From IMG/VR virus record IMGVR_UViG_2887663082_000001, positions 32,761 to 96,760 of that record: a DNA stretch of 64,000 nt; one strand, 5' to 3'. A program made the translations under genes and the position numbers. The stretch comes from a virus (lineage: Duplodnaviria; Caudoviricetes). The notes below the pieces were generated by a model. That model ran no database searches and was not told where the DNA came from. It was given only the letters and a program-made list of their open reading frames with translations. Below, in pieces: positions 1-64,000 of this stretch; positions within the stretch are counted from its first letter, which is position 1; the number at the start of each line of letters is the position of its first letter.

Positions 1-92
1 AACTGTGAACCAGCAAACTGGGACCACCAGCTGTTGCCCTCGATGAGCTTGGTCAGCTTATCTTTGATTGCGGTAAGGTCGAGTACTGCCAT
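1..92 (-). CDS. bplA: 5' end of P1 BplA-like baseplate protein (runs off window)
   Basis: Manual translation from ATG at 92 gives MAVLDLTAIKDKLTKLIEGNSWWSQFAGSQ, resembling the P1 BplA N-terminus (..SFWSKFVGSQ). The ATG overlaps the pmgA stop. P1 order is sit-pmgA-bplA. Confidence 0.75.
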   Translation of the reverse strand, partial: MAVLDLTAIKDKLTKLIEGNSWWSQFAGSQ

Positions 93-439
93 TAATTTGA
101 TACTCCTGATGTTATCGTGCCTTCGGGAATGCGGATGGTGATAACTCCGAGGTCAAACTCTTGACCGGCGAAAGATACCCCTTTGATTTTGAGTGAGGGA
201 ACATCTTCAGAGAGCTTCTGCAATAGCCGACTTTCTATAGCCACCTGAACGCGATCAGAACCGATGGGATCGTGTTTAAACTCGGAAAGAATATTTCCCC
301 ATGCAGGAAGTCCATAGACCGAGCCCACCGGCGTATCTATCCACTCTTTTAAAGCTGCTGCCTTTGCTTCGAGCTCGGTGTTGTATGTGCGCAATCCGGT
401 TGACGTGAGCGACATTAAGTAGTCGATTTCGTTATTCAT
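92..439 (-). CDS. pmgA: P1 PmgA-like baseplate wedge protein (gp25/W-like)
   Basis: 115 aa with a W-x-x-TP-x-GS-x-YG-x-P-x-WG motif typical of gp25-like wedge proteins; synteny. Confidence 0.75.
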   Translation of the reverse strand: MNNEIDYLMSLTSTGLRTYNTELEAKAAALKEWIDTPVGSVYGLPAWGNILSEFKHDPIGSDRVQVAIESRLLQKLSEDVPSLKIKGVSFAGQEFDLGVITIRIPEGTITSGVSN

Positions 440-502
440 TGTTTACCCTGAACGGTAATGTGAAGCGCCAGTTCTGGCGCGGGCCAGCTAAGTTCTTGAG
501 TG

Positions 503-521
503 ATTGTATGGATAGTTACTT
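503..521 (-). promoter_or_regulatory. Putative Lpa-dependent late promoter for pmgA-bplA
   Basis: Minus strand AAGTAAC-TATCCA-TACAAT, the same geometry as other late-gene leaders in the window. Confidence 0.6.
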
Positions 522-712
522 TTGAGCGTGGAAATTAAATGAATGGTTGCAGCGGAAACGGTAAAGAAGTTGAGGAAGTTGCATTGCTTGGTTACTTCGC
601 CCTCGATCCGCCAGAGTGGGTGGAAATCACTTCCCTTTCGTCTGCTGTCGGGCTAAACATTTTTGAATAACTGCATAGGTAAAAAAGGGCCTCAAAGAAG
701 CCCATATGACTA

Positions 713-970
713 TTACCCAGTTTTGAATCCCGGCTTGCCGTTAGCAGCGCGCCAGACCTTGATTGTTTCGATAATCCCTTTTGTAGAATTATCTGCTCCA
801 GGTTTTGGACGATAAATTAGGTCCCATTTATCTGGGTGCTCAATCAGCTGACCAAATTCATACATAGCAGAGCTATGATCTGCCTCCGATGGAAAGTCAA
901 CATTCCTTATCCTATTGATAAAGTCTATGAACTCACTTTCAGTATAATATTCTAGCTTTTTATCAGCCAT
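713..970 (-). CDS. Orphan colicin E/pyocin-type DNase immunity protein (85 aa; start at ATG 970)
   Basis: MADKKLEYYTESEF..EHPDKWDLIYRP..WRAANGKPGFK matches Im7/Im9-family motifs; paralogue of 1503..1760. Confidence 0.9.
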   Translation of the reverse strand: MADKKLEYYTESEFIDFINRIRNVDFPSEADHSSAMYEFGQLIEHPDKWDLIYRPKPGADNSTKGIIETIKVWRAANGKPGFKTG

Positions 971-971
971 A

Positions 972-1375
972 TTACTTACCTTTATGAATTTCAATATGTC
1001 GTTTCGAAGTAACAGCATTCAGATTATCTTGGTCATAAATCTCGCTATTTTCTGAAATAGGTTGTTTATGATGTAACTCAACTTTTACTCTTTTTCCGAC
1101 TGATACTTGAATACTTACAGTCGGTAAATATCCTTTCTTCATTAGTTAATTTCATCTGGATGAAACTGCTTGCTCAAAGTTGGGTTTGCAGCCACTGCTT
1201 TCCATAACGCCCGGCGGAACGAATCAAACCTACTGAATGATATACCACGTAGCTTGTCAGCGATCTTGCTTGGGATAGGTGCACTCTGCCCAATACTCGC
1301 ACTGCCAAACCGACTAACAATGCTGAACAAATCGGCAAATCCAGCATCATCAGCGTTGAAAGCACCACTCGTCAA
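972..1375 (-). pseudogene. Frameshifted orphan HNH DNase toxin C-terminal domain
   Basis: APIPSKIADKLRG..FDSFRRALWKAVAANPTLSKQF, then a frame change at ~1142, then MKKGYLPTV..GKRVKVELHHKQPISENSEIYDQDNLNAVTSKRHIEIHKGK*. Colinear with the C-terminus of 1762..4209. Confidence 0.85.
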
Positions 1376-1502
1376 TTTAGCTAAGAATTAAAATGACTTA
1401 CTCCCCATCCTAAAGGGTGGGGAGCTTAAGGGTTATAACCCGACTAAACTTATATTTTCCACTAATTAAATTCCTCGTTAGAGGATAGAAATTAGCGCTT
1501 AA

Positions 1503-1760
1503 CTAGTTAGTCTTAAAACCAGGTTTACCATTTGCAGTTCGCCACGCTTTTACCGTTTTAGTAACACCAATGGGAGAGTTATCAGCACCAGGTTCTGGGT
1601 GATAGATTAGATCCCATCCATCTGGGTGTTCAGTTAACCTTCCGAATTCATAAATTGCATTATCATGCTCTTCTTCTGTTGGAAAATCAGCTTTCTTAAT
1701 CTTATCGACGAAAGCGATGAATTCGGCTTCTGTAAAGTCTTCGAATTTTTTCTGGTCCAT
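1503..1760 (-). CDS. Cognate nuclease-bacteriocin immunity protein
   Basis: Im-family motifs (TEAEF, EHPDGWDLIYHP, WR..NGKPGFK); starts 1 nt after the toxin stop. Confidence 0.93.
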   Translation of the reverse strand: MDQKKFEDFTEAEFIAFVDKIKKADFPTEEEHDNAIYEFGRLTEHPDGWDLIYHPEPGADNSPIGVTKTVKAWRTANGKPGFKTN

Positions 1761-1761
1761 T

Positions 1762-4209
1762 TTATTTTCCCTTATGAATTTCGATGTGACGTTTTGGAGT
1801 CAATGCATTGAGATTATCCATATTATATACATCTCCACCTTCCGAAATGGCCTTATTATGATGTAGCTCTACTTTTACACGTTTACCAACAGAATCCCTA
1901 AATTTAACTGTCGGTGCACGACCTAATTTCATGCGAACTAAATCATCGGCACTAAACTGCTTACTCAAAGTAGGATCATCAGCCACTGCTTTCCATAACG
2001 CCCGACGGAAGGAATCAAAGCTACTGAATGATTTACCTCGTAGCTTGTCAGCGATCTGACTTGGGATAGGGGCACCGTTATTAACACCAGCGCTACCTAG
2101 CCAGTTATCCCCTACCTGTTGACCTTTCCCCGTTGCTTGTCCCGGTAAATTACGTGGACTACGAAACATAATATACAGGGGTTTTAATCCCGATCCATCC
2201 GGGAACACCAGAATGATATCCCGGAAATCTGGATCATCTGCCGCCGGGGATACTGTTGTTTTTAACGTCTCAGGTGCCGAAGATTGATCGCCGGTGTGGA
2301 GAATAACTTCTGGAAGGGGTACCGGACCTTCTAGAACAAGCTGACCGTTAACACCCGGAGCATTTGCTGGACTGATTAAAATGGTCTGAGCTGGGGCTCC
2401 TGGCATTGCTGGCAGAGCGTAGCTATAGTATCCGGTTGATTTGTCTACAACAGCCCGCACGACAGGAACCTTACCTGGCACCGGTGTACGGACTAGCTGT
2501 GCTTCAAGTGTACCGTTATCTTGCAATACCAACTGGCCACGGATAGGCATATCCACGGTTGCATGAGTGTCAGCAGCTTTATTCAGTTGTGAAATCGCCG
2601 GAAGAGAAAGTGCGTCCGTTGGTATCAACGCACTAATATCGCGGCCGGGCACTTGGTCACTACCTTTACCAACATCAGGAGAATATAGAAGGCCACCAAT
2701 TGTGGCAGCGACAGGTCCGGCAAGGCTTGCTGTTGCGATACCACGCAGTTCAGCCAGCGCCGCACTCATAGCAGACCAGACTGATGCCGCCAGCTTACTA
2801 TCAAGTGCAATCCCACCAACAGAAGCTACAGACCAGTTGAGTGGTGCACTTCCTACAGGGGTACCTGTTGCCACGCCTCGAACGGACTGAATGCCTGATG
2901 TTTTCAGCCTGTCAGCAACTGCCTGACGGTCCTGAAGAGCTTTAGCTTTTGCAGCAGCAGCACGCGCATCATCTGCTGCTTTTTTCGCTGCCGCAGCGGC
3001 AGCTTCTGCTTCCTGTCGTTTTTTCGTCGCAGCAGCTAGAGCCGCATCGGCTGCTGTTTTCTGTTTTTTAGCATTTTGCAGCGCAGTATTTGCCTGAACG
3101 AGTTGCTTATTCAGACTGTCACGACTTGTGGTCGCTGTGCTGATTTCTGTCTGCTTGGTCTTAATACTGTTCTTGGTAGTTGTCAGAAAACCTTGTGCGT
3201 TAAAAAACAGGCGATCCTGACCTGGCACATTTGCATACTGAAGAGTTGCTTTAACCTGATCTTCTGCTTTCTTCAACTGGATGTTCAGTGCTGCCAGTTC
3301 TGACTGTTTTGTCTTTAAGGACTGATTTGCTGTGTTAACTTTGGCGGTCAGGGTATTCACATTTCCCTGAGCAGCCACAACTGCCGCTTGTGCAGTCTCA
3401 ATGCTTTTCTTTGCATCAAATTCTGCCTTAGTCATACCAGAAGCCAGTGCTTTCGCTTCTTCCTCTTTCAGTGCCCGTGCGGCCGCTTCCGCTTTAGCTT
3501 TCGCAGCAGCATCTTGGCGTTGTTTAACTCCTTGGTTCCAGGCTTGTGTCAACTCTGGCACTTCCCGATCTTGGGAATATTTAACTGTACGGGTACCGTG
3601 ACCGTAGGTTCCATCCGTTGTGGTGTCGTACCAGGTATAATTTTTCATGACCTTCCCGCCACTCAACCAGTACCCTTCGGGCATACTGCCCTGAAGAGTG
3701 CTCAGCACCAGGCCAAGAGAAGTTGTACTTAAGTAAGTAGCATTCTGTCCGAGGGTCGCAGAATTGCCAACATTTGGGATATTTTTATCGGTACGTTTAA
3801 TACCTGTTTCAATATCGCCGACAGCAACTGGACCAACTGCTGTATTTACCCCCAAAACCAGCCCGCCAAGTCCTACCCGTTTAGCCTGATCGGCATTCAA
3901 TCCACTAATGGAAATGCTTAGCGTACCGGAAGCTGAAACACTATTAATCTGTAATTTGGCCGCAGGATTGATGGCGATTGCAGCCAGTATCAGGTTATTG
4001 AGTTTTTGGCGAACATTCTTATCACTATTAATTTTATTAAGTTGCTCCTGTACAGGCGTGAGAGCTGCCGTTGAACCGGTGCTACTACCGCCAGAACTTG
4101 CGCCACCCCCGTTGCCTTGCATACCGCCACCAGGAGCTGGTTCAGAGCCTCTTTCTGAACTCCAACTAGTCCCGTCTCCGGAGCTACCACCATAGTTAAA
4201 ACCAGGCAT
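1762..4209 (-). CDS. Chimeric nuclease bacteriocin: colicin A-like translocation/receptor region + pyocin-S domain + HNH DNase (klebicin B-like architecture)
   Basis: N-terminal MPGFNYGG..DGTSWSSE (TolB box); colicin A-like GYWLSGGKVM/EVPELT/KAEFDA region; pyocin-S-like DFRDIILVFP..LKPLYIMF; colicin E-like ELHH..NMDNL..KRHIEIH. Confidence 0.93.
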   Translation of the reverse strand: MPGFNYGGSSGDGTSWSSERGSEPAPGGGMQGNGGGASSGGSSTGSTAALTPVQEQLNKINSDKNVRQKLNNLILAAIAINPAAKLQINSVSASGTLSISISGLNADQAKRVGLGGLVLGVNTAVGPVAVGDIETGIKRTDKNIPNVGNSATLGQNATYLSTTSLGLVLSTLQGSMPEGYWLSGGKVMKNYTWYDTTTDGTYGHGTRTVKYSQDREVPELTQAWNQGVKQRQDAAAKAKAEAAARALKEEEAKALASGMTKAEFDAKKSIETAQAAVVAAQGNVNTLTAKVNTANQSLKTKQSELAALNIQLKKAEDQVKATLQYANVPGQDRLFFNAQGFLTTTKNSIKTKQTEISTATTSRDSLNKQLVQANTALQNAKKQKTAADAALAAATKKRQEAEAAAAAAKKAADDARAAAAKAKALQDRQAVADRLKTSGIQSVRGVATGTPVGSAPLNWSVASVGGIALDSKLAASVWSAMSAALAELRGIATASLAGPVAATIGGLLYSPDVGKGSDQVPGRDISALIPTDALSLPAISQLNKAADTHATVDMPIRGQLVLQDNGTLEAQLVRTPVPGKVPVVRAVVDKSTGYYSYALPAMPGAPAQTILISPANAPGVNGQLVLEGPVPLPEVILHTGDQSSAPETLKTTVSPAADDPDFRDIILVFPDGSGLKPLYIMFRSPRNLPGQATGKGQQVGDNWLGSAGVNNGAPIPSQIADKLRGKSFSSFDSFRRALWKAVADDPTLSKQFSADDLVRMKLGRAPTVKFRDSVGKRVKVELHHNKAISEGGDVYNMDNLNALTPKRHIEIHKGK

Positions 4210-4326
4210 TTTTTTCTCCTTATTTTTGTTCTCTATTACAAATTCTCATGAGAAAACTGGTGTGCGGTTCATCGCTTCATGAACATCTGTTCGATGGTTA
4301 TAAGAGGTGTTCCGTTACACCAACAA

Positions 4327-4379
4327 CTGTATGCATATACAGTAAATTAATACTACGACTGAGATAACCTTATTGTCAA
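4327..4379 (-). promoter_or_regulatory. SOS-regulated sigma70 promoter with LexA box
   Basis: LexA box CTGTATGCATATACAG at 4327-4342; minus-strand TTGACA (4379-4374) and TAGTAT (4355-4350) lie just upstream. Confidence 0.85.
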
Positions 4380-4514
4380 TAATGTTTTTATTAATATAAA
4401 ATGCATATTAATCAATAAATTAAGATCTATTCTAATCTTCATTACTGTGCAAAACTGCAAGGCGCAAGGCCTGCAAGAAGTGTGTAATTGAATATTTCAA
4501 ACTCAGCATGAACA

Positions 4515-4545
4515 ATCAAAAAGACTCCGTAGGGTCTTTTTGATT
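4515..4545. terminator. Intrinsic terminator after sit
   Basis: caaaaagac-tccgtagg-gtctttttg inverted repeat with A/T tails. Confidence 0.6.
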
Positions 4546-4554
4546 GTTGTCTTG

Positions 4555-7500
4555 TTAGTTTCGAGCTACCTCACTCATAGAGGCATCGTCAATGGTTAGC
4601 GGCACACTGGTTCGCGGCGCCGGTTGCGGGGTATTTGCCTTCGGTGTGTTATCCCCAGTTTTTTCTGCGGTGTCTTTGGTATGGCCAGCGATTTCATCAA
4701 GTCGTTTGAGGATCGACTCCCAGGTTTTGGTCAGGCTTTTTGGCAGCGTCATTTCGTTAGCAACGTTAACCGTTGATTTCATTTGGCTGGCGCTCATATC
4801 CTTAACTGCCAGTATTTTTGCCGGAATGGCCATGTTTGCAGGCTGTACTTTTTGCTTAGCCGGTTTGACTGATGTTGTAGCGACCGGCGGCGCGCCAGTT
4901 TGCATGGCATCTATTTCAGCTGCTGAGGCTTGATGGCGTAGCCCCTCGGCATTGGCGATCTTATCCCCGCCCCACTCATTGATTTTCTGGCTTATAAGCT
5001 CACCGCCAGGCACATCTTTGAGCCAGCTGTTATCTGTTGGAAGCTGAGCGCGGGAGTACATTGAACCTGACGCTGCAACGTGCGCCTGAGCTGCGGACTC
5101 TTTAGCTTCCTGAACTTTTTGTTGGCTCTGTGGTGATTTTCCTCGTTGTAAAGCATCCAACTCGGCTGTGGATACCTGGTGACGTTCTCCTTCGGCATTA
5201 GCAAGTTTATCGCCGCCGTTGTCATTGATTACCTTGCTTAGATATTCTCCACCTGGGATATCTTTAAATGCCTGGCTATCGGTCGGCAGTTTTGCTGATG
5301 TAAATCGCGCGTCATTACTGGCTTGAGCTGTTTGTTGTTGCTGTTGAGCCGTTGGTGTCTGTGCCTGCGAGGTTGCAGCTGGCGTCCCGGCTGTTGGCGT
5401 TTGTGTTGCTGGCAAAGCATCGTTACTTGCTCCCTTCGCATTGGTGTAGTTTATGGCGGTTGTCGGTGCTGCTGCACCTGCCGCCTGCATGGCAGCAATT
5501 ACTTTAGGTGCGTATTCGCGGGTTTCTTTCGGGGCGGCTCCCATCCCTTTTTTCTGGATGTTGCCCTCTCCCCAGTTGTATGCAGAAAGCGCCAGGCCTA
5601 CATCGCCGTTATAGCGTTTTACTAATCCGCCTAATTTCTTGGCCGCCGCTGCCGCCGATTTATCCGGATCGTAAACATCGTTTCCGATCAATCCATATTC
5701 AGTAGCTGTTTTAGGCATAAACTGAAACATGCCTTTTGCTCCAGCACCAGATACGGCCCCATTATTGCCTCCTGATTCTGTTGTCGCTACACCTCTCAGT
5801 AGTCCAGGTGGAAGCCCATATTGCTGTTCCAGAGACGCAAACTTACCCGCCATCGAGTCGAGTTGCATTCTTCCTGTTTCAGTAGGAACCGGAGTTTTGA
5901 AATCACCGACTTTTACGGGCCCATTATTCGGCTTACCCGTAATTGCTGTTGCTGCGGCAGATACACCTCCTGCCACGAGATTATTGATAGCCTCAATGGT
6001 ATCTGAGGCTCCTTTTTTCACTGCCTCAATGAGGGTTTGATTTCGTTCGTCAGCCTTCTTATCGTTCCCTGTTATGCCGATCGCGTCGGTAACTGATTTT
6101 ACGGAAGAGATTGAATCCCCTACCCCTTTGTCGATCAGCTTTGCGATGTCCGCCGTATTGAAGTCCAGCGCTTTGGCTACGCCATCCATGCCAAGCGCAT
6201 TTGCGCCGGAAGATAACAGACCGGCTGCGCCTGATACCAAGCCCCCCATATCGAGTACGTTCGCCGTGGTATATTCTGCCTTTTGGCGAGCTGACACTTT
6301 GTCTGTGGATTTTAGACCGAACGCCTGCTGCTGCCCTTCGGTATCCATGTACCCAGTAACCGCATCGATGCCAGCACCGGCTATCTGACCAATTACCGGA
6401 ATTGAACGAAGGGCTGTTTTACCTAGTGTTTTAGCTGTGAGTTTTGCGCCGCCTTCCAGAGCAATTTTTTCGCCTCCCTCCTCAGCTACTTTTAAAGCAC
6501 CTTTCTCTACAGCCGTTGTTGCTTCTTTCTTCGCAACGGTTGAGGCTTCTTTACCTGCTACTTTCTCTGTTTTTGCTGCTGCCGTTGGTTTGTTAGCAGG
6601 TTTGGCCTTTGGCGTTTCTTCCGTAGGCTTAGCGGCTGGCTTTTCCTCAGGAGCTACTCTCTTTTCTTGTTCGCTCGGTTTGTTCTCTTTAGCAGCATCG
6701 CTTTCTTCTCCATCGAGGAGATCAGATGCCTGATACGCGCCATATCCAGCAGCAGCGACGCCAGCAGTGATCTTCGCCCCTTTCGATTTAAAAAGGCGTT
6801 TGAGAAAGTTTCCCTTAGTGGGTTTTTTCGGCCCTTTTGGTTTCTTGGGTTTTTTCTTCTTATTTTTCCCCTTGCCGCTGTCTGGCAGGCTATCATCACC
6901 CATACCATCTAGAGCATCTTTCGCCCTCGATCCACCAGCTGTTGCAATCGCTTTAAGGAGAATAGCCTTCCCGAGTTTAAATGCCGTCGTCATGAGGGCA
7001 CTGGCGATCGTTAATGGCAGTAGAAGAACCTTCCCTAAAAGTTTCCCTACAGCTTGAATAGGTTTTCTGAGGGCTTTGCCGAACATTGAGCCAATAGAAC
7101 CCCAGAAGCCTTTACCGCCCCCTCCCCCACCTTGCTTATTAAGCAACTCATCGAGGCGATCGGTAATCTCCTTATTCCCCTCTTTAATCTGCTCGGTCTG
7201 GTGCTCAGTTGCATTGACCTGCTGTTTTTGGACCTGGCGCTCAATGACGTTCTTACTACCGTCTTTAGGTTTACGGGAAAAGGCGCGGCGAAGCATACCT
7301 GGTTTTTTGGTGCCGTCTTCGCCCTCCTCTCCTCCGAGAAAGTCCTTCATTTTATTTTTGGCATCGAGCGCGCCACTACCCATGCCTTTTGACATTGAGT
7401 AGACCTCATGGCCAGCCTTCCAGAACGAGCCACCAGCAGCGGTACCAGCTGCATTAGTAGAATCCGCTTCCATAGGATCGCCCAGCTCGGACATCATCTT

Positions 7501-8115
7501 CCCAACGCGGGTTAAAAGAGCGTTCTCCTTGCGAGAGTTTTCCTCCTGCTCTTTATCGTGGCGGCTCCGGTTGCGAGACTCTTTATCGTCATTAACCTTA
7601 TCTTTTGATGTGAATCGTCCATTCTTATCGCGTGTTGCCTCCGGGCGGTTCGGTGTACGCAAAATTTTCAACGCATTTTCACTATCTTGTTTTAAATCTG
7701 TTTTATGGTTGTCCTTTGGTTGGTGTTGAATTACTTTGGTGAAATTCTGCGAATCATCAGGTTTCTGATTGTCGCTTGATTCGCTTATGGTTGTTTTATC
7801 GTTGATGTTATCGGGTTTAGTGCCCTCCGTTGATGTTGATTGCTCTTTGGTTGCTATATGTTTGTTGTTTGATTGTTTAGCGGCGTTTTTCCGGCGTTTC
7901 TTGTCCTGTTGGGCTTTTCTCTGCTTATTCAGAGCTACGCTGCGGGAAGTGTTGTCGTCTGACGGCTGCACATTGATTGCTGAACCGGCAGACGGTAACC
8001 CTTCAGTGAGGCCTTTTTCGATTCGTGACAGTACTGCGAGCTCTTTATTGCTTGCTACGTCGACGGAATCAATCACCTCTTTAAAGCCGGGCTTCTCTGG
8101 CTTATCACCGTTCAT
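4555..8115 (-). CDS. sit: P1 Sit-like tape measure/structural lytic transglycosylase
   Basis: 1186 aa; SLT motifs ESGGN, GAKGMFQFMPKTA and AYNWGEGN; lies between pmgB and pmgA. Confidence 0.85.
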   Translation of the reverse strand: MNGDKPEKPGFKEVIDSVDVASNKELAVLSRIEKGLTEGLPSAGSAINVQPSDDNTSRSVALNKQRKAQQDKKRRKNAAKQSNNKHIATKEQSTSTEGTKPDNINDKTTISESSDNQKPDDSQNFTKVIQHQPKDNHKTDLKQDSENALKILRTPNRPEATRDKNGRFTSKDKVNDDKESRNRSRHDKEQEENSRKENALLTRVGKMMSELGDPMEADSTNAAGTAAGGSFWKAGHEVYSMSKGMGSGALDAKNKMKDFLGGEEGEDGTKKPGMLRRAFSRKPKDGSKNVIERQVQKQQVNATEHQTEQIKEGNKEITDRLDELLNKQGGGGGGKGFWGSIGSMFGKALRKPIQAVGKLLGKVLLLPLTIASALMTTAFKLGKAILLKAIATAGGSRAKDALDGMGDDSLPDSGKGKNKKKKPKKPKGPKKPTKGNFLKRLFKSKGAKITAGVAAAGYGAYQASDLLDGEESDAAKENKPSEQEKRVAPEEKPAAKPTEETPKAKPANKPTAAAKTEKVAGKEASTVAKKEATTAVEKGALKVAEEGGEKIALEGGAKLTAKTLGKTALRSIPVIGQIAGAGIDAVTGYMDTEGQQQAFGLKSTDKVSARQKAEYTTANVLDMGGLVSGAAGLLSSGANALGMDGVAKALDFNTADIAKLIDKGVGDSISSVKSVTDAIGITGNDKKADERNQTLIEAVKKGASDTIEAINNLVAGGVSAAATAITGKPNNGPVKVGDFKTPVPTETGRMQLDSMAGKFASLEQQYGLPPGLLRGVATTESGGNNGAVSGAGAKGMFQFMPKTATEYGLIGNDVYDPDKSAAAAAKKLGGLVKRYNGDVGLALSAYNWGEGNIQKKGMGAAPKETREYAPKVIAAMQAAGAAAPTTAINYTNAKGASNDALPATQTPTAGTPAATSQAQTPTAQQQQQTAQASNDARFTSAKLPTDSQAFKDIPGGEYLSKVINDNGGDKLANAEGERHQVSTAELDALQRGKSPQSQQKVQEAKESAAQAHVAASGSMYSRAQLPTDNSWLKDVPGGELISQKINEWGGDKIANAEGLRHQASAAEIDAMQTGAPPVATTSVKPAKQKVQPANMAIPAKILAVKDMSASQMKSTVNVANEMTLPKSLTKTWESILKRLDEIAGHTKDTAEKTGDNTPKANTPQPAPRTSVPLTIDDASMSEVARN

Positions 8116-8194
8116 GGTGTCTCCTGGTGGTGTTTTTCGTACCAGAATCTTAAGGAATGTTCTCTTTCCCGTGTTAGATGAAAAAAACGCCTTG

Positions 8195-8365
8195 TTAAAT
8201 TATTATTTTCACAAAATCGTAAAATCATAAATTGTTTAAATGATAATTTATGATGTTGTTATTGCCATTGAACGCCGCTATCATTGGTGAAAACGGGTTG
8301 ATTTACATTGTTAATTCGATGGTTTGTGAGATTGCGAATTTGCGATTTTCACAAAATCGTAAAAG
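8195..8365. repeat. 8-bp-periodic centromere/operator arrays upstream of parA
   Basis: tttcacaa-aatcgtaa-aatcataa and tttgtgag-attgcgaa-tttgcgat-tttcacaa-aatcgtaa. Confidence 0.65.
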
Positions 8366-8374
8366 AGGGGCGTT

Positions 8375-9001
8375 ATGATTATCCTTATAGGCTCACAGAA
8401 AGGTGGCGTTGGTAAATCCACGCTGGCAGTTAATATTGCAGGCTATCTCATCTCTCTGGGTAAGCGGGCAATCGTCATTGATGCTGACGACCAGCAGTCT
8501 GTGATGACGTGGTACAACAGTCGCGATGAATCACATGTATTCATTCCTGTTATATCCGCTGCCGGGAACGTCAAACAGACTTTGATTGAGCAAAACAAAA
8601 ATTATGATTACGTAATTTGTGACAGCGCCGGACGTGATAGCAAAGAGTTGCGTACAGGCCTCACTGCGGCAGATATCTTCATTACCCCCATGCGCCCCTC
8701 TCAGATGGATCTTGATACCATCGCCCATCTGGCCGAAGTTTTTACTGAAGCCAAAGATTGGAATGAAAATGTTCGTGGCTACGTGATGTTAAACATGTGC
8801 CCAACGAATATGTTTATCAATGAAGCAAACGAAACAGCAAACGCACTTGCTGATTACCCAGAATTTAAGCTCATGGAGAGCCGCGTGTGTGACCGAAAGG
8901 TTTACCGTGATGCATGGGGTGACTCGATAACAATTCATGAAGCATCAAACGATAAAGCCAAAGGCGAAATCGAGGCTGTTGTGAAGGAGATACTACTGTG
9001 A
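8375..9001 (+). CDS. parA: Type Ib ParA/ParF Walker-A partition ATPase
   Basis: KGGVGKST and DADDQ motifs; 208 aa with no N-terminal HTH. Confidence 0.92.
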   Translation: MIILIGSQKGGVGKSTLAVNIAGYLISLGKRAIVIDADDQQSVMTWYNSRDESHVFIPVISAAGNVKQTLIEQNKNYDYVICDSAGRDSKELRTGLTAADIFITPMRPSQMDLDTIAHLAEVFTEAKDWNENVRGYVMLNMCPTNMFINEANETANALADYPEFKLMESRVCDRKVYRDAWGDSITIHEASNDKAKGEIEAVVKEILL

Positions 9002-9345
9002 GCATTAAACCACGAGTTGTACGTCCGAGAACTGAGGAAGAGTTCATTAATGGTGCTAACCCTGATTCACCAGCAGCATCTAAACCAGCAGAGGTTTCAT
9101 CATCAGGGACCGAAGAAAATAAGGCTCCATTAGAGGCTAAAAGTAAACCTCAAGGTAGTCGCGCGCTTTCCATCAGTGTTACCGACCACCATTTATCATT
9201 GCTGGATAGATCCATAGCCGAAGGCCTGATGAATGGGATTTCTGGGGTTAAACGCTCTGATATCGCAAAGGCGGCTTTCCTCGTCTGGGAACGTATGAGC
9301 CAAGCCGAGCGAGTGAAGGTCCTTTCAGAACTGTTAGCAAAATAG
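8998..9345 (+). CDS. Small centromere-binding protein (ParG-like, probable RHH)
   Basis: Overlaps the parA stop; EEFINGA N-terminus, flexible linker, then a beta-helix-helix-like C-terminus. Confidence 0.65.
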   Translation: MSIKPRVVRPRTEEEFINGANPDSPAASKPAEVSSSGTEENKAPLEAKSKPQGSRALSISVTDHHLSLLDRSIAEGLMNGISGVKRSDIAKAAFLVWERMSQAERVKVLSELLAK

Positions 9346-9354
9346 TTAACTATT

Positions 9355-9682
9355 AAATTGTGATTTTCACAAATTGTGATAATCACAATCACCCGCCTTC
9401 AGAAGCCGCTCTTTAGCGGCTTTTTTATACTCGTAAACTCATAAATTGTGAAAATCGCAAATTAAGAAAGTATGAAAATCATGTTTTCGCATTTGGCGAT
9501 ATTGTCACTTTAACACAAGTGTAGAGGTGTTGAGGTGTACCTTACGTGGTTCCTACTGAGGGGCATAGGATTGCTGGGTGGCGGCACTTAAATGGAGGTA
9601 CAATACTAAAATCACAAATTGGCAAAATGATATTTTCATAAATTATGATTTTACCATTTTGCCATTTTCACATGATTACAAA
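9355..9682. repeat. Downstream 8-bp-periodic centromere-like arrays (includes terminator ~9403-9426)
   Basis: actcgtaa-actcataa-attgtgaa-aatcgcaa.. and aatcacaa-attggcaa-aatgatat-tttcataa-attatgat-tttaccat-tttgccat-tttcacat. Confidence 0.65.
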
Positions 9683-9740
9683 CTATCTCCGGTTCGGGTT
9701 GTTCTTCTGATACACCGCATCGACAAATCTTAGCGCATCA

Positions 9741-10637
9741 TCAACCGACATTTGCAGTATGTCTCGGCGCGGTTGCGGGCCATATAACGCCAGGTTGGAG
9801 ACTAACGTCTGCAAGGAGTCCAGTGCCAATGTTTGGAATGAACAGTGAATTCCGAAATCGGGTCAGCAGGCGCGTAGTAGGGCGCTCTGCTGCCTCCTTA
9901 TATTTATCCGAGTAGCATTCATGAGGTGGTAGCACCAAATCCGATTCGCCCTTATCGAAGCGAATATTGAGGCCGTGCTGGAGCTCGTACTGCATGCTCT
10001 TAACCTCTTTGGCCAGCGCCAGCAATTCGGTGCCGACGGCCATTTTACCGATGAGCTCAAAACGGTTTTGGGCAGACTTGTCGTAATCAGGCTCCAGGTC
10101 ATAAACCAGTTTTGCCTGATATACCAGCTCCCATTTACGCAACAGCGTGAGCGCCTCTTTGTAATCATCTTGCTTGCTGGTGGGGGGAAGGGCGGCGCGC
10201 ATGATTTCGAGGCGTTCCATCGCGTAACCGTCAAGTGGAGACAGTGACCAGTCATAAGGCTGGCCATCCACTGGAATAGTGGCTTCAACAAACGGTTGTG
10301 TCGTCAGTACGTTCAGCTCACGTGACAGGTGGTACACGTCACAATTGTACCAGTGCTCTTCACCGCAATGCTGGCATGTGTAGCTGAAGTCGATAATGGT
10401 ATCGGCGCGTGAGTTTATGAAAATCCACCACAGCGCCGTTCTGCGATCGCTGGCGGTCCAGCTGCGCGAATCGGAAAGCTTATCCTTCTCCTGAAGCTGG
10501 TTCAGATACTCAGTTGTGTCGCGTTCTTCAGTTGCCTCTGTCGATTTGCAGAAATAAATTGCATCATCGACCGTCGGCATCCGGAACAAAATGCGCTGTT
10601 TGGGTCGGGAGGGCAGGGGGAATACAGGGATTAACAA
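9741..10637 (-). CDS. pmgB: P1 PmgB-like tail morphogenesis protein
   Basis: FPLPSRP N-terminus, CxxC motif; synteny between tub and sit. Confidence 0.75.
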   Translation of the reverse strand: MLIPVFPLPSRPKQRILFRMPTVDDAIYFCKSTEATEERDTTEYLNQLQEKDKLSDSRSWTASDRRTALWWIFINSRADTIIDFSYTCQHCGEEHWYNCDVYHLSRELNVLTTQPFVEATIPVDGQPYDWSLSPLDGYAMERLEIMRAALPPTSKQDDYKEALTLLRKWELVYQAKLVYDLEPDYDKSAQNRFELIGKMAVGTELLALAKEVKSMQYELQHGLNIRFDKGESDLVLPPHECYSDKYKEAAERPTTRLLTRFRNSLFIPNIGTGLLADVSLQPGVIWPATAPRHTANVG

Positions 10638-10646
10638 AACTTACTC

Positions 10647-11252
10647 CTACACAGCTGGAAGGAACGTAGCGGCAAAGTCGCCGAAGGTTTTCCGTTGAAC
10701 AAATGAGAGAGGAAACGAAATAAATTCACTTATCTGATCCTTTGAAAAGGTCATTTCGCCGCATTGGGTCGGAATTACGCTCAATGTTTCCATGAGCGTT
10801 GGAACGCCGGTTGCCTGCAGCCGATAAATGCGAATATTCATCAGGTATTCATTCTGAAGGTTAATCGTCCCGTCGTCGTTTATAACTCTGCCAAGGCAGA
10901 CCTTAAATGCGTTATAGATAAGACCGGCATTGGTATCTCTGACGACCATCGATATGGGTTGCGCGGTTCGGGAAACAGGCTGGTTGTACTCATTCGCACC
11001 GATCCGTTTGGGCTCGGTTTCTATGGTGTAAGTTCCCCAGGTTATATCCTTCATAAAGAAATCGATACCCATGCCACCAATACCCTCCACCTCCACGGCA
11101 AACATCCAGCCCTGTGCAAAGAGTATTTTGTTAAGGGCCATTGCCGTTAGTTTGTTTATCTGTTGCTCGCCGAGACCAGCCGCAAACATAAAGGACGGCA
11201 GTGCGCCAACCAGACCTTTAGCCGCGCTCGTGAGTAAATCAGTAACGGCCAT
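10647..11252 (-). CDS. tub: P1 Tub-like tail tube/baseplate protein
   Basis: LFAQGWMFAVEVEG..FFMKDITW tube-fold-like sequence; synteny. Confidence 0.75.
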   Translation of the reverse strand: MAVTDLLTSAAKGLVGALPSFMFAAGLGEQQINKLTAMALNKILFAQGWMFAVEVEGIGGMGIDFFMKDITWGTYTIETEPKRIGANEYNQPVSRTAQPISMVVRDTNAGLIYNAFKVCLGRVINDDGTINLQNEYLMNIRIYRLQATGVPTLMETLSVIPTQCGEMTFSKDQISEFISFPLSFVQRKTFGDFAATFLPAV

Positions 11253-11255
11253 CGG

Positions 11256-11819
11256 TTACCCCCAGCTTGAGAAAACAGACATCGCTTGCGGTATCGCGCC
11301 CCGCGTAGACATCTCTGCTTCAAGGTCGGTTCTACGCTGAACTAAAGCGGCTTCATCTGGGATGTTGGATGCGTCAAGCTTACCGGCGATGGACACGCGG
11401 CGATCCAGTTCAGAGTTAGGGATAGCGATCAGGATTTCGAGGTAGTCTTTGATTATGCCAACGGCAACCGGCGGAACGGTCCCTTTGTCGAGGTCCAATT
11501 GGGAGAGATGTACGAGATAGTCCATGCGCAGCGGGTACGATACTCGCTGGTCAGAACTGATCTCGATGTTGCCACCAAAGATATCGCAGGACACGTAATT
11601 GCCAGTGGCATCGGTAACGGCCACCAGCTCAAGGTAATCATCAGGGCAGGGGATAGATGAACCTTCTTTAACACGGATGCTTTGAATGCAACCGGCGCGG
11701 TCCTGATATTCGGTTAATGCCTTCCTGAGGAGGGCATCAAGCATGTCTTTCTGGTTCTCAACCAGCAGGGTGAGGAAGCGTTTTTTCACTTCCTCCAGTA
11801 GTTCGCGAGGTGTGGCCAT
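11256..11819 (-). CDS. pmgC: P1 PmgC-like head-tail adaptor
   Basis: TPRELLEEVKKRF..LLRKALTEYQDRAG; synteny; late promoter upstream. Confidence 0.75.
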   Translation of the reverse strand: MATPRELLEEVKKRFLTLLVENQKDMLDALLRKALTEYQDRAGCIQSIRVKEGSSIPCPDDYLELVAVTDATGNYVSCDIFGGNIEISSDQRVSYPLRMDYLVHLSQLDLDKGTVPPVAVGIIKDYLEILIAIPNSELDRRVSIAGKLDASNIPDEAALVQRRTDLEAEMSTRGAIPQAMSVFSSWG

Positions 11820-11861
11820 AGTGCCTCCTGTTTAAAGGCACCATGGTATGCAAAGTTACAT
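11816..11861 (-). promoter_or_regulatory. Late promoter with RBS-sequestering hairpin (pmgC)
   Basis: ATGTAAC-TTTGCA-TACCAT; stem CCATGGTGCCT/AGGCACTATGG. Confidence 0.75.
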
Positions 11862-11877
11862 TTGGGGAGGGATGTAA

Positions 11878-12585
11878 TCAGTTCGTGTTGGCTTGGTTTT
11901 GTTTCGATTTATCCAATGCTTGTTTTATCCAATCTGAATCTTTCGATAACAGAAATCTGGGGTAGTCGTCGAAAATGCCATCCTCATAGGCCTTTTCGAA
12001 AAAGACCTTAAAGTCATTAATATTTTTAATTTCAGGGGAATGTCTATAAACCTCATTTAATCTTTCAAAGAACTCACTAAACGAGGCACGACGTGTTTCA
12101 CTTATGCTAATATTTTGAGCCAGTTGTTTTAGTTTTTTTGATTCTTTTGCTATCTCTTCTTGTATTCTTTTTATCTCATTATTTTTTTCAAGTGTTTCCA
12201 ATTCAATTTTTTTGATTTCCGCTTCGATCTGTGCTGCCCTTTTTTTATCTGCTGCATGTTGTGCTGCTGACATGCGGCTCCTTGCTATTGCTAGTTTTTC
12301 CACATAATAAGCCAGAACCCACGGTACGACAAAAGCAGCAATGGTGCCATATAACATCGGAAGCCAGAACGCGTACAGCTTAAAGTGTGGTTGTGATACA
12401 AGAGAATGTAATACCAGCTCTATAGGTTTTTTGGATTTTATGACAATGATTATCTGCTGCCAGTTATGAATAATAAAAGATACAATTAGGTATCCAAAGA
12501 ACCCATCTTTCATTTTTTCAGAAATTAGATTGGAAAGCCTGCTTGCCCATGTAATTTCTTCATTTTTATCTTGTTCTGCGCTCAC
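11878..12585 (-). CDS. AT-rich membrane protein with C-terminal coiled coil, function unknown
   Basis: Two hydrophobic segments followed by an E/K-rich coiled coil; AT-rich relative to neighbours. Confidence 0.7.
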   Translation of the reverse strand: MSAEQDKNEEITWASRLSNLISEKMKDGFFGYLIVSFIIHNWQQIIIVIKSKKPIELVLHSLVSQPHFKLYAFWLPMLYGTIAAFVVPWVLAYYVEKLAIARSRMSAAQHAADKKRAAQIEAEIKKIELETLEKNNEIKRIQEEIAKESKKLKQLAQNISISETRRASFSEFFERLNEVYRHSPEIKNINDFKVFFEKAYEDGIFDDYPRFLLSKDSDWIKQALDKSKQNQANTN

Positions 12586-12640
12586 GTAAAATCCCTTAAT
12601 ATGTTAAGAGTCTCAATATCGAGACTCTTCTAATACGACA

Positions 12641-13057
12641 TCAATCCACAAATGAACTAACCGGCAGATCAAAGCGTTTAGCCAAAGCGCGCATATGATC
12701 CAGAGTCAGAGAGCGTTGACCGTTCAGAATGCGGCTAACGAGTGCTTTTTTGCCAATCTCATTCTCGAAATCACTTTGATTGAGCTGGTATTGGTCCATC
12801 AGTGTACGCAGTAGCGCTATGCCTGTAGGAATAGCGTCTACTTCTTCGTTGAACTCAGCGAATTCCGGTGCCTCATCTTCATATTTAGTTATTTTTGCGC
12901 ACAGCATATCGACCAGGGGGCTATCTGGTTCGCGCTCGATGAGATATTCCACCAGCTTGAGCGCCTCTTCATAATCTTGGCGTGAGGAACTGCCCCCCAG
13001 AATGGGGAGCATTGTTGCCAGGCTGTTTGCTGCGTTAATCGCGTCTTGGTACATCAT
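12641..13057 (-). CDS. higA: HigA antitoxin (HTH)
   Basis: Resembles E. coli HigA/YgjM (APEFAEFN, LRTLMDQY, VSRILNGQRSLTL). Confidence 0.9.
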   Translation of the reverse strand: MMYQDAINAANSLATMLPILGGSSSRQDYEEALKLVEYLIEREPDSPLVDMLCAKITKYEDEAPEFAEFNEEVDAIPTGIALLRTLMDQYQLNQSDFENEIGKKALVSRILNGQRSLTLDHMRALAKRFDLPVSSFVD

Positions 13058-13365
13058 TCTTTGTTTCTCCGGTAAAAATCGGTCAGCTTGTCGTACTCAG
13101 CGTGGGTGGATATGTGCTTGATGAAGATTTTTTTTGTTACGAAATCAGCAAAAAGCATCACTCTAAGATTTCCACCGCCAACATCTACAACCCACCATTT
13201 CTCCCTGTACTTCATTCTGTCGAGGCTTGGAAGCCTCTTCTTCATATCTTCCGGGGAGTTGAAGTTTTCACGCTTCAGTACCCGGTATAAATCTTTAAGC
13301 GCCGCCGCTTGGTTAGGAAACTGCATTGAGGCAGTATCGAACGGCGCTCTTGATATAACGTGCAT
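13054..13365 (-). CDS. higB: HigB mRNA interferase toxin
   Basis: Resembles E. coli HigB/YgjN (PSLD..KY, VGGGNLRV, THAEYD); toxin-first gene order. Confidence 0.9.
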   Translation of the reverse strand: MHVISRAPFDTASMQFPNQAAALKDLYRVLKRENFNSPEDMKKRLPSLDRMKYREKWWVVDVGGGNLRVMLFADFVTKKIFIKHISTHAEYDKLTDFYRRNKE

Positions 13366-13380
13366 CCTGTATCCCTTGGA

Positions 13381-13435
13381 GTTTCCTTGTTGGAAACATT
13401 ATAGGGCAGACGTGAAGAGTTTACAATATGGAAAC
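13381..13435. promoter_or_regulatory. Two palindromic HigA operators
   Basis: GTTTCC-ttgtt-GGAAAC (13381-13397) and GTTTAC-aatat-GGAAAC (13419-13435). Confidence 0.65.
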
Positions 13436-13454
13436 TGTCGAATTTGGCAGGAAT

Positions 13455-13479
13455 AAAAAAACCCGCCGAAGCGGGTTTA
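13455..13479 (-). terminator. Terminator of the head/tail late operon
   Basis: aaacccgc-cgaa-gcgggttt with a poly-U tail on the minus strand. Confidence 0.75.
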
Positions 13480-13511
13480 TCTGTACATCGTCGATAGCGT
13501 TATCGAGGTTA

Positions 13512-14006
13512 TTACTCAATAAAGTTATAGACGATACGCAGGTTAGGGCGCACCAGGGCGGTCACATCTTCAGTAGAGAGGTCTGTGCCGTCCATGTAGA
13601 TCTTACAGTCGTACAGATTGGTTTTGAGCGAGTCCGGGGATTTGCCCCCAAAGGATTCCGGAGTTGCCTCGATGCGAACATCGAAATAGCTCTTGTTGTT
13701 CACCGCATCTTTGATGAACTTCAGCATTGGGCCCTGAATGGTTTCGACAACCTGCGCAGGCATCTCACCAGAGTTACGAACTGGACCGTGTTGGTTGAAC
13801 TTCATGCCGTTAGGTCCGAAGTCCTCCACATCTTCACGGGTACGCTCAGGGAACTGAGCAGTACGGAACAATACAGAAAGATGCTCCTGGCCGATAACGG
13901 TGAGTTTAAACTCAGCGCCATTGAGTTTTTCACCCATTGAGCGGTTGGCAACATATTGCTCCTTCAGGAATGCAACGTTGCCAACGGCATTAGAATGTCC
14001 GGGCAT
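13512..14006 (-). CDS. bplB: P1 BplB-like tail tube protein
   Basis: REDVEDFGPNGMKFNQHGP..NSGE; synteny. Confidence 0.8.
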   Translation of the reverse strand: MPGHSNAVGNVAFLKEQYVANRSMGEKLNGAEFKLTVIGQEHLSVLFRTAQFPERTREDVEDFGPNGMKFNQHGPVRNSGEMPAQVVETIQGPMLKFIKDAVNNKSYFDVRIEATPESFGGKSPDSLKTNLYDCKIYMDGTDLSTEDVTALVRPNLRIVYNFIE

Positions 14007-14021
14007 AAGGTATTTTCCTCA

Positions 14022-14636
14022 TTAGATAAATAATTTTTCGATCTCTGAACGGTTCTGGACCGCCATACCAGAGAGTTGAAGGTTCACTACATTGGAGATG
14101 AAATAACCGTCTGATGTTTTCGGCGCATCGAGGTTATACGACACGTCCTGAATCACGACGTCGGCCAGAATGAAACGCCGACCAATGTTCACGGTGACAG
14201 AGTTTGGGCGACGGCCACCAGGCGTTGTGTCATTGAGCTCCGGGGAGATCATCTGGCATAAACGAGTGATGGCACCGTCAACTTCAACTGCTGCGTTACT
14301 GATAGCGAGCAATTCAAGCGGCAGAGTAAGGGCTGGTGGCTGTGAACCTTGCCACACCATCAGGCTGTTCCAGCGCGATACAGAGGTTGTCGTCGTCACG
14401 GACTGCGCCATGTTAGAGAGCGTCTCAATACCAGCGATAGAACCGGCGTTATCCCCCTCAAACGGGCTTGTCCAGGCTGACGCTATTTGCATAGATGCGC
14501 CCTGGCCGATATAGCCGATCACGCAGTATTCAGCCGACGTAATGTAGGCCTTCAGATAAGGGCTAACACCATCAGCACCGATCGCACCGTAATACTCCAT
14601 TGATACCTCAAACAGGCCACCATCGCTGGTGGCCAT
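14022..14636 (-). CDS. pmgG: P1 PmgG-like tube initiator/baseplate protein
   Basis: YGAIGADGVSPYLK..SPELN..PGGR; synteny. Confidence 0.75.
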   Translation of the reverse strand: MATSDGGLFEVSMEYYGAIGADGVSPYLKAYITSAEYCVIGYIGQGASMQIASAWTSPFEGDNAGSIAGIETLSNMAQSVTTTTSVSRWNSLMVWQGSQPPALTLPLELLAISNAAVEVDGAITRLCQMISPELNDTTPGGRRPNSVTVNIGRRFILADVVIQDVSYNLDAPKTSDGYFISNVVNLQLSGMAVQNRSEIEKLFI

Positions 14637-14641
14637 ATCCG

Positions 14642-15376
14642 TTAGCCGATACGCTTAGCGCGCAGTTTCATGGATTTTTTACGGTGCAACTTGCCCTGAG
14701 CCGAACCGGCTTTACGCTGTGCTTTTTTCAGCGCCATGCGTTGAGCTGCGGTGCGACGATGCTTTTTGAAAGGCTTGCGGATTAACTTCACTTTGCCGTT
14801 GCGCACAACTTTTTTCAGCGCTTCGGTCATGGTGTCGTCACCGCTGACAGAGTAGGTGGCCACCAGCTCATCTTTTTCATCGTCGTCGATGTCATTGAGC
14901 TGAGATGCAATGCTTGCGCCCATCTCATCATCTGCGTCGTCGAAGAAAGATGTAACGGCATCATCATCGATGCCAACACTGATCATGAAGTTCGCCATCT
15001 CAGCCAGGACGTTGTAGTAGTCGTCCAGTTCATCATCGGTTGGTTCGTCGGTGTCGCCATCGATGCCCGCGAGGGACTGAGCATACGCGTCCAGGCTGTC
15101 GTAAGACGTGTCGTCGCTGCTGGCCCAGTCAAAGACCGCATCAGCAGAATCGCCGAGGCTTGCGCTGGCCATCTGTGCGGATACGGCTTCCAGAATCATC
15201 TGGTGAGCTTTATCCGGAGTGATTTCGACGTCAGGCTTTTTACCGTCCTTGTCAGGATCGCCAGGGTCTTTATTACCGCGACTCTCCATCATGAAAGAAG
15301 TATGGGTTTTGCCACCCATCGCGATGGTTGCCAGCTCATCAGTCTGGCTACCGCCGTTTTGAAAGAATTTAGCCAT
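14642..15376 (-). CDS. P1 gp21-like protein (acidic core, basic C-terminus); likely start ATG 15376
   Basis: Acidic middle region and EALKKVVRNGKVKLIRK..KKSMKLR C-terminus; directly follows the sheath gene. Confidence 0.75.
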   Translation of the reverse strand: MAKFFQNGGSQTDELATIAMGGKTHTSFMMESRGNKDPGDPDKDGKKPDVEITPDKAHQMILEAVSAQMASASLGDSADAVFDWASSDDTSYDSLDAYAQSLAGIDGDTDEPTDDELDDYYNVLAEMANFMISVGIDDDAVTSFFDDADDEMGASIASQLNDIDDDEKDELVATYSVSGDDTMTEALKKVVRNGKVKLIRKPFKKHRRTAAQRMALKKAQRKAGSAQGKLHRKKSMKLRAKRIG

Positions 15377-15384
15377 AATTTGCC

Positions 15385-16986
15385 TTATCGAATAACAACA
15401 GGTTTGCCGAGCAGACGACGAGCCGAGCCGGTAGGGCAGGCCCACCAGGTGACAGCCCAGTAATCGATCTCAACCTGCTTAACTACGAGGATGAAAGGTT
15501 CAGTGCCGTCGGAATCAGGATCACGCGGAGTGACCAAAGCACCAGCTGCGTGGAAGCGCTCTAATACTTTCGTCATTTCGCGCGTCAGGCTTTCTTCAGT
15601 CACGCCGTCCGGCTGGTGTTTCAGCGTGCGGCCCAGCTGGAAGAAGAAGCGGCTGATTGCGTCAAAAGTGGAGGACACGTGCTGGAAGCGCAGGTAGTTC
15701 TCTTCGCTGTAGGTAGTTAGCGCATCATCAATAATCATCTGGCCAGAAGAGCTGGTGGCCACTTTGTTGATGCGCGCCGTGTACATTTCGTCGAAATCTG
15801 GCGTACCAATACCGTCGATCGGTTCGAGCTGAGCGCGGTTGATGAGTGCACGAGTTTCGCCCGCCGGTGAGTAGTGCCAGCCACCAACATCGGTGTTAAG
15901 AGCAATACCACGAGCTTTCGCCGCGTAGGCAGCACCGGACAGACCAAATGCCACGCGGGCCTGCGTCCATTTGTCTTTGCAGGTGAACGGGAAGTGATAC
16001 ATCGAGCAGGAAACGTAATCGACGCCCACCAGCCCGGTAGATTCCTGTTCCGTTATCGCCTCTGCATAGGTCAGCGTCGGTTTGAGGTCAAAGTAGCCAT
16101 CGATACGACGGTCCTGGCAGATATCACCCAACAGGGTATAGGACGGCGTGCTGTAGCAGCCAAGCCCCAGAACAGCGGTGTAATTCACATTGGCGTTACT
16201 GAGGATCTCAATAGCCTTTTTATACTGCTCATCGGAGATATTGGACTGATCGCCGTTGGTGCCGCCAACAAACGTGACATCGGTAATGTTGCCAAGGTTT
16301 ACACCGGCAGCTGCGGTAAGGTCGCAGGTCGCGCCCAGATAAGCAGAACGAGATTCAAGCGCCGTAGTAATGAAGCAAGGGCGGCCCATCGCATCGGTCT
16401 CTTCGGAATCAAGAGATACAACGGTGCTTTCCAGAACGGTGACGGTACCGAGTTTGCTGGTTTCCTTCAGCGTCAGGGTAAAGCGATTGGCGTTGAGCTT
16501 GTCCGGGGTGAAAGAGATGCTACGGTTAGTCGACGGGTCACCATCGATAGGGTAGATAGTCAGGAACTGCTTGTCCTTCAGCTCTACACTCTGCCCATAT
16601 GCCAGCGCATCGGTCGCAGTTACCGCGTTAACGTCGCCGGTAGACGCGGATTCTTTGCTGAAGCTGATAGTCGGGAACTTTGCATCTTCCGGAACAACAC
16701 GCACTACATAACCGTCGGTCTGTTGAACGGCTTCGAAGACGTGGCGCATTGGTTCAAAATGACTACCTTCCTGCGGGCGAATTGGGTCGCCGAGGACATC
16801 CATATAATTGGATTTGGTGATCTTTAACGCCTTAAACGGTTTCCCACGTGCGAACACACCTACGCCAGCCCACAGGGACTGATTAAGGTTAGAACCCACG
16901 GTCGCTGTTTTGCTTGCATCAATGGCGGCAACCGCAACTGCGGAAACGTTAGTCAACGTAAAAGGGATACTGAAATTAGAACTCAT
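15385..16986 (-). CDS. Tail sheath protein (P1 gp22-like)
   Basis: 533 aa; GVFARGKPF, GWHYSPAG and WACPTGSARR motifs. Confidence 0.88.
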   Translation of the reverse strand: MSSNFSIPFTLTNVSAVAVAAIDASKTATVGSNLNQSLWAGVGVFARGKPFKALKITKSNYMDVLGDPIRPQEGSHFEPMRHVFEAVQQTDGYVVRVVPEDAKFPTISFSKESASTGDVNAVTATDALAYGQSVELKDKQFLTIYPIDGDPSTNRSISFTPDKLNANRFTLTLKETSKLGTVTVLESTVVSLDSEETDAMGRPCFITTALESRSAYLGATCDLTAAAGVNLGNITDVTFVGGTNGDQSNISDEQYKKAIEILSNANVNYTAVLGLGCYSTPSYTLLGDICQDRRIDGYFDLKPTLTYAEAITEQESTGLVGVDYVSCSMYHFPFTCKDKWTQARVAFGLSGAAYAAKARGIALNTDVGGWHYSPAGETRALINRAQLEPIDGIGTPDFDEMYTARINKVATSSSGQMIIDDALTTYSEENYLRFQHVSSTFDAISRFFFQLGRTLKHQPDGVTEESLTREMTKVLERFHAAGALVTPRDPDSDGTEPFILVVKQVEIDYWAVTWWACPTGSARRLLGKPVVIR

Positions 16987-17041
16987 TCAGAACTGTCCTG
17001 TTTAGCGCCCCAGCGGGGCGCGTTTGGTTGAAATCGTTTGA

Positions 17042-18769
17042 TTAGTTGCTGGAGGAGCTCTCGATCACGCCGCCGGTGCGGAAGTTCAGGCCGCCAACTT
17101 TGAGGTTGGTGAGGGTGAACAGCGTGAAGTAGTCCTGGCCGTTTCGTGGGTGAATACGGTTAATGGAGGAACCCCACAGAGTGGTGCGGTCCACCAGCGC
17201 CGGAGTGGTCGGGTGTTTGAACGGAATAACCGGAACAGCATCACCGGTGATGAAGCCTGCTTTGCCAGGGTTTTCATCGCGGCAATAGCACAGGATGTCG
17301 TAGGAGTGGAACTCGATGCCGCTATTGGTGAATGCAGTGCAAACGCCAGAAGGGATCTCGAACACTTTGATGCCGTTGAACAGCGTACCGATGAAGTGAA
17401 CGTATGGAACCTGAGTGTAGTTCTCTGCTGCGGTGAACAGGTTCGGCGGCAACATCTTGATGAAACCAGCCGCGTCAGCGCCCGCGAACATACCGACAGA
17501 GCCGGTGGTACGGGTACGCTCTGCGATGTCGCGGAATACCTGCTGCACCTTACCTTTGAACATCATGGTCCAGACATCCAGATTGGTATCCTGCGGGATA
17601 GCCACATCGTAGGTATCGGTGTATTTACAGCGGCGGATCATGGTGCGCAGACGCAGCATGTCCTGCTCATGAGACAGGTAATCTTTCAGGGTACGGTACT
17701 GCAGGGAATCCAGATCGATACCGAATTCGCGCTGCGCATCGTAGGCTGCCATTACGCTATGTTCTGCGGCCAGAGCATACTGTGATGGGTACACAGTCCA
17801 TTCACGCATTTCCTGGTTAATAACCGGGATGTATTCAGGAGCCTGCTCGATGTTGATCTCAACTTCAGCTTCCAGCTCAACGCCAGAGTCCAGCGGCTGC
17901 GAGAAGGTGAGGTCGATCTGACCTTTCGCATAGTCAATGACACCGGTAAGAACGTTCTGCTGCCCATCGGCATTAGCAAAGTCATAAATGATTTTGCCGG
18001 TATTACCGCTGGTGGACGTATCAACATCTGTCGCTTCATTGTTGATGTAAAGGACCGAGCGGCCTTTACGGATCGGAATTTCTTTACCGTGTTCAAAGTC
18101 GGAGGTTTTGAAGCTGAAAGAGGTGGTCGCGCCATCGCCTTTAGCCGCCAGCACGTAGTTGCGGCGCATTTGAGCGTATTGGCCAACGGACTGCATGTCC
18201 AGCTGATCGCCCTGGGTAAAATCGCCGAAGGTGGTACCGGCTACGTTGATGATTTCGTAGATTTTGGACTTGTCACGCGGTACCGGGATGAAGGTACACG
18301 CATCACCAGTTTGCGCACCCAGCGCAACCGGCAGGATCATCGCCAGGAAGATCGGCTGACGGATGATACCGTCCTGGCTGGACATCACTTCAGTGTTGAT
18401 GGATTCCAGCATGAAATCGGTGGTCGATTTTTTGCCGCCAGCCTGGTTATTTTCCAGAATGAGACAGTTTTCGAGGGTTTGGTGGGCTGCTGCCAGTACT
18501 TCCGGACGCGGAGCGCGTTTATGCGTGTTGGAGTAATCCGCGATTGCAGCACCCCAGGCAGACAGAACCGAACGCTGAACGTCGGGGGAAACGCCTTCGA
18601 AGATAGGATCTTGCTTCGCCGCTTCCATCATCGATGCAACGCGCAGCTCAGGGTCCTGGATGAAGCCATTCTGATCGAACTGCGCATCGGAGCAGTAGCG
18701 GGTCACGAGACGCGCACTGTTCGAAATTTCGGCAATGCGTTTACGAAACTCTTTGTTGTTGTCGGACAT
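17042..18769 (-). CDS. Major capsid protein (P1 gp23-like); likely start ATG 18769
   Basis: Colinear with P1 gp23 as I recall it (HQTLENCL, LSHEQDMLRLR, HPTTPALV.RTTLWGS); MLES putative maturation site. Confidence 0.92.
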   Translation of the reverse strand: MSDNNKEFRKRIAEISNSARLVTRYCSDAQFDQNGFIQDPELRVASMMEAAKQDPIFEGVSPDVQRSVLSAWGAAIADYSNTHKRAPRPEVLAAAHQTLENCLILENNQAGGKKSTTDFMLESINTEVMSSQDGIIRQPIFLAMILPVALGAQTGDACTFIPVPRDKSKIYEIINVAGTTFGDFTQGDQLDMQSVGQYAQMRRNYVLAAKGDGATTSFSFKTSDFEHGKEIPIRKGRSVLYINNEATDVDTSTSGNTGKIIYDFANADGQQNVLTGVIDYAKGQIDLTFSQPLDSGVELEAEVEINIEQAPEYIPVINQEMREWTVYPSQYALAAEHSVMAAYDAQREFGIDLDSLQYRTLKDYLSHEQDMLRLRTMIRRCKYTDTYDVAIPQDTNLDVWTMMFKGKVQQVFRDIAERTRTTGSVGMFAGADAAGFIKMLPPNLFTAAENYTQVPYVHFIGTLFNGIKVFEIPSGVCTAFTNSGIEFHSYDILCYCRDENPGKAGFITGDAVPVIPFKHPTTPALVDRTTLWGSSINRIHPRNGQDYFTLFTLTNLKVGGLNFRTGGVIESSSSN

Positions 18770-18819
18770 AATCAAGCCTTTTTGGTTTTCAGACGGCTTG
18801 ATTATGCTGAAAGTTACAT
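18767..18819 (-). promoter_or_regulatory. Late promoter with perfect 12-bp hairpin pairing the -10 box with the capsid start codon
   Basis: ATGTAAC-TTTCAG-CATAAT; inverted repeat CATAATCAAGCC/GGCTTGATTATG. Confidence 0.8.
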
Positions 18820-18998
18820 CTCGATTTATTTTTGATTAGTACTTTAGGTAAGAAAAAGGCGCTTGCGCGCCTTTGGGATTTCCATGTACCGATTTGCAAA
18901 AGGACTGTCAAGATAAAGGCGTCAAAAAGACGCCTTGAAATAACTTTCTAAAAGTAAACGACATGAAAAACTCATGCTTAACTAACATAAATTAGTAT

Positions 18999-19268
18999 TT
19001 ACTGTTTGTCTATCCCTACGGCTCCATTTATGCGGTTCACTGTGATGTTGTGATCGTTAACCACCGCCAGCCCGACACGTGTAGCCTCTATGTACGCGGG
19101 ATAATCGCCGTAAACTTTTACATCATAAGCGGGCATCGGACACATCCAGGCACTAACGCCAGCCGGTGCAGCCTCAACGCGAATACTTGGCGTTGAAGGA
19201 GTCAATTGACTCCCGCTGCATGCTGATAACACTATCGGCAACAGGAGCAACAGCGCACCCTTTCTCAC
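18999..19268 (-). CDS. mlp: Outer-membrane lipoprotein, o-spanin-like (P1 Mlp); likely start GTG 19268
   Basis: Signal peptide RKGALLLLLPIVLSA-C lipobox; Pro-rich; overlaps the upstream i-spanin-like gene in another frame. Confidence 0.7.
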   Translation of the reverse strand: MRKGALLLLLPIVLSACSGSQLTPSTPSIRVEAAPAGVSAWMCPMPAYDVKVYGDYPAYIEATRVGLAVVNDHNITVNRINGAVGIDKQ

Positions 19269-19623
19269 CCTGTAGAGTTCGGAGCTTGCTCTGCAGCTCG
19301 TTACTTTTTTTCTGATATTCTTGAGCGTGTTTTTCATTGGTCTGACTCTCTTTGTTTAGCTGCTCTGCTTTTGCCGCATAGAACCCGGATTTTTCTTCTG
19401 CTACCCGCTTGGCGATATCCAGCGTGGTGATCTGCTGGTCTTTACTGCCAATAGTTTTGTTGAGCGTATTGATTGCCGTAGCCTGCGTATCTACCGTCGT
19501 AAGCACGCCATCCAGCCAGCACCACCCCAGGTAGCCAGCAATGCCAACTATCGTGATAAGCGCCACCAGCGAGATGGTTTTCAGGTTCGGTAGCGATAAC
19601 CATCCTTTAATCAGATCAAACAT
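19174..19623 (-). CDS. i-spanin-like protein (P1 PpfA position)
   Basis: N-terminal TM helix, periplasmic coiled coil and a C-terminal Cys. Confidence 0.7.
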   Translation of the reverse strand: MFDLIKGWLSLPNLKTISLVALITIVGIAGYLGWCWLDGVLTTVDTQATAINTLNKTIGSKDQQITTLDIAKRVAEEKSGFYAAKAEQLNKESQTNEKHAQEYQKKSNELQSKLRTLQGEKGCAVAPVADSVISMQRESIDSFNAKYSR

Positions 19624-20363
19624 TATTCGTCCCCCTTCAGGGCGCTAAGTACCGCTGCAGGTGTAATGGCGGTAATGGCACTGCCTACCGTGCTGTCATT
19701 CACTGACGAGTTAACCAATGCCACTGATATCGCGTTGCTATAGGCGGTTTGAGCAGAGTTGCAGCTGGTGACCGCATCTTGATAGATGGTATTCAGTGAG
19801 TCACCGGCAGCGGTGACAGCAGTCATTGCAGTTTTGAATCCGGCTACGGCATCTGCCAGCGCTTTTATCTGCGCGTCTGTGAGTGATACGCCAGCACCGA
19901 CGGCCAGAGATGTGTTTATGGCGTCCATTGCAGCTTTAAGGGCTGATGCATCGAGGGTGGCCAGCGCATCTCGCAGCGCCCCAGGATGTGTATCGTCAGT
20001 GATTGCTTTTGACACCGGCAACTCGGTTGCTTCCTGCTCGTTCGCTCGACAGTAGACATCCCAACCGATGGAAAGCTGGATCAATGCTGACGGTGATGTG
20101 TAACCACGAAGCAGTTGCGCGTGGTTGTCTGCAGACTTGGACAAGTCGGACAGACTGGCAGACCAAGTTGTTATCTGCGTGGTGTTGGCGCTGATCGTCG
20201 CCGGGTATTGGACCGTTGAAAGGATAAGCCCTTTCAGCAGCGTGCTGGTTGCCGCCGAGCTGGTGGCTGCTTCCGTACAGATGTTTACGGCTGGCGGTGT
20301 AATCATGCCACCGGCGGATACGAGCTCTTTGTACGCGTTTAGCTGATTTGTTGTTGAGAGCAT
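19623..20363 (-). CDS. upfB: P1 UpfB-like protein
   Basis: QLNAYKELVSAGGM..IGWDVYCRANE..ELPVS. Confidence 0.8.
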   Translation of the reverse strand: MLSTTNQLNAYKELVSAGGMITPPAVNICTEAATSSAATSTLLKGLILSTVQYPATISANTTQITTWSASLSDLSKSADNHAQLLRGYTSPSALIQLSIGWDVYCRANEQEATELPVSKAITDDTHPGALRDALATLDASALKAAMDAINTSLAVGAGVSLTDAQIKALADAVAGFKTAMTAVTAAGDSLNTIYQDAVTSCNSAQTAYSNAISVALVNSSVNDSTVGSAITAITPAAVLSALKGDE

Positions 20364-20365
20364 GA

Positions 20366-20650
20366 TTATCCAACCTTAACGAGGGGATCGCCGCTGGTAA
20401 CGGTCGAGCCGCAAGATACCGGGTCGCCTTCGCACACCACGGCTTTCCCGCCGATAGTGAACCAGGGGCGGGTTGATAAGGCGTTACCCGGATGAGAAGA
20501 GTTGCCGTCAGAGTGTTCGGGGTAGGCGTTGCCCTCCACCAGCACGCCAATACCGTTTACCTTTACGAATTCAACGGCCTCAGCTGGCGGCCTGGAGGGG
20601 AAACCTCCGTGCCCGGAACAAATTGAGGTTTTTACAGCGATGTTCGACAT
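20366..20650 (-). CDS. upfC: PAAR-like spike tip protein (P1 UpfC); start ATG 20650
   Basis: CSGHGGFP, H, GDPVSCGS PAAR motifs. Confidence 0.85.
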   Translation of the reverse strand: MSNIAVKTSICSGHGGFPSRPPAEAVEFVKVNGIGVLVEGNAYPEHSDGNSSHPGNALSTRPWFTIGGKAVVCEGDPVSCGSTVTSGDPLVKVG

Positions 20651-20700
20651 AAAAAAGCCCACAGTTGTTGAGACTGTGGGCAGTGTATGGATAGTTACAT
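20648..20700 (-). promoter_or_regulatory. Late promoter with hairpin over the upfC RBS
   Basis: ATGTAAC-TATCCA-TACACT followed by GCCCACAGT/ACTGTGGGC-TTTTTT-ATG. Confidence 0.75.
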
Positions 20701-20880
20701 TTAAAGGGGATGCTTCGAAGTAACAATTGAGGTTAGTAGGTAAAAAATGGGTGTGTATCAATATAAAGTGCTTGTGTTATGCACTAAAACACTAGATGTA
20801 GTAGAGAAAGTCAGATGAAAAATTAAACATGTGTTTTGGTTAATACATGATATTATTACATTATTAAGAGAGGGGGGATT

Positions 20881-21480
20881 ATGTCTCAAGAAATGAAAAT
20901 TGAGTCTATTCAAAAATTCAATATGCCACGTGTACCGCAGTCGGTGTACACCCAGGCCATTGCTGCAGCTAAGCTAGCTAACCTTCCCTGTGAATCAATT
21001 AAGGCCATTGAGGCGATCAAAGCTGCCCAAGAGATGAACGTTGTGAAAATGACAAAACATCCCTCTATACAGCAGATTATGGCTGCAGCGAAGGCTGCGA
21101 GCGGATTGTCATCAACTGGCCCTCTGCCGGACGTTAACGCCATAAACATAGTTATATCGAATTTAATGGCGCACTCTAAGGTCGAAGATTTAGCGGTAGG
21201 ACCGTTGTCTAAAGCCGATATGGACAACGCTCGCTCTTTGCTAAATGCAAGAAACAATATCGAAGTCTTGCTTCAGGAAACCCGCTATGAAACGGAATTA
21301 CTACGAGCTCATATCAATGAGTACGTAACTCCGGCTAAGTCGGTTTGGGAGACCATTATAAATTGGTTCTCACCTAAAAAAGATAACAATGATTATTACC
21401 ATAAATCACTTAACGCAGCACTGGCCAACTCCATGGACTCGGTTAATGTCGCTCTTAAAAAAAGTGGGCTGTTTAAATAA
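20881..21480 (+). CDS. Hypothetical protein (accessory)
   Basis: 199-aa ORF with RBS (GAGGGG); opposite strand to the phage backbone. Confidence 0.7.
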   Translation: MSQEMKIESIQKFNMPRVPQSVYTQAIAAAKLANLPCESIKAIEAIKAAQEMNVVKMTKHPSIQQIMAAAKAASGLSSTGPLPDVNAINIVISNLMAHSKVEDLAVGPLSKADMDNARSLLNARNNIEVLLQETRYETELLRAHINEYVTPAKSVWETIINWFSPKKDNNDYYHKSLNAALANSMDSVNVALKKSGLFK

Positions 21481-21512
21481 TTAAGTGGCTTGGATGCCAT
21501 TTTTTCTTTGGA

Positions 21513-22109
21513 TTGTTTATGGCAAGTACCGATACAGAACCTAAGTATGTGTTCGACAAACTGGTTAGGAACAAAAACGACGCTCTCCAGTTACTCTCCT
21601 ATGCGCTTTACTGTGCAGCCAAAAATGGCATGGCGCACAAATGGCACAAGGAAGGTAGAACTCAGCTGGAAATTGATGCCAATTTAAAGGCTTACCATCA
21701 GACCATTGCACAGGACTCTGACGTCCAACTTTTATTTCATGAAAGTGCAAAGAAGCTTCATGCTGAATATACCCAAAGTGTGAGAGCCAAAGCTATAAGC
21801 GAATTTGTAGAAAAGATACAAGTTAATCAGGTTTCCAAGGAATCAACTTGGCAATGGGCAAAAACTAAACTCTGGGATGCAGTAGCTGGCGTTGCTGCTT
21901 CGGTAGTCGTCATTGTCTTATGTGTCGGGCTGGCATCATTGTTCGCGGGAAAAGAAAAGCGAGACGCTATACTTGAAGCTGGTGCTGAAGAAGCAAAAGA
22001 TATGGTCAATGGTAACCTTCCTGTTATAGATAAATACCGTGACATTATGGCTAAAAAGCATTCTTCGAAGGAGCATCAAGCTAACGTAGAACAAACCACA
22101 TTGAAATAA
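21513..22109 (+). CDS. Hypothetical single-TM protein (accessory)
   Basis: Helical N-terminal domain and TM segment AVAGVAASVVVIVLCVGLASLFAG; terminator follows. Confidence 0.7.
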   Translation: MFMASTDTEPKYVFDKLVRNKNDALQLLSYALYCAAKNGMAHKWHKEGRTQLEIDANLKAYHQTIAQDSDVQLLFHESAKKLHAEYTQSVRAKAISEFVEKIQVNQVSKESTWQWAKTKLWDAVAGVAASVVVIVLCVGLASLFAGKEKRDAILEAGAEEAKDMVNGNLPVIDKYRDIMAKKHSSKEHQANVEQTTLK

Positions 22110-22163
22110 AGCCCTTACGGGCTTTATTTGATTCAGAATTAAACTCAACCCTTTTTAAAGGCC

Positions 22164-22859
22164 TCATACTTCCGCTTTAAACTCGCGGAGTTTCGCCATG
22201 GCCTTATCCAGATCTGACATCCCATCAACCATCGAGTCGAAAGCTTTTGTCACTTTCTGATACGCCTGAAGCACTTCGCGGCGTATAGGTTCCAGCTGCT
22301 TAGTGATAGCGTCACGAGCTGTCAGCGATTCTTTTACTTCTTTGGCGCGAGTGCTGGCCATCTCGGAAATTTTCATCAGCTGCTCTGGGCTGAATCCGGC
22401 CAGTGGATCGGATGAATGTGATTGATTAAGTTGTTTTGAAATCATGGTTTCTTCTCTAAGACGATTAAGGCATTTGCGGCAAGTTTCCAGCGGCTTGCCG
22501 TAGTTATCAGGAAATTCAGAAAGAGGTTTGCTTATGCCGCATGACATGCATTGGTGCTCTGTAGGGGCGGCTTTACTCCACGAACGCACAACCTCATCCA
22601 ATTCAACTTCAACGGAATCGACAAACTTCATGTGCTGAAACCAGATTTTTTCTTTTCCCGGCTTGCCAGTTCGCTTGACCTTCAGCGCGTTGGTAGATTC
22701 GATAATCTCTACCAGCTGCTTACGCTCTTTTTTGCTTAAAACCGTGTATGCATCCACCTTATACAGATCGGACTCTTCCACACCGTTGGGATAGCGTAAT
22801 ACGTATGCTTTCACCCGGCTAAGAGCCCGCTCTAAATTAGGCGGGGTCGTTCTGCCCAT
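22164..22859 (-). CDS. Hypothetical protein with CxxC..CxxC zinc ribbon and coiled coil
   Basis: CMSC..CRKC; translationally coupled to dam. Confidence 0.7.
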   Translation of the reverse strand: MGRTTPPNLERALSRVKAYVLRYPNGVEESDLYKVDAYTVLSKKERKQLVEIIESTNALKVKRTGKPGKEKIWFQHMKFVDSVEVELDEVVRSWSKAAPTEHQCMSCGISKPLSEFPDNYGKPLETCRKCLNRLREETMISKQLNQSHSSDPLAGFSPEQLMKISEMASTRAKEVKESLTARDAITKQLEPIRREVLQAYQKVTKAFDSMVDGMSDLDKAMAKLREFKAEV

Positions 22860-23719
22860 TATTGAAGTACCCCCAAAATATCAGTTGTGGTTTCGCGTGA
22901 GCCGCCGTTACACGAAATCGACTGGCGGCGCGGTATGTGATGAATAGTGAAGCCTGCGTGGCGATAAAGCTCATCGATGGCGGGGGCGCAGGAATTGGAT
23001 ATGACAATTTTCGCTCCACGCCGGTGGGCGGTGGTGCATGCGTTTACGAGGTCTGTCTGATCCTGCCAGTTGAATCCGCCGGGAGTGTACTCTCCGAACA
23101 TTGGTTGTCCGGGCAGTGGTTCATAAGGGGGATCGCAGTAAACCACGTCGCCCTCACCGGCGAGGCTGATGGTCTTGCGGAAATCGCTATGCATGAACAC
23201 GAAATTGTGGGCGTTCTGCGCGAAAGCTATGATTTCATCTTCCGGGAAGTAGGGCGCTTTGTAGTGTCCAAAGCTGGTGTTGAATCCACCAGAAAGGTTG
23301 TATCGCATCAGGCCGTTGTAACTATGCCGGTTCAGAAATAGAAACGCTGCAGCGCGCTCAGGCCCGTTAAGCATTTGGAGATTGAACTCCTTACGGACAT
23401 TTGAATAACCGCTTGGGGTGTTGTTATTTTCAAAATATCTGCGCGCCCTCCTGATAACGATATCCGGAACAACGGACAGCATTTGATACATCGCGATGAG
23501 GTCCGGATTGACGTCAGCCAGTAGGAACGAACCGTGTTTATCTGAGTTGGTAAAGACCGAACCACCGCCCACAAACGGCTCAATTAGGCGCAGGCCCTCC
23601 GGAATAAGGGGCAAAATTTGTTGCAGCTGACGCTGCTTACCACCAGCCCATTTCAAAACGGAATTAATTATTCGATTTGGTCCTGGAGGGCGGCTTTTAA
23701 GGTCCTCACGACTACTCAT
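22859..23719 (-). CDS. dam: DNA adenine methylase (Dam family)
   Basis: LKWAGGK, EPFVGGG, YCDPPY and RRQSIS motifs. Confidence 0.93.
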   Translation of the reverse strand: MSSREDLKSRPPGPNRIINSVLKWAGGKQRQLQQILPLIPEGLRLIEPFVGGGSVFTNSDKHGSFLLADVNPDLIAMYQMLSVVPDIVIRRARRYFENNNTPSGYSNVRKEFNLQMLNGPERAAAFLFLNRHSYNGLMRYNLSGGFNTSFGHYKAPYFPEDEIIAFAQNAHNFVFMHSDFRKTISLAGEGDVVYCDPPYEPLPGQPMFGEYTPGGFNWQDQTDLVNACTTAHRRGAKIVISNSCAPAIDELYRHAGFTIHHIPRRQSISCNGGSRETTTDILGVLQ

Positions 23720-24618
23720 CGTTTAGCCTCGCCTCCGAGGGCATCGACAATGTTAGAAACGATGCTATCAAGTTCACCGGCCAAAAGGATAATGTCGGCA
23801 GACTGCCGCTGAAGCACATCTTCTGACTCGATATCGGAATTTTGGTCCACCAGCTCATCAGCGAATTTAACACCGCTGAACATGGCGGAATCGTCGATTG
23901 AGAAATTCACCCGGTCCGTACAAAGCGCGAGCTTTGTTATCAGCTTACCGGCGGCGATCATTGTCTTAACCTCATCGCTGGAAAGGTCCTGCTTACTCAG
24001 CTTTGCGCAACCGCCATCTTCCAGGATTGCTTTCAAATCAGCCTTCTCGCCAAGCGTGTAACCTGCTGGTGGAGCATCGTTACGAACCCATTCAGTGAGT
24101 GTTAGCTCGATAGGTGATTCTATGGTTAGCGGGACAACTGGCAGCGATCCGAGTGCCTTACGCAGCAGGGCCAGCGCATCTTCTGATTTACGAGCACCGG
24201 TATTGATGAACAGCAGCTGGGATTTTGTGGAGTAGATAATCTGGGTTTTTTCAGTTGCTGTGAATGCGCGCGGGAGAAGGGCATGCAACACTTCATCTCT
24301 GAGGGCATCCTTCTCGGTTTTTTTGAGCTTGCGCCCCTGGTCCGATTCCAGTTTCGAGATTTTTTCGTTTAAAGCTTTCTTCAGAACGTGTCCGGGAAGC
24401 AGCTTCTTCTCGCGCTGGAAAGTGAGGGATATGAACCCGCTAGCCTCGAAATACAGCATGTCGGTACCGAGAGGGCTGACAAAACCGGTTCCCGCCATAT
24501 CCTGGCTGCCACATGGAGAGAACTTGAATTCGGGCAGAGCTGGCGCAAGGGTCTCAGCATCGATGTCCATATCACGAGATAGACGATAGACGGCGAAATT
24601 ACGGAATTCTTTGAACAT
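23716..24618 (-). CDS. rdgC: Recombination-associated protein RdgC (P1 HrdC)
   Basis: FRNFAVYRL, LLPRAF, ALLRKALGSLPVVPL, ALGGE. Confidence 0.93.
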   Translation of the reverse strand: MFKEFRNFAVYRLSRDMDIDAETLAPALPEFKFSPCGSQDMAGTGFVSPLGTDMLYFEASGFISLTFQREKKLLPGHVLKKALNEKISKLESDQGRKLKKTEKDALRDEVLHALLPRAFTATEKTQIIYSTKSQLLFINTGARKSEDALALLRKALGSLPVVPLTIESPIELTLTEWVRNDAPPAGYTLGEKADLKAILEDGGCAKLSKQDLSSDEVKTMIAAGKLITKLALCTDRVNFSIDDSAMFSGVKFADELVDQNSDIESEDVLQRQSADIILLAGELDSIVSNIVDALGGEAKR

Positions 24619-24869
24619 TATGAGGACGCCTTACTGTATTCAACGGTAAAGCTGGGCACTCCGAATTCCTTCAGAAACTCAACAGGAGGAACGATGTTGG
24701 ACCAGATCCGGGGCTTGCTGCCGATTGTTCCCAGGATCAGCTCTGTACCATCGACGCAGCGGGCGATGATGCAATGCTCTTTTCCATTAACACTGATAAC
24801 GTACTGATCGAACTTCCCGGCGGTCATTTCATGAATGAAGTTCGCCCGGTTTAATATGATTTGGGCCAT
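24618..24869 (-). CDS. Small hypothetical protein, first gene of the early operon
   Basis: Coupled to rdgC; RBS GGAG; operator just upstream. Confidence 0.65.
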   Translation of the reverse strand: MAQIILNRANFIHEMTAGKFDQYVISVNGKEHCIIARCVDGTELILGTIGSKPRIWSNIVPPVEFLKEFGVPSFTVEYSKASS

Positions 24870-24894
24870 TTAGCATTACTCCGATAAACAGAAT

Positions 24895-24912
24895 TTACAG
24901 AGTATACTAATT
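24895..24912 (-). promoter_or_regulatory. C1-type operator (AATTAGTATACTCTGTAA)
   Basis: Member of an 18-bp asymmetric motif recurring upstream of many operons. Confidence 0.7.
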
Positions 24913-25179
24913 TTTAGCGTAAATGATATTGGTTGTTCCGATTGAACTGGCATTTTTTAGCTTGGTTTCAAGGTGGAATCGGTCGTATTTTGCCTTTTTT
25001 TAATGCAGTTTTGTTACGGATGATACTAAATGACACGCTGACGCGGCGGGAGCAAGGTGCGCAAACATGGCGCTTAACGTTATGATTTATGGATGCATGA
25101 AGAGTGTATGATGTATTCCTACAAGGTGTACTTAGTACATCCTTTGTAAAATCAAAGGCTGTACTAAGTGTTTACTCGT

Positions 25180-25791
25180 TTATCCCTTGTCTATTTTCAC
25201 CTGAGCGCCTTTCAGCGATATGGTCCCTGCTGCCGTCATATCAATATTGGCATCAGACTTTATGGTCATATCAGCGGTCGAATGGATGAAGAGGGTGAGC
25301 TGGCTGCTAATGTATAGCTGCCCGGAGTCGTTCATACCTAAAGTTGAACCGGAGGCCTTATGGGTCACAGACCATGAACCACTTTGGTTACGGATCTCCA
25401 GCAAACCATTACGGTCAAGAACGTAGTCTTTACCCGGTGTTACGGTCGCTACATCAGGCGCGCCCTCTACAGCTGGTGGAACGTAAGGAGAGCCTTGCCC
25501 GGATGCTTCAGGAGCAGCGTCAGGAACTCCACCTGGTGAGTCAGTAGCCCGCCCTACTATGCGTGGCCGCGTACTATCCCCGTTGTAAGGGAAATCAACC
25601 CAGACACCATCTCCGGGGAGCAATGGAATAAACGCGCCGTTATCGGGCGGCATGCGCTCTGCCCATGGGAGGTCCCGATCCGGAATACTTTCCCAGACAC
25701 CCACCAGCCGCACCGTTACACGCAACAAATTGCTGGGGTCGTCTACTGTCACAACTTTTGCCCGCTGCGGGCCGTTAATTAGTCCCGTCAT
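25180..25791 (-). CDS. Baseplate spike protein (P1 gp5-like; OB fold + beta-helix)
   Basis: DP..RV.V..LPWAE..GD.VWV.F..GD..RP gpV/gp5 motif. Confidence 0.88.
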   Translation of the reverse strand: MTGLINGPQRAKVVTVDDPSNLLRVTVRLVGVWESIPDRDLPWAERMPPDNGAFIPLLPGDGVWVDFPYNGDSTRPRIVGRATDSPGGVPDAAPEASGQGSPYVPPAVEGAPDVATVTPGKDYVLDRNGLLEIRNQSGSWSVTHKASGSTLGMNDSGQLYISSQLTLFIHSTADMTIKSDANIDMTAAGTISLKGAQVKIDKG

Positions 25792-26782
25792 AAATTACCC
25801 CCAGAACAGCGCGAGTCACATATCCGAAGCGATCTTCCTGATGTGCAGCAACACGAACGATTAATTTGGTTGGGACCGACTCATCAAGCCCGCTTTCACT
25901 GTTGTAGTTGTGGATCAGCACCTTTACCGGTAACCCCGGCGTTATTGCAGAATTACCGGTCACCTCAACATCGATTTTCGGAAGCAGGAAGGTGGATAGA
26001 TTGTTTAATGCCGTCTGGTCGTCAACGCTGACCATTTTAACCGGCCAGGACTTGTCACCGGCTGTTAGGAGGCCTTTGGTTGGATGATATGCCATAAGCC
26101 GGTATTGCCGGGAGCGTATGTACTGGTCGTCGTTGTTGAGCTTAGCGAAGCGGTTGAGGCGCAGCGGCGCTTTTGGATTGTTGGCTTCATACGTCAGCGC
26201 CGGTGACGAACGCGAGAGCGTGGCCATGCTTTTGACATTAATCGTGCCTCGGCATACCCAACAAAGGGCACCGGCCTCCTGTGCCATTTGCGCCAGCACG
26301 CCGCTGGGTTTTTGGCCCATGTTGAGGTGATACGTACCGAGTTTTTTAAAGTTGTCAGCGCTTACTGTCAGCGCGGTCGCCAGCGCGCTCACAATATTCG
26401 CCGGTTGCTTCTTAACGAAAAACTGTGGCTTCGGTGCCGGTTGCTTTAGAGCTTTCACCTTTTCGCTGAAGGCAATAATGGTAACCATGTCTGAAGATTG
26501 AGGCGCTTTAAGAACCTCGAACGTATCAACCCACGTCGTGTTACCTAATCCCTGGGGATCACCAAAGCTGCAGGTAAGGATAGTCCCTTTCTTCACACCC
26601 AGTTGGTCGACGACATAGCTGGAGCTGTCGTGTATCTCCAGTCTCAGCTGTGGGCCGGTCAAATCGGCTATCTCGATATAAAGGCAGCTCGCAATCATCG
26701 ACCGAGGGATCTCAGTACTGCCTATTTTTACTGACTGCAAGAAGAGCTGAGAGCGCTTATCTGAACTGCCATTAGTCGCCAT
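25775..26782 (-). CDS. Baseplate hub protein (P1 gp6-like)
   Basis: LFLQSV..YIE.ADL.GP.L; synteny. Confidence 0.78.
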   Translation of the reverse strand: MATNGSSDKRSQLFLQSVKIGSTEIPRSMIASCLYIEIADLTGPQLRLEIHDSSSYVVDQLGVKKGTILTCSFGDPQGLGNTTWVDTFEVLKAPQSSDMVTIIAFSEKVKALKQPAPKPQFFVKKQPANIVSALATALTVSADNFKKLGTYHLNMGQKPSGVLAQMAQEAGALCWVCRGTINVKSMATLSRSSPALTYEANNPKAPLRLNRFAKLNNDDQYIRSRQYRLMAYHPTKGLLTAGDKSWPVKMVSVDDQTALNNLSTFLLPKIDVEVTGNSAITPGLPVKVLIHNYNSESGLDESVPTKLIVRVAAHQEDRFGYVTRAVLGVIYDGTN

Positions 26783-27587
26783 ACGGGACCTTCCCTGATT
26801 CAGTCATTACGCCGGTACCGCCGCCAGCGAAAACATCAATAGTCCCTGTTGCGGGAACCCCTTTCCACGCTGAGTACAGTGGCGCTAATACGGCGAAAGA
26901 GATAGCAGAGGCAAATACACGATTGGTTGCTAGCGGTAGAGAGAGGTTGTCGATGATCGCCGCCTTGGGATCACGAATCTGACATTTCATCTCTATTGAC
27001 GCGCCAGCGAGCACCGTGAGCGCGCTGAAGCTCGTATTCCCATAGTTGGTGAATTGCCTGAACCACGATGCAAAAACGCCAGTAAGAGCGTTTAACACCT
27101 CTTTTTCGTTAGCCAGTATCATCAATGAGTAAGAGATCTCGATGGGCGTATTGCTCAGTAATGCACACGGCTTACCGTCTGCCCCACTAATATAGCCACC
27201 ATCATAGTCATCACTAACGATCGTATTATCGTGCAGTTGGAAGCCTGGCGTGCGGCCAAGGTTCAGCACCGGCAGCGAGTTTGTATTCATTTCCGGCGCG
27301 TTCGCGCTGAGTCGTCGTCCCGCACCAGCTGCGCGGTAGGCTCTGAGAAATGCTTCAACGTCGTCGAATTCTCCAAACTTCAGCTGGTCACTCTTTTCGC
27401 GCGCCAAAAACTCTTTAAGCGGTTTGGCCCATGGCCTCGAGTCGGTCAGCTCAATGTCTTCCAGTGCAGCCAAAAGAGTATTGCCAAGACCAGCGTCGAC
27501 GTCGCTGGTGGATGAGAGCTCGCGCTTCCCGGTAGGCTTCAGCAAAGCCTTTTTAAAGCGCATCAGTAAAATATCGTTAATCGCCAT
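26772..27587 (-). CDS. P1 gp24-like tail terminator/stability protein; likely start ATG 27587
   Basis: GAGRR..LPVLNLGR; synteny. Confidence 0.72.
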   Translation of the reverse strand: MAINDILLMRFKKALLKPTGKRELSSTSDVDAGLGNTLLAALEDIELTDSRPWAKPLKEFLAREKSDQLKFGEFDDVEAFLRAYRAAGAGRRLSANAPEMNTNSLPVLNLGRTPGFQLHDNTIVSDDYDGGYISGADGKPCALLSNTPIEISYSLMILANEKEVLNALTGVFASWFRQFTNYGNTSFSALTVLAGASIEMKCQIRDPKAAIIDNLSLPLATNRVFASAISFAVLAPLYSAWKGVPATGTIDVFAGGGTGVMTESGKVPYGD

Positions 27588-28335
27588 CAGATACAGACTC
27601 CTCGAATGTACGACACGGAATGCAGTAGAAAAGGGTGCCCACAGCGGCGGTGCCATAGTTGAATTTACGGTGTACGTACCACCAGCGGCGCGTTACTTCG
27701 CCAGAAGCGAGCTCTTCATTCCACTCCAGGATTGAACCGATCGAGATATCGAGGGCGGCCACACGGAGTATCAGTGAATCTTCTTGATAGCCTGTGTTGT
27801 CGTCCTCCTCGTTCATACTGAGATAGCTATCCATTTCGTCCGGACAGTCGAGGACCTTCACGATCTCCGGTTCGCCGTAGGATAGCGTTTCCTGATTGGG
27901 GTCCAGACGTTCTGCCTGCATAACTTCGAAGCCATCATCATCAATCTGAGCATCGATAGAGTTAGCGCGATACAGCAGAGCATCGAAGGAAAGCGGGTCC
28001 TTTATGATCGCTAAAGCCCACGCTTCGCGGTATAGGTCGTTGAAACCTTTGTGGCCAAGAAATCGAGCGCGCAAATCACTGTTAGCAGGGCGGGAAAGCA
28101 TTGCACCAGTGATTGCAACAGGCGCTTCAGTTGGTTCTCCCTGCGCGCTGGGAATGTCTTGTTTTGCTGATGGCTCATCTATATGGTCCGCAACTGGTTG
28201 CAAGGTTTCGAAGGCGGTTGCACCAGCGTTGGTGCCGGAGACAGTATCAGCAGCAGTAGTGTCGCCATCAGGAACACCACCAGCCAGCGGGATATCGTCG
28301 TCGTTAGCGATAAGATCGTCATAGAAGCCTGCCAT
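27577..28335 (-). CDS. P1 gp7-like tail/neck protein
   Basis: VLDCPDEMDS..GSILEW.E..WWYVH..YGTA.VG.L.YCIP. Confidence 0.75.
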   Translation of the reverse strand: MAGFYDDLIANDDDIPLAGGVPDGDTTAADTVSGTNAGATAFETLQPVADHIDEPSAKQDIPSAQGEPTEAPVAITGAMLSRPANSDLRARFLGHKGFNDLYREAWALAIIKDPLSFDALLYRANSIDAQIDDDGFEVMQAERLDPNQETLSYGEPEIVKVLDCPDEMDSYLSMNEEDDNTGYQEDSLILRVAALDISIGSILEWNEELASGEVTRRWWYVHRKFNYGTAAVGTLFYCIPCRTFEESVSDGD

Positions 28336-29546
28336 TATTGTTTACCCTGTTGCGAGGCGAGCCATTTTTTGAAGGCTGTCTCTGCTTGTTGGTCGGTCAT
28401 GCCGGTCATTTTCATAGCCTGAATGAATCCTTGTTTTTTCAGCTTGAGCTGTTCCTGAAGTTGAGCCTTCATCGCCTCCTGTTGTTTTTTCAGGAGTGCA
28501 TTTTCAGCCCGCGTCGTTTTGAGTTCTGCCGCTTTTCGTTTGAGCGCGTTACGCGTGGTAGAAGCCTGTTTTCTCAGCCTCTCGATCTTGTCCTTTTCAG
28601 TTCGCTGGACCTTGGCGAATCCCCGCTGCGCAGCCTGGTACTTTTCAAACTCGCGGCTTATCTTTGCCTGGTCAGTCTGGTCTGAGCGGTTACGGGCTAA
28701 AGCCTTCTGTTCCTTGTCAGTGAATACTTTGGTCGTACGCTTTTTGTCGTCCCCAAAAGCTACCTGTTCCGCTGCTTTCTTCATCTGAGTTCCCAGCTGG
28801 CGCTGCCAGGTTGACGACTGGAAACGGGTCATGACGTGGAGCACGTGCTTACAGGCCGCGCCCACCAGATCCGGGTTGCGGATCTTCGGGAAAGCGTATT
28901 CAGCTGGTGGCTTTAATGCGTAATTCCCTGCGGTGGCCATATAGCGGAACCAATACTGATGGCGGCCACAATCACAGTCGAAAGAAACACGGCCTTTCGC
29001 CAGATTCTTAGCCAGTGTGGCCAGACTCACTTTTTCATCGCCGACGTCCTCCACGTAGCGATCCCATTCTTCGAAGCGCACGCGCACCAGGTGGTTATCG
29101 TCTACAGAGGCGTCAGAGGCGTTAACTTTCACGTCAGCGATATTGTGGCGGAGCCGGATGAAGATGGCCGACTTGATGCCGGTGCCATCGGACACTTTGT
29201 TGTTGGCGCGCTTCACGTCGATCTGAGTGGACATGGCCACCAGCTGCGCGTAGGTAATCCCCGCCTGCTCACTGCTGAAGGCGGTACGGTGGCCCGCCCG
29301 CTTCTCAATAAAGTTCTTCAGGTCCTCAGGCGTGAAGAAAGTGCCGTCCTTCTTCTTACCGAGTTTGAGGATCTCATCGACGCTCTTATTACGCATACGC
29401 GCGGGCGTAAGCGTGCGGTGCGCGCCACGGCGATTGGCGCGCTGCCCCTTACGGATTTTGTTGAACACCTTCAGGAAGTCGGCTGCCGAAAGCCCATGCG
29501 TGGCATAGCGACCGTTATCCTTCTTCTCAAAGCTGGGGGAGGGCAT
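28335..29546 (-). CDS. P1 gp25-like protein with SWIM-type zinc finger
   Basis: GRVSFDCDCGRHQYW.RYMATAGNYA..CKH. Confidence 0.85.
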   Translation of the reverse strand: MPSPSFEKKDNGRYATHGLSAADFLKVFNKIRKGQRANRRGAHRTLTPARMRNKSVDEILKLGKKKDGTFFTPEDLKNFIEKRAGHRTAFSSEQAGITYAQLVAMSTQIDVKRANNKVSDGTGIKSAIFIRLRHNIADVKVNASDASVDDNHLVRVRFEEWDRYVEDVGDEKVSLATLAKNLAKGRVSFDCDCGRHQYWFRYMATAGNYALKPPAEYAFPKIRNPDLVGAACKHVLHVMTRFQSSTWQRQLGTQMKKAAEQVAFGDDKKRTTKVFTDKEQKALARNRSDQTDQAKISREFEKYQAAQRGFAKVQRTEKDKIERLRKQASTTRNALKRKAAELKTTRAENALLKKQQEAMKAQLQEQLKLKKQGFIQAMKMTGMTDQQAETAFKKWLASQQGKQ

Positions 29547-29563
29547 CAGCTATTAATCCTGTT

Positions 29564-29905
29564 TCAGTTACTTTGAATGGTACTGTCTAATTCCGGCTTG
29601 CTGATTGAATAGGAGTTAATCAGTTCGCGTATCCACGCCAGCGTAGGGAGAAATAGCGCCTGCCCCACCGGCAGCGGTTCACTTTCATCTTCCTGACCGC
29701 AAACGAGGGTTATCACCCAGCGCAATTGGTCCGTTTCCCATACGCGCTGGGATATGAGATCTGGGCGGTAGATTTCGTCCTGCGAGATATCGTGAGGAAT
29801 GAGGTCCGAGTCAAAGCTATTGCACTTGGCCACGATGGCCTGGCGCATGTACGCGCGGATAATCGGATCGGATATGTTGCGCTCATCGAGGCGGGAAATA
29901 GTCAC
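29564..29905 (-). CDS. P1 gp26-like baseplate protein (LysM-like)
   Basis: SR.DERNI.DPIIRA..YRPDL..LRWV. Confidence 0.82.
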   Translation of the reverse strand: MTISRLDERNISDPIIRAYMRQAIVAKCNSFDSDLIPHDISQDEIYRPDLISQRVWETDQLRWVITLVCGQEDESEPLPVGQALFLPTLAWIRELINSYSISKPELDSTIQSN

Positions 29906-30549
29906 AGGTAGCGCCCCTTGCCGGTAAGCGAGCTCATGGTGACGGACTTGATGCCAGCCTCCTCAGTAGCGCGCACTATTTTCCGGAGTGGTTCGAGTGG
30001 ATCAGGCGGTGTCTCTACCTTCAGGGATGCGTACATCTGTTCAAGGTATGAAACGCTGGTCACGTTTTGATAAACCGTGCCATAAACGCAAACGAGCAGC
30101 AGGATATGCTCGCTCTTAAGCCGCTCCCAGTCGATTCGGTACACCGTGCGCCCGCTGGTGTCATGGTCCATATCAATGAGGTTCTCAGGGATTGTGTAGC
30201 GCTGGCCTGCACCGGATGTTTTAGGTTTGATGATCGCCTTCTGGATATTCAGCTCTCTATACAGATCCAGCGCTTCAACCAGTATCGGCTTTCCGCTTGT
30301 CCCTGGGTTGGCTAACTGGATATGAACGCCGCCGGTTGAACTGAAGAAGCCGCTACGCTCATCCACCAGCACGTCATAACCATCCTTCTCCATCTTGCGG
30401 ATTATCTCCGGTACGACGTTCTGAAGCCCTTTGCGGTCCGTTGGTAGCGTCTGTTCAGTAAGCAGGGAGAGGTTGCCCCTATGCCAGACAGCTTCTACCA
30501 GCATTGGTTTGGCGGTTGAGAGGGTGATGGCGCATATCGCCTTATCCAT
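29902..30549 (-). CDS. mat: P1 Mat-like particle maturation protein
   Basis: AKPMLVE, VLVDE, YRIDW..EHILL..YGTVYQNV, SLTGK. Confidence 0.8.
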   Translation of the reverse strand: MDKAICAITLSTAKPMLVEAVWHRGNLSLLTEQTLPTDRKGLQNVVPEIIRKMEKDGYDVLVDERSGFFSSTGGVHIQLANPGTSGKPILVEALDLYRELNIQKAIIKPKTSGAGQRYTIPENLIDMDHDTSGRTVYRIDWERLKSEHILLLVCVYGTVYQNVTSVSYLEQMYASLKVETPPDPLEPLRKIVRATEEAGIKSVTMSSLTGKGRYL

Positions 30550-30603
30550 AGTCGGACTCCACTGATGATGAAGTGACTATCTTATAATTAGTATTATCTG
30601 TAA
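30548..30603 (-). promoter_or_regulatory. mat leader: RBS hairpin, -10 TAAGAT and adjoining C1-type operator (30586-30603)
   Basis: AATTAGTATTATCTGTAA; minus-strand stem ATAGTC-ACTTCAT/GTGGAGT-GACTAT. Confidence 0.65.
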
Positions 30604-30781
30604 GGAAGCGCGGAATTTAGACAAGAAAAAGGCTGGTGCTTAACCAGCCTTGTGGGTTTGAGTAAACCATTTCTAATGCAACTACTAGACTGCGTGGATT
30701 GTAGCGCTATGTTGGCGATAGAACCAGTAGCGCTTACGGTTGATGTTATGTTTACGTTTCAAATAAGCTCACAATTAGTAT

Positions 30782-31402
30782 TTATAATCTCTCGATATCG
30801 GCGCGTTTACAGGCCTCTGCCAGTAAATCTTGCTGGGTACCGTTCGAATGCTCGAACTCAGCAGGACCGCCAACGTTACCGTCGGCATGAACCGGTATCA
30901 GCCATGGGTACTCACTTCTCAGTTCAGCCGGTGCTGCTTGCTGGTGGTGGTAAATGCATAATGGCAATACGCGTGAATGGGCTCCCGGCGCGGTGCGGCC
31001 ATCGATATGATGCAGGCTGATTAACGGTGAGTTCTTCCCATGCATCAGGCATGCAATACAGGGTAGGGAACCCAGCTTATCCATTACCCGGCGTTCGGCT
31101 GCGGTCGGGGTGCGTCCTTTACTGCCTCGTGGCTTTACAGCGGTTCGAGTTTTGCGGGACGGCTGAGGGGCGGCGTTACGTTTATGCTCGACGGATGCTC
31201 TGCGCTTCTCTTGGTATTCCGCCGAGCGCAGCCGCGCGATAGTTTTATCCCTCTGGCGCTCCTGCGCTGCACGTGCTTTATCGAATTGCTTCTGACGATA
31301 CTCAGGATCTGCGAGCTTCTCTGCGTTACGTGCCCGCTGGCGTTCAGCAGCTGCGCGCTGTCGTTCCCAATTTTTCTCTTTGGCTTCCTGAGTGAGTTCC
31401 AT
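30782..31402 (-). CDS. ref: Ref RecA-dependent HNH nuclease; likely start ATG 31402
   Basis: Basic N-terminal tail; GRTPTAAERRVMDKLG.LPCIAC..LHHIDGRT..LPLC..HH. Confidence 0.88.
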   Translation of the reverse strand: MELTQEAKEKNWERQRAAAERQRARNAEKLADPEYRQKQFDKARAAQERQRDKTIARLRSAEYQEKRRASVEHKRNAAPQPSRKTRTAVKPRGSKGRTPTAAERRVMDKLGSLPCIACLMHGKNSPLISLHHIDGRTAPGAHSRVLPLCIYHHQQAAPAELRSEYPWLIPVHADGNVGGPAEFEHSNGTQQDLLAEACKRADIERL

Positions 31403-31647
31403 CAGAGCTGGCCCAACCATTTGTAACGCTCTACTTGCTGTTCCGAAGTCATTTTCTCCGCGCCGGTTAACGCTAAAGATATGCGCAGCGAACGTAAATG
31501 GAGTTGCGCCCGTATACCACACATAACATAGCCACCAGGCTGATCTGCCGCGAGGCGGGCTATGTTCTCAGCCGTTACCTGGCGGGTGCAGAATTTGTTG
31601 AATACGGCCACTGCGGTGCGGGTAGGGTACATCAGGGGGTTACTCAT
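31402..31647 (-). CDS. Hypothetical protein
   Basis: RBS AGGAG; stop overlaps the ref start. Confidence 0.6.
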   Translation of the reverse strand: MSNPLMYPTRTAVAVFNKFCTRQVTAENIARLAADQPGGYVMCGIRAQLHLRSLRISLALTGAEKMTSEQQVERYKWLGQL

Positions 31648-31656
31648 GGATTCTCC

Positions 31657-31833
31657 TTAATGATTTTTGCTGCGACGTTTTGGTTTGCGGCGGCGCTTAA
31701 AGCCAGCGCGGATCATTGACTTGATTAGTTCGAGCGTACTGAGCGCCAGGATGATGGTGACAGCGAACTTTATCGCCACCAGCCAACCGGTAAGCGAATA
31801 ATCAAGCGCGATATCGATGTAGTGATTAATCAT
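31657..31833 (-). CDS. Small TM protein with basic C-terminus
   Basis: MINHYIDIAL..TM..KRRRKPKRR; coupled to the upstream gene. Confidence 0.55.
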   Translation of the reverse strand: MINHYIDIALDYSLTGWLVAIKFAVTIILALSTLELIKSMIRAGFKRRRKPKRRSKNH

Positions 31834-32348
31834 GGATAGGGGTGAATGCTTTTCTGATTTATAGGTAGGCAGGGCATGCCTGTTTCGGCATAACTGAGGA
31901 TGCGCCACCGCAAGTCATCGAGATAACCGGTCTGGGCAACGTAATATTCGCGCAAAAGGCGAATGCTGACCGCTTCCGTGACTGTCTTTATATCAATCGG
32001 CCTCGGCTTATCGCCATATGGCGGAACACCGGTAGCATTTAGTAGTTCGCGAGCGCGAAACCAGCATTGGCCAAGGTATTCCTCCGGCAGATTAAAAGTG
32101 AAACCTTGGCCTGCCGGTTCGAGCTGAATATGGTTTTGCCTGGCAAGTGAATGTAGGCGTGAGTTGGTTAAGCCCGGTCGCACCTCCAGGCGCTTGGCCG
32201 ACGGGATGCGTATAGCTTTATCCATCCAATAACCGTCATCAGGCGTTAGGGTGTAGCCAGCGTTTTCCGCCAGCAGGGCCGCGCGCGGCAACTGCCTCAT
32301 GGTGGCGAAGAAAATCGCATGAATTATCTTTTCATTGGTCAGTTTCAT
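31830..32348 (-). CDS. Hypothetical protein
   Basis: 172-aa ORF heading the ref operon. Confidence 0.7.
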   Translation of the reverse strand: MKLTNEKIIHAIFFATMRQLPRAALLAENAGYTLTPDDGYWMDKAIRIPSAKRLEVRPGLTNSRLHSLARQNHIQLEPAGQGFTFNLPEEYLGQCWFRARELLNATGVPPYGDKPRPIDIKTVTEAVSIRLLREYYVAQTGYLDDLRWRILSYAETGMPCLPINQKSIHPYP

Positions 32349-32379
32349 AGTGCTAATAATGACACAAAAATAACGTAAT

Positions 32380-32397
32380 AATTAGTATTATCTGTAA
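32380..32397 (+). promoter_or_regulatory. C1-type operator (AATTAGTATTATCTGTAA)
   Basis: Identical to the copy at 30586-30603. Confidence 0.75.
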
Positions 32398-32581
32398 AGG
32401 GTGCGCGACATGCATTGAAAGTATGAGGGTTAGCGAGGAGTTAATTGCATTGCCTGACTGTCATAAGTGCATTAACATCTACGCGTGCTTTTAGCGATTG
32501 TGATTGATTGATGAAGGCATAAGCCCCTGGTTCGCCGGGGGCTACTCATATCTGCTTTGGTGTGTTCTGAAGAGATAAAAA

Positions 32582-32794
32582 ATGGCTAAAAGACAATACA
32601 GTGTGATGCATCTCTTCCCTAAGCTGGTGGCCATGCTGCGCGGGTCTGAAAATCGCCACTTCAACTATGGTATTAAATGGCTGGAGGAGACGGTCATTAT
32701 CTTCCGGAATGGTGAATACCAGATTATGCCAATAAATTACGTGAAATTTTTCGAACCAAACCAAGAAGAGCTCAACATGTTAGCTGCCCCATAA
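32582..32794 (+). CDS. Small hypothetical protein
   Basis: 70-aa ORF with plausible composition; hairpin upstream. Confidence 0.45.
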   Translation: MAKRQYSVMHLFPKLVAMLRGSENRHFNYGIKWLEETVIIFRNGEYQIMPINYVKFFEPNQEELNMLAAP

Positions 32795-33009
32795 GGGGGC
32801 CGCTGATATCCTACGGTAATCCGCCATGCATGACAGGCGGCTTTGTGCCAGAAGCAGTCTTTGCGCCATTGGGTGGATATTAAATAATGAAGCAGGCCAA
32901 CTTGAATAAACAAAAAAATGTATTTATTCAGGATGATTAAAATGAGAATGAATAGTATATTACTTTTGGTGACCGCCCGCGCGGTCACCTTAGATATGGT
33001 GGCAACCAC

Positions 33010-33978
33010 CTAGATCCTTGTACAATCTTTAAGCTCTTTTTCTAGTTGCTCAACCAAGTCAGAGCAATTTTTTACAACCTCTTTAACTGACTCTGAATTT
33101 AATTCATGAAAATTTCCATCTTTTGTTTTACCTGCTCGATGAACTAAGTCATGCCTGATTAACACGCTTTTATAAACATCTGCGAATATAGGAAATCTAA
33201 TACCAAAAGTATCTCGATACATGCCACTTACTTTTGGTAGATTATGATAAAGCACACTCTTCATAGACTCCATCGCTTTAGATTCTATTTCTTCATATTT
33301 TATAAATAACTCCGAAAGTGAAAAATTTTCTTGATTGTAATCTTTAAAATTTTCAACAAAACTTCTTAAGTTCGCTTGACTACCGTGGGTCAAAGAAATA
33401 AAACGGTCACATAAATATGTTTCCAAAGAAGTTATTATATTGGCATACAGCATATAAGTCATTTGTACTTGTAAAACACTATCAATTTGTAACTGAGCAT
33501 CATTAAGCTTTATGGCGTTCAGCATACTATTTCTGAATGTTATATAGACATCGTGTTCAGATAGATTTCGATCATCAGAAAACTGCATATCAATAACATC
33601 TAGAATACGCTGTTCGATTAATGAAGGCCTATTCAACTGCAATACATCTATAGTCGCCTGCCCTCGCTCAGTTAAACCTTCTAAATATCCATTTTTATTT
33701 TGTTTTATATGTTCTGAAAAACTTTCAATCACAGGATTTAGGAGTAATGGTTTACCATTCTCATCGAGAGGAAACTGATCTCGTTTAATCATGTTACACG
33801 CTCTACAAGCGATGAGCAGATTATTTGTATCCTCCTGGAAGTCAGGATACTTTGATTTTGGTAAAAAGTGCTCAACATCCGCCATCAATGGTTCATAAAG
33901 TCTAGTGCCACAGTAAGCACATTGGTGATTAAACTTCTCCCATAGTTCAAGCTTAAGTGTTCTATAATTCCTGATCAT
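33010..33978 (-). CDS. HNH endonuclease fused to HEPN-like domain (candidate defence effector)
   Basis: CAYC..VEHFLPKS..NL..AC..CN; C-terminal R-x4-H (RHDLVH); AT-rich. Confidence 0.8.
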   Translation of the reverse strand: MIRNYRTLKLELWEKFNHQCAYCGTRLYEPLMADVEHFLPKSKYPDFQEDTNNLLIACRACNMIKRDQFPLDENGKPLLLNPVIESFSEHIKQNKNGYLEGLTERGQATIDVLQLNRPSLIEQRILDVIDMQFSDDRNLSEHDVYITFRNSMLNAIKLNDAQLQIDSVLQVQMTYMLYANIITSLETYLCDRFISLTHGSQANLRSFVENFKDYNQENFSLSELFIKYEEIESKAMESMKSVLYHNLPKVSGMYRDTFGIRFPIFADVYKSVLIRHDLVHRAGKTKDGNFHELNSESVKEVVKNCSDLVEQLEKELKDCTRI

Positions 33979-34199
33979 TCAATAGTTCCTTTATAATTCT
34001 GGTTAGTTATCTATTCGTCAGTTTACGCTAAAGAAACGAGCCTTTAATTGGGTTTAAATTATATCTAAATGTAATCTATTAAGCGATCATATTTAATTAA
34101 TAACAAGAGATAACGTTCAATTCACTGTTTGCGGGTAAATGTAACTTAACGTCCGCTCCTCGCTCAAAGCCGCCTGCCATGACTGTTTAAAAAACAGTC

Positions 34200-34622
34200 C
34201 TAGCGTAACATCCGGATCTTCATGAATGCTATGGCTGCTTCTGCATCCGAAGCGCCAAAGACGCGGTTGACGCCAGCAATGACGGATTCTTCCGTTCTGC
34301 TTAGCCGAGAAAGGATGCTCCGGCATACGTACCGATCTGCATGTGCGATGAAGGCATTAGCGGCTTCCATCGATGGCATATGCCGGTCAACCTGAATTAA
34401 GTGAAGAGGGTGCTCCGCGCCGTAATTCAGTGTGCAGGCAACGACTGGAACCCCGTTCCTGATGCCACTTTGCAGGTGGATATGGACGTTGTTGACTACC
34501 GTAACCTTCTTTATCTGATAAATAAGCACATCATTAGTATAATTAGGACCAGAATAGATCAGGACCATGCGATGCTGCACGATCTTCTTCAAGCACAATT
34601 TCGCGTGCCTTAAGCATACCAA
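34200..34622 (-). CDS. Hypothetical protein (true start probably nearer ~34500)
   Basis: ORF downstream in the cre operon; start uncertain. Confidence 0.45.
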   Translation of the reverse strand: MVCLRHAKLCLKKIVQHRMVLIYSGPNYTNDVLIYQIKKVTVVNNVHIHLQSGIRNGVPVVACTLNYGAEHPLHLIQVDRHMPSMEAANAFIAHADRYVCRSILSRLSRTEESVIAGVNRVFGASDAEAAIAFMKIRMLR

Positions 34623-34890
34623 ACTCTGTCAGTTGATAGGTCTGGATTGGTGGTATCTCATTAAGAGTATGAACTGTTAACAGTCCCTGCAGCTCCAACC
34701 GGGCCAAAGAATTGCGTAAATTCTGCGGCCTGGCCTTTCGACCTCCATAGTGCCCATCGATGTAAGCGGCGATAGCGAGCAAGGTCACAGTTGAAAACTC
34801 ACCTTGCTCAATGTACCTACGACCTATACAAGACAAAGCCAACTTTTGAAGAGTTGAAAGCGCCATTATTGCTTTTCTCCTTGATTTCAC
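34543..34890 (-). CDS. Hypothetical winged-helix-like protein coupled to cre
   Basis: LRNSLARLELQGLL..YQLTEFG wHTH pattern; overlaps the cre stop. Confidence 0.6.
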   Translation of the reverse strand: MKSRRKAIMALSTLQKLALSCIGRRYIEQGEFSTVTLLAIAAYIDGHYGGRKARPQNLRNSLARLELQGLLTVHTLNEIPPIQTYQLTEFGMLKAREIVLEEDRAASHGPDLFWS

Positions 34891-35924
34891 TGCTTCATGC
34901 GTTGGCTGTTAACAATATCGAGCATGACTGATTTGTTAGCATCGATATAACGAATATAGTTCATGACCTGTTCTGGCCGTTTCCATGTTCCCTCATGCAT
35001 GATCTGAGTGAGCTCCGTTCCCTTGAGTGCCATATCCTGTGCTGCACCCACTCGCGGGCTGTGTCCGGTCCAGGTTCTGTAACGGGAGGATTCGAGCGGC
35101 GCACCTTTGACTGCTTCCCAGGCTTTGGCAAAAATCTTCTCTATATTTTTTCCGGCCATCGGCTTGGTGGCTGGGTGGGCGTTACCGTACCGGTCCACTT
35201 TGCCAAAGATGTAAGTGGCATCATCGACAAGACCACTGGCATTAAGCCAATCGCGCAGCCAACCGGCGACGTCCGGGGCCAAAACCTTCACCACACCAAC
35301 CTCATCTTTAATCGTTTTGGTGTAACCAATATCGAGGGTTGCTGAACCATCACGCTGAAAGCGCACATCGCTGATGCGCAGGCGCGCGACTTCAGACATG
35401 CGTAACAATGTGTTGTATGCCACACCCAAAAAAGCGAGGTCGCGCAGCTGCTGAAGCTTGCCGCCAGCCTTGGTAATTTCAGCCAGTTGAAATAGATCGT
35501 CTATGTGTAGCGGGATCGCCTGGTCAACCCGTTCGCCGTTGAGCACCGCCTGGCGGCTAATTTTCTTCATGCCGCGAGTTACCAGAATATGTGATGCCGG
35601 TAGGGCCAGTCCGGCCTCTTTATGCACCTTGTTGATCATGGATTTATGCATTGCGACGGTATTTTTCTTGCGGCCAAGCACATCGCGCAGGTAGATCAGA
35701 TACTCGCGAACATCAGCAGGTTCCGCCGGGAGCCAAACCCTGTCGAACTCTTTACACCATAACCCCCAACTGCGTAGCACGGACTTCATTTGAGCCCAGG
35801 TGTTTTCTGAAGCGGCTTCACGGTCGACGAAGAACATGTGCAAATTTTCTGCAATCCGTTCATCATATTTATCTGCGGTAATCAGCAGCTGGGCATCGGT
35901 CTGGTTAACCGGCAAGTTAGTCAT
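34887..35924 (-). CDS. cre: Cre-family tyrosine recombinase
   Basis: RDLAFLGVAYNTLLRMSE (R), TKT (K), GHSPRVGAAQDM (HxxR), GTW (W), VMNYIR (Y); 345 aa; divergent from c1 as in P1. Confidence 0.95.
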   Translation of the reverse strand: MTNLPVNQTDAQLLITADKYDERIAENLHMFFVDREAASENTWAQMKSVLRSWGLWCKEFDRVWLPAEPADVREYLIYLRDVLGRKKNTVAMHKSMINKVHKEAGLALPASHILVTRGMKKISRQAVLNGERVDQAIPLHIDDLFQLAEITKAGGKLQQLRDLAFLGVAYNTLLRMSEVARLRISDVRFQRDGSATLDIGYTKTIKDEVGVVKVLAPDVAGWLRDWLNASGLVDDATYIFGKVDRYGNAHPATKPMAGKNIEKIFAKAWEAVKGAPLESSRYRTWTGHSPRVGAAQDMALKGTELTQIMHEGTWKRPEQVMNYIRYIDANKSVMLDIVNSQRMKQ

Positions 35925-36184
35925 TGGATCATCTCTTAGGTGCTACGGCGCTGATAGCTAAATTTTAAGAAAACTATCACAACATTAGTATATTTTGTTA
36001 AGTTTTTCGTGGTTCTAAATCAGTTTTTATGAAAACAGCCGTATTTTTCATTGAGCGGTGTAATTGCCCGTTGGAAAACTCAGATTTCACGTAGATGCGC
36101 CTATACCTGAGTAATGCGTGTGGGTATTGGCGATTTTGAAAACTGGCCGATCTGCTTTATTAACCATCCCATTTTACACAAAAA

Positions 36185-36218
36185 CAAAGGTAATATAATG
36201 GGTGTTATATTACTTTTG
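36185..36218. other. Candidate lox-type recombination site (13-8-13)
   Basis: CAAAGGTAATATA-ATGGGTGT-TATATTACTTTTG; arms inverted with one mismatch; lies between cre and c1. Confidence 0.8.
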
Positions 36219-36415
36219 TAACTTCTTGGGGGTAGTTTAAAGCTTGCGCACTGATACGATGAGCTCGCGCCGTGGGGATGGATTTTTGCTGTATCGAACA
36301 AATAACGTACAAATCATACTTAATTTTGATGAATGGGTGTCTCGTACTTTTACCCAGCCCATCGGGATGATATACAACCCAAATTCGAAAAATTGTATGA
36401 CTTTAGGATAGATAA

Positions 36416-36664
36416 ATGGCTAATAGTGATGAAATTCTTCCTCTTAACAGTGAGATAACTACTGCGATTCAGAAACTTCACCTTGATATGACCTCACCCC
36501 GCGCCGTCGCCATCCTCATTAGCCATTTCTGTATTGTTAAGGGCTTGAGCTCTCATCCTGCGGAAGAACGAAAGAATCTTCGAAAAGCCCTCAAGTTTCA
36601 GATAAACACGCATGTTAACCAAAAATATACGTCAACCAACTCTGCTTATGGTCGATTTCTCTGA
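36416..36664 (+). CDS. Small protein in the coi/imc position upstream of c1
   Basis: RBS AGGA; synteny only. Confidence 0.55.
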   Translation: MANSDEILPLNSEITTAIQKLHLDMTSPRAVAILISHFCIVKGLSSHPAEERKNLRKALKFQINTHVNQKYTSTNSAYGRFL

Positions 36665-36731
36665 CAAAATAGACTAAATTCTCCCTTAGTTTTTATCTAA
36701 GGGGCATTGCGCCCATAACCGGAGAATACTG

Positions 36732-37592
36732 ATGTCAGATAGCCGTAAGGGCGAGAACGTCTATAAGGAATTTATAGATTTCCGAGACGCGTTCCTGACA
36801 GATGCTATGGATGAAGCTTCTGCCTGGAGCACGAATAAATTTGGTGAGAGGTTCAGGCCTGTTGTGCTGGTCGCCGCGCGCAGGCTTAAGAAATGGACCG
36901 ATGCAATCGAGCAATGGAAGAAGTACGCCGAAGAACTCAAGAAGTATCCCCAGTTAGGTATCCCTGTTTCACTGTACGAACCAGCCCCAAAGTTCATTTC
37001 TGGGGCAACACGCGTGCGGTGTTATGAGCTGCCTGCGACTGAAGTAAAAAACAAACCTCGTGAGAAAATCCTTGCGGATTATGATCGTGAAATAAAGCGT
37101 TTTGAGTCTATAGACAATACTAATCCATACCTTACGCAGCTGCGTAAAGAGAGAGAAACCTTCGAGGCAATGCCTCCGAAGGCAAAGCTACGTTTACGAC
37201 GCACCGGCTATACCGATCTCAACTGTGCGTATAACACCACAGAAGAAAGCCAGATAATGGTGAGGGTATCAGCATCCGGCGTTTTCTTTGACGAAAGAAC
37301 CCTCGGCCAGGGCTTCACATTTGGCCCTAAAGAGAAAAACACCAGGGCATCGATTTACGCTGAGGTAAGCCCTATTCCTCAATCGCTGTACCCAGGCATA
37401 GACATTTACGATATTGATACCGTTGAGAAAGCAAAAGCGGCACAAAAGAAATATCGCGAAAGTAACGAACAAGAGATCAAGCGTGAACAGTGGGCGCGCT
37501 ACAACAAAAAACGCGCAGCCAAAAATGCGCTGCAGACTGACGCTGAGCATGCGGCCAGTGAGAAAAACCCATCCGGCAGTAGCCAAGACTGA
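36732..37592 (+). CDS. c1: C1-family primary repressor
   Basis: 286 aa; GE..Y.EF..FRD.FL, RPVV and ELKKYPQL.IP match P1 C1 as I recall it; convergent with pacB. Confidence 0.85.
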   Translation: MSDSRKGENVYKEFIDFRDAFLTDAMDEASAWSTNKFGERFRPVVLVAARRLKKWTDAIEQWKKYAEELKKYPQLGIPVSLYEPAPKFISGATRVRCYELPATEVKNKPREKILADYDREIKRFESIDNTNPYLTQLRKERETFEAMPPKAKLRLRRTGYTDLNCAYNTTEESQIMVRVSASGVFFDERTLGQGFTFGPKEKNTRASIYAEVSPIPQSLYPGIDIYDIDTVEKAKAAQKKYRESNEQEIKREQWARYNKKRAAKNALQTDAEHAASEKNPSGSSQD

Positions 37593-37625
37593 TTCAGCCA
37601 CCAGCGCGGTGCTGGTGGCTTGAAC

Positions 37626-39134
37626 CTAACTCACTCTACGTTTACGCAACCATTCCTCGGCTTCTGAGCGTGTCTCTTCCTCTTCATGGTAGGTGTCTTC
37701 GTTCGCCGGGGTAAAGTCCACCAGCTGGGTAAAGCAGTACACGTCCCAGTGGTCCGGAGATTTGATGTTGAGCTTCTCACGCATCTGTTCTTTGGGAACC
37801 ATATACCACTGACCAGCTTCATTTAGCCCGCAAGGGATCTTACAAGCCTGGTCGACGGCCTTCCCGCCCTTATCAAACTTAAGACGTCCCTGCTGTACGG
37901 CCATCTTGGCCATGATGTTTGCGTAGGCTCGTTGGTTGATGAATCGCTCTTTATCCTTCTTGGTGTGCATCTTCTTACCCCAGCGGATACGCTGCGCAAT
38001 GATCCCATGCTTTTCTTCCAGCACATCAGCGGTTGTCGCGCCCACACCATCGCCATCGATGGCGATCTGTATGTTGGGGTATTTTTCCGGGTCACATTCA
38101 CTGAAAATGAAGTCTGCAAAACGTGACGGTGTAACGGTCGCTTCCATCTCTTTGACAAGGTGAGGGACGATGCGCCGGTGTTTCCCGTACCCGGATACCC
38201 TGAAGATCCCCATCACTGATTTGTCACGGCCATTACCGACGTCACAACAGCAGATCCAGCCCCAGCCCATAGCGAGAGGGACTTTACGCCGCTGCGCGCG
38301 CTCACATTCATCACGGCCAAGCAGATAGCCAGACAGAGAACTCGGGAACTCACCACGTACTTTGATCAGATACTCTGGCGACTCCCGGCCACCGTAATCC
38401 ACCAGCTTCTCTCTGATGAACTTCAGGGTTACCAGTGGTGACTCTTCAGAGTTGAGCTTAATCGCATTATAGAGACCTTGCGGATTGGCCTCGGTGCGCG
38501 CCAGGCGGTGATGTGAATCATAGAATTCGCCCGCTGTTCGCGTGGGCTGAGAGATAAGCATCAGCCGGTTATCGTCCTGCGTCAGCGCACCCTTGATGAT
38601 ACCGAAGGCTTTATCTGACACGCCTGATGCTTCATCAATGATGTAAAGCAGGTGTTCTGCGTGCTCACCGGCGAGCGCTTCTTCGTTGCCAAGGCGGAAG
38701 CCCTTAGCGATAACCTCCCAGCTGCCCTTCGATGAATTTTCGTAGAAGGTGACGTCAGCCAGGGTAAAGTATTGATCCAGCCATGGGAAGCGCTTCAGGC
38801 ACTCCTTCCAGTTCTGCCGGATGTATTTAAAGATACCTGTCTTAACCTGCTGTAGCTTGTTGGCCACGATAATGATACGAGACTCTGGGAAGAACATCAG
38901 GTAACACAAAATCATGATGGCAGTCATATCAGACTTACCGGTACCGTGACCAGATGATACGGTTGTCCAGCTGCCGGTTTGCTGCACCGACTCGATAATC
39001 TCCTCTTGCTGCCAGGTGGGGATCTTATTGAACATGACTTCTGCCGCAGATACCCAGTCATATCGGTACCGCTTAACCAGCTCCTGCCAGCGAGGATCTT
39101 CAATGACTGAACGCTTAGTTCTTGCTGCCATCAT
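37626..39134 (-). CDS. pacB: Terminase large subunit
   Basis: SGHGTGKS Walker [10 protein letters not shown] Walker B, DVG and SPDHWD nuclease motifs. Confidence 0.93.
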
Positions 39135-40332
39135 CTTTCCCGTAAAGCAGGTTATTTATTTCGTCGTCTGGTACTTCATCTTCAGCAAATTGGGAGATCA
39201 GATTGATGTCGTTAAGTGAGCCATCAGCAGCAATGTCTCCATAGCCGCCACCATCGACCAGGAGGTTAACCGCCTCGCGCTTTTCGGCCATAAGTTGCTC
39301 ATGTCTGGCATGGCGAATCGCCCTTGCCTCTCGTGCCTGGCGGTCCAGTTCCTCAGGGTCATATGTCACAGATTTGACTTTATCGCTCTCACCTTCTTTC
39401 ACTTCTTTACGGGCCATCTCCATCAATAGCGCCGGAACCTTGTAACCATGCGTCTCGATGTAAATCGCGGTATCAACAGCGGTCCACCCGTTCTCCTTGC
39501 GCTGCTGGTAGGCCTGCATGATGTATTCAGGTTCATTGGCTTTACGGTCGTGCTGTTCCTGCTCGCGCTTGTTCTTCGCGTAACTCTGGCGAATACCGGC
39601 AAGGGAACGGGCAGTATCGTTGATTGCACCGGCGGCAGCGGCGGCGACGGATAATGCTTTCGTAATTGGATTTGGGCCTGGTTCGCCATCTTCAGACGGC
39701 GGCGGCTCCTCGGTCAGATAGGTCAGGACCGCCTTAACTGTACGGTTCAGACAGAACAAGTTAACGAGCGATGATTCGATGGCCATCGCCTCTATATCAT
39801 CAACGCCAGCGTCGGCAATTAACCTACGCGCCTCTTCGAGGTCCTCATCATTTGGGATGATGGATGTATCAAGTATCTGGCTCCCGGCCATGTACTGATC
39901 ACGGGCACGCCCTGATTTGGTCTTGGTGGATACCGCATTGATCAGTTTCCCGACCGGCACGCTTTCTTCTGTTTGCCCCGCATCGATGCGCGCGTGTCTT
40001 CCGGCCTCTTTGACTTGCAGACTTAATTCATTGATTTCCTGAGATATGTTTTTAGGCTGCTTCTTGCCGTTATGATCGCTTTTTCCTTTCGCGGGCTTTT
40101 TTTGATCAATTGATCGTTTGGGAGACCGTTTTCCATTGTGATCACCTGCGCGCGCAGCGGGCTGATTGCCGACCTTGGTCGTGCCCTCACCGAGATAGCG
40201 ACGTGCTGTATTGGGGTTCAAACCATAGTTAAGTGCATATTCCTTAATGGAAATCTTTTCGCCCGCCGCCCGCATTTCTGCATAGCGTTCTCTATGTTCA
40301 GACCAGTCCGTTTTTACTGCCACTGCGATCAC
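39115..40332 (-). CDS. pacA: Terminase small subunit
   Basis: [17 protein letters not shown]; upstream of pacB; GATC-rich 5' end. Confidence 0.88.
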
Positions 40333-40382
40333 CCCTTTCCAACGATGATCACAGTCTACTGATCGTTACATCTCGTTTGATC
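40074..40382. other. Putative pac region (GATC cluster) and late promoter LPpac
   Basis: GATC at 40074, 40104, 40112, 40140, 40327, 40347, 40361 and 40379; ATGTAAC-GATCAG-TAGACT at 40371-40353. Confidence 0.7.
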
Positions 40383-40542
40383 ACTTTTGATTGGTGTTCA
40401 TAGGTTTTTTGACAACCATAAAACAGTCCTATTTTTGTTATTTGATGGGTGTTTTATTGATTTTCTCGGTGGTTTTTGTAACATGTGAATCGCTATTTCA
40501 ATCAATCACAAGCAGTTAGCGTTAAACGCAAGGATTAACACT

Positions 40543-41634
40543 ATGTCTAAATCACCAATTTTTGTGGCCGTCGATGGCGGTTCTGGCAATATCGCTCTTC
40601 GTTTCCAGGACGAGCATGGCGAACTGAAGACGCACATTAGCCCCGCGCTGGTTCGCCGTGGCCTGCTTCAACAGGGCACTCAGGAATCCTCCACGACGTG
40701 GCGCACCGATGAAGATGAAATCTTCTCCGTCACCAATGACGCAACCAGCATCGAGCTGGTAAACACCTGCGATCCGGAATACCAATTAAGTCCGGCTAAC
40801 CGCGTGCTGGTGCTTAACGCGCTGAGCCGCGCCGGGTTGGGCGGGCGCGATGTGGTGTTGGCAGACACGTTACCGGCAGATCAGTACTACGGTGACAACG
40901 GCATCAACAAAGCGCGCATTGAAGCGAAGAAAAGCAGCCTCATGCGCGCCGTGGAGAACTATTCCGGTGCTGCCGCCTCCCCTAACATCAAACACGTTGC
41001 TATCTATCCTGAAGCTGTCACAGCTTATGTGAGCGCTACAGTGATGCCTGACGGCAACGAAAATCCGGCGTTCGACGGCGTGCAGCGCTGCATGATTGTC
41101 GATCTTGGCCGTTTCACTTGTGATATCGCAATCGTTACCAACGAGCTCGAAATCCTTAACCGCGTTACCACTGAGCACGGCATTCACGTGATGATTAAGC
41201 GCCTCCATCACCTCCTTCAGGAGCATCAGGAAGTCCTCAACCTGCCAGAAGCGAAGGAAATCAGCCTTTCTGCTCTGGATGGTTTCATCGAACGCGGTTA
41301 TGCCGGTAGCCAGGCTGCATCACGTGCGCACCTGCGCCGCGACATTCGCCCACTGGTTGAACAGGCCGCGCGCGAGCTGGCGAACGATATTCGCAACGAT
41401 ATTCGCAGCCTTCACCGCAACATGACCGACATCGATATGCTGTTGTTCGTTGGTGGCGGTGCTAATTGGTTGGGCGGGAAGCTGGACTATCTGCCAGACT
41501 TCTCTAAAGAGTGGCATGACTACACGTACATCCCGGACGAACCTCAGTTCGCCGTAGTGCGCGGTGTCCACCTGCTGCTCCAGAATGCTCAGCCGCGCAT
41601 TCTGCAAGACTTAGCGGCAACTGCGGAGGCTTAA
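40543..41634 (+). CDS. parM: ParM/StbA actin-like partition ATPase
   Basis: VAVDGGS, PEA, IVDLGRFTCDI and VGGGA actin-fold motifs. Confidence 0.9.
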   Translation: MSKSPIFVAVDGGSGNIALRFQDEHGELKTHISPALVRRGLLQQGTQESSTTWRTDEDEIFSVTNDATSIELVNTCDPEYQLSPANRVLVLNALSRAGLGGRDVVLADTLPADQYYGDNGINKARIEAKKSSLMRAVENYSGAAASPNIKHVAIYPEAVTAYVSATVMPDGNENPAFDGVQRCMIVDLGRFTCDIAIVTNELEILNRVTTEHGIHVMIKRLHHLLQEHQEVLNLPEAKEISLSALDGFIERGYAGSQAASRAHLRRDIRPLVEQAARELANDIRNDIRSLHRNMTDIDMLLFVGGGANWLGGKLDYLPDFSKEWHDYTYIPDEPQFAVVRGVHLLLQNAQPRILQDLAATAEA

Positions 41635-41635
41635 T

Positions 41636-42100
41636 ATGTCAGGAAGCGACACCAAGGCGAAACGTGATGTGCTGTCGATCAACATCACCGATGATTTGAA
41701 GCGATCAGCGGCTTCGTGCCGCTTCATTGATGAGTACCGTGCCACCAGCGACCGTAGCGCTAAGCGTACCAAAATCGTTAGTGCGTTGACTGCTGGCCAG
41801 ATTATGCAGGAATGCGAGCTGATGGCCGTGATTGGCTTTATCGATACTGAAGCCTTTGCCAGACTCGATATCGATCAAAAACGACTGATGCTGTTGGCTC
41901 GTATGCAGGAGTTTATTGGTGTGGTACAGCCAGTTACCGCACCTGTCGTTACTGCTCCAGCGTCAACACCGGTGCAGCAAACTAAACCGGTGGCCCCTGC
42001 TGTTAAGGAGCCACCAGCGTCGGTTACTGAAGAGAAGCAGGAAAAAGCAGAGGGTTCAGCTAGAGTGAGTAAATTCGCTAACCAGCTGCCCGGTGCTTGA
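41636..42100 (+). CDS. ParR/StbB-like adaptor
   Basis: Small gene coupled to parM with a low-complexity C-terminal tail. Confidence 0.6.
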   Translation: MSGSDTKAKRDVLSINITDDLKRSAASCRFIDEYRATSDRSAKRTKIVSALTAGQIMQECELMAVIGFIDTEAFARLDIDQKRLMLLARMQEFIGVVQPVTAPVVTAPASTPVQQTKPVAPAVKEPPASVTEEKQEKAEGSARVSKFANQLPGA

Positions 42101-42514
42101 ATCTCTACGCGGTGAATACAGCATTAACCGCGTTAAATAAGCACCTGCTCTTTCCTTCTCATCCTCATCCATAAGCATTTTTTCACGGCGGTCCGGAGGG
42201 ATTCTCTCCGGATTTCTGCAACGCCTGAAGAATGCATCATCTATCCGTGTTAAGTAGAACGTTCGCGGGCGTACTGAGAGATCAACAATGCAGTCTGAGT
42301 TATAGGACAGCGCTATAGATCGCAATCTCAGATAAATATCGCGTAACGACGAGTGGTACTGCGGATACTTCAACCTTAAGCCTTCAGCTACTTCTCTGGC
42401 CGTGGCTGGCTTACCAAGCTCTATCAGATACTGCGAAATTTCCCACGACGTAAGCCTATTGTGCTTTGCCAAATAGACACCTCGATGAGACATACAGAAT
42501 GTACTAATGCACAT
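42056..42514 (-). CDS. lpa: Late promoter activator (likely start TTG 42472)
   Basis: RLTSWEI..RDIYLRL..IA..RPR.F..FFRR matches P1 Lpa as I recall it; operator at 42699-42716. Confidence 0.85.
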   Translation of the reverse strand: MCISTFCMSHRGVYLAKHNRLTSWEISQYLIELGKPATAREVAEGLRLKYPQYHSSLRDIYLRLRSIALSYNSDCIVDLSVRPRTFYLTRIDDAFFRRCRNPERIPPDRREKMLMDEDEKERAGAYLTRLMLYSPRRDSSTGQLVSEFTHSS

Positions 42515-42935
42515 GGGATTCTACTGGCGGTTCGCCTGTTTTTCAAACCACATGAGTCACAGATAAGAAAAAGGCGCATTAAGCGCCTTGTCAAATTGGT
42601 ATGCAAAAAGATTAAGATGGATACTCACAAAGAATCTTGGAATGGACTCAGAAAGCACATCACAAAACCCCTCGATGACTATACCGATGAATATCATATT
42701 ACAGACTATACTAAATATTCAACATATGGATGATTAATTAGGGATGATTTCTACGGCTTCCTGGACTTCAGCTGCTGATTGCGGGGAGCGGACGCCCCAT
42801 CTAATGAAAGAATAAAAAACCGCCTTGCGGCGGTTTAAATATCAACTTAGGACGTTGCACTTGTGAAACATGCTGAAAATCAAATAACCAGACCGACATA
42901 CGCCAGTCTGGCTAAACTTGCTCGGTAGAATCAGC

Positions 42936-45900
42936 TTAGAAGTTCCATTTCACGCCTACCATCGCTGCGCTGTCGTTATAGCCTTTGTCGCCGACCTGTA
43001 CCCCTATATTGCCCCAGAGATTGAGTCGTGGACTCACCTGACCTTCCACGCCCACTTTTACCTCGGCGATATTTTTCGCTCCGTCCTGACGAACATTCAC
43101 TCCATCCATGGTCGTACTGAAATCACGTGAATTGTGCAGCCAGTTCAGTTCGGCAAACGGCTGGAACTCACGCTCTTTACCGTTATCCATCTTATGATGA
43201 CTCCTAATCCAGGTTTTCAGGCCCAGTCGGGTCTGCACATTACCGTTACCATCGCTGGAGATACGGGTGCCGTTACTTTCCCGATGGTCGTCGGCTTTCA
43301 CACCCATCCAGATCGCCTGCGCTTGTGGTTGTACAAACCATTCGTTAAGCGTTCCCTGACTGCCGGCAAACTCTCCCACTTTTTGGGCATATCCCATTTC
43401 CAGTGAGGCGGTTACCCCTTTCGATTTATACGATTCGCCCTGCAGGTCATCGCCTTTGACATTGTTATCAAACCAGCTGTATTGAGCCCAGCTATCCAGC
43501 CAGGCGCCATTATGCGACTCATCATTGGCATACCATGTTGCATAAACGCCAGCACTGTAGCCGTTGACTGAACCTTTGGAACTATAACCCGTGCGGGATG
43601 ATTGGGTGTTACTGTGGTCGTTACCATAGCCGGCCATCACGCCAAGATGCCAGCGATCAAGCCCGTTCTGACTCCATTGCGCAATATCCCCCCCCAATTG
43701 CAATACATAACGGTTGCTCTGGGTTTTCAGTTGGCCACTGCCGTCACGCCAATTGTTGTGCCCACCAACGTGGCGCATCCACATACTGGTCACTTTCTGC
43801 TCACCGGTCAGTGCATCGATATACTGTGTTTCACCCAAGCGATCGTACAAACGGGTGACGAACATGTTGTTGGCCGCCGCCAGGTTAGCCGTGTAGCTGC
43901 CGCCTTCCGGACGCAAATCTTTATCGGGATCCGGATTCGGTTTTGGATCCGGATCAGGATTCGTTTTGCCGCTGGTCAGATACCAGTTGCCGCTGTTTTC
44001 ATCCTGACCGCGCCCAAGGCTGTAGTCATATGCCCCCGCCACAATACGGCCGGCCTGGGTAAACTCACCGTCCGATGCGCCATCAACATGGATAACTTCG
44101 ATCCCATCAATCGTTGCGGCCCCTTTCCCACCGGCGTTAGTTACGCTGACGGAAGTTGTGCCACTGGTATCGCCTTTCACCACCAGCTTATCCGTAACGG
44201 AATTGTCATCCCCCAGCACGGTGTTCAAGGAAAGATGACCACCATTACCCGTGTAATTACCATTGACCACCAGTTGATTACCGGCCTGCTGACCATTCAC
44301 ACCAGTTGCGAGGGTACCGCTGTTAACCAGGTCTTTCCCAACCGTGAACAGGAGGTTGTCACCGGTCCCGGTACCCACCTGTAGCACGCCGGCGTTATTC
44401 ACATTACCTGCAACGCCTCCAGTGCCTGAGAGCATCCCCTCAGCAGCAATGTTGACTTCGGTACTGGCCAGTGTGACAGGAGATGTGCCATCCCCCAGAA
44501 CCAGGCCGCCCTGCTCAATATCCGTTTTCCCCGTCCAGGCGGCGTTGTCACCGACGGTAATAGAGCCGGCTCCCAGCTTAGTCACGTCGCCGCTACCATA
44601 AACGTCGTTATCAAGCTGCCAGTCGGTATTACTGTTCAGCACCAGTGAACCGCTGTTGCTCACCTCTGCGCTGCCCAGATTTTCTGCGCTGAACGCGGTA
44701 AGCCGGGAATCCACATCCACAGCAAATTGCCCCGTAAAGGTACTGTTGTTGCCCACCAGCGCGACATCGCTTTCGCTGAGTTCAACCCGTCCGGCATCGC
44801 TGATACTGTTGTAAAGCGCACCTGCCGCCTTGCTCATCGTCAGCGTTCCCGCCGCCACGATATCGCCCGTGCCAAGACCCAGTGTGGTGTTTATCAGCAC
44901 GCGCGCACCTTCTGCAATGGTCGTTTTTGCCGTCAGCGTGCTGTTTTCACCGGTAATGGTTAGCGTATCGCCATTGATGTTTAGCGCACCGCTTCCGGTC
45001 AATATTCCATCGGCTGTTCCGCCCTGTTCCAGGGTCAGGCTACCGCCATTGATGTTCAGCAGTGAGTCAGCCGCCGCCGTCAGCTTACGGACCGTCTGAC
45101 TATAACCGTTCATGTCAAAACCGGTATCGGCAGCAAGACGCAGTTCACTGGTCTGTCCCAGAACATTATCGTTTTTCATCAGCAGGTTGCCGCTGCGTAC
45201 ATCGGTGATACCGGTGTAATCGTTATCCATATTCGACAGCGATACCGTCTGGCCTCTGGCGCTGTCAAAAACCAGGTCGCCACTGCCGGTCACGCGAGCG
45301 CTGAGATCTGCGGCATTACCGGCCTTTCCGTTCGCATCCAGGACCAGTGCATTGTCTCCAGAGGCCAGCAGTTCGACCTGTGTCAGACCATAGCTAATGT
45401 ACAGCCCGTCATCATTTTCCCCTCCGGTAAGGCGATAATCATAGGTACCGTTCGCAACAATCTCGCCATTTTGGCTGATGCCGGCTTCAATCCCATCGCT
45501 GATGATATTGCCATTGCTATCGGTGAGCGTCAGATTGCCTGCACCGCCGGAGACGGCAGTATCTGAGGTTGCCAGTTGAATCAGCAACTGCGCATCATCC
45601 TGTTCAAGAAGTGATAGCGTGGTATCAGTCAATGGACGATCGTTAGTAATTGTGCCGCTATCAACCTGCACGGTTCCGCGTCCGGAGAGATCCATCGCGC
45701 CAGCATGAATTGTTCCTTCGGCACTGCTCTGCCCCGGCGTCACACCGTCAAAGCTGACGGTACCGCCGTTAAACGCCAGGCCGCCGATATTCTGCTCACC
45801 GGACCCCACGTGAGTGGTGTTACCCTCACCAACATTTAATGTTGCCTGACTCAGCGCCTGGGTATTTAATCCGGCCAGCTCAAAGGTGCTGTTTGTCAGT

Positions 45901-48900
45901 GCCAGCGTCCCCTTGAATCCATCAGCCGCATTGTTGCTGGTAAAATCAAACGCTTTACCGCTGGCGTCAACGGCGACCGTTCCCGTTCCCGCCAGATGGC
46001 TGTTAAAGGCCAGCGCAGCGTCAGATTTCAGCGACAAGGTGCTGGTCGCATCAATGTTGTAACCCGTACCGATCGCATCGTTTTGGTTATCACCCAGCGC
46101 ATAAGCAACATTATTAACGGTAAATACTGAACCCGCGGTGAGATCGATATGCTCCATGCCGGTAATAGCATCTGCACGATTGAGGGTGTACTGTGCGTTA
46201 TTCAGCTGAAGTTTATCCTCGCCGTCGCCACCATTGAGGCTAGTAAACAGCGAGGTTTCTGTCTCTTTGACATTTTTCAGTACGTACAGATCGTTACCAC
46301 TGCCCGTCTTGATGTCGGTTGCGGTACTGCCAGATTCCAGCGTAACGGTGTTATCACCGCTCATCAGGTTAACCTGACCAACGATGCTGGCGCCCGCCGC
46401 GTTAGTAAACGCAATGCCTGCTCCTGAGAGCATTTCTACCGCTTTTTGGGACGCATCCAGCGCTTTAATAATGCCTTTATTGATAAACGTTTCCAGGGAA
46501 CCGTTATCAATATTTACCACCGAGTTGCTTGTCGATTTCGAAGTCAGCTCACCAGCCTGTTCAACATTTTTGGTCGTGCCACCAACAACCAACGCTTCAC
46601 CACCGTTAGCGTCGAGCACGTTAACGCTGACGCCTGTTTTCAGATCGGTTGACGCATTGGTGACGATCCCTTTGCCCGCAGCCTGCTCAACATTGATAAC
46701 CAGATCGCGGGAGTCAGACATATCCAGCGTTTGATTCGTTTCGCTGCCGTCGATATTTTCAAACAGGATCCCTGTTCCGCTCCCCGTAACGTTAATCGTT
46801 CCGGAGTTAGTTTGCGCCAGGGATGCTCCGGTATGAATACCAATGCCATTCCCCACACTGATAGTTGTATCTTTTAGCTGAATACCCGCAATATTGGCGA
46901 CGTTTTCAATGGCGCTTCCTTTACCAGTACTATCCATTGTAATGGTAGCTCCATCGACCAGCAGGCCTTGCGCACCGGCGGCCAGCAAGATACCGTGCGC
47001 GTCTCCCGATGCTTTGGTTTCTCCCGAACCTGACAGACTTAATGACGCATCATTGCCAACGAGATAGGCTGCGGTACCATCCGTCGCGCTAACCGTCGCA
47101 TTGTTGTTCACAATAGAATCAGCGCCTTCAATACTGACCGCCACGCCATTAACCTTGATGTCGCCGTCGTTATTCAACGTACCGCCGGAAACCATCACGC
47201 CTGTGCTGTCCGCCTGATCAAAGTCGATGTTGCCTTTATGGTTGAGAGTACCGCCGTTACGAGCGATGTAGCCGAAAGCGCCATCCGCTGTATTGCTGGT
47301 ATTCAGCGTGGCGTGGCTGGTCAGTACGGAATCGCCTTTTTTGGTTGCATCGACTGTGCCATCAAGGTTGTAGTAATTGCCATCAACAATCCCGGCCGTG
47401 GTGTCTTTTCCAGAAACGTTGATCACAGCATCCGAAGAGATTTCGCCCGTGGCGCCCCCTTCAATACGGATCCCCGTCGCGCCGGTTCCCGTGACGCTGA
47501 GCGCCAGCTTGCCGGAATCAAAATGGCTGCCGGCACCGGTGGTACGAATAATGGAGGCACTTTTACCAGATGCATCCAGCCTGGCGGAACTGTCTTCGGA
47601 CCCGGCAAAGCTGGCACCGCCGTCAATGCGATACAGCGTCGCGCCCTCTGTGGAGGCATCCTGAATGCTAGACGCAGCATTTTTAATAGTCGAACCCGCC
47701 CCGTAGACGTAATAGCCCGTCTGGTTAATACCGTCGGTGAAGTTAACAGTTCCGTTCTCGGTGACGTCAATTTCGCCTTTATCACGGGCATGTACGCCAA
47801 TTGCCCCGTCACCGCTCAGGTTTACCGTACCGGATAATATGGCCAGAGCTTTTTCACCCTGCGCGTAAACACCATAGTTGGCATAATGGGTGATGGGGTC
47901 GAGCCCACCATTAATATTTATGGTGCCAGAACTGGTAACCTGCGCATTCGTCAGCGCCTTTACCCCGATGCTGTTCAGGCCGTTCAAATTAATAACGCCA
48001 GCATTCACCACCTTCGCCGCCTGGGTTCCCTCACGCGAGAGGATCCCGATATTAGAGGCGACGGACTCACCGGTCACGGCACCGTTAATATCAATAGTGC
48101 CTTGCTGATTGAGCGTCGCCGCACCGCCAACGTCAATTGCCGTTGCGTTCTGGACTTTGCTGCCGATAACTATTTGCGAAGTATCAGAACCGTTATAAAT
48201 CCCGTTACCGTAGAGCTGAACGCCAACGGAATGCTGTTTGATAGCAATATCAGAAGTCGTATCTGTCGGAGCACGTTGCGCCAGGCGGCCAATGTAGAGC
48301 GTTCCACGATTGTTAAAGATAGTATTTTGCTGAGTCACCACACCGATGTTGGCGCCATCGCCCAGAATGCTGCTGGCTTCGTTACTTGCGGCAATATTGA
48401 TCGCGCCATCGTTATTTAACGTCGCACTTCCACTCATTAACACGCCGGTATTACCGTAGTAATTCCCCCTAGCCGCCACGTTAATCACGCCCGTGGTATT
48501 ATTGTTCACTACCGACTGGCCGTTGGCGAGGATTGCCGTATGTACGCCTGCAGCAACTCCTGCAGCACCGCCCTGGAAAAAGGCGGCCATCTCCGGGTTA
48601 GTGCCGGCATCAATCACGCCATTGTTCTCAACAAAGGAGGTATTTCTTGCCGCAATGACGTATGCCCCACGGTAGGTGTTTCCGGCGGTGCCGAGGGTAC
48701 CGTTATTGATCAGCGTCGCGCCGTTCTCGAGGTTAACCACGGTGGCATCTGAACCTACCAACTGGACATTGGCATCGTTATCGATAGTCACGTTGCTGTT
48801 GCTGCCTTCGCCGTGAATATAGGAAACAGCATCACGGTTAACAAAGGCCCGTACTGCATCGTCAGAGGCAATAGCACCAGTATCGGCAAAAATACCGTGT

Positions 48901-49874
48901 AAGGAGGCGTCGCGTGCTTTATTCAGCTCAGCAGCGTACTGCTCTTCAGTGAGTTGAATTGTGCCGTCCTGAAGGGCCTTAATCAGCGCATCATTGTAGG
49001 CCTTAAACTCCGCAACGTTGGTAACGTTTTGCTCACCGATAACGCTGTTAAATGAGCCTACAAAATCAGCAGCAGTCATCCAGGCAAGCGCGTTGCTGCT
49101 ATCCTTAATATTGTTATCATTATTGCCCAGCTGAACCACGGTTTTGGCCTGATAGTTAATACTACCTCCATCGGTTACGTGAAAAGCTGAGGACAGGTTT
49201 TTATTGTTTACCGAGCTTTTCAGAATAACGTTGAACTGATTTTCTGCTGCGCCCATCCAGTTACCAGTTTTCTGGCCGACGTCCACATCAAGCGAATCAC
49301 CGGCACCGATCTGATAAAAATTACGATCGACATACTGGCCATCTTTGCCGACCGGCGTTGACACCACAACCCTGAAGTCTTTTGCGGCCTCGGTTTGCAT
49401 ATCGCTATTATCAAAAACATTCATGGTGACCGTACTGCCCGTCACCGGATCTATGTAATTAATCGATTTGGTCTGCGATCCCATGCGGAAAATATCTTTA
49501 TCAACCCATTGCGCGGAATCGTTGGTAATCACCCCCTGGTCTCTTGCCTGTTCCAGAGTCATCCACTGACTTCCTGATGCCCCTTTCGTGATACCGGCAA
49601 AGCTACCAACAAGGCGTGATGAACCTGAGATAATCTCCTCGAAGGGATCCTGTGGCGTAAAGTCATGAACCTGTATATCAGCAGCGATAACTTCGGACGC
49701 GCATGCCGTAAAGATTCCCAGGACAATCGCCGAGAGCGTAAATGTTTTAAGACGCTTAGGTGAATCTGGGTTAACGAGACTACGAGATATTCGACAGTAC
49801 CCTTTAGCAAGTTCTGAAACCACCACAAATGCATTCATCTGGGCATTCCAGATAACTTTAAATACTTTATTCAT
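42936..49874 (-). CDS. Giant type Va autotransporter adhesin (AIDA-I-like), 2312 aa
   Basis: ESPR signal MNKVFKVIWN..VVVSEL; beta-helical passenger; PD-rich linker; beta-barrel ending KWNF. Confidence 0.93.
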   Translation of the reverse strand: MNKVFKVIWNAQMNAFVVVSELAKGYCRISRSLVNPDSPKRLKTFTLSAIVLGIFTACASEVIAADIQVHDFTPQDPFEEIISGSSRLVGSFAGITKGASGSQWMTLEQARDQGVITNDSAQWVDKDIFRMGSQTKSINYIDPVTGSTVTMNVFDNSDMQTEAAKDFRVVVSTPVGKDGQYVDRNFYQIGAGDSLDVDVGQKTGNWMGAAENQFNVILKSSVNNKNLSSAFHVTDGGSINYQAKTVVQLGNNDNNIKDSSNALAWMTAADFVGSFNSVIGEQNVTNVAEFKAYNDALIKALQDGTIQLTEEQYAAELNKARDASLHGIFADTGAIASDDAVRAFVNRDAVSYIHGEGSNSNVTIDNDANVQLVGSDATVVNLENGATLINNGTLGTAGNTYRGAYVIAARNTSFVENNGVIDAGTNPEMAAFFQGGAAGVAAGVHTAILANGQSVVNNNTTGVINVAARGNYYGNTGVLMSGSATLNNDGAINIAASNEASSILGDGANIGVVTQQNTIFNNRGTLYIGRLAQRAPTDTTSDIAIKQHSVGVQLYGNGIYNGSDTSQIVIGSKVQNATAIDVGGAATLNQQGTIDINGAVTGESVASNIGILSREGTQAAKVVNAGVINLNGLNSIGVKALTNAQVTSSGTININGGLDPITHYANYGVYAQGEKALAILSGTVNLSGDGAIGVHARDKGEIDVTENGTVNFTDGINQTGYYVYGAGSTIKNAASSIQDASTEGATLYRIDGGASFAGSEDSSARLDASGKSASIIRTTGAGSHFDSGKLALSVTGTGATGIRIEGGATGEISSDAVINVSGKDTTAGIVDGNYYNLDGTVDATKKGDSVLTSHATLNTSNTADGAFGYIARNGGTLNHKGNIDFDQADSTGVMVSGGTLNNDGDIKVNGVAVSIEGADSIVNNNATVSATDGTAAYLVGNDASLSLSGSGETKASGDAHGILLAAGAQGLLVDGATITMDSTGKGSAIENVANIAGIQLKDTTISVGNGIGIHTGASLAQTNSGTINVTGSGTGILFENIDGSETNQTLDMSDSRDLVINVEQAAGKGIVTNASTDLKTGVSVNVLDANGGEALVVGGTTKNVEQAGELTSKSTSNSVVNIDNGSLETFINKGIIKALDASQKAVEMLSGAGIAFTNAAGASIVGQVNLMSGDNTVTLESGSTATDIKTGSGNDLYVLKNVKETETSLFTSLNGGDGEDKLQLNNAQYTLNRADAITGMEHIDLTAGSVFTVNNVAYALGDNQNDAIGTGYNIDATSTLSLKSDAALAFNSHLAGTGTVAVDASGKAFDFTSNNAADGFKGTLALTNSTFELAGLNTQALSQATLNVGEGNTTHVGSGEQNIGGLAFNGGTVSFDGVTPGQSSAEGTIHAGAMDLSGRGTVQVDSGTITNDRPLTDTTLSLLEQDDAQLLIQLATSDTAVSGGAGNLTLTDSNGNIISDGIEAGISQNGEIVANGTYDYRLTGGENDDGLYISYGLTQVELLASGDNALVLDANGKAGNAADLSARVTGSGDLVFDSARGQTVSLSNMDNDYTGITDVRSGNLLMKNDNVLGQTSELRLAADTGFDMNGYSQTVRKLTAAADSLLNINGGSLTLEQGGTADGILTGSGALNINGDTLTITGENSTLTAKTTIAEGARVLINTTLGLGTGDIVAAGTLTMSKAAGALYNSISDAGRVELSESDVALVGNNSTFTGQFAVDVDSRLTAFSAENLGSAEVSNSGSLVLNSNTDWQLDNDVYGSGDVTKLGAGSITVGDNAAWTGKTDIEQGGLVLGDGTSPVTLASTEVNIAAEGMLSGTGGVAGNVNNAGVLQVGTGTGDNLLFTVGKDLVNSGTLATGVNGQQAGNQLVVNGNYTGNGGHLSLNTVLGDDNSVTDKLVVKGDTSGTTSVSVTNAGGKGAATIDGIEVIHVDGASDGEFTQAGRIVAGAYDYSLGRGQDENSGNWYLTSGKTNPDPDPKPNPDPDKDLRPEGGSYTANLAAANNMFVTRLYDRLGETQYIDALTGEQKVTSMWMRHVGGHNNWRDGSGQLKTQSNRYVLQLGGDIAQWSQNGLDRWHLGVMAGYGNDHSNTQSSRTGYSSKGSVNGYSAGVYATWYANDESHNGAWLDSWAQYSWFDNNVKGDDLQGESYKSKGVTASLEMGYAQKVGEFAGSQGTLNEWFVQPQAQAIWMGVKADDHRESNGTRISSDGNGNVQTRLGLKTWIRSHHKMDNGKEREFQPFAELNWLHNSRDFSTTMDGVNVRQDGAKNIAEVKVGVEGQVSPRLNLWGNIGVQVGDKGYNDSAAMVGVKWNF

Positions 49875-50017
49875 GTATTTTTTCTCTTAAATTCGCGCTG
49901 GAAGGAAAATTTGACCTTTTTTCGATACAACCAAATTACTTAACCCAACTTTAAGTCGATTGTTTCAATAAATGGCCCTATTTTTATGTGGGCATATTAG
50001 CATAAGAAAGATACAGA

Positions 50018-50095
50018 GATCGATAATGACGATCGTTTAAGCTATATTGATAGTTTTTAACAATCAGAATTGATCCACCGATCGTTTTTTACAAT
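50018..50095 (-). promoter_or_regulatory. Putative Dam/OxyR phase-variation switch
   Basis: Three AT(A/C)G-N7-C(G/A)AT half-sites at 50019, 50050 and 50081 (31-bp period); GATC at 50018, 50031, 50072 and 50080. Confidence 0.65.
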
Positions 50096-50399
50096 GAAAA
50101 TGTTATCGTTTCTGATAATGGCGCCCTCAGAAGTTGACCAGAACACAGTGGTAAATGTTGCCGTGGTCAGGCACAGTCGGTTACGTTGTTGACAGGTTCC
50201 ACCGTCCATCCCTTCCGCCTGATAAGCCATAATCCGCTTGTAGTCATCGCGTGGTTTTTTTCACTTCGGTGAAGTTTGCGACGTACAGAGCGTGATTTCG
50301 GGAGCCATGGTGCCGGCAAAGCCGGTGCCCGGGGGCGGTATTTGGTAATAGGGCAGCCTGACGTAAAGGTGGGCAGACCACGGAAACGCTGACACAGAG

Positions 50400-50561
50400 G
50401 AAATTGTTGCGTGGCTGAAACACATCAATCTGACAGGCGATTATATTGGAAAAGCAAAGAGAACCCGGATTGCGGTAAGTTTCGTCGGTTGAGACTGGCT
50501 AAAGTCGAAAGGTCAAAAAAAGCCCTTAACGTTCAATAATTTTCGATATCCAAACTACCCC
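50400..50561 (+). mobile_element. Tn3-family transposon remnant (transposase 3' end + terminal IR 50525-50561)
   Basis: ..HINLTGDY Tn3 TnpA C-terminal motif; IR reads GGGGTAGTTTGGATATCGAAAATTATTGAACGTTAAG. Confidence 0.8.
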
Positions 50562-50753
50562 TTGCTCAGGGACACACCTTTACGCGCAGCGGCTTGAGAA
50601 AGGCTGAGACGGCCATCCTGAAGCGCGGCTAAGAAGTTCATAGCTACATCGTGTTTCTCTGAGATATTCATTGTTTTCCTGCCTGGCTAATTTTGTCGCG
50701 CCGGAGGTGGAGTTGGATAACCTACCGGCAATCTATTAATACTAATTATGTGA

Positions 50754-51710
50754 TTATTTAGTTAAAGCCTTGATGATGTTGCCTGCGACAGCTTCCCAAG
50801 TGAACCCAGCCACTTTCTCAGCGTTCGCTTTACGGTCAACCGCCTCTAACACCGTAGGCCAGTCAATTCGGGATGAAATCACTACATGGTTCACCAGTGC
50901 CAAACGGTCGGGAACGATACAATGCTCAGGAGTGAGCACCAGCGCGCCGCACATAGCGGCCTCCAGCACGGTCAGGCCGAGACTTTCAGGATGAGTGACA
51001 ATAAAGATATCCGCCTGCCGCAGTTCTGCTGCAAATTCGGTTGCCGGTATGCCTTTACGGCGATACGGCTTAAGGCAAATGTTATCCGGGTCGACATCAA
51101 TCAAACCATCATCTGTGAGCGTTCTGGCCATAAACGTAACCCCCAGTGCGGCCAGGTCACGTAGGTTCATCATAATGGTCAGCGAATGGTCGTACCCGGA
51201 AACGTCGAATGCAGCGTGATCAATAAAAATCCTCAGCTGGTCACCCTGTTTTTCTTCTGGGTAGAACAGGCTCTGATCTGCAGCCCATCCCACATAGCGG
51301 TTATAACGCTGGTGGCGGAACAGCCGGGATTTGTTACCCAGAAACTTCCAGGTATCGTCGCGAACGGTAAATGTCAGATCCACCGGCGCGCCATCGAGGA
51401 GAGAACCATCATAGATCTGGGTCACCGGCACACCGGCAAGGTCGCGCAGGCGAGAGCCAATTGAAAGAGGTATTCGAGTGAAGTCCCTTACACCCGGAGA
51501 CAAAATAGCGTTGGCACTGCTCAGCTTGACCAGCGTTATAACGCTATCGGCATAAGCTGTAGCGTCTTCGTCGGGCGAGTAGCCACGGTGGAATGCCAGT
51601 TCGATACCAAGTGAGCGGAATGCAGAGCAAAGATGGTACATCCACATATCGCTGTAGCATTTAACTTCGTCCGGGGACTTCTTTTGCGTTCCAATAATCA
51701 GGAGCTTCAA
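50754..51710 (-). CDS. GT-B fold (GT4-like) glycosyltransferase
   Basis: ADIFIVTHPESLGLTVLEAAMCG (E-x7-E motif) and C-terminal FTWE. Confidence 0.75.
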   Translation of the reverse strand: MKLLIIGTQKKSPDEVKCYSDMWMYHLCSAFRSLGIELAFHRGYSPDEDATAYADSVITLVKLSSANAILSPGVRDFTRIPLSIGSRLRDLAGVPVTQIYDGSLLDGAPVDLTFTVRDDTWKFLGNKSRLFRHQRYNRYVGWAADQSLFYPEEKQGDQLRIFIDHAAFDVSGYDHSLTIMMNLRDLAALGVTFMARTLTDDGLIDVDPDNICLKPYRRKGIPATEFAAELRQADIFIVTHPESLGLTVLEAAMCGALVLTPEHCIVPDRLALVNHVVISSRIDWPTVLEAVDRKANAEKVAGFTWEAVAGNIIKALTK

Positions 51711-52213
51711 TTTGCCCCCCTGGCGCTTTCAAAGGCATTTTGCATCTGGACGTATAACTCATGCCCATCGGTATCATGATGCAATTCAGCCCATCGCTCC
51801 CAATGCTGCACCACGGCTTGCCATTCAGGACCGCAATCATTCATTTTAGAAAAATTGTTATGGAATTCAGGAACAGCCTGCAGCAACTTCAGGCAGCGGC
51901 CAAAATCATCCGGATCTATGGGGTATGCCGATTCAGGAATAGTTCCCTCCCACCAATCACCAAAAGTTCCGCCGCTGAGAACAAATGCCATATAACGGCT
52001 ACTGCTGCCTGTTTCATCACTGTTTAACCACGCATTCAGGCCCATGCCCGGTACCACCGAAACATAAGCACGGCCATACTCAGCGACAATAAGATTCGCA
52101 GCCTCAATTACCTTGTTCATTCGACCATCAGCCGGTAAGCCCGGATGTTGGCGGTTCAGTTCATGACTAATAGCGGTGATCAATTTAATTTGGTTAATCT
52201 GATAGCTCTTCAC
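51707..52213 (-). CDS. Phage hypothetical protein
   Basis: W..S.ETG.SS..YP.DP.DFGRC..LL..VPE motif; coupled operon. Confidence 0.7.
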   Translation of the reverse strand: MKSYQINQIKLITAISHELNRQHPGLPADGRMNKVIEAANLIVAEYGRAYVSVVPGMGLNAWLNSDETGSSSRYMAFVLSGGTFGDWWEGTIPESAYPIDPDDFGRCLKLLQAVPEFHNNFSKMNDCGPEWQAVVQHWERWAELHHDTDGHELYVQMQNAFESARGAN

Positions 52214-52893
52214 AACTTCACGCTCCCCATAAAGGCCAGAAACTTATTGATGGCCGAGTTTATTAACTTGTCTCGATCATTAGCCCGTACCTTGTCCATG
52301 AACGCTTTAGCTGCTACAACGTCACACTCGCTCACGCCAATCGTGCCTTCACCGACAAACCACTCTGCATACCGTTTGCCTTCCGGAAAGTTAAAAAATA
52401 CTTTATGGCGACCATTCCATTCCCGATAAACCTGTACGTTCGTGACGCCAGGGAATCTGGATAAAGTCAGCTCTTTAACTTCAGCCAGTTTCGCCGCAGC
52501 CGCCGCACGTTCTGCTTTACCTAGGGCCTCGCGCTCATGATATTTAGTCTGGCAATCCGCATCACAAAACAAACTTTCATCTTCCCAAACACGTTCTGCA
52601 TTGCCTTCAGCACTAACCATCGATGCGCAGTATCTGCATTCCTGCCACCAACTGAATTCCTCCACTAACGCCTTCTGGGGAACAATGGCCTGAGCGGCGT
52701 ATTTATCCGCCTCAGGCATTCTGCGACATGATGTAACCTGGCTAAACTCAACATCCAGCTCGCCTGCGCCAACCCTTCGGGCGACGACATTCGAGGAGGC
52801 AAAAACGACGCATCCATACTCATCACCCTGTACGTTATACGCGAGCAACGGTTTTTCATTTTCTTGAACGTCAGTAGTCATACTATCAACCAT
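52210..52893 (-). CDS. Phage hypothetical protein with Cys motifs
   Basis: CRYC..FCDADC; operator AATTAGTATAATCTGTAA at 52895-52912. Confidence 0.7.
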   Translation of the reverse strand: MVDSMTTDVQENEKPLLAYNVQGDEYGCVVFASSNVVARRVGAGELDVEFSQVTSCRRMPEADKYAAQAIVPQKALVEEFSWWQECRYCASMVSAEGNAERVWEDESLFCDADCQTKYHEREALGKAERAAAAAKLAEVKELTLSRFPGVTNVQVYREWNGRHKVFFNFPEGKRYAEWFVGEGTIGVSECDVVAAKAFMDKVRANDRDKLINSAINKFLAFMGSVKL

Positions 52894-53318
52894 TAATTAG
52901 TATAATCTGTAATGATACATGCATAGTTAATAACGGTTCTAGGGTAATTTTTGTGGGAAACGACACTTTTTTCTTAGTACTTATCGCAGATCAAAGTTGT
53001 GGTTATTAGATACACAGGCGAAAAAAAACCGCGCTGGGCGCAGCTTTATCAGTTGGAATCCTCGAGCAACTGCAGTCCATTCCGGAGTTGCTCTATCGAG
53101 ATACCTTGCAATAGTTCGTCCCCCAAACGCACGTAAATCATCATGGGAAATGCTTCCGGTATCGGGCGGATAAGATCTCGATTCTCTTCCTCTAAGTTCC
53201 GGGTCCCAGAAATCCCCTAACGTCTTAATGATTTCATCGTGGTCGTAGGACTTCAGGTGTAGGTTTTGCTCATCAAACTAAAAATCCTGCTTCAATAGTA
53301 TTGATCAGCCATATTAAG

Positions 53319-53879
53319 TCATTTCATATGCATGGCCTTTGTATATTTGATTAATAACTTTAAGGTGCAAAACAATTCCTGTTGAGTCTTTAGGCCTAGT
53401 TTGTCCATAGCGCTTCTTTTATGTGTACTAATAGTCTTGACGCTACTGCCAGTATGCTGACTCCAATTACTTGGAGTAATCCCGCTGGCAATTGATTTCA
53501 TTGTGGATGTCTCTCTTGGTGTTAATCTAAACTTAGGTTGAATGCTGACTAATGGGGTATCCTCAGAATATACAAATTTTTCTAATTTCTTTAAAATATC
53601 ATTAACACTCATTGTCATGTCTATGGTCTCACCTTTTTTAACTTCAGTGTAGAACATCATCTCCCAGCCGATGTTAAATCTCTTCGGGGTGATATAAACA
53701 ACCGCCCCGTCAAAATCTGCAGCCGTAAGCTCTGCTGAATATGTAGTATCGATAAATACCAATCGTTTAGTTTTGGTTTCTGGCAATGAACTTTCGACTA
53801 AAAATGACAGCCCTAAATGTAGATACAGATTATCAGAAATGATACGCATAGCAGCACTCGTTCGTAGTATGTTTTTCAT
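53319..53879 (-). CDS. LuxR-family HTH regulator (no obvious receiver domain)
   Basis: LTPRE..SVKTISTHKRSAMDKLG. Confidence 0.85.
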   Translation of the reverse strand: MKNILRTSAAMRIISDNLYLHLGLSFLVESSLPETKTKRLVFIDTTYSAELTAADFDGAVVYITPKRFNIGWEMMFYTEVKKGETIDMTMSVNDILKKLEKFVYSEDTPLVSIQPKFRLTPRETSTMKSIASGITPSNWSQHTGSSVKTISTHKRSAMDKLGLKTQQELFCTLKLLIKYTKAMHMK

Positions 53880-54544
53880 GCATCTTAAAAGTACTAGCCC
53901 ACCTCGTGAGGACCCTATAAGTTATATCAACCATGTTAATGCGCGAAATAATCACTGACACTGCATGTTAAATCCGTCGATTAACAATCAAGTTCGATGC
54001 GTATAAGAAACAAAAAATAATAATAATGCAAACCAATATCGCCAAAACATTCAATTGATTATTATCAGCAAAAAACTCATTAATTGTATAACCATATGAT
54101 TTTAAAGAAATAAACAAAAAAACAACATCAATATGAGAAATTTAGTTACTTACGGACAGTAACACCTTATGATACTGATTTTGAAGTAAAAAAAACAAAA
54201 CCATGAATAAAGTAATACTAAATATTTCGCATCTTATTCGTATACCCACCAACAATCCTAAACCAACAACAGAATTACAGCTATAACGAGCTGCCACTAA
54301 GGGATATAAGCGCCCACTTCATCAGTGCTGAGCAGGAATAGATTATTATTTTATTAACAAAAATAATTGTTTTTGATCATAGGAATAAGCGGTAATTTTC
54401 CCAGAAAGATCTTAAATCTTGTATTCTGATTATTTCAAAGTTTGAAAATAAAAATACATAACGATAATATGCTTACAACTAGTACATGACTAAAAATCCG
54501 CAAGATGCAATGTAGTTATGGATTGAACTTAGAAGTCATTAACA

Positions 54545-54945
54545 AATGATGAGCAGTACTGACCAGAACGCCCTGTGTGAACAATGACATTTTTGGACGT
54601 TTTTTCCCCTAAGGCGCCATCCGCAGCACATCGCAGGCCAGTTGCCCGGTCATATGCGGCGACATCGACCAGCCAATGACGGCGCAGGCTGGCAGCAATA
54701 ACTTTAATGTTGTATTCCGGCAGTTCCTCAGCAAGCCGGGGCGTACCATAACGCTGTGTTGCTTTAGTGAATGCCTCACTGACAACGTTATCACTACCGG
54801 GCCGGAACTGCTGGAGTGGACCTGAATTATGGAGACACACGCACCAGACATGCCAGCCCGAAACAAACGGCATATGGCTTTGACGCTGAACGTAGTCCGG
54901 TAATTTTCGATAAAGATATACTTCATTTCAGGCGCTTCACCAAGT
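54545..54945 (-). mobile_element. Degenerate IS3 orfB fragment (frameshifts, internal deletion)
   Basis: MKYIFIEN..FSVKAICR, QRYGTPRL, VIGWSMSP.MT.QLACD and NVIVHT..QYCS, spread over different frames. Confidence 0.85.
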
Positions 54946-55226
54946 ATGTTGCGGCCTATTGGAGAATTATGTATCGGCGGCAATATCAAATAAAACAGTT
55001 AGTTAATCACTATTAAAAACATTAGCAGGCTAATTTGTATGACAAATATTTGCATTAGGATGTTTTTTTTAGTTCCATATGTTCACAGAATACATCTGAT
55101 AGCGAATACCATCTTTGCGGTACATGAACCATACTGCCACTGTTGTGCTCAATGGTTTTACGATGTTCAGATAGCGTCGCTTCCCCCTAGGCCAATATAA
55201 TCAGCCTCTGAAGGATTAATCTAAAT

Positions 55227-58200
55227 ATGAATCTTATTTATAATATAGTGTGGAACCATTCCCTCATGGCATGGACCGTAGTTTCCGAGTTTGGAAAAGG
55301 AAAAACCAAAAGTTCTTCCCCGAAAGCTAAAACAAGATCCATAGTACGCACCACCTCTGCAGTACTTGTTGCTATGGCCAGCAATGCCTATGCAATTGAT
55401 ATCAATGGTTATACAGATTTTAACTCATCCACAACTATCACTGACGGTATGCAGTGGAACACAACGGCAACCGTTCAAGTAGACGCAGGTGCTGATGTTA
55501 CGGTTTCCAACCCATCTGGTAACACAACTTTGAATATGGCCCCGGCTGGTGGGGGAAATACTTCTTTATGGATAAATGGCGGTTCATTAACCGCTAGCGA
55601 TAATGGCAGCCTACAGATGGGGAATAATAGTCTGTTACAAATAGGCGGTGCTCAGGTTGGGGGGTTGACCAGTGAACAGTCTGGTGGCTCAGCAGGAACG
55701 TTATCTGTCGGTGATTTAACAACTGCTACTGCTGCTACTGACGCCACAATCTGGATGTTTGGTTCTGCAACTTCTACAGCAAAACTGAATGCAAATAGTA
55801 TTGATCTGGAAGCTGATAAAAACGATTTGTTCATTGATAAACCTAGTAATTCAGAGCTTGGTGCTGACATTAATGTCGTCAATGATATGACTGTCATTAA
55901 CAAGACTGGGGGTAGCTTCCTTTTAGCAGGAAATTCGAGCCTTAATGTTGGAGGTAATCTTTATCTCGACACTACCAATGGTTCGTTTCTAGTTAGTAAT
56001 GACAGTAGCACACGAGGTATTAATGTTGGTGGTGATCTAACATTAACAAATAATGTTAAATTATCTTCTGACATTAACTCCGTTAGTACTTCCGCAGGGA
56101 TTTATTCCGCTGTTGTAAATGTCGCAGGTGATATCAATGTGATCGGTAAAAATGTTGGAAACACCGGGTTGCAAATCATCAATGCTGGAGGTTCCGGAGT
56201 AACTACTCTTGGTGATTTTAATATTTCATCAACAGTTAGTGGTAACACCACTGATGTTATCTTCGGCCATGCTGCTAAAGTAACCAGTGAGAAAGATATC
56301 AATCTTAGCAGTGTGAATGGTAGTGCCGTAAACCTTTATATTGGTGATTCAAAATATGGGGCTCCAACAGATATATCTGCTAAAAGCATCACTATGTCAG
56401 GTGATGGTGATAATAAAGTCATTTTCAATAATAATAAACCAACTAAAATTGGTGAAGATGGTTATATATTTGATGTGGCAATTGATGGCGCAGGAAGCGT
56501 CGAGCAGCAGTCAGGACACACAACATTAAGTGCCGCGTCAAACTACAATGGCGGCACGGTCATCAATGGAGGCCTGCTTTCGATTTCGGACAGCAAGGCA
56601 TTGGGAAGTGGGGGTGTGGTAGTAAATACTGACCCTGGTGATATAACTAAAGGTTTAGATATTGCCTATACTGATGGTTCTGATTTCACCAATACTCTGA
56701 GTGGTAGTGGCGACACAACCGTTTCAGGGGATGCGAAAATCGTCAGTGACAACAGCATCTACGCCGGTAACTGGAATGTTGTTGGTGTAGCAACATCAGC
56801 TCAGAATGCGACTAATAGCCATGACAATTTTGGCAGTGGGAGTATAAACATTGCCGAAAATGGTTCTTTAATTGCAGACACAGATGATTCATTTTTATTT
56901 GATAATAAGCTTACTGGCAATGGTCAGCTAACTGCAAAAAATAACGGCAACGATTTTAATTTTTCATCTACCGTTGGCAATGAATTCGCAGGCGACGTTC
57001 TCCTCGAAACGAATAAATTTGAACTAGATGGCGTTAATACAACCACCTTAGAAAATGCCACGCTGCATATCGGAAATGAAAACACAACAACTATAGGTAG
57101 TGGTACCCAAAACATCGGTGGATTAGCGTTTAATGGTGGGACACTCGTTTTCGGGGATATTTCACCAGGAACTACTACAAGTGACAATTTCATAGAGACG
57201 AGTAAGAACTTAGACTTAACTGGCAAAGGGTCTATTCAAATTACTGATAGCGGTAGTTTTGACAACATACCTCATGCTCCAGATGGCACGCGTCCTCTAC
57301 TCCAACAGGATGATGCCGGGGTTATGGTTAAGCTGGCAGACAGCACAGGAACCATCACAGGTAGCGGCGGTGACCTTAACCTAATAGATCAAAATGGTAA
57401 TGCAATATCTGATGCTATTGTAAACAATATTACTCAAAGCGGAGAGACCGTTGCCCAGGGCACCTATGATTATCGTCTTACAAGCGGTGATGATAGCGAC
57501 GGCCTATATATAAATTATGGTCTAACCAAAGTTGAGCTGTTGGCACAGGGAGATAATGCTTTAACACTAACGGCAGACGGTAATACTGGCAATGCAGCAG
57601 ACCTCAGTGCTCAAGTAGTCGGTAATGGTGATCTCAGAATAGATACAGACACTGATGTTTCATTGTCCAACAGCGGGAACAGCTACACCGGCGCCACATG
57701 GGTAACCGCTGGCGGGCTAAAAATGGGAAACAATGATGTACTGGGCAACACTCGTTTGCTTAATCTGGCTGGCGGAACACATCTGGATATGAATGGTTAC
57801 AGCCAGACATTGCAGAATCTGATCACTGAGTCAGGCAGTACACTTGATTTTAACAAAGGGGCTCTGACAGTAAACAATGGGCAGGTTGACGGTGCGATGA
57901 TTGGTGCAGGCAGTCTTAACGTTACTGGGGGCACCCTTACCATAAGTAGCGATAACTCAGATATGTCTGCTGATACTACTATAGCTTCTGATGGTGTAGT
58001 TAGAATGCTTGCTAATCAAGCTATCGGTACAGGAAAAGTAAATAACCAGGGAACATTATACCTTGGACAAAATGATGCCGTTTCAGGGGCATCAGTCGCC
58101 GCAACATTGCCATCTCAATACCAGGTTGGTGAATTGACCAATAGCGGTACGGTTGTTATTGGACATAACGACGCAAACAATAATCCTGTTGCTGGTACCA

Positions 58201-59597
58201 CTTTAACTGTGAATGGAAATTACATCGGTGACAATGGTCATTTACAGTTCAATACCACACTAGGTAACGATAGCTCTGTAACTGACAAGCTTGTTATCAC
58301 AGGTGATACTTCAGGAAACACTTTTGTCAGCGTAACGAATGCCGGTGGTGCTGGTGATTACACACTGAATGGTATTGAGCTTATCGATATTAGCGGCAAA
58401 TCTGATGGTATTTTTACACAGTCTGGTCGTATAGTCGCTGGAGCTTATGACTATTCTCTGGTTCGAGGGACCGGAAGCAATAGTAACAACTGGTATTTAA
58501 CAAACACAAAACCTGTTGACCCTATTGACCCTGTTGACCCTGTTGACCCTGTTGACCCTGTTGACCCTGTTGACCCTGTTGACCCCGTTGACCCTGTTAA
58601 CCCTGTTAACCCAAATGTTCGCCCTGAAGGCGGGAGTTACATCGAAAACCTTGCCGCAGCAAATAGACTATTTAACACAACCCTCCATGACCGTCTCGGT
58701 GAAACCCAATACGTAGATGCTCTGACAGGTGAAAAAAAGGTCACCAGCCTGTGGTTACGACAAGTAGGTAGCCATAATAACTGGCGTGATGGTAGTGGCC
58801 AATTAAAAACCCAGAGCAATAGTTATGTTGCACAATTGGGCGGAGATATAGCTCAGTGGTCTTCAGATGGTCTTGACCGTGGTCATCTTGGCCTGATGGC
58901 TGGTTATGGCAATAACCACAATAATACCCATTCCTCAGTGACTGATTATAGTTCGAAGGGTTCCATCAATGGTTATAGCGCAGGTATCTACGGTACATGG
59001 TTTGCAAATGATGCTGATAAAGCGGGCTTGTATGTTGATAGCTGGCTCCAGTACAGCTGGTTTAAAAACCACGTGAACGGACAGGAAATTGCTGGAGAAT
59101 CTTACAAATCTAAAGGGTTCACTGCTTCATTAGAAAGTGGTTACACCTTCAAGATGGGTGAGTTTTCGGGTAGCCATGGAACTCTGAACCAATGGTTTAT
59201 TCAACCTCAAGCACAAGCAACCTGGATGGGTGTGAAAGCAGACGACCACCGAGAGGCGAACGGCACACGAGTTAGTAGCGACGGAGACGGAAATGTTCAA
59301 ACACGCCTTGGCTTAAGAACTTATCTCAAGAGCCACAATGCTATAGATGAAGGCAAAGGACGAGAGTTTGAACCATTTATTGAGGCGAATTGGCTGCATA
59401 ATACACGTAGCTTTAGTGCAACAATGGACGGAGAACGAATCAGCCAAGCAGGTGCTCGTAATATTGGTGAGGTTAAAGTGGGCATTGAAGGACAAATTAA
59501 CCCACGTGTCAATTTATGGGGTAATGTCGGTACCCAGGTAGGTGATAAAGGGTATAGCGATACCAGTGCCACACTGGGTGTTAAATATAATTTCTAG
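55227..59597 (+). CDS. Type Va autotransporter adhesin, 1456 aa
   Basis: ESPR signal [14 protein letters not shown]; passenger; PVD-repeat linker; barrel ending KYNF. Confidence 0.93.
58512..58610 (+). repeat. 9-bp tandem repeat x11 encoding P-V/I-D/N linker
   Basis: (cctgttgac)n. Confidence 0.9.
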
Positions 59598-59606
59598 TCG
59601 GATAGT

Positions 59607-59633
59607 AACCGGGGACAAGTTCCCCGGTTTTTT
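59607..59633 (+). terminator. Intrinsic terminator after the autotransporter
   Basis: aaccgggga-caagt-tccccggtt-tttt. Confidence 0.8.
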
Positions 59634-59672
59634 AAAGAAATCCTCAAGACTTAAAGTCAACGTTGGTAATGA

Positions 59673-60035
59673 TTAAGGAAACAAAGTCCACCAAAGGTGT
59701 GGATAGAGGTTCGCAGCGCGCCCTTCCAGTATTTCTTTTCTTTCACGATGGTTATCGTTATCAAGCTGCAAAACCTTCTGCGACTCAAGCCGTGACTCGG
59801 CAAGGTCAAGCACCTAATTGTACAAATCGACGTCATTACCGGCGACATCTGCATTCTCCTGCGCCAGTATCATGAGACTATCGATGCCGTTCTGAATGTC
59901 ACGAGTCGACATGTCATCGCCCTTCACATGTTTCATTGCATAGTCGAGCTGGGTGATACTGCTGGTGACCCCCTGTTCAATTAACTCAATCAGATCAGGG
60001 GATTCCTCTTACTTAACTTCAGTATTAACGGTCAT
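59673..60035 (-). pseudogene. Phage ORF with two in-frame stops
   Basis: ATG 60035; TAA at 60011-60009 and TAG at 59816-59814 in the same frame; protein-like sequence continues past both. Confidence 0.5.
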
Positions 60036-60047
60036 GGAATTTCTTAT

Positions 60048-60266
60048 TTAGCTAGTTTTTTCTGCTTCTTTTACAGTCATGTGCCCAAGATAGGATGCAG
60101 CCAGCAGCGGAGTATTCGGAGGAAGATTCTCCTGGTGAGCTGCAATGGCGATCCCCATGGGCGATAGGTTGCGTTTTTTGCTCTGGTAAATGATGGACTG
60201 CAGGCCTTTCCCTGTATCAAAACAGATTGACCAGAAATGGTAACGGCGCTGGAATAAACTAATCAT
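60048..60266 (-). CDS. Small hypothetical protein
   Basis: RBS AGGA; two inverted C1-type operators upstream (60293-60310, 60331-60348). Confidence 0.55.
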   Translation of the reverse strand: MISLFQRRYHFWSICFDTGKGLQSIIYQSKKRNLSPMGIAIAAHQENLPPNTPLLAASYLGHMTVKEAEKTS

Positions 60267-60386
60267 AGGTATCCTGTCGACATAATCACCACACTCAGAC
60301 CATACTAATTTTAATGAAACAATACAGATAAATTAGTATGGTTTGTATTGTTAATTACTCATTTTCCTGATTTGTGATCTGGTTTT

Positions 60387-61097
60387 TTAAGATGAGGGGG
60401 ATGAGTAGTACTGGAAGCTCGGCAACCAGGCCTCGCAAGAATCGTATGGGCGAGGCTGACCATGGAAGACAACTACACTTGCTGACGCGGGGAGAATGCC
60501 GTTACCGCGAGAGTAGCGCTCAGTCGCCCACTTATTTTCACCGAGCTTTGCAATATCGGCTTTATAGCTGACGAACAGCTCCGGATGAATGCTCTGCCAG
60601 CGGCGACAATCGCCTATTACACTGCGAATGAAGCCTTGATCCCCCCACTTCGAGGTAACTGTACATTCTGCAGTATGTCGCATCGGGTCTTTCCAGAACG
60701 TATTCCAGATCTGCGCCTTCGTGTTATTGGGGATGTACATGATAGAGCTCATCAGGTACTGGGGATGGTAGAAATCCGTCAGCATGACCATCGTTTTACC
60801 GGTGATCTTCAGCAATTTGCTGATACTTCCGACTATCACAGTATCGAGGTCGAAGTAGAGTAAATCATCCTCAACATCCGGACGGAACAGATCAATCTTG
60901 GCCCACCAGCCTTGCATGCCACGATAAGAATGGCTGAGCGGAATGCAGGTCACCCGATCCATGACAAACGGCGTATCGGTAAAGCAAATAATTTTGTAGC
61001 CGGTCGGCAGCTGCGCCACCAACGTTTTCACATGGTCTATGCAGTAATCACCACCGGAACGCAGTACCAGCGCTATCGTTAAGCGTTTTTTAGCCAT
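60387..61097 (-). CDS. GT-A fold (GT8-like) glycosyltransferase
   Basis: WW.KIDLF, YFDLDT (DxD), GDQGFI, FHGQPRP. Confidence 0.75.
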   Translation of the reverse strand: MAKKRLTIALVLRSGGDYCIDHVKTLVAQLPTGYKIICFTDTPFVMDRVTCIPLSHSYRGMQGWWAKIDLFRPDVEDDLLYFDLDTVIVGSISKLLKITGKTMVMLTDFYHPQYLMSSIMYIPNNTKAQIWNTFWKDPMRHTAECTVTSKWGDQGFIRSVIGDCRRWQSIHPELFVSYKADIAKLGENKWATERYSRGNGILPASASVVVFHGQPRPYDSCEAWLPSFQYYSSPSS

Positions 61098-61684
61098 TGT
61101 TTTAAGCTCATTTGAGGGATTGAATTCAGCTTCCCACAGGAGACGACATTGACCTGAGGAAGCGCAGAACGGAATAAGAGCGGAAGATGAGAAAGATTGT
61201 TTGGTAGCCCGCCACTATGCACGCGAGGCTCTTGTGTGGCGTCTACACCGACCAGAGCAACATTCTTAAAGCCAAGATGGTACGCCAGGCCAAGAGCGCC
61301 CCAGGCGGAATTACCGTTATGGATCTTGGTTTCGTCTTCTGAGAGCGTTAATTTCGCGGACCAGCGCCATAACCACCATTCAGGGCTTCCTTTAACAGGT
61401 GGCTCAACCCCCTGCTCTCCTACCCGTTCAAACGGATACACATGATTAATATCTGGCGCACCGGCGGTGCAGTAATTCACATTACGGCGGCGGATACGTA
61501 AACGACGAATGTTGTCGCAGGAAGGATCGAGAGTGAAAAAGTAGGATGCGCGGGATAGCCAGTCGATAGCGCCATTTACGGCAATGATTGGCACGCCGCG
61601 TGGCGGAACAAAACCAGCCGCTGAGGGGCCGGAAGCCACAATGATCACCCGATCACCGCTTCGAGGCTTTTTATTGGGAAGCAT
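61079..61684 (-). CDS. Maf/DUF115- or sialyltransferase-like fold protein
   Basis: IVASGPS, IAVNGA, NSAWGA and ALVGVD motifs. Confidence 0.6.
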   Translation of the reverse strand: MLPNKKPRSGDRVIIVASGPSAAGFVPPRGVPIIAVNGAIDWLSRASYFFTLDPSCDNIRRLRIRRRNVNYCTAGAPDINHVYPFERVGEQGVEPPVKGSPEWWLWRWSAKLTLSEDETKIHNGNSAWGALGLAYHLGFKNVALVGVDATQEPRVHSGGLPNNLSHLPLLFRSALPQVNVVSCGKLNSIPQMSLKQWLKNA

Positions 61685-62193
61685 GTAAGTTCAGTTCTCC
61701 GGGAACAGTTAATTATGTCGATATGCGATAGCTCGTTGCGCACACCGTCGAATTCGCGATGCCACTTCTGGACACTGGTTTCTGTGGGATTACGTAAATG
61801 CCTTGTATGTCGGCCATGGAAATGAATGCCCTCTCGGATAGAACAGTCATAGCCCAGGAGATAGATATGTTTTGCCCCTAAGCTGGCGGCAAACTGGATG
61901 GCCATAGAACCAGAGTTAAACTCAACTTCAGGTGTCCCTATGCGCTGATATTCAACGCCATAAAGAACACTGGCTGACCGGGAAGCGGTGCAGCGTCTGA
62001 TACCTGCAGGGACTGCGCCCCCGTATCGCCGCCACCAATCTTCATCCCCAGCAAACAACGCATACGGCTGTCGAAACATGCTGTATGCGTTATTAACTGC
62101 AATAACCGGGTAACCCAGGCCTTCTATCTCTTCACAATCCACTTTCTTCAATGATGGTCCCGAAGCAACACAAAAGACTTCATCAAACAACAT
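61645..62193 (-). CDS. Second Maf/DUF115- or sialyltransferase-like protein
   Basis: VASGPSL, IAVNNA, NSG..AI, YLLGYD, HFHG, IINCS. Confidence 0.6.
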   Translation of the reverse strand: MLFDEVFCVASGPSLKKVDCEEIEGLGYPVIAVNNAYSMFRQPYALFAGDEDWWRRYGGAVPAGIRRCTASRSASVLYGVEYQRIGTPEVEFNSGSMAIQFAASLGAKHIYLLGYDCSIREGIHFHGRHTRHLRNPTETSVQKWHREFDGVRNELSHIDIINCSRRTELTCFPIKSLEAVIG

Positions 62194-62208
62194 GAGGCTC
62201 CGTGCGGA

Positions 62209-62442
62209 TCAGGAGGATTGTGTTTCACCACCAGCATCGATAGAGACATTACCAGCGGAAATCTCAATGTGAGTCGGCGTTTTAAACTGAACAGGTAAAT
62301 CAGAAACAACGCTGACACGACCATCACCGAAAATGGTGACGCGACTGCCAACCGTTTCGACCTGCAGCGCTTCACGTTTAGGTACACGAACTTTGATTAC
62401 TTCAACTTGTTCTGGGATTTCAGAAACTGTATCTGTGGTCAT
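62209..62442 (-). CDS. Small protein heading the late GT operon; likely start ATG 62442
   Basis: RBS GAGG; late promoter ATGTAAC-TTATGC-TTTAAT at 62525-62507. Confidence 0.55.
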   Translation of the reverse strand: MTTDTVSEIPEQVEVIKVRVPKREALQVETVGSRVTIFGDGRVSVVSDLPVQFKTPTHIEISAGNVSIDAGGETQSS

Positions 62443-62553
62443 TAGAGCCTCATTAGCAATGTTAAAGGTGCGGTTTATCACCGCACCGGATAGGTTAATG
62501 AGGAGAATTAAAGCATAAGTTACATTTTAAAAATACTAATTATGAGCTTAGTT

Positions 62554-63156
62554 TTATATATCAGTAATAGACTGACCTGCTTCGAGCAGCCAATACCTGA
62601 GGGTCAATTTCACCATCATTTCCCAGCCTATAACGATCTCCGCGCAGTAGCCCTGCTCACGCAACCGGCGCTGCCACTCCAGCTGTTCTGGTGAGGGTTT
62701 GCCCTTCCCATACTTAAGCTCAAGCCTTAGTCCATGGTAAATCCCGCGAGCGGCATCGAGCGTGGCGTCCGGATAACCCTTTTTCTGGCCTTCGGCCTTC
62801 ATGTCGAAACCCACTTTATCTGAGCGCGCGCCGCCGTTTGGCGTGGCATGCAGCAGATCGTAAATTTCTCGATGTTTACGGTGCATGAAATCGAAATAGC
62901 GCACCTGGTCCCAGTGTTCGTAATTGCTCTTTAGCAATTCTGGTTTGTTCGCCAGCTGCGTCAGCGCCTTAGCGTGAACAGAAGGAGCCAGATCCATTTC
63001 TAACCGGGCGATAACTTTGGCCATCTTGCCTTTAGGGGCTTCGGTGACATCAGGAATATCATCAGAGCGCCTTTTACCCGTCTTCTTCAATCGGCCATTT
63101 TTATCTCGACCAGTGGACTTCAGCCAGTCCTCATCAAATCGAAGCATACAATCCAC
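62554..63156 (-). CDS. VRR-NUC domain nuclease (P1 PmgM-like)
   Basis: LLHATPNGG..MKAEGQKKGYPD..LELK..PSPEQ..W; operator at 63185-63202. Confidence 0.85.
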   Translation of the reverse strand: MDCMLRFDEDWLKSTGRDKNGRLKKTGKRRSDDIPDVTEAPKGKMAKVIARLEMDLAPSVHAKALTQLANKPELLKSNYEHWDQVRYFDFMHRKHREIYDLLHATPNGGARSDKVGFDMKAEGQKKGYPDATLDAARGIYHGLRLELKYGKGKPSPEQLEWQRRLREQGYCAEIVIGWEMMVKLTLRYWLLEAGQSITDI

Positions 63157-63318
63157 CTATGTTTAGTTTTCTTAAGACCAATAAATACAGAATATACTAA
63201 ACAAAACCAGGAGGTGCATATAAAAATCTACTTCGTACTTTTTTTGTGTAGTTATTCTTGATATTTTGCTAATAGTGTATGATGGGGTATAAAAGCACAG
63301 CTTCTCACGGATATAATA

Positions 63319-64000
63319 ATGAAAAAAAAACCTTATTCAGTACCACGCAGCCTTGATAATAATTCCAAAGAAGAACAGGAAGTGGAACAAATTGCAATTC
63401 CGGACAAATTTTTAAAACATTTAAATGCTACAGGATTATTGGGTAATTTAAGCCAGCAGTATGAACTGAATCAACAAAATCTTGGGAAATTAATATCCAA
63501 GCAGACAGAAGAATGGAATAATCATCAAATTAATAATCAACAAAAACTCCGTAAAGAATTACAGAAGGACTCAGACATTGGCGACACGATGCGCAAAAAA
63601 ATGGCTGAATTGCAGAAATCACTCGGCGCTAGCAGCGAGATAAGCAAGCTATCGGAAAAATTTCAAAAAAAATATGACATTAGCAGTCAGTTACTAAAGC
63701 AAGCGGATGAATTCCAGAGAAAGTTTGGTGTTGGCAATCAGCTGCTTAAACAATCGGAGGATTTGCAGAAAAAGTATGGCATCGGCAGTCAACTGCTTAA
63801 ACAAGCGGAGGATTTGCAGAAAAAGTATGGCATTGGCAGTCAGCTGCTTAAACAATCTGAAGATTTGCAGAAAAAGTATGGCATCGGCAGTCAGCTGCTT
63901 AAACAATCTGAAGATTTGCAGAAAAAGTATGGCATTGGCAGTCAGCTGCTTAAACAATCTGAAGATTTGCAGAAAAAGTATGGCATCGGCAGTCAGCTGC
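63319..64000 (+). CDS. Unannotated protein with 17-aa tandem repeats (runs off window)
   Basis: Manual translation gives MKKKPYSVPRSLDNNSKEEQ..(GIGSQLLKQSEDLQKKY)n with no stop before 64000. Confidence 0.8.
   Translation, partial: MKKKPYSVPRSLDNNSKEEQEVEQIAIPDKFLKHLNATGLLGNLSQQYELNQQNLGKLISKQTEEWNNHQINNQQKLRKELQKDSDIGDTMRKKMAELQKSLGASSEISKLSEKFQKKYDISSQLLKQADEFQRKFGVGNQLLKQSEDLQKKYGIGSQLLKQAEDLQKKYGIGSQLLKQSEDLQKKYGIGSQLLKQSEDLQKKYGIGSQLLKQSEDLQKKYGIGSQL
63660..64000 (+). repeat. 51-bp tandem repeat, at least 6 copies
   Basis: ggcatYggcagtcagctgcttaaacaatctgaagatttgcagaaaaagtat; differences mostly at third codon positions. Confidence 0.92.

Follow-up and report, generated by a model that had tools for sequence, protein, structure and literature searches.

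Late promoters within hairpins predicted to hide ribosome binding sites in a P1-like phage-plasmid

The window analyzed here covers 64 kb of a P1-like phage-plasmid with a total length of 96.8 kb; this element is a distant relative of phage P1, and its capsid gene is approximately 66% identical to the P1 counterpart. Megablast of the window against phages gave no match, no Rfam families were found in the window, and a scan of genome contigs yielded five loci only. A homologue of the late promoter activator, lpa, is encoded on the minus strand (42056..42514; Pfam PF25716 BPP1_LPA, E 9e-21), and its product is 41% identical to P1 Lpa. In the P1 record (NC_005856), 11 late promoters are annotated with a 9-bp "-22 region", a 4-nt spacer (N4) and a -10 box. 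The same architecture was found at six sites in the window and at three in the rest of the genome; the box, ATGTAACTT, is 9 bp long, partly palindromic and centred near -22, and is followed by the 4-nt spacer and a -10 hexamer, without a -35 element. The genes behind these sites are pmgC, 23, pacA, upfC, pmgN and pmgA and, outside the window, R, lydA and the endolysin gene; comparison of the gene map with P1 placed the sites in front of orthologues of P1 morphogenesis, packaging and lysis operons. A preliminary description of this DNA had reported ATGTAAC-N6-(-10) directly upstream of pmgC, gene 23, upfC, pacA and the pmgN-O-P-Q operon, and AAGTAAC upstream of pmgA, all of which were confirmed on the minus strand. 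Its assignment of the motif to the Lpa-type late promoters also holds, given the match to the annotated P1 architecture and the Lpa homologue in the window; in this lineage, the P1 Lpa-dependent "-22 box" late promoter takes the form ATGTAACTT-N4-(-10). The bare 7-mer ATGTAAC is not enriched (10 matches, 6.9 expected); the composite WWGTAAC-N7-A-N3-T is (7 matches, 1.85 expected), with 0 of 100 shuffles reaching 7. With a promoter matrix built from 19 known sites, real sites score between 15 and 24.

Strong hairpins, here called locks, were found at three of these promoters, all on the minus strand. The late promoter of the pmgC-tub-pmgB operon (11843..11861; matrix score 21.7), located at the position of P1 LPsit, has a -22 box, N4 and the -10 sequence TACCAT, and is overlapped by a 13-bp hairpin (11816..11846; -19.3 kcal/mol, z -6.1). 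The 5' arm of this hairpin (11846-11834) overlaps the -10 box, and its 3' arm (11828-11816) covers both the Shine-Dalgarno sequence (SD) GGAGG and the ATG (11819-11817). The promoter of the capsid gene 23 (18801..18819; -10 CATAAT, score 22.1) corresponds in position to P1 LP23 and carries a perfect 12-bp stem (18767..18806; -16.2 kcal/mol, z -7.5), in which the 5' arm (18806-18795) consists of the -10 box and the next 6 nt and the 3' arm (18778-18767) reaches through the ATG (18769-18767). At the promoter of the terminase genes pacA-pacB (40353..40371; score 19.8), in the position of P1 LPpac, a 12-bp hairpin (40322..40355; -18.6 kcal/mol, z -6.4) pairs a 5' arm at 40355-40344 with a 3' arm at 40333-40322 that spans the last part of the SD, the spacer and the GTG. 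In all three leaders the -10 box lies within the 5' arm, which ends at the predicted start site. The modelled cost of opening the ribosome binding site (RBS) is 16.8 kcal/mol in an RNA reading through from upstream versus 2.7 kcal/mol in the late RNA for pmgC, 16.6 versus 3.8 kcal/mol for gene 23, and 15.9 versus 4.9 kcal/mol for pacA.

Outside the window, the promoter of the holin gene lydA, which was not among the cases of the preliminary description, has a perfect 8-bp stem that extends from the -10 box to the SD. Co-directional upstream genes are present for both pmgC and lydA; a HigBA toxin-antitoxin pair immediately precedes pmgC, a cin-like recombinase gene lies upstream of lydA, and both are plausible sources of read-through RNA. 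Directly before pacA and upfC this genome has a divergent gene, so that any read-through RNA there would have a less obvious source, a point against the lock explanation. A general rule that a lock follows upstream co-directional cargo was rejected, as no lock was found at pmgA, which follows cargo, and pacA has one despite the divergent gene before it.

The late promoter of the upfC (PAAR)-upfB-mlp operon (20682..20700, minus strand; score 23.4) is followed by a hairpin of a different kind (20651..20681; z -5.0), which begins right after the -10 box, contains the predicted late start within its 5' arm and ends 6 nt before the ATG (20650). It consists of a 9-bp stem in which six of the nine pairs are G-C, a 7-nt loop and the sequence TTTTTT, and was listed by a terminator scan. 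The stem had been proposed to pair with the SD or the start codon, but it pairs with neither; judged by its sequence, the element is an intrinsic terminator and hence a transcriptional device, not an SD mask. In the leader of the pmgN-O-P-Q operon (promoter 62507..62525, minus strand; -10 TTTAAT, score 15.3), an 8-bp outer stem encloses an 8-bp hairpin (62445..62503; z -5.6). The outer stem joins 62503-62496 with 62455-62448, such that an anti-SD CCUC pairs with the SD GAGG, and the modelled RBS opening cost drops modestly, from 7.7 to 4.4 kcal/mol, a change of about 3 kcal/mol.

The promoters described as degenerate before sit and mat could not be upheld, with matrix scores of 1.1 and about 3, respectively, which are near background compared to the range of real sites. 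The sit leader (8120..8152, minus strand) has no canonical -22 box, and its weak 7-bp stem (one G.U pair; z -1.8, 11 of 200 shuffles as good) begins at the final base of a -10-like TAAGAT and extends to the SD. At the sit locus of two relatives, G001 and the Citrobacter plasmid NZ_CP145667 (CIT), there is a canonical late promoter with a 5-bp anti-SD. In the mat leader (30546..30581, minus strand), a bulged stem connects a -22-like box to the SD and ATG (z -2.55, 4 of 200 shuffles as good); the -10 is poor, the pairing register differs in G001, and the promoter assignment is doubtful. The promoter before pmgA (503..521, minus strand) has a 57-nt leader that lacks an RBS-masking stem (z -1.3), and the modelled opening cost is the same in read-through and late RNA, although this gene is located behind cargo genes. 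The lyz and R promoters are also not locked.

All inverted repeats quoted in the preliminary description are present as quoted. Its count of stems in seven of eight leaders stands for five robust cases (pmgC, 23, pacA, upfC and pmgN; z -5 to -7.5), but sit and mat are marginal and the pmgA stem is absent. Duplexes between the promoter or start zone and the RBS zone reach -19 to -22 kcal/mol for pmgC, 23, pacA, lydA and upfC. By comparison, 416 control pseudo-leaders at 104 other genes had a mean of -7.6 kcal/mol and a best value of -17.8 kcal/mol, so that all of them were weaker than the strong cases. The pairing is also specific to the leader; when promoters were swapped, the cognate pair was the best of 19 for pmgC, 23, upfC and mat and the second best for pacA. 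In every strong case, the 5' arm includes the -10 box or directly adjoins it, and the arm ends 6 to 9 nt past the -10. With late start sites predicted at 7 +/- 2 nt after the -10 and the start codons of upfC and lydA anchored by homology, the modelled RBS opening costs 15-20 kcal/mol for RNAs with 5' ends 30-200 nt upstream and 2.6-9 kcal/mol for those from +5 to +10, which are open. The SD and/or start codon is predicted to lie in a stable helix for pmgC, 23, pacA and lydA, and not for upfC and pmgA. The proposal that late RNA lacks the 5' arm sequence agrees with the geometry of pmgC, 23, pacA and lydA, where the -10 is inside the 5' arm; therefore, RNA from that promoter, on the predicted starts, cannot contain that arm. 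Three RNA-seq runs from 2026 of a species carrying a related element had no reads on window positions 10600-21000 and were uninformative either way.

Comparison with relatives showed that the pairing is conserved through compensatory and wobble changes, but the counts of covarying changes were not distinct from those in shuffles (45-67 of 500 reached them) in these small alignments of five to seven sequences each. Five lineages retain the gene 23 stem, and 91% of cells are paired compared to 21-53% when the arms are slid; one position is A-U, G.U or G-C depending on the lineage, covariation is seen in four relatives, and RNAalifold predicts the stem unaided. A G.U pair in the pmgC stem is A-U in G001, the loop-closing pair of upfC is compensated in G001, and in G001 and G002 the pacA loop diverges while the arms persist, with U.G replaced by C-G. 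The pmgN arms are identical in G001 and CIT, without covariation; CIT was rejected as an independent lineage, being nearly identical to G001 in every leader. P1-clade genomes carry different stems at the same places as this lineage. In the P1 clade, an 11-bp pmgC stem is invariant in 27 upstream variants that differ in the loop, and in the relative G004 a G-to-A change in the pmgC -10 is matched by a C-to-T change in the 3' arm. P1 and G004 carry different complementary pairs at the same place of the gene 23 leader, and an 18-bp stem (z -7.4) lies at the G004 promoter for the tail fibre. In P1 itself, only pmgC is clearly locked, lydA is so moderately (z -2.0), and pacA and gene 23 are weak cases; lydA and pmgC are unlocked in G002 and G003.

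Several of these late promoters probably lie in RBS-hiding hairpins that would leave read-through RNA locked and Lpa-started RNA open. In the short leaders (17-27 nt; pmgC, 23, pacA and lydA), the DNA from the -10 to approximately the start site also encodes the 5' arm of the predicted stem, and the 3' arm is formed by the SD and/or start codon of the operon's first gene, to which the lock is limited. RNA entering from upstream, which could come from the preceding late operon, from early transcription or from cargo genes active in the plasmid state, would contain both arms, fold and hide the ribosome site. RNA from the late promoter would begin where the 5' arm ends or beyond it, could not fold in this way and would be translated. 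At upfC, the incoming RNA would instead be terminated and the late RNA, starting inside the stem, would escape. The suggestion of a genome-wide catch goes too far, as lyz, R and pmgA are unlocked, pmgN shows a modest effect, and the design is found at five of nine canonical promoters here and at about two of 11 in P1. The lysogen is one setting in which such a catch could serve; silencing in the early phase or insulation between transcription units would fit equally well.

Three other explanations of the stems were considered. The stems could act chiefly on transcripts, through termination, pausing or 3' stabilization of RNA from the upstream unit, with the overlap with the ribosome site being secondary. 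The upfC stem, a textbook intrinsic terminator (9 bp and U6), would fit this, as would the short hairpins of G002 and G003 that begin right after the lydA -10 without reaching the SD. Moreover, several lineages have clear terminators 40-60 nt before the gene 23 promoter, and insulation of units is therefore plainly under selection. However, the stems of pmgC, 23, pacA and lydA have no U tract, in six leaders the 3' arm coincides with the SD or start codon and not merely with any part of the leader, and RNase III sites were rejected as a candidate because the stems fall short of the length needed; such a primarily transcriptional role appears unlikely. A common protein operator was likewise rejected, as the arms differ between promoters and their spacing ranges from 5 to 40 nt.

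It is somewhat less probable still that the inverted repeats are functionless by-products of chance, composition or constraint on promoters and ribosome sites. The weak cases (sit, mat, P1 pacA and P1 lydA; z -0.4 to -2.5) could be explained in this way, promoter or RBS arms would be conserved in any case, and the alignments are too small for the covariation statistics to decide the matter. Yet the five strong cases are unmatched by any control pseudo-leader, non-cognate promoter-leader combinations do not pair, different clades have different complementary sequences at the same position, and the invariant arms include spacer bases without a promoter role. Regulation of the late mRNA itself, with starts farther upstream and a stem opened by a factor such as a ProQ/FinO protein or a helicase, seems very improbable. 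The annotation of the close relative CIT includes a gene of the ProQ/FinO family, and a modelled opening cost of 8-9 kcal/mol remains in the late RNA of lydA and upfC; this explanation is opposed by the position of the -10 hexamer within the 5' arm, which the promoter's RNA cannot include, and by a search upstream of the hairpin leaders, where no second late-type promoter was found.

The mechanism proposed here, in which the late promoter frees its own RNA from a hairpin, is itself already known from T4, in which genes e, soc, 49 and I-TevI have a late promoter in a hairpin that hides the RBS (PMC3014915); the preliminary description had named e and soc. The arrangement predicted here agrees with that of T4 in pairing the SD and/or start codon, in placing the late promoter within the DNA that encodes the 5' arm, in leaving long transcripts locked and late ones open, and in protecting a lysis gene, lysozyme in T4 and the holin gene lydA here. 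The promoter type differs, being the gp55/gp33 promoter TATAAATA in T4, whereas host sigma-70 polymerase, Lpa and the -22 box are used here. Moreover, T4 is a virulent phage and the present element a temperate plasmid-prophage, in which the predicted device extends to the leaders of the capsid gene, the terminase genes and the tail operon and includes a terminator variant. Compared to the P1 Lpa promoters (LPsit, LP23, LPpac, LPdar and others; NC_005856), the 9-bp -22 box, N4 and -10 without a -35, the operons served and the presence of Lpa are shared, and the P1 LPsit/pmgC leader has its own 11-bp stem with the same layout. The box consensus is ATGTAACTT here and AAGTGACTT in P1, additional "restart" promoters (pmgA, upfC and pmgN) are found here where cargo is inserted or the gene order differs, and locks are commoner and stronger here. 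The upfC element resembles other intrinsic terminators in its 9-bp GC-rich stem, 7-nt loop and U6, but has a promoter overlaid and a predicted start in the 5' arm, and should stop incoming RNA only. A promoter-in-hairpin arrangement for P1-type phages was not found in the full-text literature on P1 late promoters, a search that did not extend to the primary P1 papers, which might describe hairpins or starts.

P1 and its relatives are maintained as low-copy plasmids, and they would lose the host or the plasmid if the holin, the terminase (through pac cleavage) or the capsid were expressed leakily. As a tentative extension, for which the odds are somewhat short of even, these hairpins may represent a recurrent and evolvable insulation device of the whole P1-like group, with translational and terminator versions, in which tail, capsid, terminase, holin and tail-fibre locks are gained and lost by lineage and which would permit constitutive cargo (toxin-antitoxin, partition and recombinase genes) beside lethal late genes. 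For the engineering of P1 vectors and phage-plasmids, a promoter inserted upstream should not express these genes, and a late gene moved without its leader would lose its lock. If the mechanism is true, the lock would explain how late operons tolerate adjacent cargo and early transcription, the C1/Lpa model of P1 regulation would gain a post-transcriptional layer, and the T4 solution would have arisen independently with a different promoter type.

Eleven late promoters are annotated in the P1 reference record; all consist of a '-22 region' of 9 bp, a four-base spacer and a -10 box, and read AAGTGACTT-N4-TAnAAT when extracted. The ATGTAAC-N6-(-10) motif reported in the preliminary description has an architecture identical to that of the P1 late promoters, with ATGTAACTT as the box consensus here. 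While the bare 7-mer showed no enrichment, the composite motif was seen 7 times against 1.85 expected, which was equalled by 0 of 100 shuffles. A scan of the whole genome with a promoter matrix built from 19 known sites identified nine canonical promoters and one weaker site, before darB, all of them upstream of late genes. The canonical promoters precede pmgC, 23, upfC, pacA, pmgN and pmgA inside the window and the tail-fibre gene R, the holin gene lydA and the gene for a lambda-R-type endolysin outside it; the degenerate promoters proposed before sit and mat had matrix scores at background. The late-promoter-like sequence before darB (genome 10290-10366, minus strand), AAGTGACCT-N4-TAAACT, is located wholly within the 5' arm of a long (~17 bp), imperfect inverted repeat, the 3' arm of which stops 2 nt short of the darB SD. 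Two full late-promoter motifs, at genome 21658 (plus strand) and 21759 (minus strand), face each other 100 bp apart; the hairpin between them is a terminator for the plus strand only, and the promoter at 21759 serves the lambda-R-type (GH104) endolysin.

Every inverted repeat quoted for these leaders is present in the sequence. When leaders were folded alone, strong structures were obtained for gene 23 (z -7.5), pacA (z -6.4), pmgC (z -6.1), pmgN (z -5.6) and upfC (z -5.0); z-scores were -2.55 for mat and -1.8 for sit, and the pmgA leader gave no relevant stem. The start codons of pacA and gene 23 used here were inferred from homology and SD spacing. Duplexes between a 30-nt segment at the predicted start and a 22-nt segment at the ribosome site had energies of -19 to -22 kcal/mol for pmgC, 23, pacA, upfC and lydA, as compared to a mean of -7.6 and a best value of -17.8 kcal/mol for 416 pseudo-leaders, mostly coding sequence, placed at 104 further genes of this genome. 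Values lay inside this null for the four promoters whose leaders are long (57-88 nt; pmgN, pmgA, R and endolysin). Moreover, when promoters were swapped between leaders, the cognate partner came top among 19 for pmgC, 23, upfC and mat and took second place for pacA; the complementarity thus belongs to the individual leader rather than to the promoter motif.

Where the stem is strong, its 5' arm begins in the -10 box (for upfC, immediately after it) and stops 6-9 nt past it. A sigma-70-type polymerase is expected to start transcription ~6-9 nt past the -10, and the end of the 5' arm is thus expected to coincide with the late start, all start sites being predicted from sequence. The RNA-sequencing runs that were searched contained no reads from this stretch. 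RNAs were modelled with 5' ends at each position between +1 and +10, along with read-through forms, representing RNA that enters from upstream, begun 30-200 nt upstream. Opening of the ribosome site cost 15-20 kcal/mol in all modelled read-through forms; with a modelled 5' end at +5 or later, this cost was 2.6-5 kcal/mol for pmgC, 23 and pacA and 8-9 kcal/mol for lydA and upfC. For pmgN the modelled cost only changed from 7.7 to 4.4 kcal/mol, even though its late RNA loses precisely the anti-SD CCUC. The lydA promoter (genome 26862-26914, minus strand), 5.8 kb before the window, provided an out-of-sample case; a perfect 8-bp stem, CTCGGACC/GGTCCGAG, extends from the last two -10 bases to the SD, with a duplex energy of -21.6 to -21.8 kcal/mol, and lydA is a predicted sixth strong lock, i.e., a hairpin that hides the SD or start codon.

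The element, a single 96,760-bp virus record of which the window covers bases 32761-96760, has the gene order and content of P1, yet is distant from it, with ~66% DNA identity in capsid gene 23 and 30-65% identity between proteins. Among public sequences, the closest relatives identified were IMG/VR contig G001 and two Citrobacter freundii plasmids (~78% DNA identity). An Lpa homologue is encoded in the window (PF25716, E 9e-21). Leaders were compared across four relatives as whole contigs (G001-G004), a Citrobacter plasmid and 80-locus sets for gene 23, pmgC and pacA. Within the window's clade, the gene 23 stem persists in five lineages, in which 91% of cells are paired versus 21-53% when the partner was slid; one position is A-U in the window, G.U in Chimaeribacter and G-C in G002, the two changes in G001 are both from Watson-Crick to wobble, and RNAalifold independently predicts the 9-bp core. 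At the same place, the P1 clade carries CTCTTCC/GGAAGAG in P1 and TTTGTCCT/AGGACAAA in the variant G004 (IMGVR_UViG_2773857937_000001). The window and G001 share a pmgC stem, in which a G.U is replaced by A-U. P1 has a different, perfect 11-bp pmgC stem (z -5.5), the 5' arm of which consists of the spacer and -10; its arms are invariant across 27 distinct upstream contexts and its loop is variable at several positions. The pmgC stem of G004, which is longer (z -6.5), carries a G-to-A substitution within the -10 together with the matching C-to-T on the 3' side.

The pacA arms of the window are kept in G001 and G002 despite a loop of different length and sequence; in P1 and G004, the pacA stem is weak (7 bp, with one compensated pair) and energetically not distinctive. 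The loop-closing pair of upfC is compensated in G001. The tail-fibre (R) promoter of G004 (L108 5190-5256) lies within an 18-bp hairpin (z -7.4) that ends at the SD; nothing comparable was found at the R promoter of the window's genome or P1. Counter-examples include lydA and pmgC, neither of which is locked in G002 or G003, and gene 23, for which the lock is weak in G003 and several P1-clade variants. Compensatory changes occur in several leaders; the covariation measures, with 5-7 sequences per alignment, were reached by 45-67 of 500 shuffles. The argument is therefore built on agreement that recurs from leader to leader and clade to clade, and no individual alignment carries it. With locked defined as passing the 5% null threshold on either measure, 5/9 promoters are locked in the window's genome, 5/10 in G001, 2/5 in G002 and 2/11 in P1, and the identity of the locked operon varies by lineage; "genome-wide" is therefore too strong a description.

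The best reading of these leaders is the design known from phage T4, where the ribosome sites of e, soc, 49 and I-TevI are sequestered in early transcripts and open mRNAs arise from late promoters located within the 5' strand of the structure, with a ~100-fold reduction for gene e (PMC3014915). A role of the stems mainly at the transcript level is unlikely overall; it does hold for upfC, where, contrary to the pairing first proposed, neither SD nor ATG is in the stem, which consists of 9 GC-rich bp followed by U6 and was reported by a terminator scan, and it may apply elsewhere. At upfC, incoming RNA would be halted at the terminator and late RNA, begun within the 5' arm, would pass. This explanation nevertheless leaves unaccounted for both the 3' arms that lie on the SD or start codon and the missing U tracts. 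That the inverted repeats arose by chance or as a by-product is very unlikely, and for the five strong leaders the controls exclude it. It is extremely improbable that the hairpins regulate the late mRNA itself, because the -10 lies inside the 5' arm.

Under the T4-type design, the HigB-like toxin (E 2e-22) and HTH antitoxin genes (12641-13365, minus strand), which are upstream of and co-directional with the pmgC late operon, would be a likely constitutive source of read-through RNA into pmgC; a 235-aa ORF (11878-12585) lies between this pair and the operon. A cin-like recombinase gene before lydA would be a plausible source for that leader. The genes immediately upstream of pacA and upfC are divergent.

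Several other features of this element were observed. A colicin/pyocin-type DNase bacteriocin of 815 aa (1762-4209, minus strand; Col-Pyo_DNase E 5e-52, Pyocin_S E 5e-32), accompanied by small ORFs at 713-1760, is encoded between sit and pmgA, where P1 has no gap; the pmgA late promoter (503-521) looks like a restart after this insertion. Two large autotransporters, 2312 aa (42936-49874, minus strand) and 1456 aa (55227-59597, plus strand), are carried as phage-plasmid cargo; each has an ESPR signal peptide, an autochaperone domain and a beta-domain, and the second gene contains a run of near-identical, GGGTCAACA-like short repeats (~58550-58640). A ParM/StbA-type partition cassette (40543-42100, plus strand) separates lpa and pacA, which are adjacent in P1, and a ParA/MipZ-like ATPase gene (8375-9345, plus strand) separates pmgB from sit; both are oriented against the late genes. 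The parAB-repA block that P1 carries between gene 23 and upfA is missing from the corresponding site. Two exact copies of the 20-nt sequence TTTTACGATTTTGTGAAAAT (8205-8224 and 8345-8364, minus strand), 140 nt apart, are located upstream of sit, facing the ParA-like gene, and may represent an operator or partition site. Mat of the window, G001 and G004 begins where P1 mat has an internal ATG (P1 nt 2827; region L001 2716-2830) that has a terminator-like hairpin and an SD before it; either the P1 start annotated at 2716 is set ~37 codons too early or the P1 protein has an additional N-terminal segment.

The mechanism is already known in T4, whereas here it is predicted, from sequence and folding, in a P1-type phage-plasmid. 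No description of this hairpin design in P1-type phages was found in the literature searched, a set that lies apart from the key P1 papers. New aspects are the inclusion of capsid and terminase genes, the terminator variant, the higher frequency in this lineage and the compensatory changes across clades. A safety catch in the lysogen, as initially suggested, is one possible setting, and other settings are equally allowed; the hairpins could serve to silence late genes in the lysogen, to silence them early in the lytic cycle or to insulate late units from each other.

Follow-up and report, generated by a model that had tools for sequence, protein, structure and literature searches.

Does the Cre homologue encoded by a P1-like element act on the lox-like palindrome that lies upstream of its gene, and would the two form a recombinase pair distinct from those already described? 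The question arises from a 96,760-bp viral record of IMG/VR, of which we analysed bases 32761-96760 (64,000 nucleotides, hereafter the window). We addressed it by examining the gene and the palindrome themselves, the genes around them, the loci of relatives at increasing distance, and the known Cre-type systems.

The recombinase gene, the palindrome and their neighbourhood

The sequence-only reading of this DNA had claimed an intact Cre-family gene (with the residues R-K-HxxR-W-Y), a 34-bp site made of 13-bp inverted arms with one mismatch, an asymmetric 8-bp spacer and TATA at its flanks, and a position of this site about 260 bp upstream of the gene, toward c1, as for loxP in P1. The analysis bears out each of these points (Table 1). 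The gene is full-length. Residues 16-337 of its product match the Cre PDB chains (Cre residues 15-338; phmmer, E 1.1e-71), a match to solved structures that is enough to establish the fold. The homology spans the N-terminal and catalytic domains, and the length falls in the 300-400 aa range of Cre-type enzymes. When aligned with P1 Cre and Dre using MAFFT, the protein shares 38.5% identity with P1 Cre and 37.7% with the Dre protein of phage D6, and the catalytic hexad is complete, six residues out of six (R175, K203, H288, R291, W314 and Y323, aligned with R173, K201, H289, R292, W315 and Y324 of Cre). The candidate promoter of the gene sits inside a well-conserved block of the intergenic alignment; the sigma-70 consensus scan that gave it found promoter matches no more numerous than in shuffles.

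The arms of the palindrome (36185-36197 and 36206-36218) enclose a spacer (36198-36205) that reads ATGGGTGT, or ACACCCAT in the cre sense. They are mismatched only at position 5 (G vs A), both have T at position 7, and both end in TATA next to the spacer. The inverted repeat grows by one base inward and one outward, giving a 15-6-15 arrangement. Cre cleaves one base inside its 8-bp spacer, and this extension would thus fit the Cre geometry. The site lies 260 nt upstream of the cre ATG, between cre and a distant C1 homologue. A uniform-base calculation gives an expectation of about 0.04 palindromes of 13-8-13 geometry with at most one mismatch per 64 kb, and three are observed in the window; within 9 kb of cre, the lox-type site is the sole palindrome of this geometry with up to two mismatches. 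The 96,760-bp genome has a single copy of it, even when three mismatches are allowed. Experimentally active sites have in common the bases G/T-A-T/G-A adjoining the spacer and a T at position 7 (PMC10250229), and both features are present here. The single arm mismatch is no concern, since natural sites with mismatched arms are active (one mismatch in VloxP and two in SloxP; PMC3082901).

Table 1. Features of the cre-lox-type locus, with coordinates in the window.
Feature	Coordinates	Strand	Basis
Small gene directly downstream of cre, placed like P1 c8, 107 aa	34543..34866	-	ORF list
cre-like gene, 345 aa, Cre-type tyrosine site-specific recombinase	34887..35924	-	ORF; Pfam PF00589 Phage_integrase
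Candidate sigma-70-like promoter for cre (TTAACA, 17-nt spacer, TG-GATAGT)	35973..36001	-	Consensus scan; putative
34-bp lox-type site, CAAAGGTAATATA ATGGGTGT TATATTACTTTTG	36185..36218	.	13-8-13 inverted repeat
82-aa ORF, placed like P1 coi/imcAB	36416..36664	+	Same-length ORF in relatives (L001, L002, L071, L073)
Distant P1 C1 repressor homologue, 286 aa, transcribed away from the site	36732..37592	+	tblastn; NCBIfam
pacB-like terminase gene, 502 aa	37626..39134	-	PHROG terminase large subunit; counterpart in relatives annotated terminase
pacA-like terminase gene	39115..40332	-	Gene order as in P1
Candidate pac site; TGATCR/YGATCA hexamers in two groups of four, ~190 bp apart	40073..40383	.	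5' end of pacA-like gene

The genes around the site are organised as in P1. Read in the orientation of cre, they are pacA, pacB, c1 (on the opposite strand), a small ORF, the site, cre and a small gene, an order equal to the pacA-pacB-c1-coi/imc-lox-cre-c8 of the P1 annotation. The 286-aa ORF matches c1 of P1, P7 and RCS47 with about 26% identity (tblastn, E 1e-21 to 1e-27) and the NCBIfam model phage_rep_C1 (NF041318) with E 3e-29, which is below the equivalog cut-off; the C1-like orthologues of relatives carry PF27008. No family match was found for the 82-aa ORF. The start of the small gene downstream of cre was chosen among ATG codons to agree with the relatives, hence its length; its counterparts in Citrobacter plasmids are annotated as helix-turn-helix transcriptional regulators, and its PHROG match is weak. 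On the other side of the module, the 5' end of the pacA-like gene is rich in hexamers of the type of which P1 pac is built (TGATCR): there are eight in 311 bp, against 0.83 per kb window-wide, i.e., roughly 30 times the density. This candidate pac, with a presumed function and packaging direction, lies about 4.0 kb from the lox-type site, and the pac cleavage of P1 (90804-90813) lies 3.99 kb from lox. We consider it highly probable that the locus represents the Cre/lox module of a P1-like phage-plasmid.

The module is bordered by other material. The stretch from 30000 to 34228, with a 322-aa HNH-domain gene at 33010-33978, forms a slot for variable cargo that separates the cre module from the ref module. 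The HNH stretch is specific to the element of the window, since megablast similarity to the Citrobacter plasmids ends at about 34229-34301, past the small gene. Further away, a 2312-aa ORF (42936-49874, minus strand) adjoins a ParM-like partition gene; cargo of this size is unusual in a P1-like phage.

Conservation of the site and co-variation with the enzyme

A megablast of the locus against the phage collection gave no match, and relatives came from protein-level searches. The nearest public ones are two circular, non-mobilizable plasmids of Citrobacter freundii (98.8 and 96.9 kb) that encode ParM, terminase, tail and Ref genes; to judge from what they encode, these Citrobacter relatives are phage-plasmids with a P1 lifestyle. 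The same 34 bp, position-5 mismatch included, are found in both C. freundii plasmids and in IMGVR_UViG_2906128962_000004 (loci L001, L002 and L008). In these three elements Cre is about 90% identical, the DNA about 81%, and the distance from site to cre is 260 nt. The public Citrobacter plasmids with this site 260 bp from cre are CP056338 and CP145667. When the intergenic regions are aligned, the longest run of unchanged columns (40) has the site at its core and adjoins a stretch that has diverged almost wholly.

Metagenomic relatives with 85% and 74% protein identity have CAAAGGTAATATA ACCCCCAT TATATTACCTTTG at 250-263 nt upstream of cre, i.e., perfect arms around a spacer that is one base off that of the window. 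Because the arms of these relatives are perfect, we take CAAAGGTAATATA as the consensus half-site and the A in the arm of the window as a derived asymmetry. Further out, each homologue at 52-57% identity has exactly one 13-8-13 palindrome between c1 and cre, and both of its arms are altered together. The arms are CCAAGGCAATATA/ACATCCAA in a Pantoea plasmid and CCAACTCTATATA/ACATCCAT, CAAAGATAACATA/ACATCCAT, CCAAGATTACATA/ACATCCAA and TCAGGTATATATA/ACTACCCA in other homologues of this range. The orientation of the spacer is unchanged in them (AC..CCAT or AC..CCAA in the cre sense), and the ..CAT end beside the cre-proximal arm is common to P1 loxP (GCATACAT) and D6 rox (..GGCAT).

The enzymes vary along with the arms. 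Selectivity between loxP and rox was found experimentally to be set by Cre positions 43, 259 and 263 (PMC4957104). In the clade with the common half-site, the residues at Cre positions 43, 44, 259 and 266 are constant (A, Q, K and A), and position 263 is K as well, the 74% relative (N) being the one exception. Clades with other half-sites show different residues at Cre positions 43, 259, 263 and 266, and the two homologues that have C for T at arm position 10 both have R258 and V259. Site and enzyme co-vary: the half-site is kept at protein identities of at least 74%, and the arms are jointly changed at 52-57%. The cognate Cre/lox-like pairing that had been proposed is supported by this conservation and co-variation across relatives, and the palindrome is very likely the target of the Cre homologue.

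Other roles of the palindrome and the expected reaction

Inverted repeats can have other functions, and the palindrome could instead be a terminator, or an operator of the C1-like repressor, of the 82-aa protein or of the product of the small gene that follows cre, the Cre homologue then acting elsewhere or needing a more complex site. We regard this as very improbable. The terminator reading draws on the RNA hairpins of the close clade, which fold at energies between -11 and -15.5 kcal/mol, with z-scores of -3.2 and -3.9, and on the T-run TTTTTGTGT located 3' of the hairpin on the cre-sense strand. Yet the terminator scan does not call the palindrome, the stem as read from the sequence is AT-rich with about three G-C pairs, and on the cre-sense strand no gene reads toward the site for 1.4 kb. 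Moreover, the T-run is missing in the 52-57% homologues, in a 42%-identical homologue (L036) and in Cronobacter phage JK004, all of which retain the 13-8-13 palindrome. With a negative scan, no incoming gene and a T-run lost in distant homologues, the terminator reading was set aside. An operator of C1 was likewise rejected: the genome has this site only once, whereas the C1 operators of P1 are many, spread genome-wide, and in several cases annotated.

The general success rate of such predictions also favours caution: among palindromes predicted near Cre-type genes, only 8 of 17 recombined (PMC10250229), which makes architecture and proximity alone a predictor that is right about half of the time. 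Against this, there is no second 13-8-13 palindrome with up to two mismatches within 9 kb of cre. The in silico support of the candidate also exceeds that of a bare palindrome near a gene, as it includes synteny with P1, conservation of the site under divergence, and co-variation of enzyme and arms.

Only in the close clade (Cre at least 74% identical; 36170-36232 in the window) does the cre-sense strand continue past the palindrome with TTTTTGTGT or TTTTTATGT. The lox-type site of this clade might double as a weak terminator.

Taking the palindrome as the recombination site, the reaction can be outlined by analogy with Cre/loxP. A recombinase dimer would bind the two 13-bp arms, each related to the consensus half-site CAAAGGTAATATA, and two bound sites would synapse into a tetramer. 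Tyr323 would then cut within the spacer, one base from either end, so that the overlap is 6 bp long (TGGGTG), and strands would be exchanged through a Holliday junction without any accessory protein. If the element lives as P1 does, recombination after infection would circularise the terminally redundant DNA packaged from the nearby candidate pac, a role suggested by the location of the site about 4 kb from the pac-like site, as in P1. The recombinase would also resolve dimers of the plasmid prophage.

Specificity, novelty and potential use

Set against the known systems, the pair shows both resemblances and differences. Cre/loxP of P1 shares with it a two-domain tyrosine recombinase of nearly the same length (343 aa, 345 aa here) with a common catalytic hexad, a 13-8-13 site with TATA beside the spacer and T at position 7, the gene order, a distance of about 4.0 kb between lox and the pac site (a candidate one here), and the orientation of the spacer (..CAT beside the cre-proximal arm). 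The two differ in protein sequence (38.5% identity, as given above) and in the outer six bases of the arm, CAAAGG here and ATAACT in loxP. They also differ in the residues K43, R259, G263 and E266 of Cre, which are A, K, K and A here. P1 has about 420 nt between site and gene, whereas the 260 nt of our locus hold no cra-like ORF, and the host element has ParM instead of the ParAB of P1. The half-site has six mismatches in 13 positions with loxP, six with rox, six to seven with vox and seven with SloxM1. This agrees with the earlier claim that the arms differ from loxP and rox in their outer part, the differences from loxP being mostly in the outer six bases.

Dre/rox of D6 is likewise formed by a Cre-type enzyme of a P1-like phage and a site upstream of its gene, with K at the Cre-263 position and an A-rich inner arm. 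It is set apart by the 37.7% identity of the enzymes, the six half-site mismatches, and R43 and P259 in Dre, compared with A and K here. Vika is a much more distant protein, from Vibrio. The vox spacer ACGCCCAT matches ACACCCAT at 7 of 8 positions (vox sequence from PMC8718833), arm positions 4-7 are AGGT in both sites, and the arms of both are asymmetric at position 5. The inner arms differ, with CTGAGA in vox and AATATA at our site.

Two further loci bear on the sequence of the half-site. A degenerate arm pattern, run over the viral and genome collections, returned mostly chance AT-rich palindromes, and a Cre homologue was close only in L035 (the same contig as L008) and in L036 (IMGVR_UViG_2600254917_000001). 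In the latter, the Cre homologue (gene at 445-1494) is 42% identical to ours and the site (308-341) has half-sites AAAAAGTAATATA and CTAAAGTAATATA, nearly equal to those of the window. Its spacer, ATGGCACT, points the other way with respect to the gene, and several specificity positions have other residues (T43, I258, P263, H266). L036 and the enzyme of the window are possibly a natural case of one target for two very different enzymes. In the chromosome of Klebsiella sp. I138 (NZ_CP180447.1; L064:6950-6983), a perfect palindrome with a symmetric spacer, CAAAAGTAATATA GCCATGGC TATATTACTTTTG, lies between two minus-strand ORFs, and its arms are identical to one arm of the site of the window. 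No Cre homologue was found near it in the 8-kb locus, and it may be a chance occurrence, a terminator or a pseudo-lox.

Cronobacter phage JK004 has, at L006:1412-1445 and about 1.5 kb upstream of cre, a loxP variant, TTAACTTCGTATA, with one change in the outer arm and a spacer that is that of loxP; the record leaves it unannotated. Its Cre was considered as a distant enzyme with a loxP-like site and rejected, as the alignment gives 79% identity to Cre. With a protein that close to P1 Cre, the loxP-like site is unsurprising and uninformative on specificity.

Whether the pair is new is a separate matter from whether it works. The screen of Jelicic et al. 2023 (PMC10250229) looked in NCBI nt for Cre homologues 300-400 aa long that are accompanied, within 1 kb on either side, by palindromes of 13-15 bp with an 8-bp spacer, a logic that is the same as the one that led to our site. 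It yielded about 500 predicted pairs and, among the 17 tested, the validated fraction that is given above. The YR1-YR12/lox1-lox12 systems and the predicted pairs of that study, together with Panto/pox and Nigri/nox (PMC4957104), share with our locus a Cre homologue of this size that has the catalytic residues and, at most 1 kb away, a palindrome around an 8-bp spacer. The Citrobacter plasmids would be caught by a screen of this type, since their identical site and cre match what it looks for. It is thus conceivable, with a probability that we place somewhat short of even, that the pair is active and yet no new or orthogonal tool, either because published collections already list or have tested it or its Citrobacter twin (~90% identical), or because Dre, Panto or YR4 cross-recombine the site. 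The identical site in the public CP056338 and CP145667 speaks for the former. For the latter speak the promiscuity of Dre, Panto and YR4, and the recombination by YR4 of a site that differs from its own at seven half-site positions (PMC10250229).

Several observations point the other way. A full-text search of the literature found no occurrence of the sequence of the site in a relevant context, the supplementary tables of PMC10250229 being outside its reach. The half-site is six or seven positions out of 13 away from loxP, rox, vox and SloxM1. Given the distances that PMC10250229 reports, the site must differ from pox and lox8 at at least four positions and from lox4 at at least five, and therefore cannot be any of these three; it may be identical to nox or to lox2, lox9, lox11 or lox12. 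VloxP, the arms of which share 7 of 13 positions with loxP, as many as here, shows no cross-reaction with Cre (PMC3082901), which makes orthogonality to Cre plausible. Tentatively, and with more doubt than confidence, we propose that the pair may be an active, accessory-free and never-characterised system that is orthogonal to Cre, Dre, Vika, VCre, SCre, Panto, Nigri and the YR enzymes.

Orthogonal Cre-type recombinases are combined in multi-step genome engineering and in genetic circuits, where each validated pair that does not cross-react is an extra channel, and the pair described here could plausibly become an additional tool of this kind. The family already counts about 20 characterised and hundreds of predicted pairs, of which the candidate is one more member. 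If the assignment is true, its relatives would be a ready-made specificity series: one half-site with enzymes 74-100% identical and the spacers ACACCCAT and ACCCCCAT, the 42%-identical enzyme of L036 with an almost equal half-site, and enzymes at 52-57% identity with arms changed stepwise. With such a series, the determinants at Cre positions 43, 258, 259, 263 and 266 could be mapped directly. For the biology of these elements, it would mean that the cyclisation and dimer-resolution module of P1 is conserved in a divergent lineage of phage-plasmids associated with Citrobacter.
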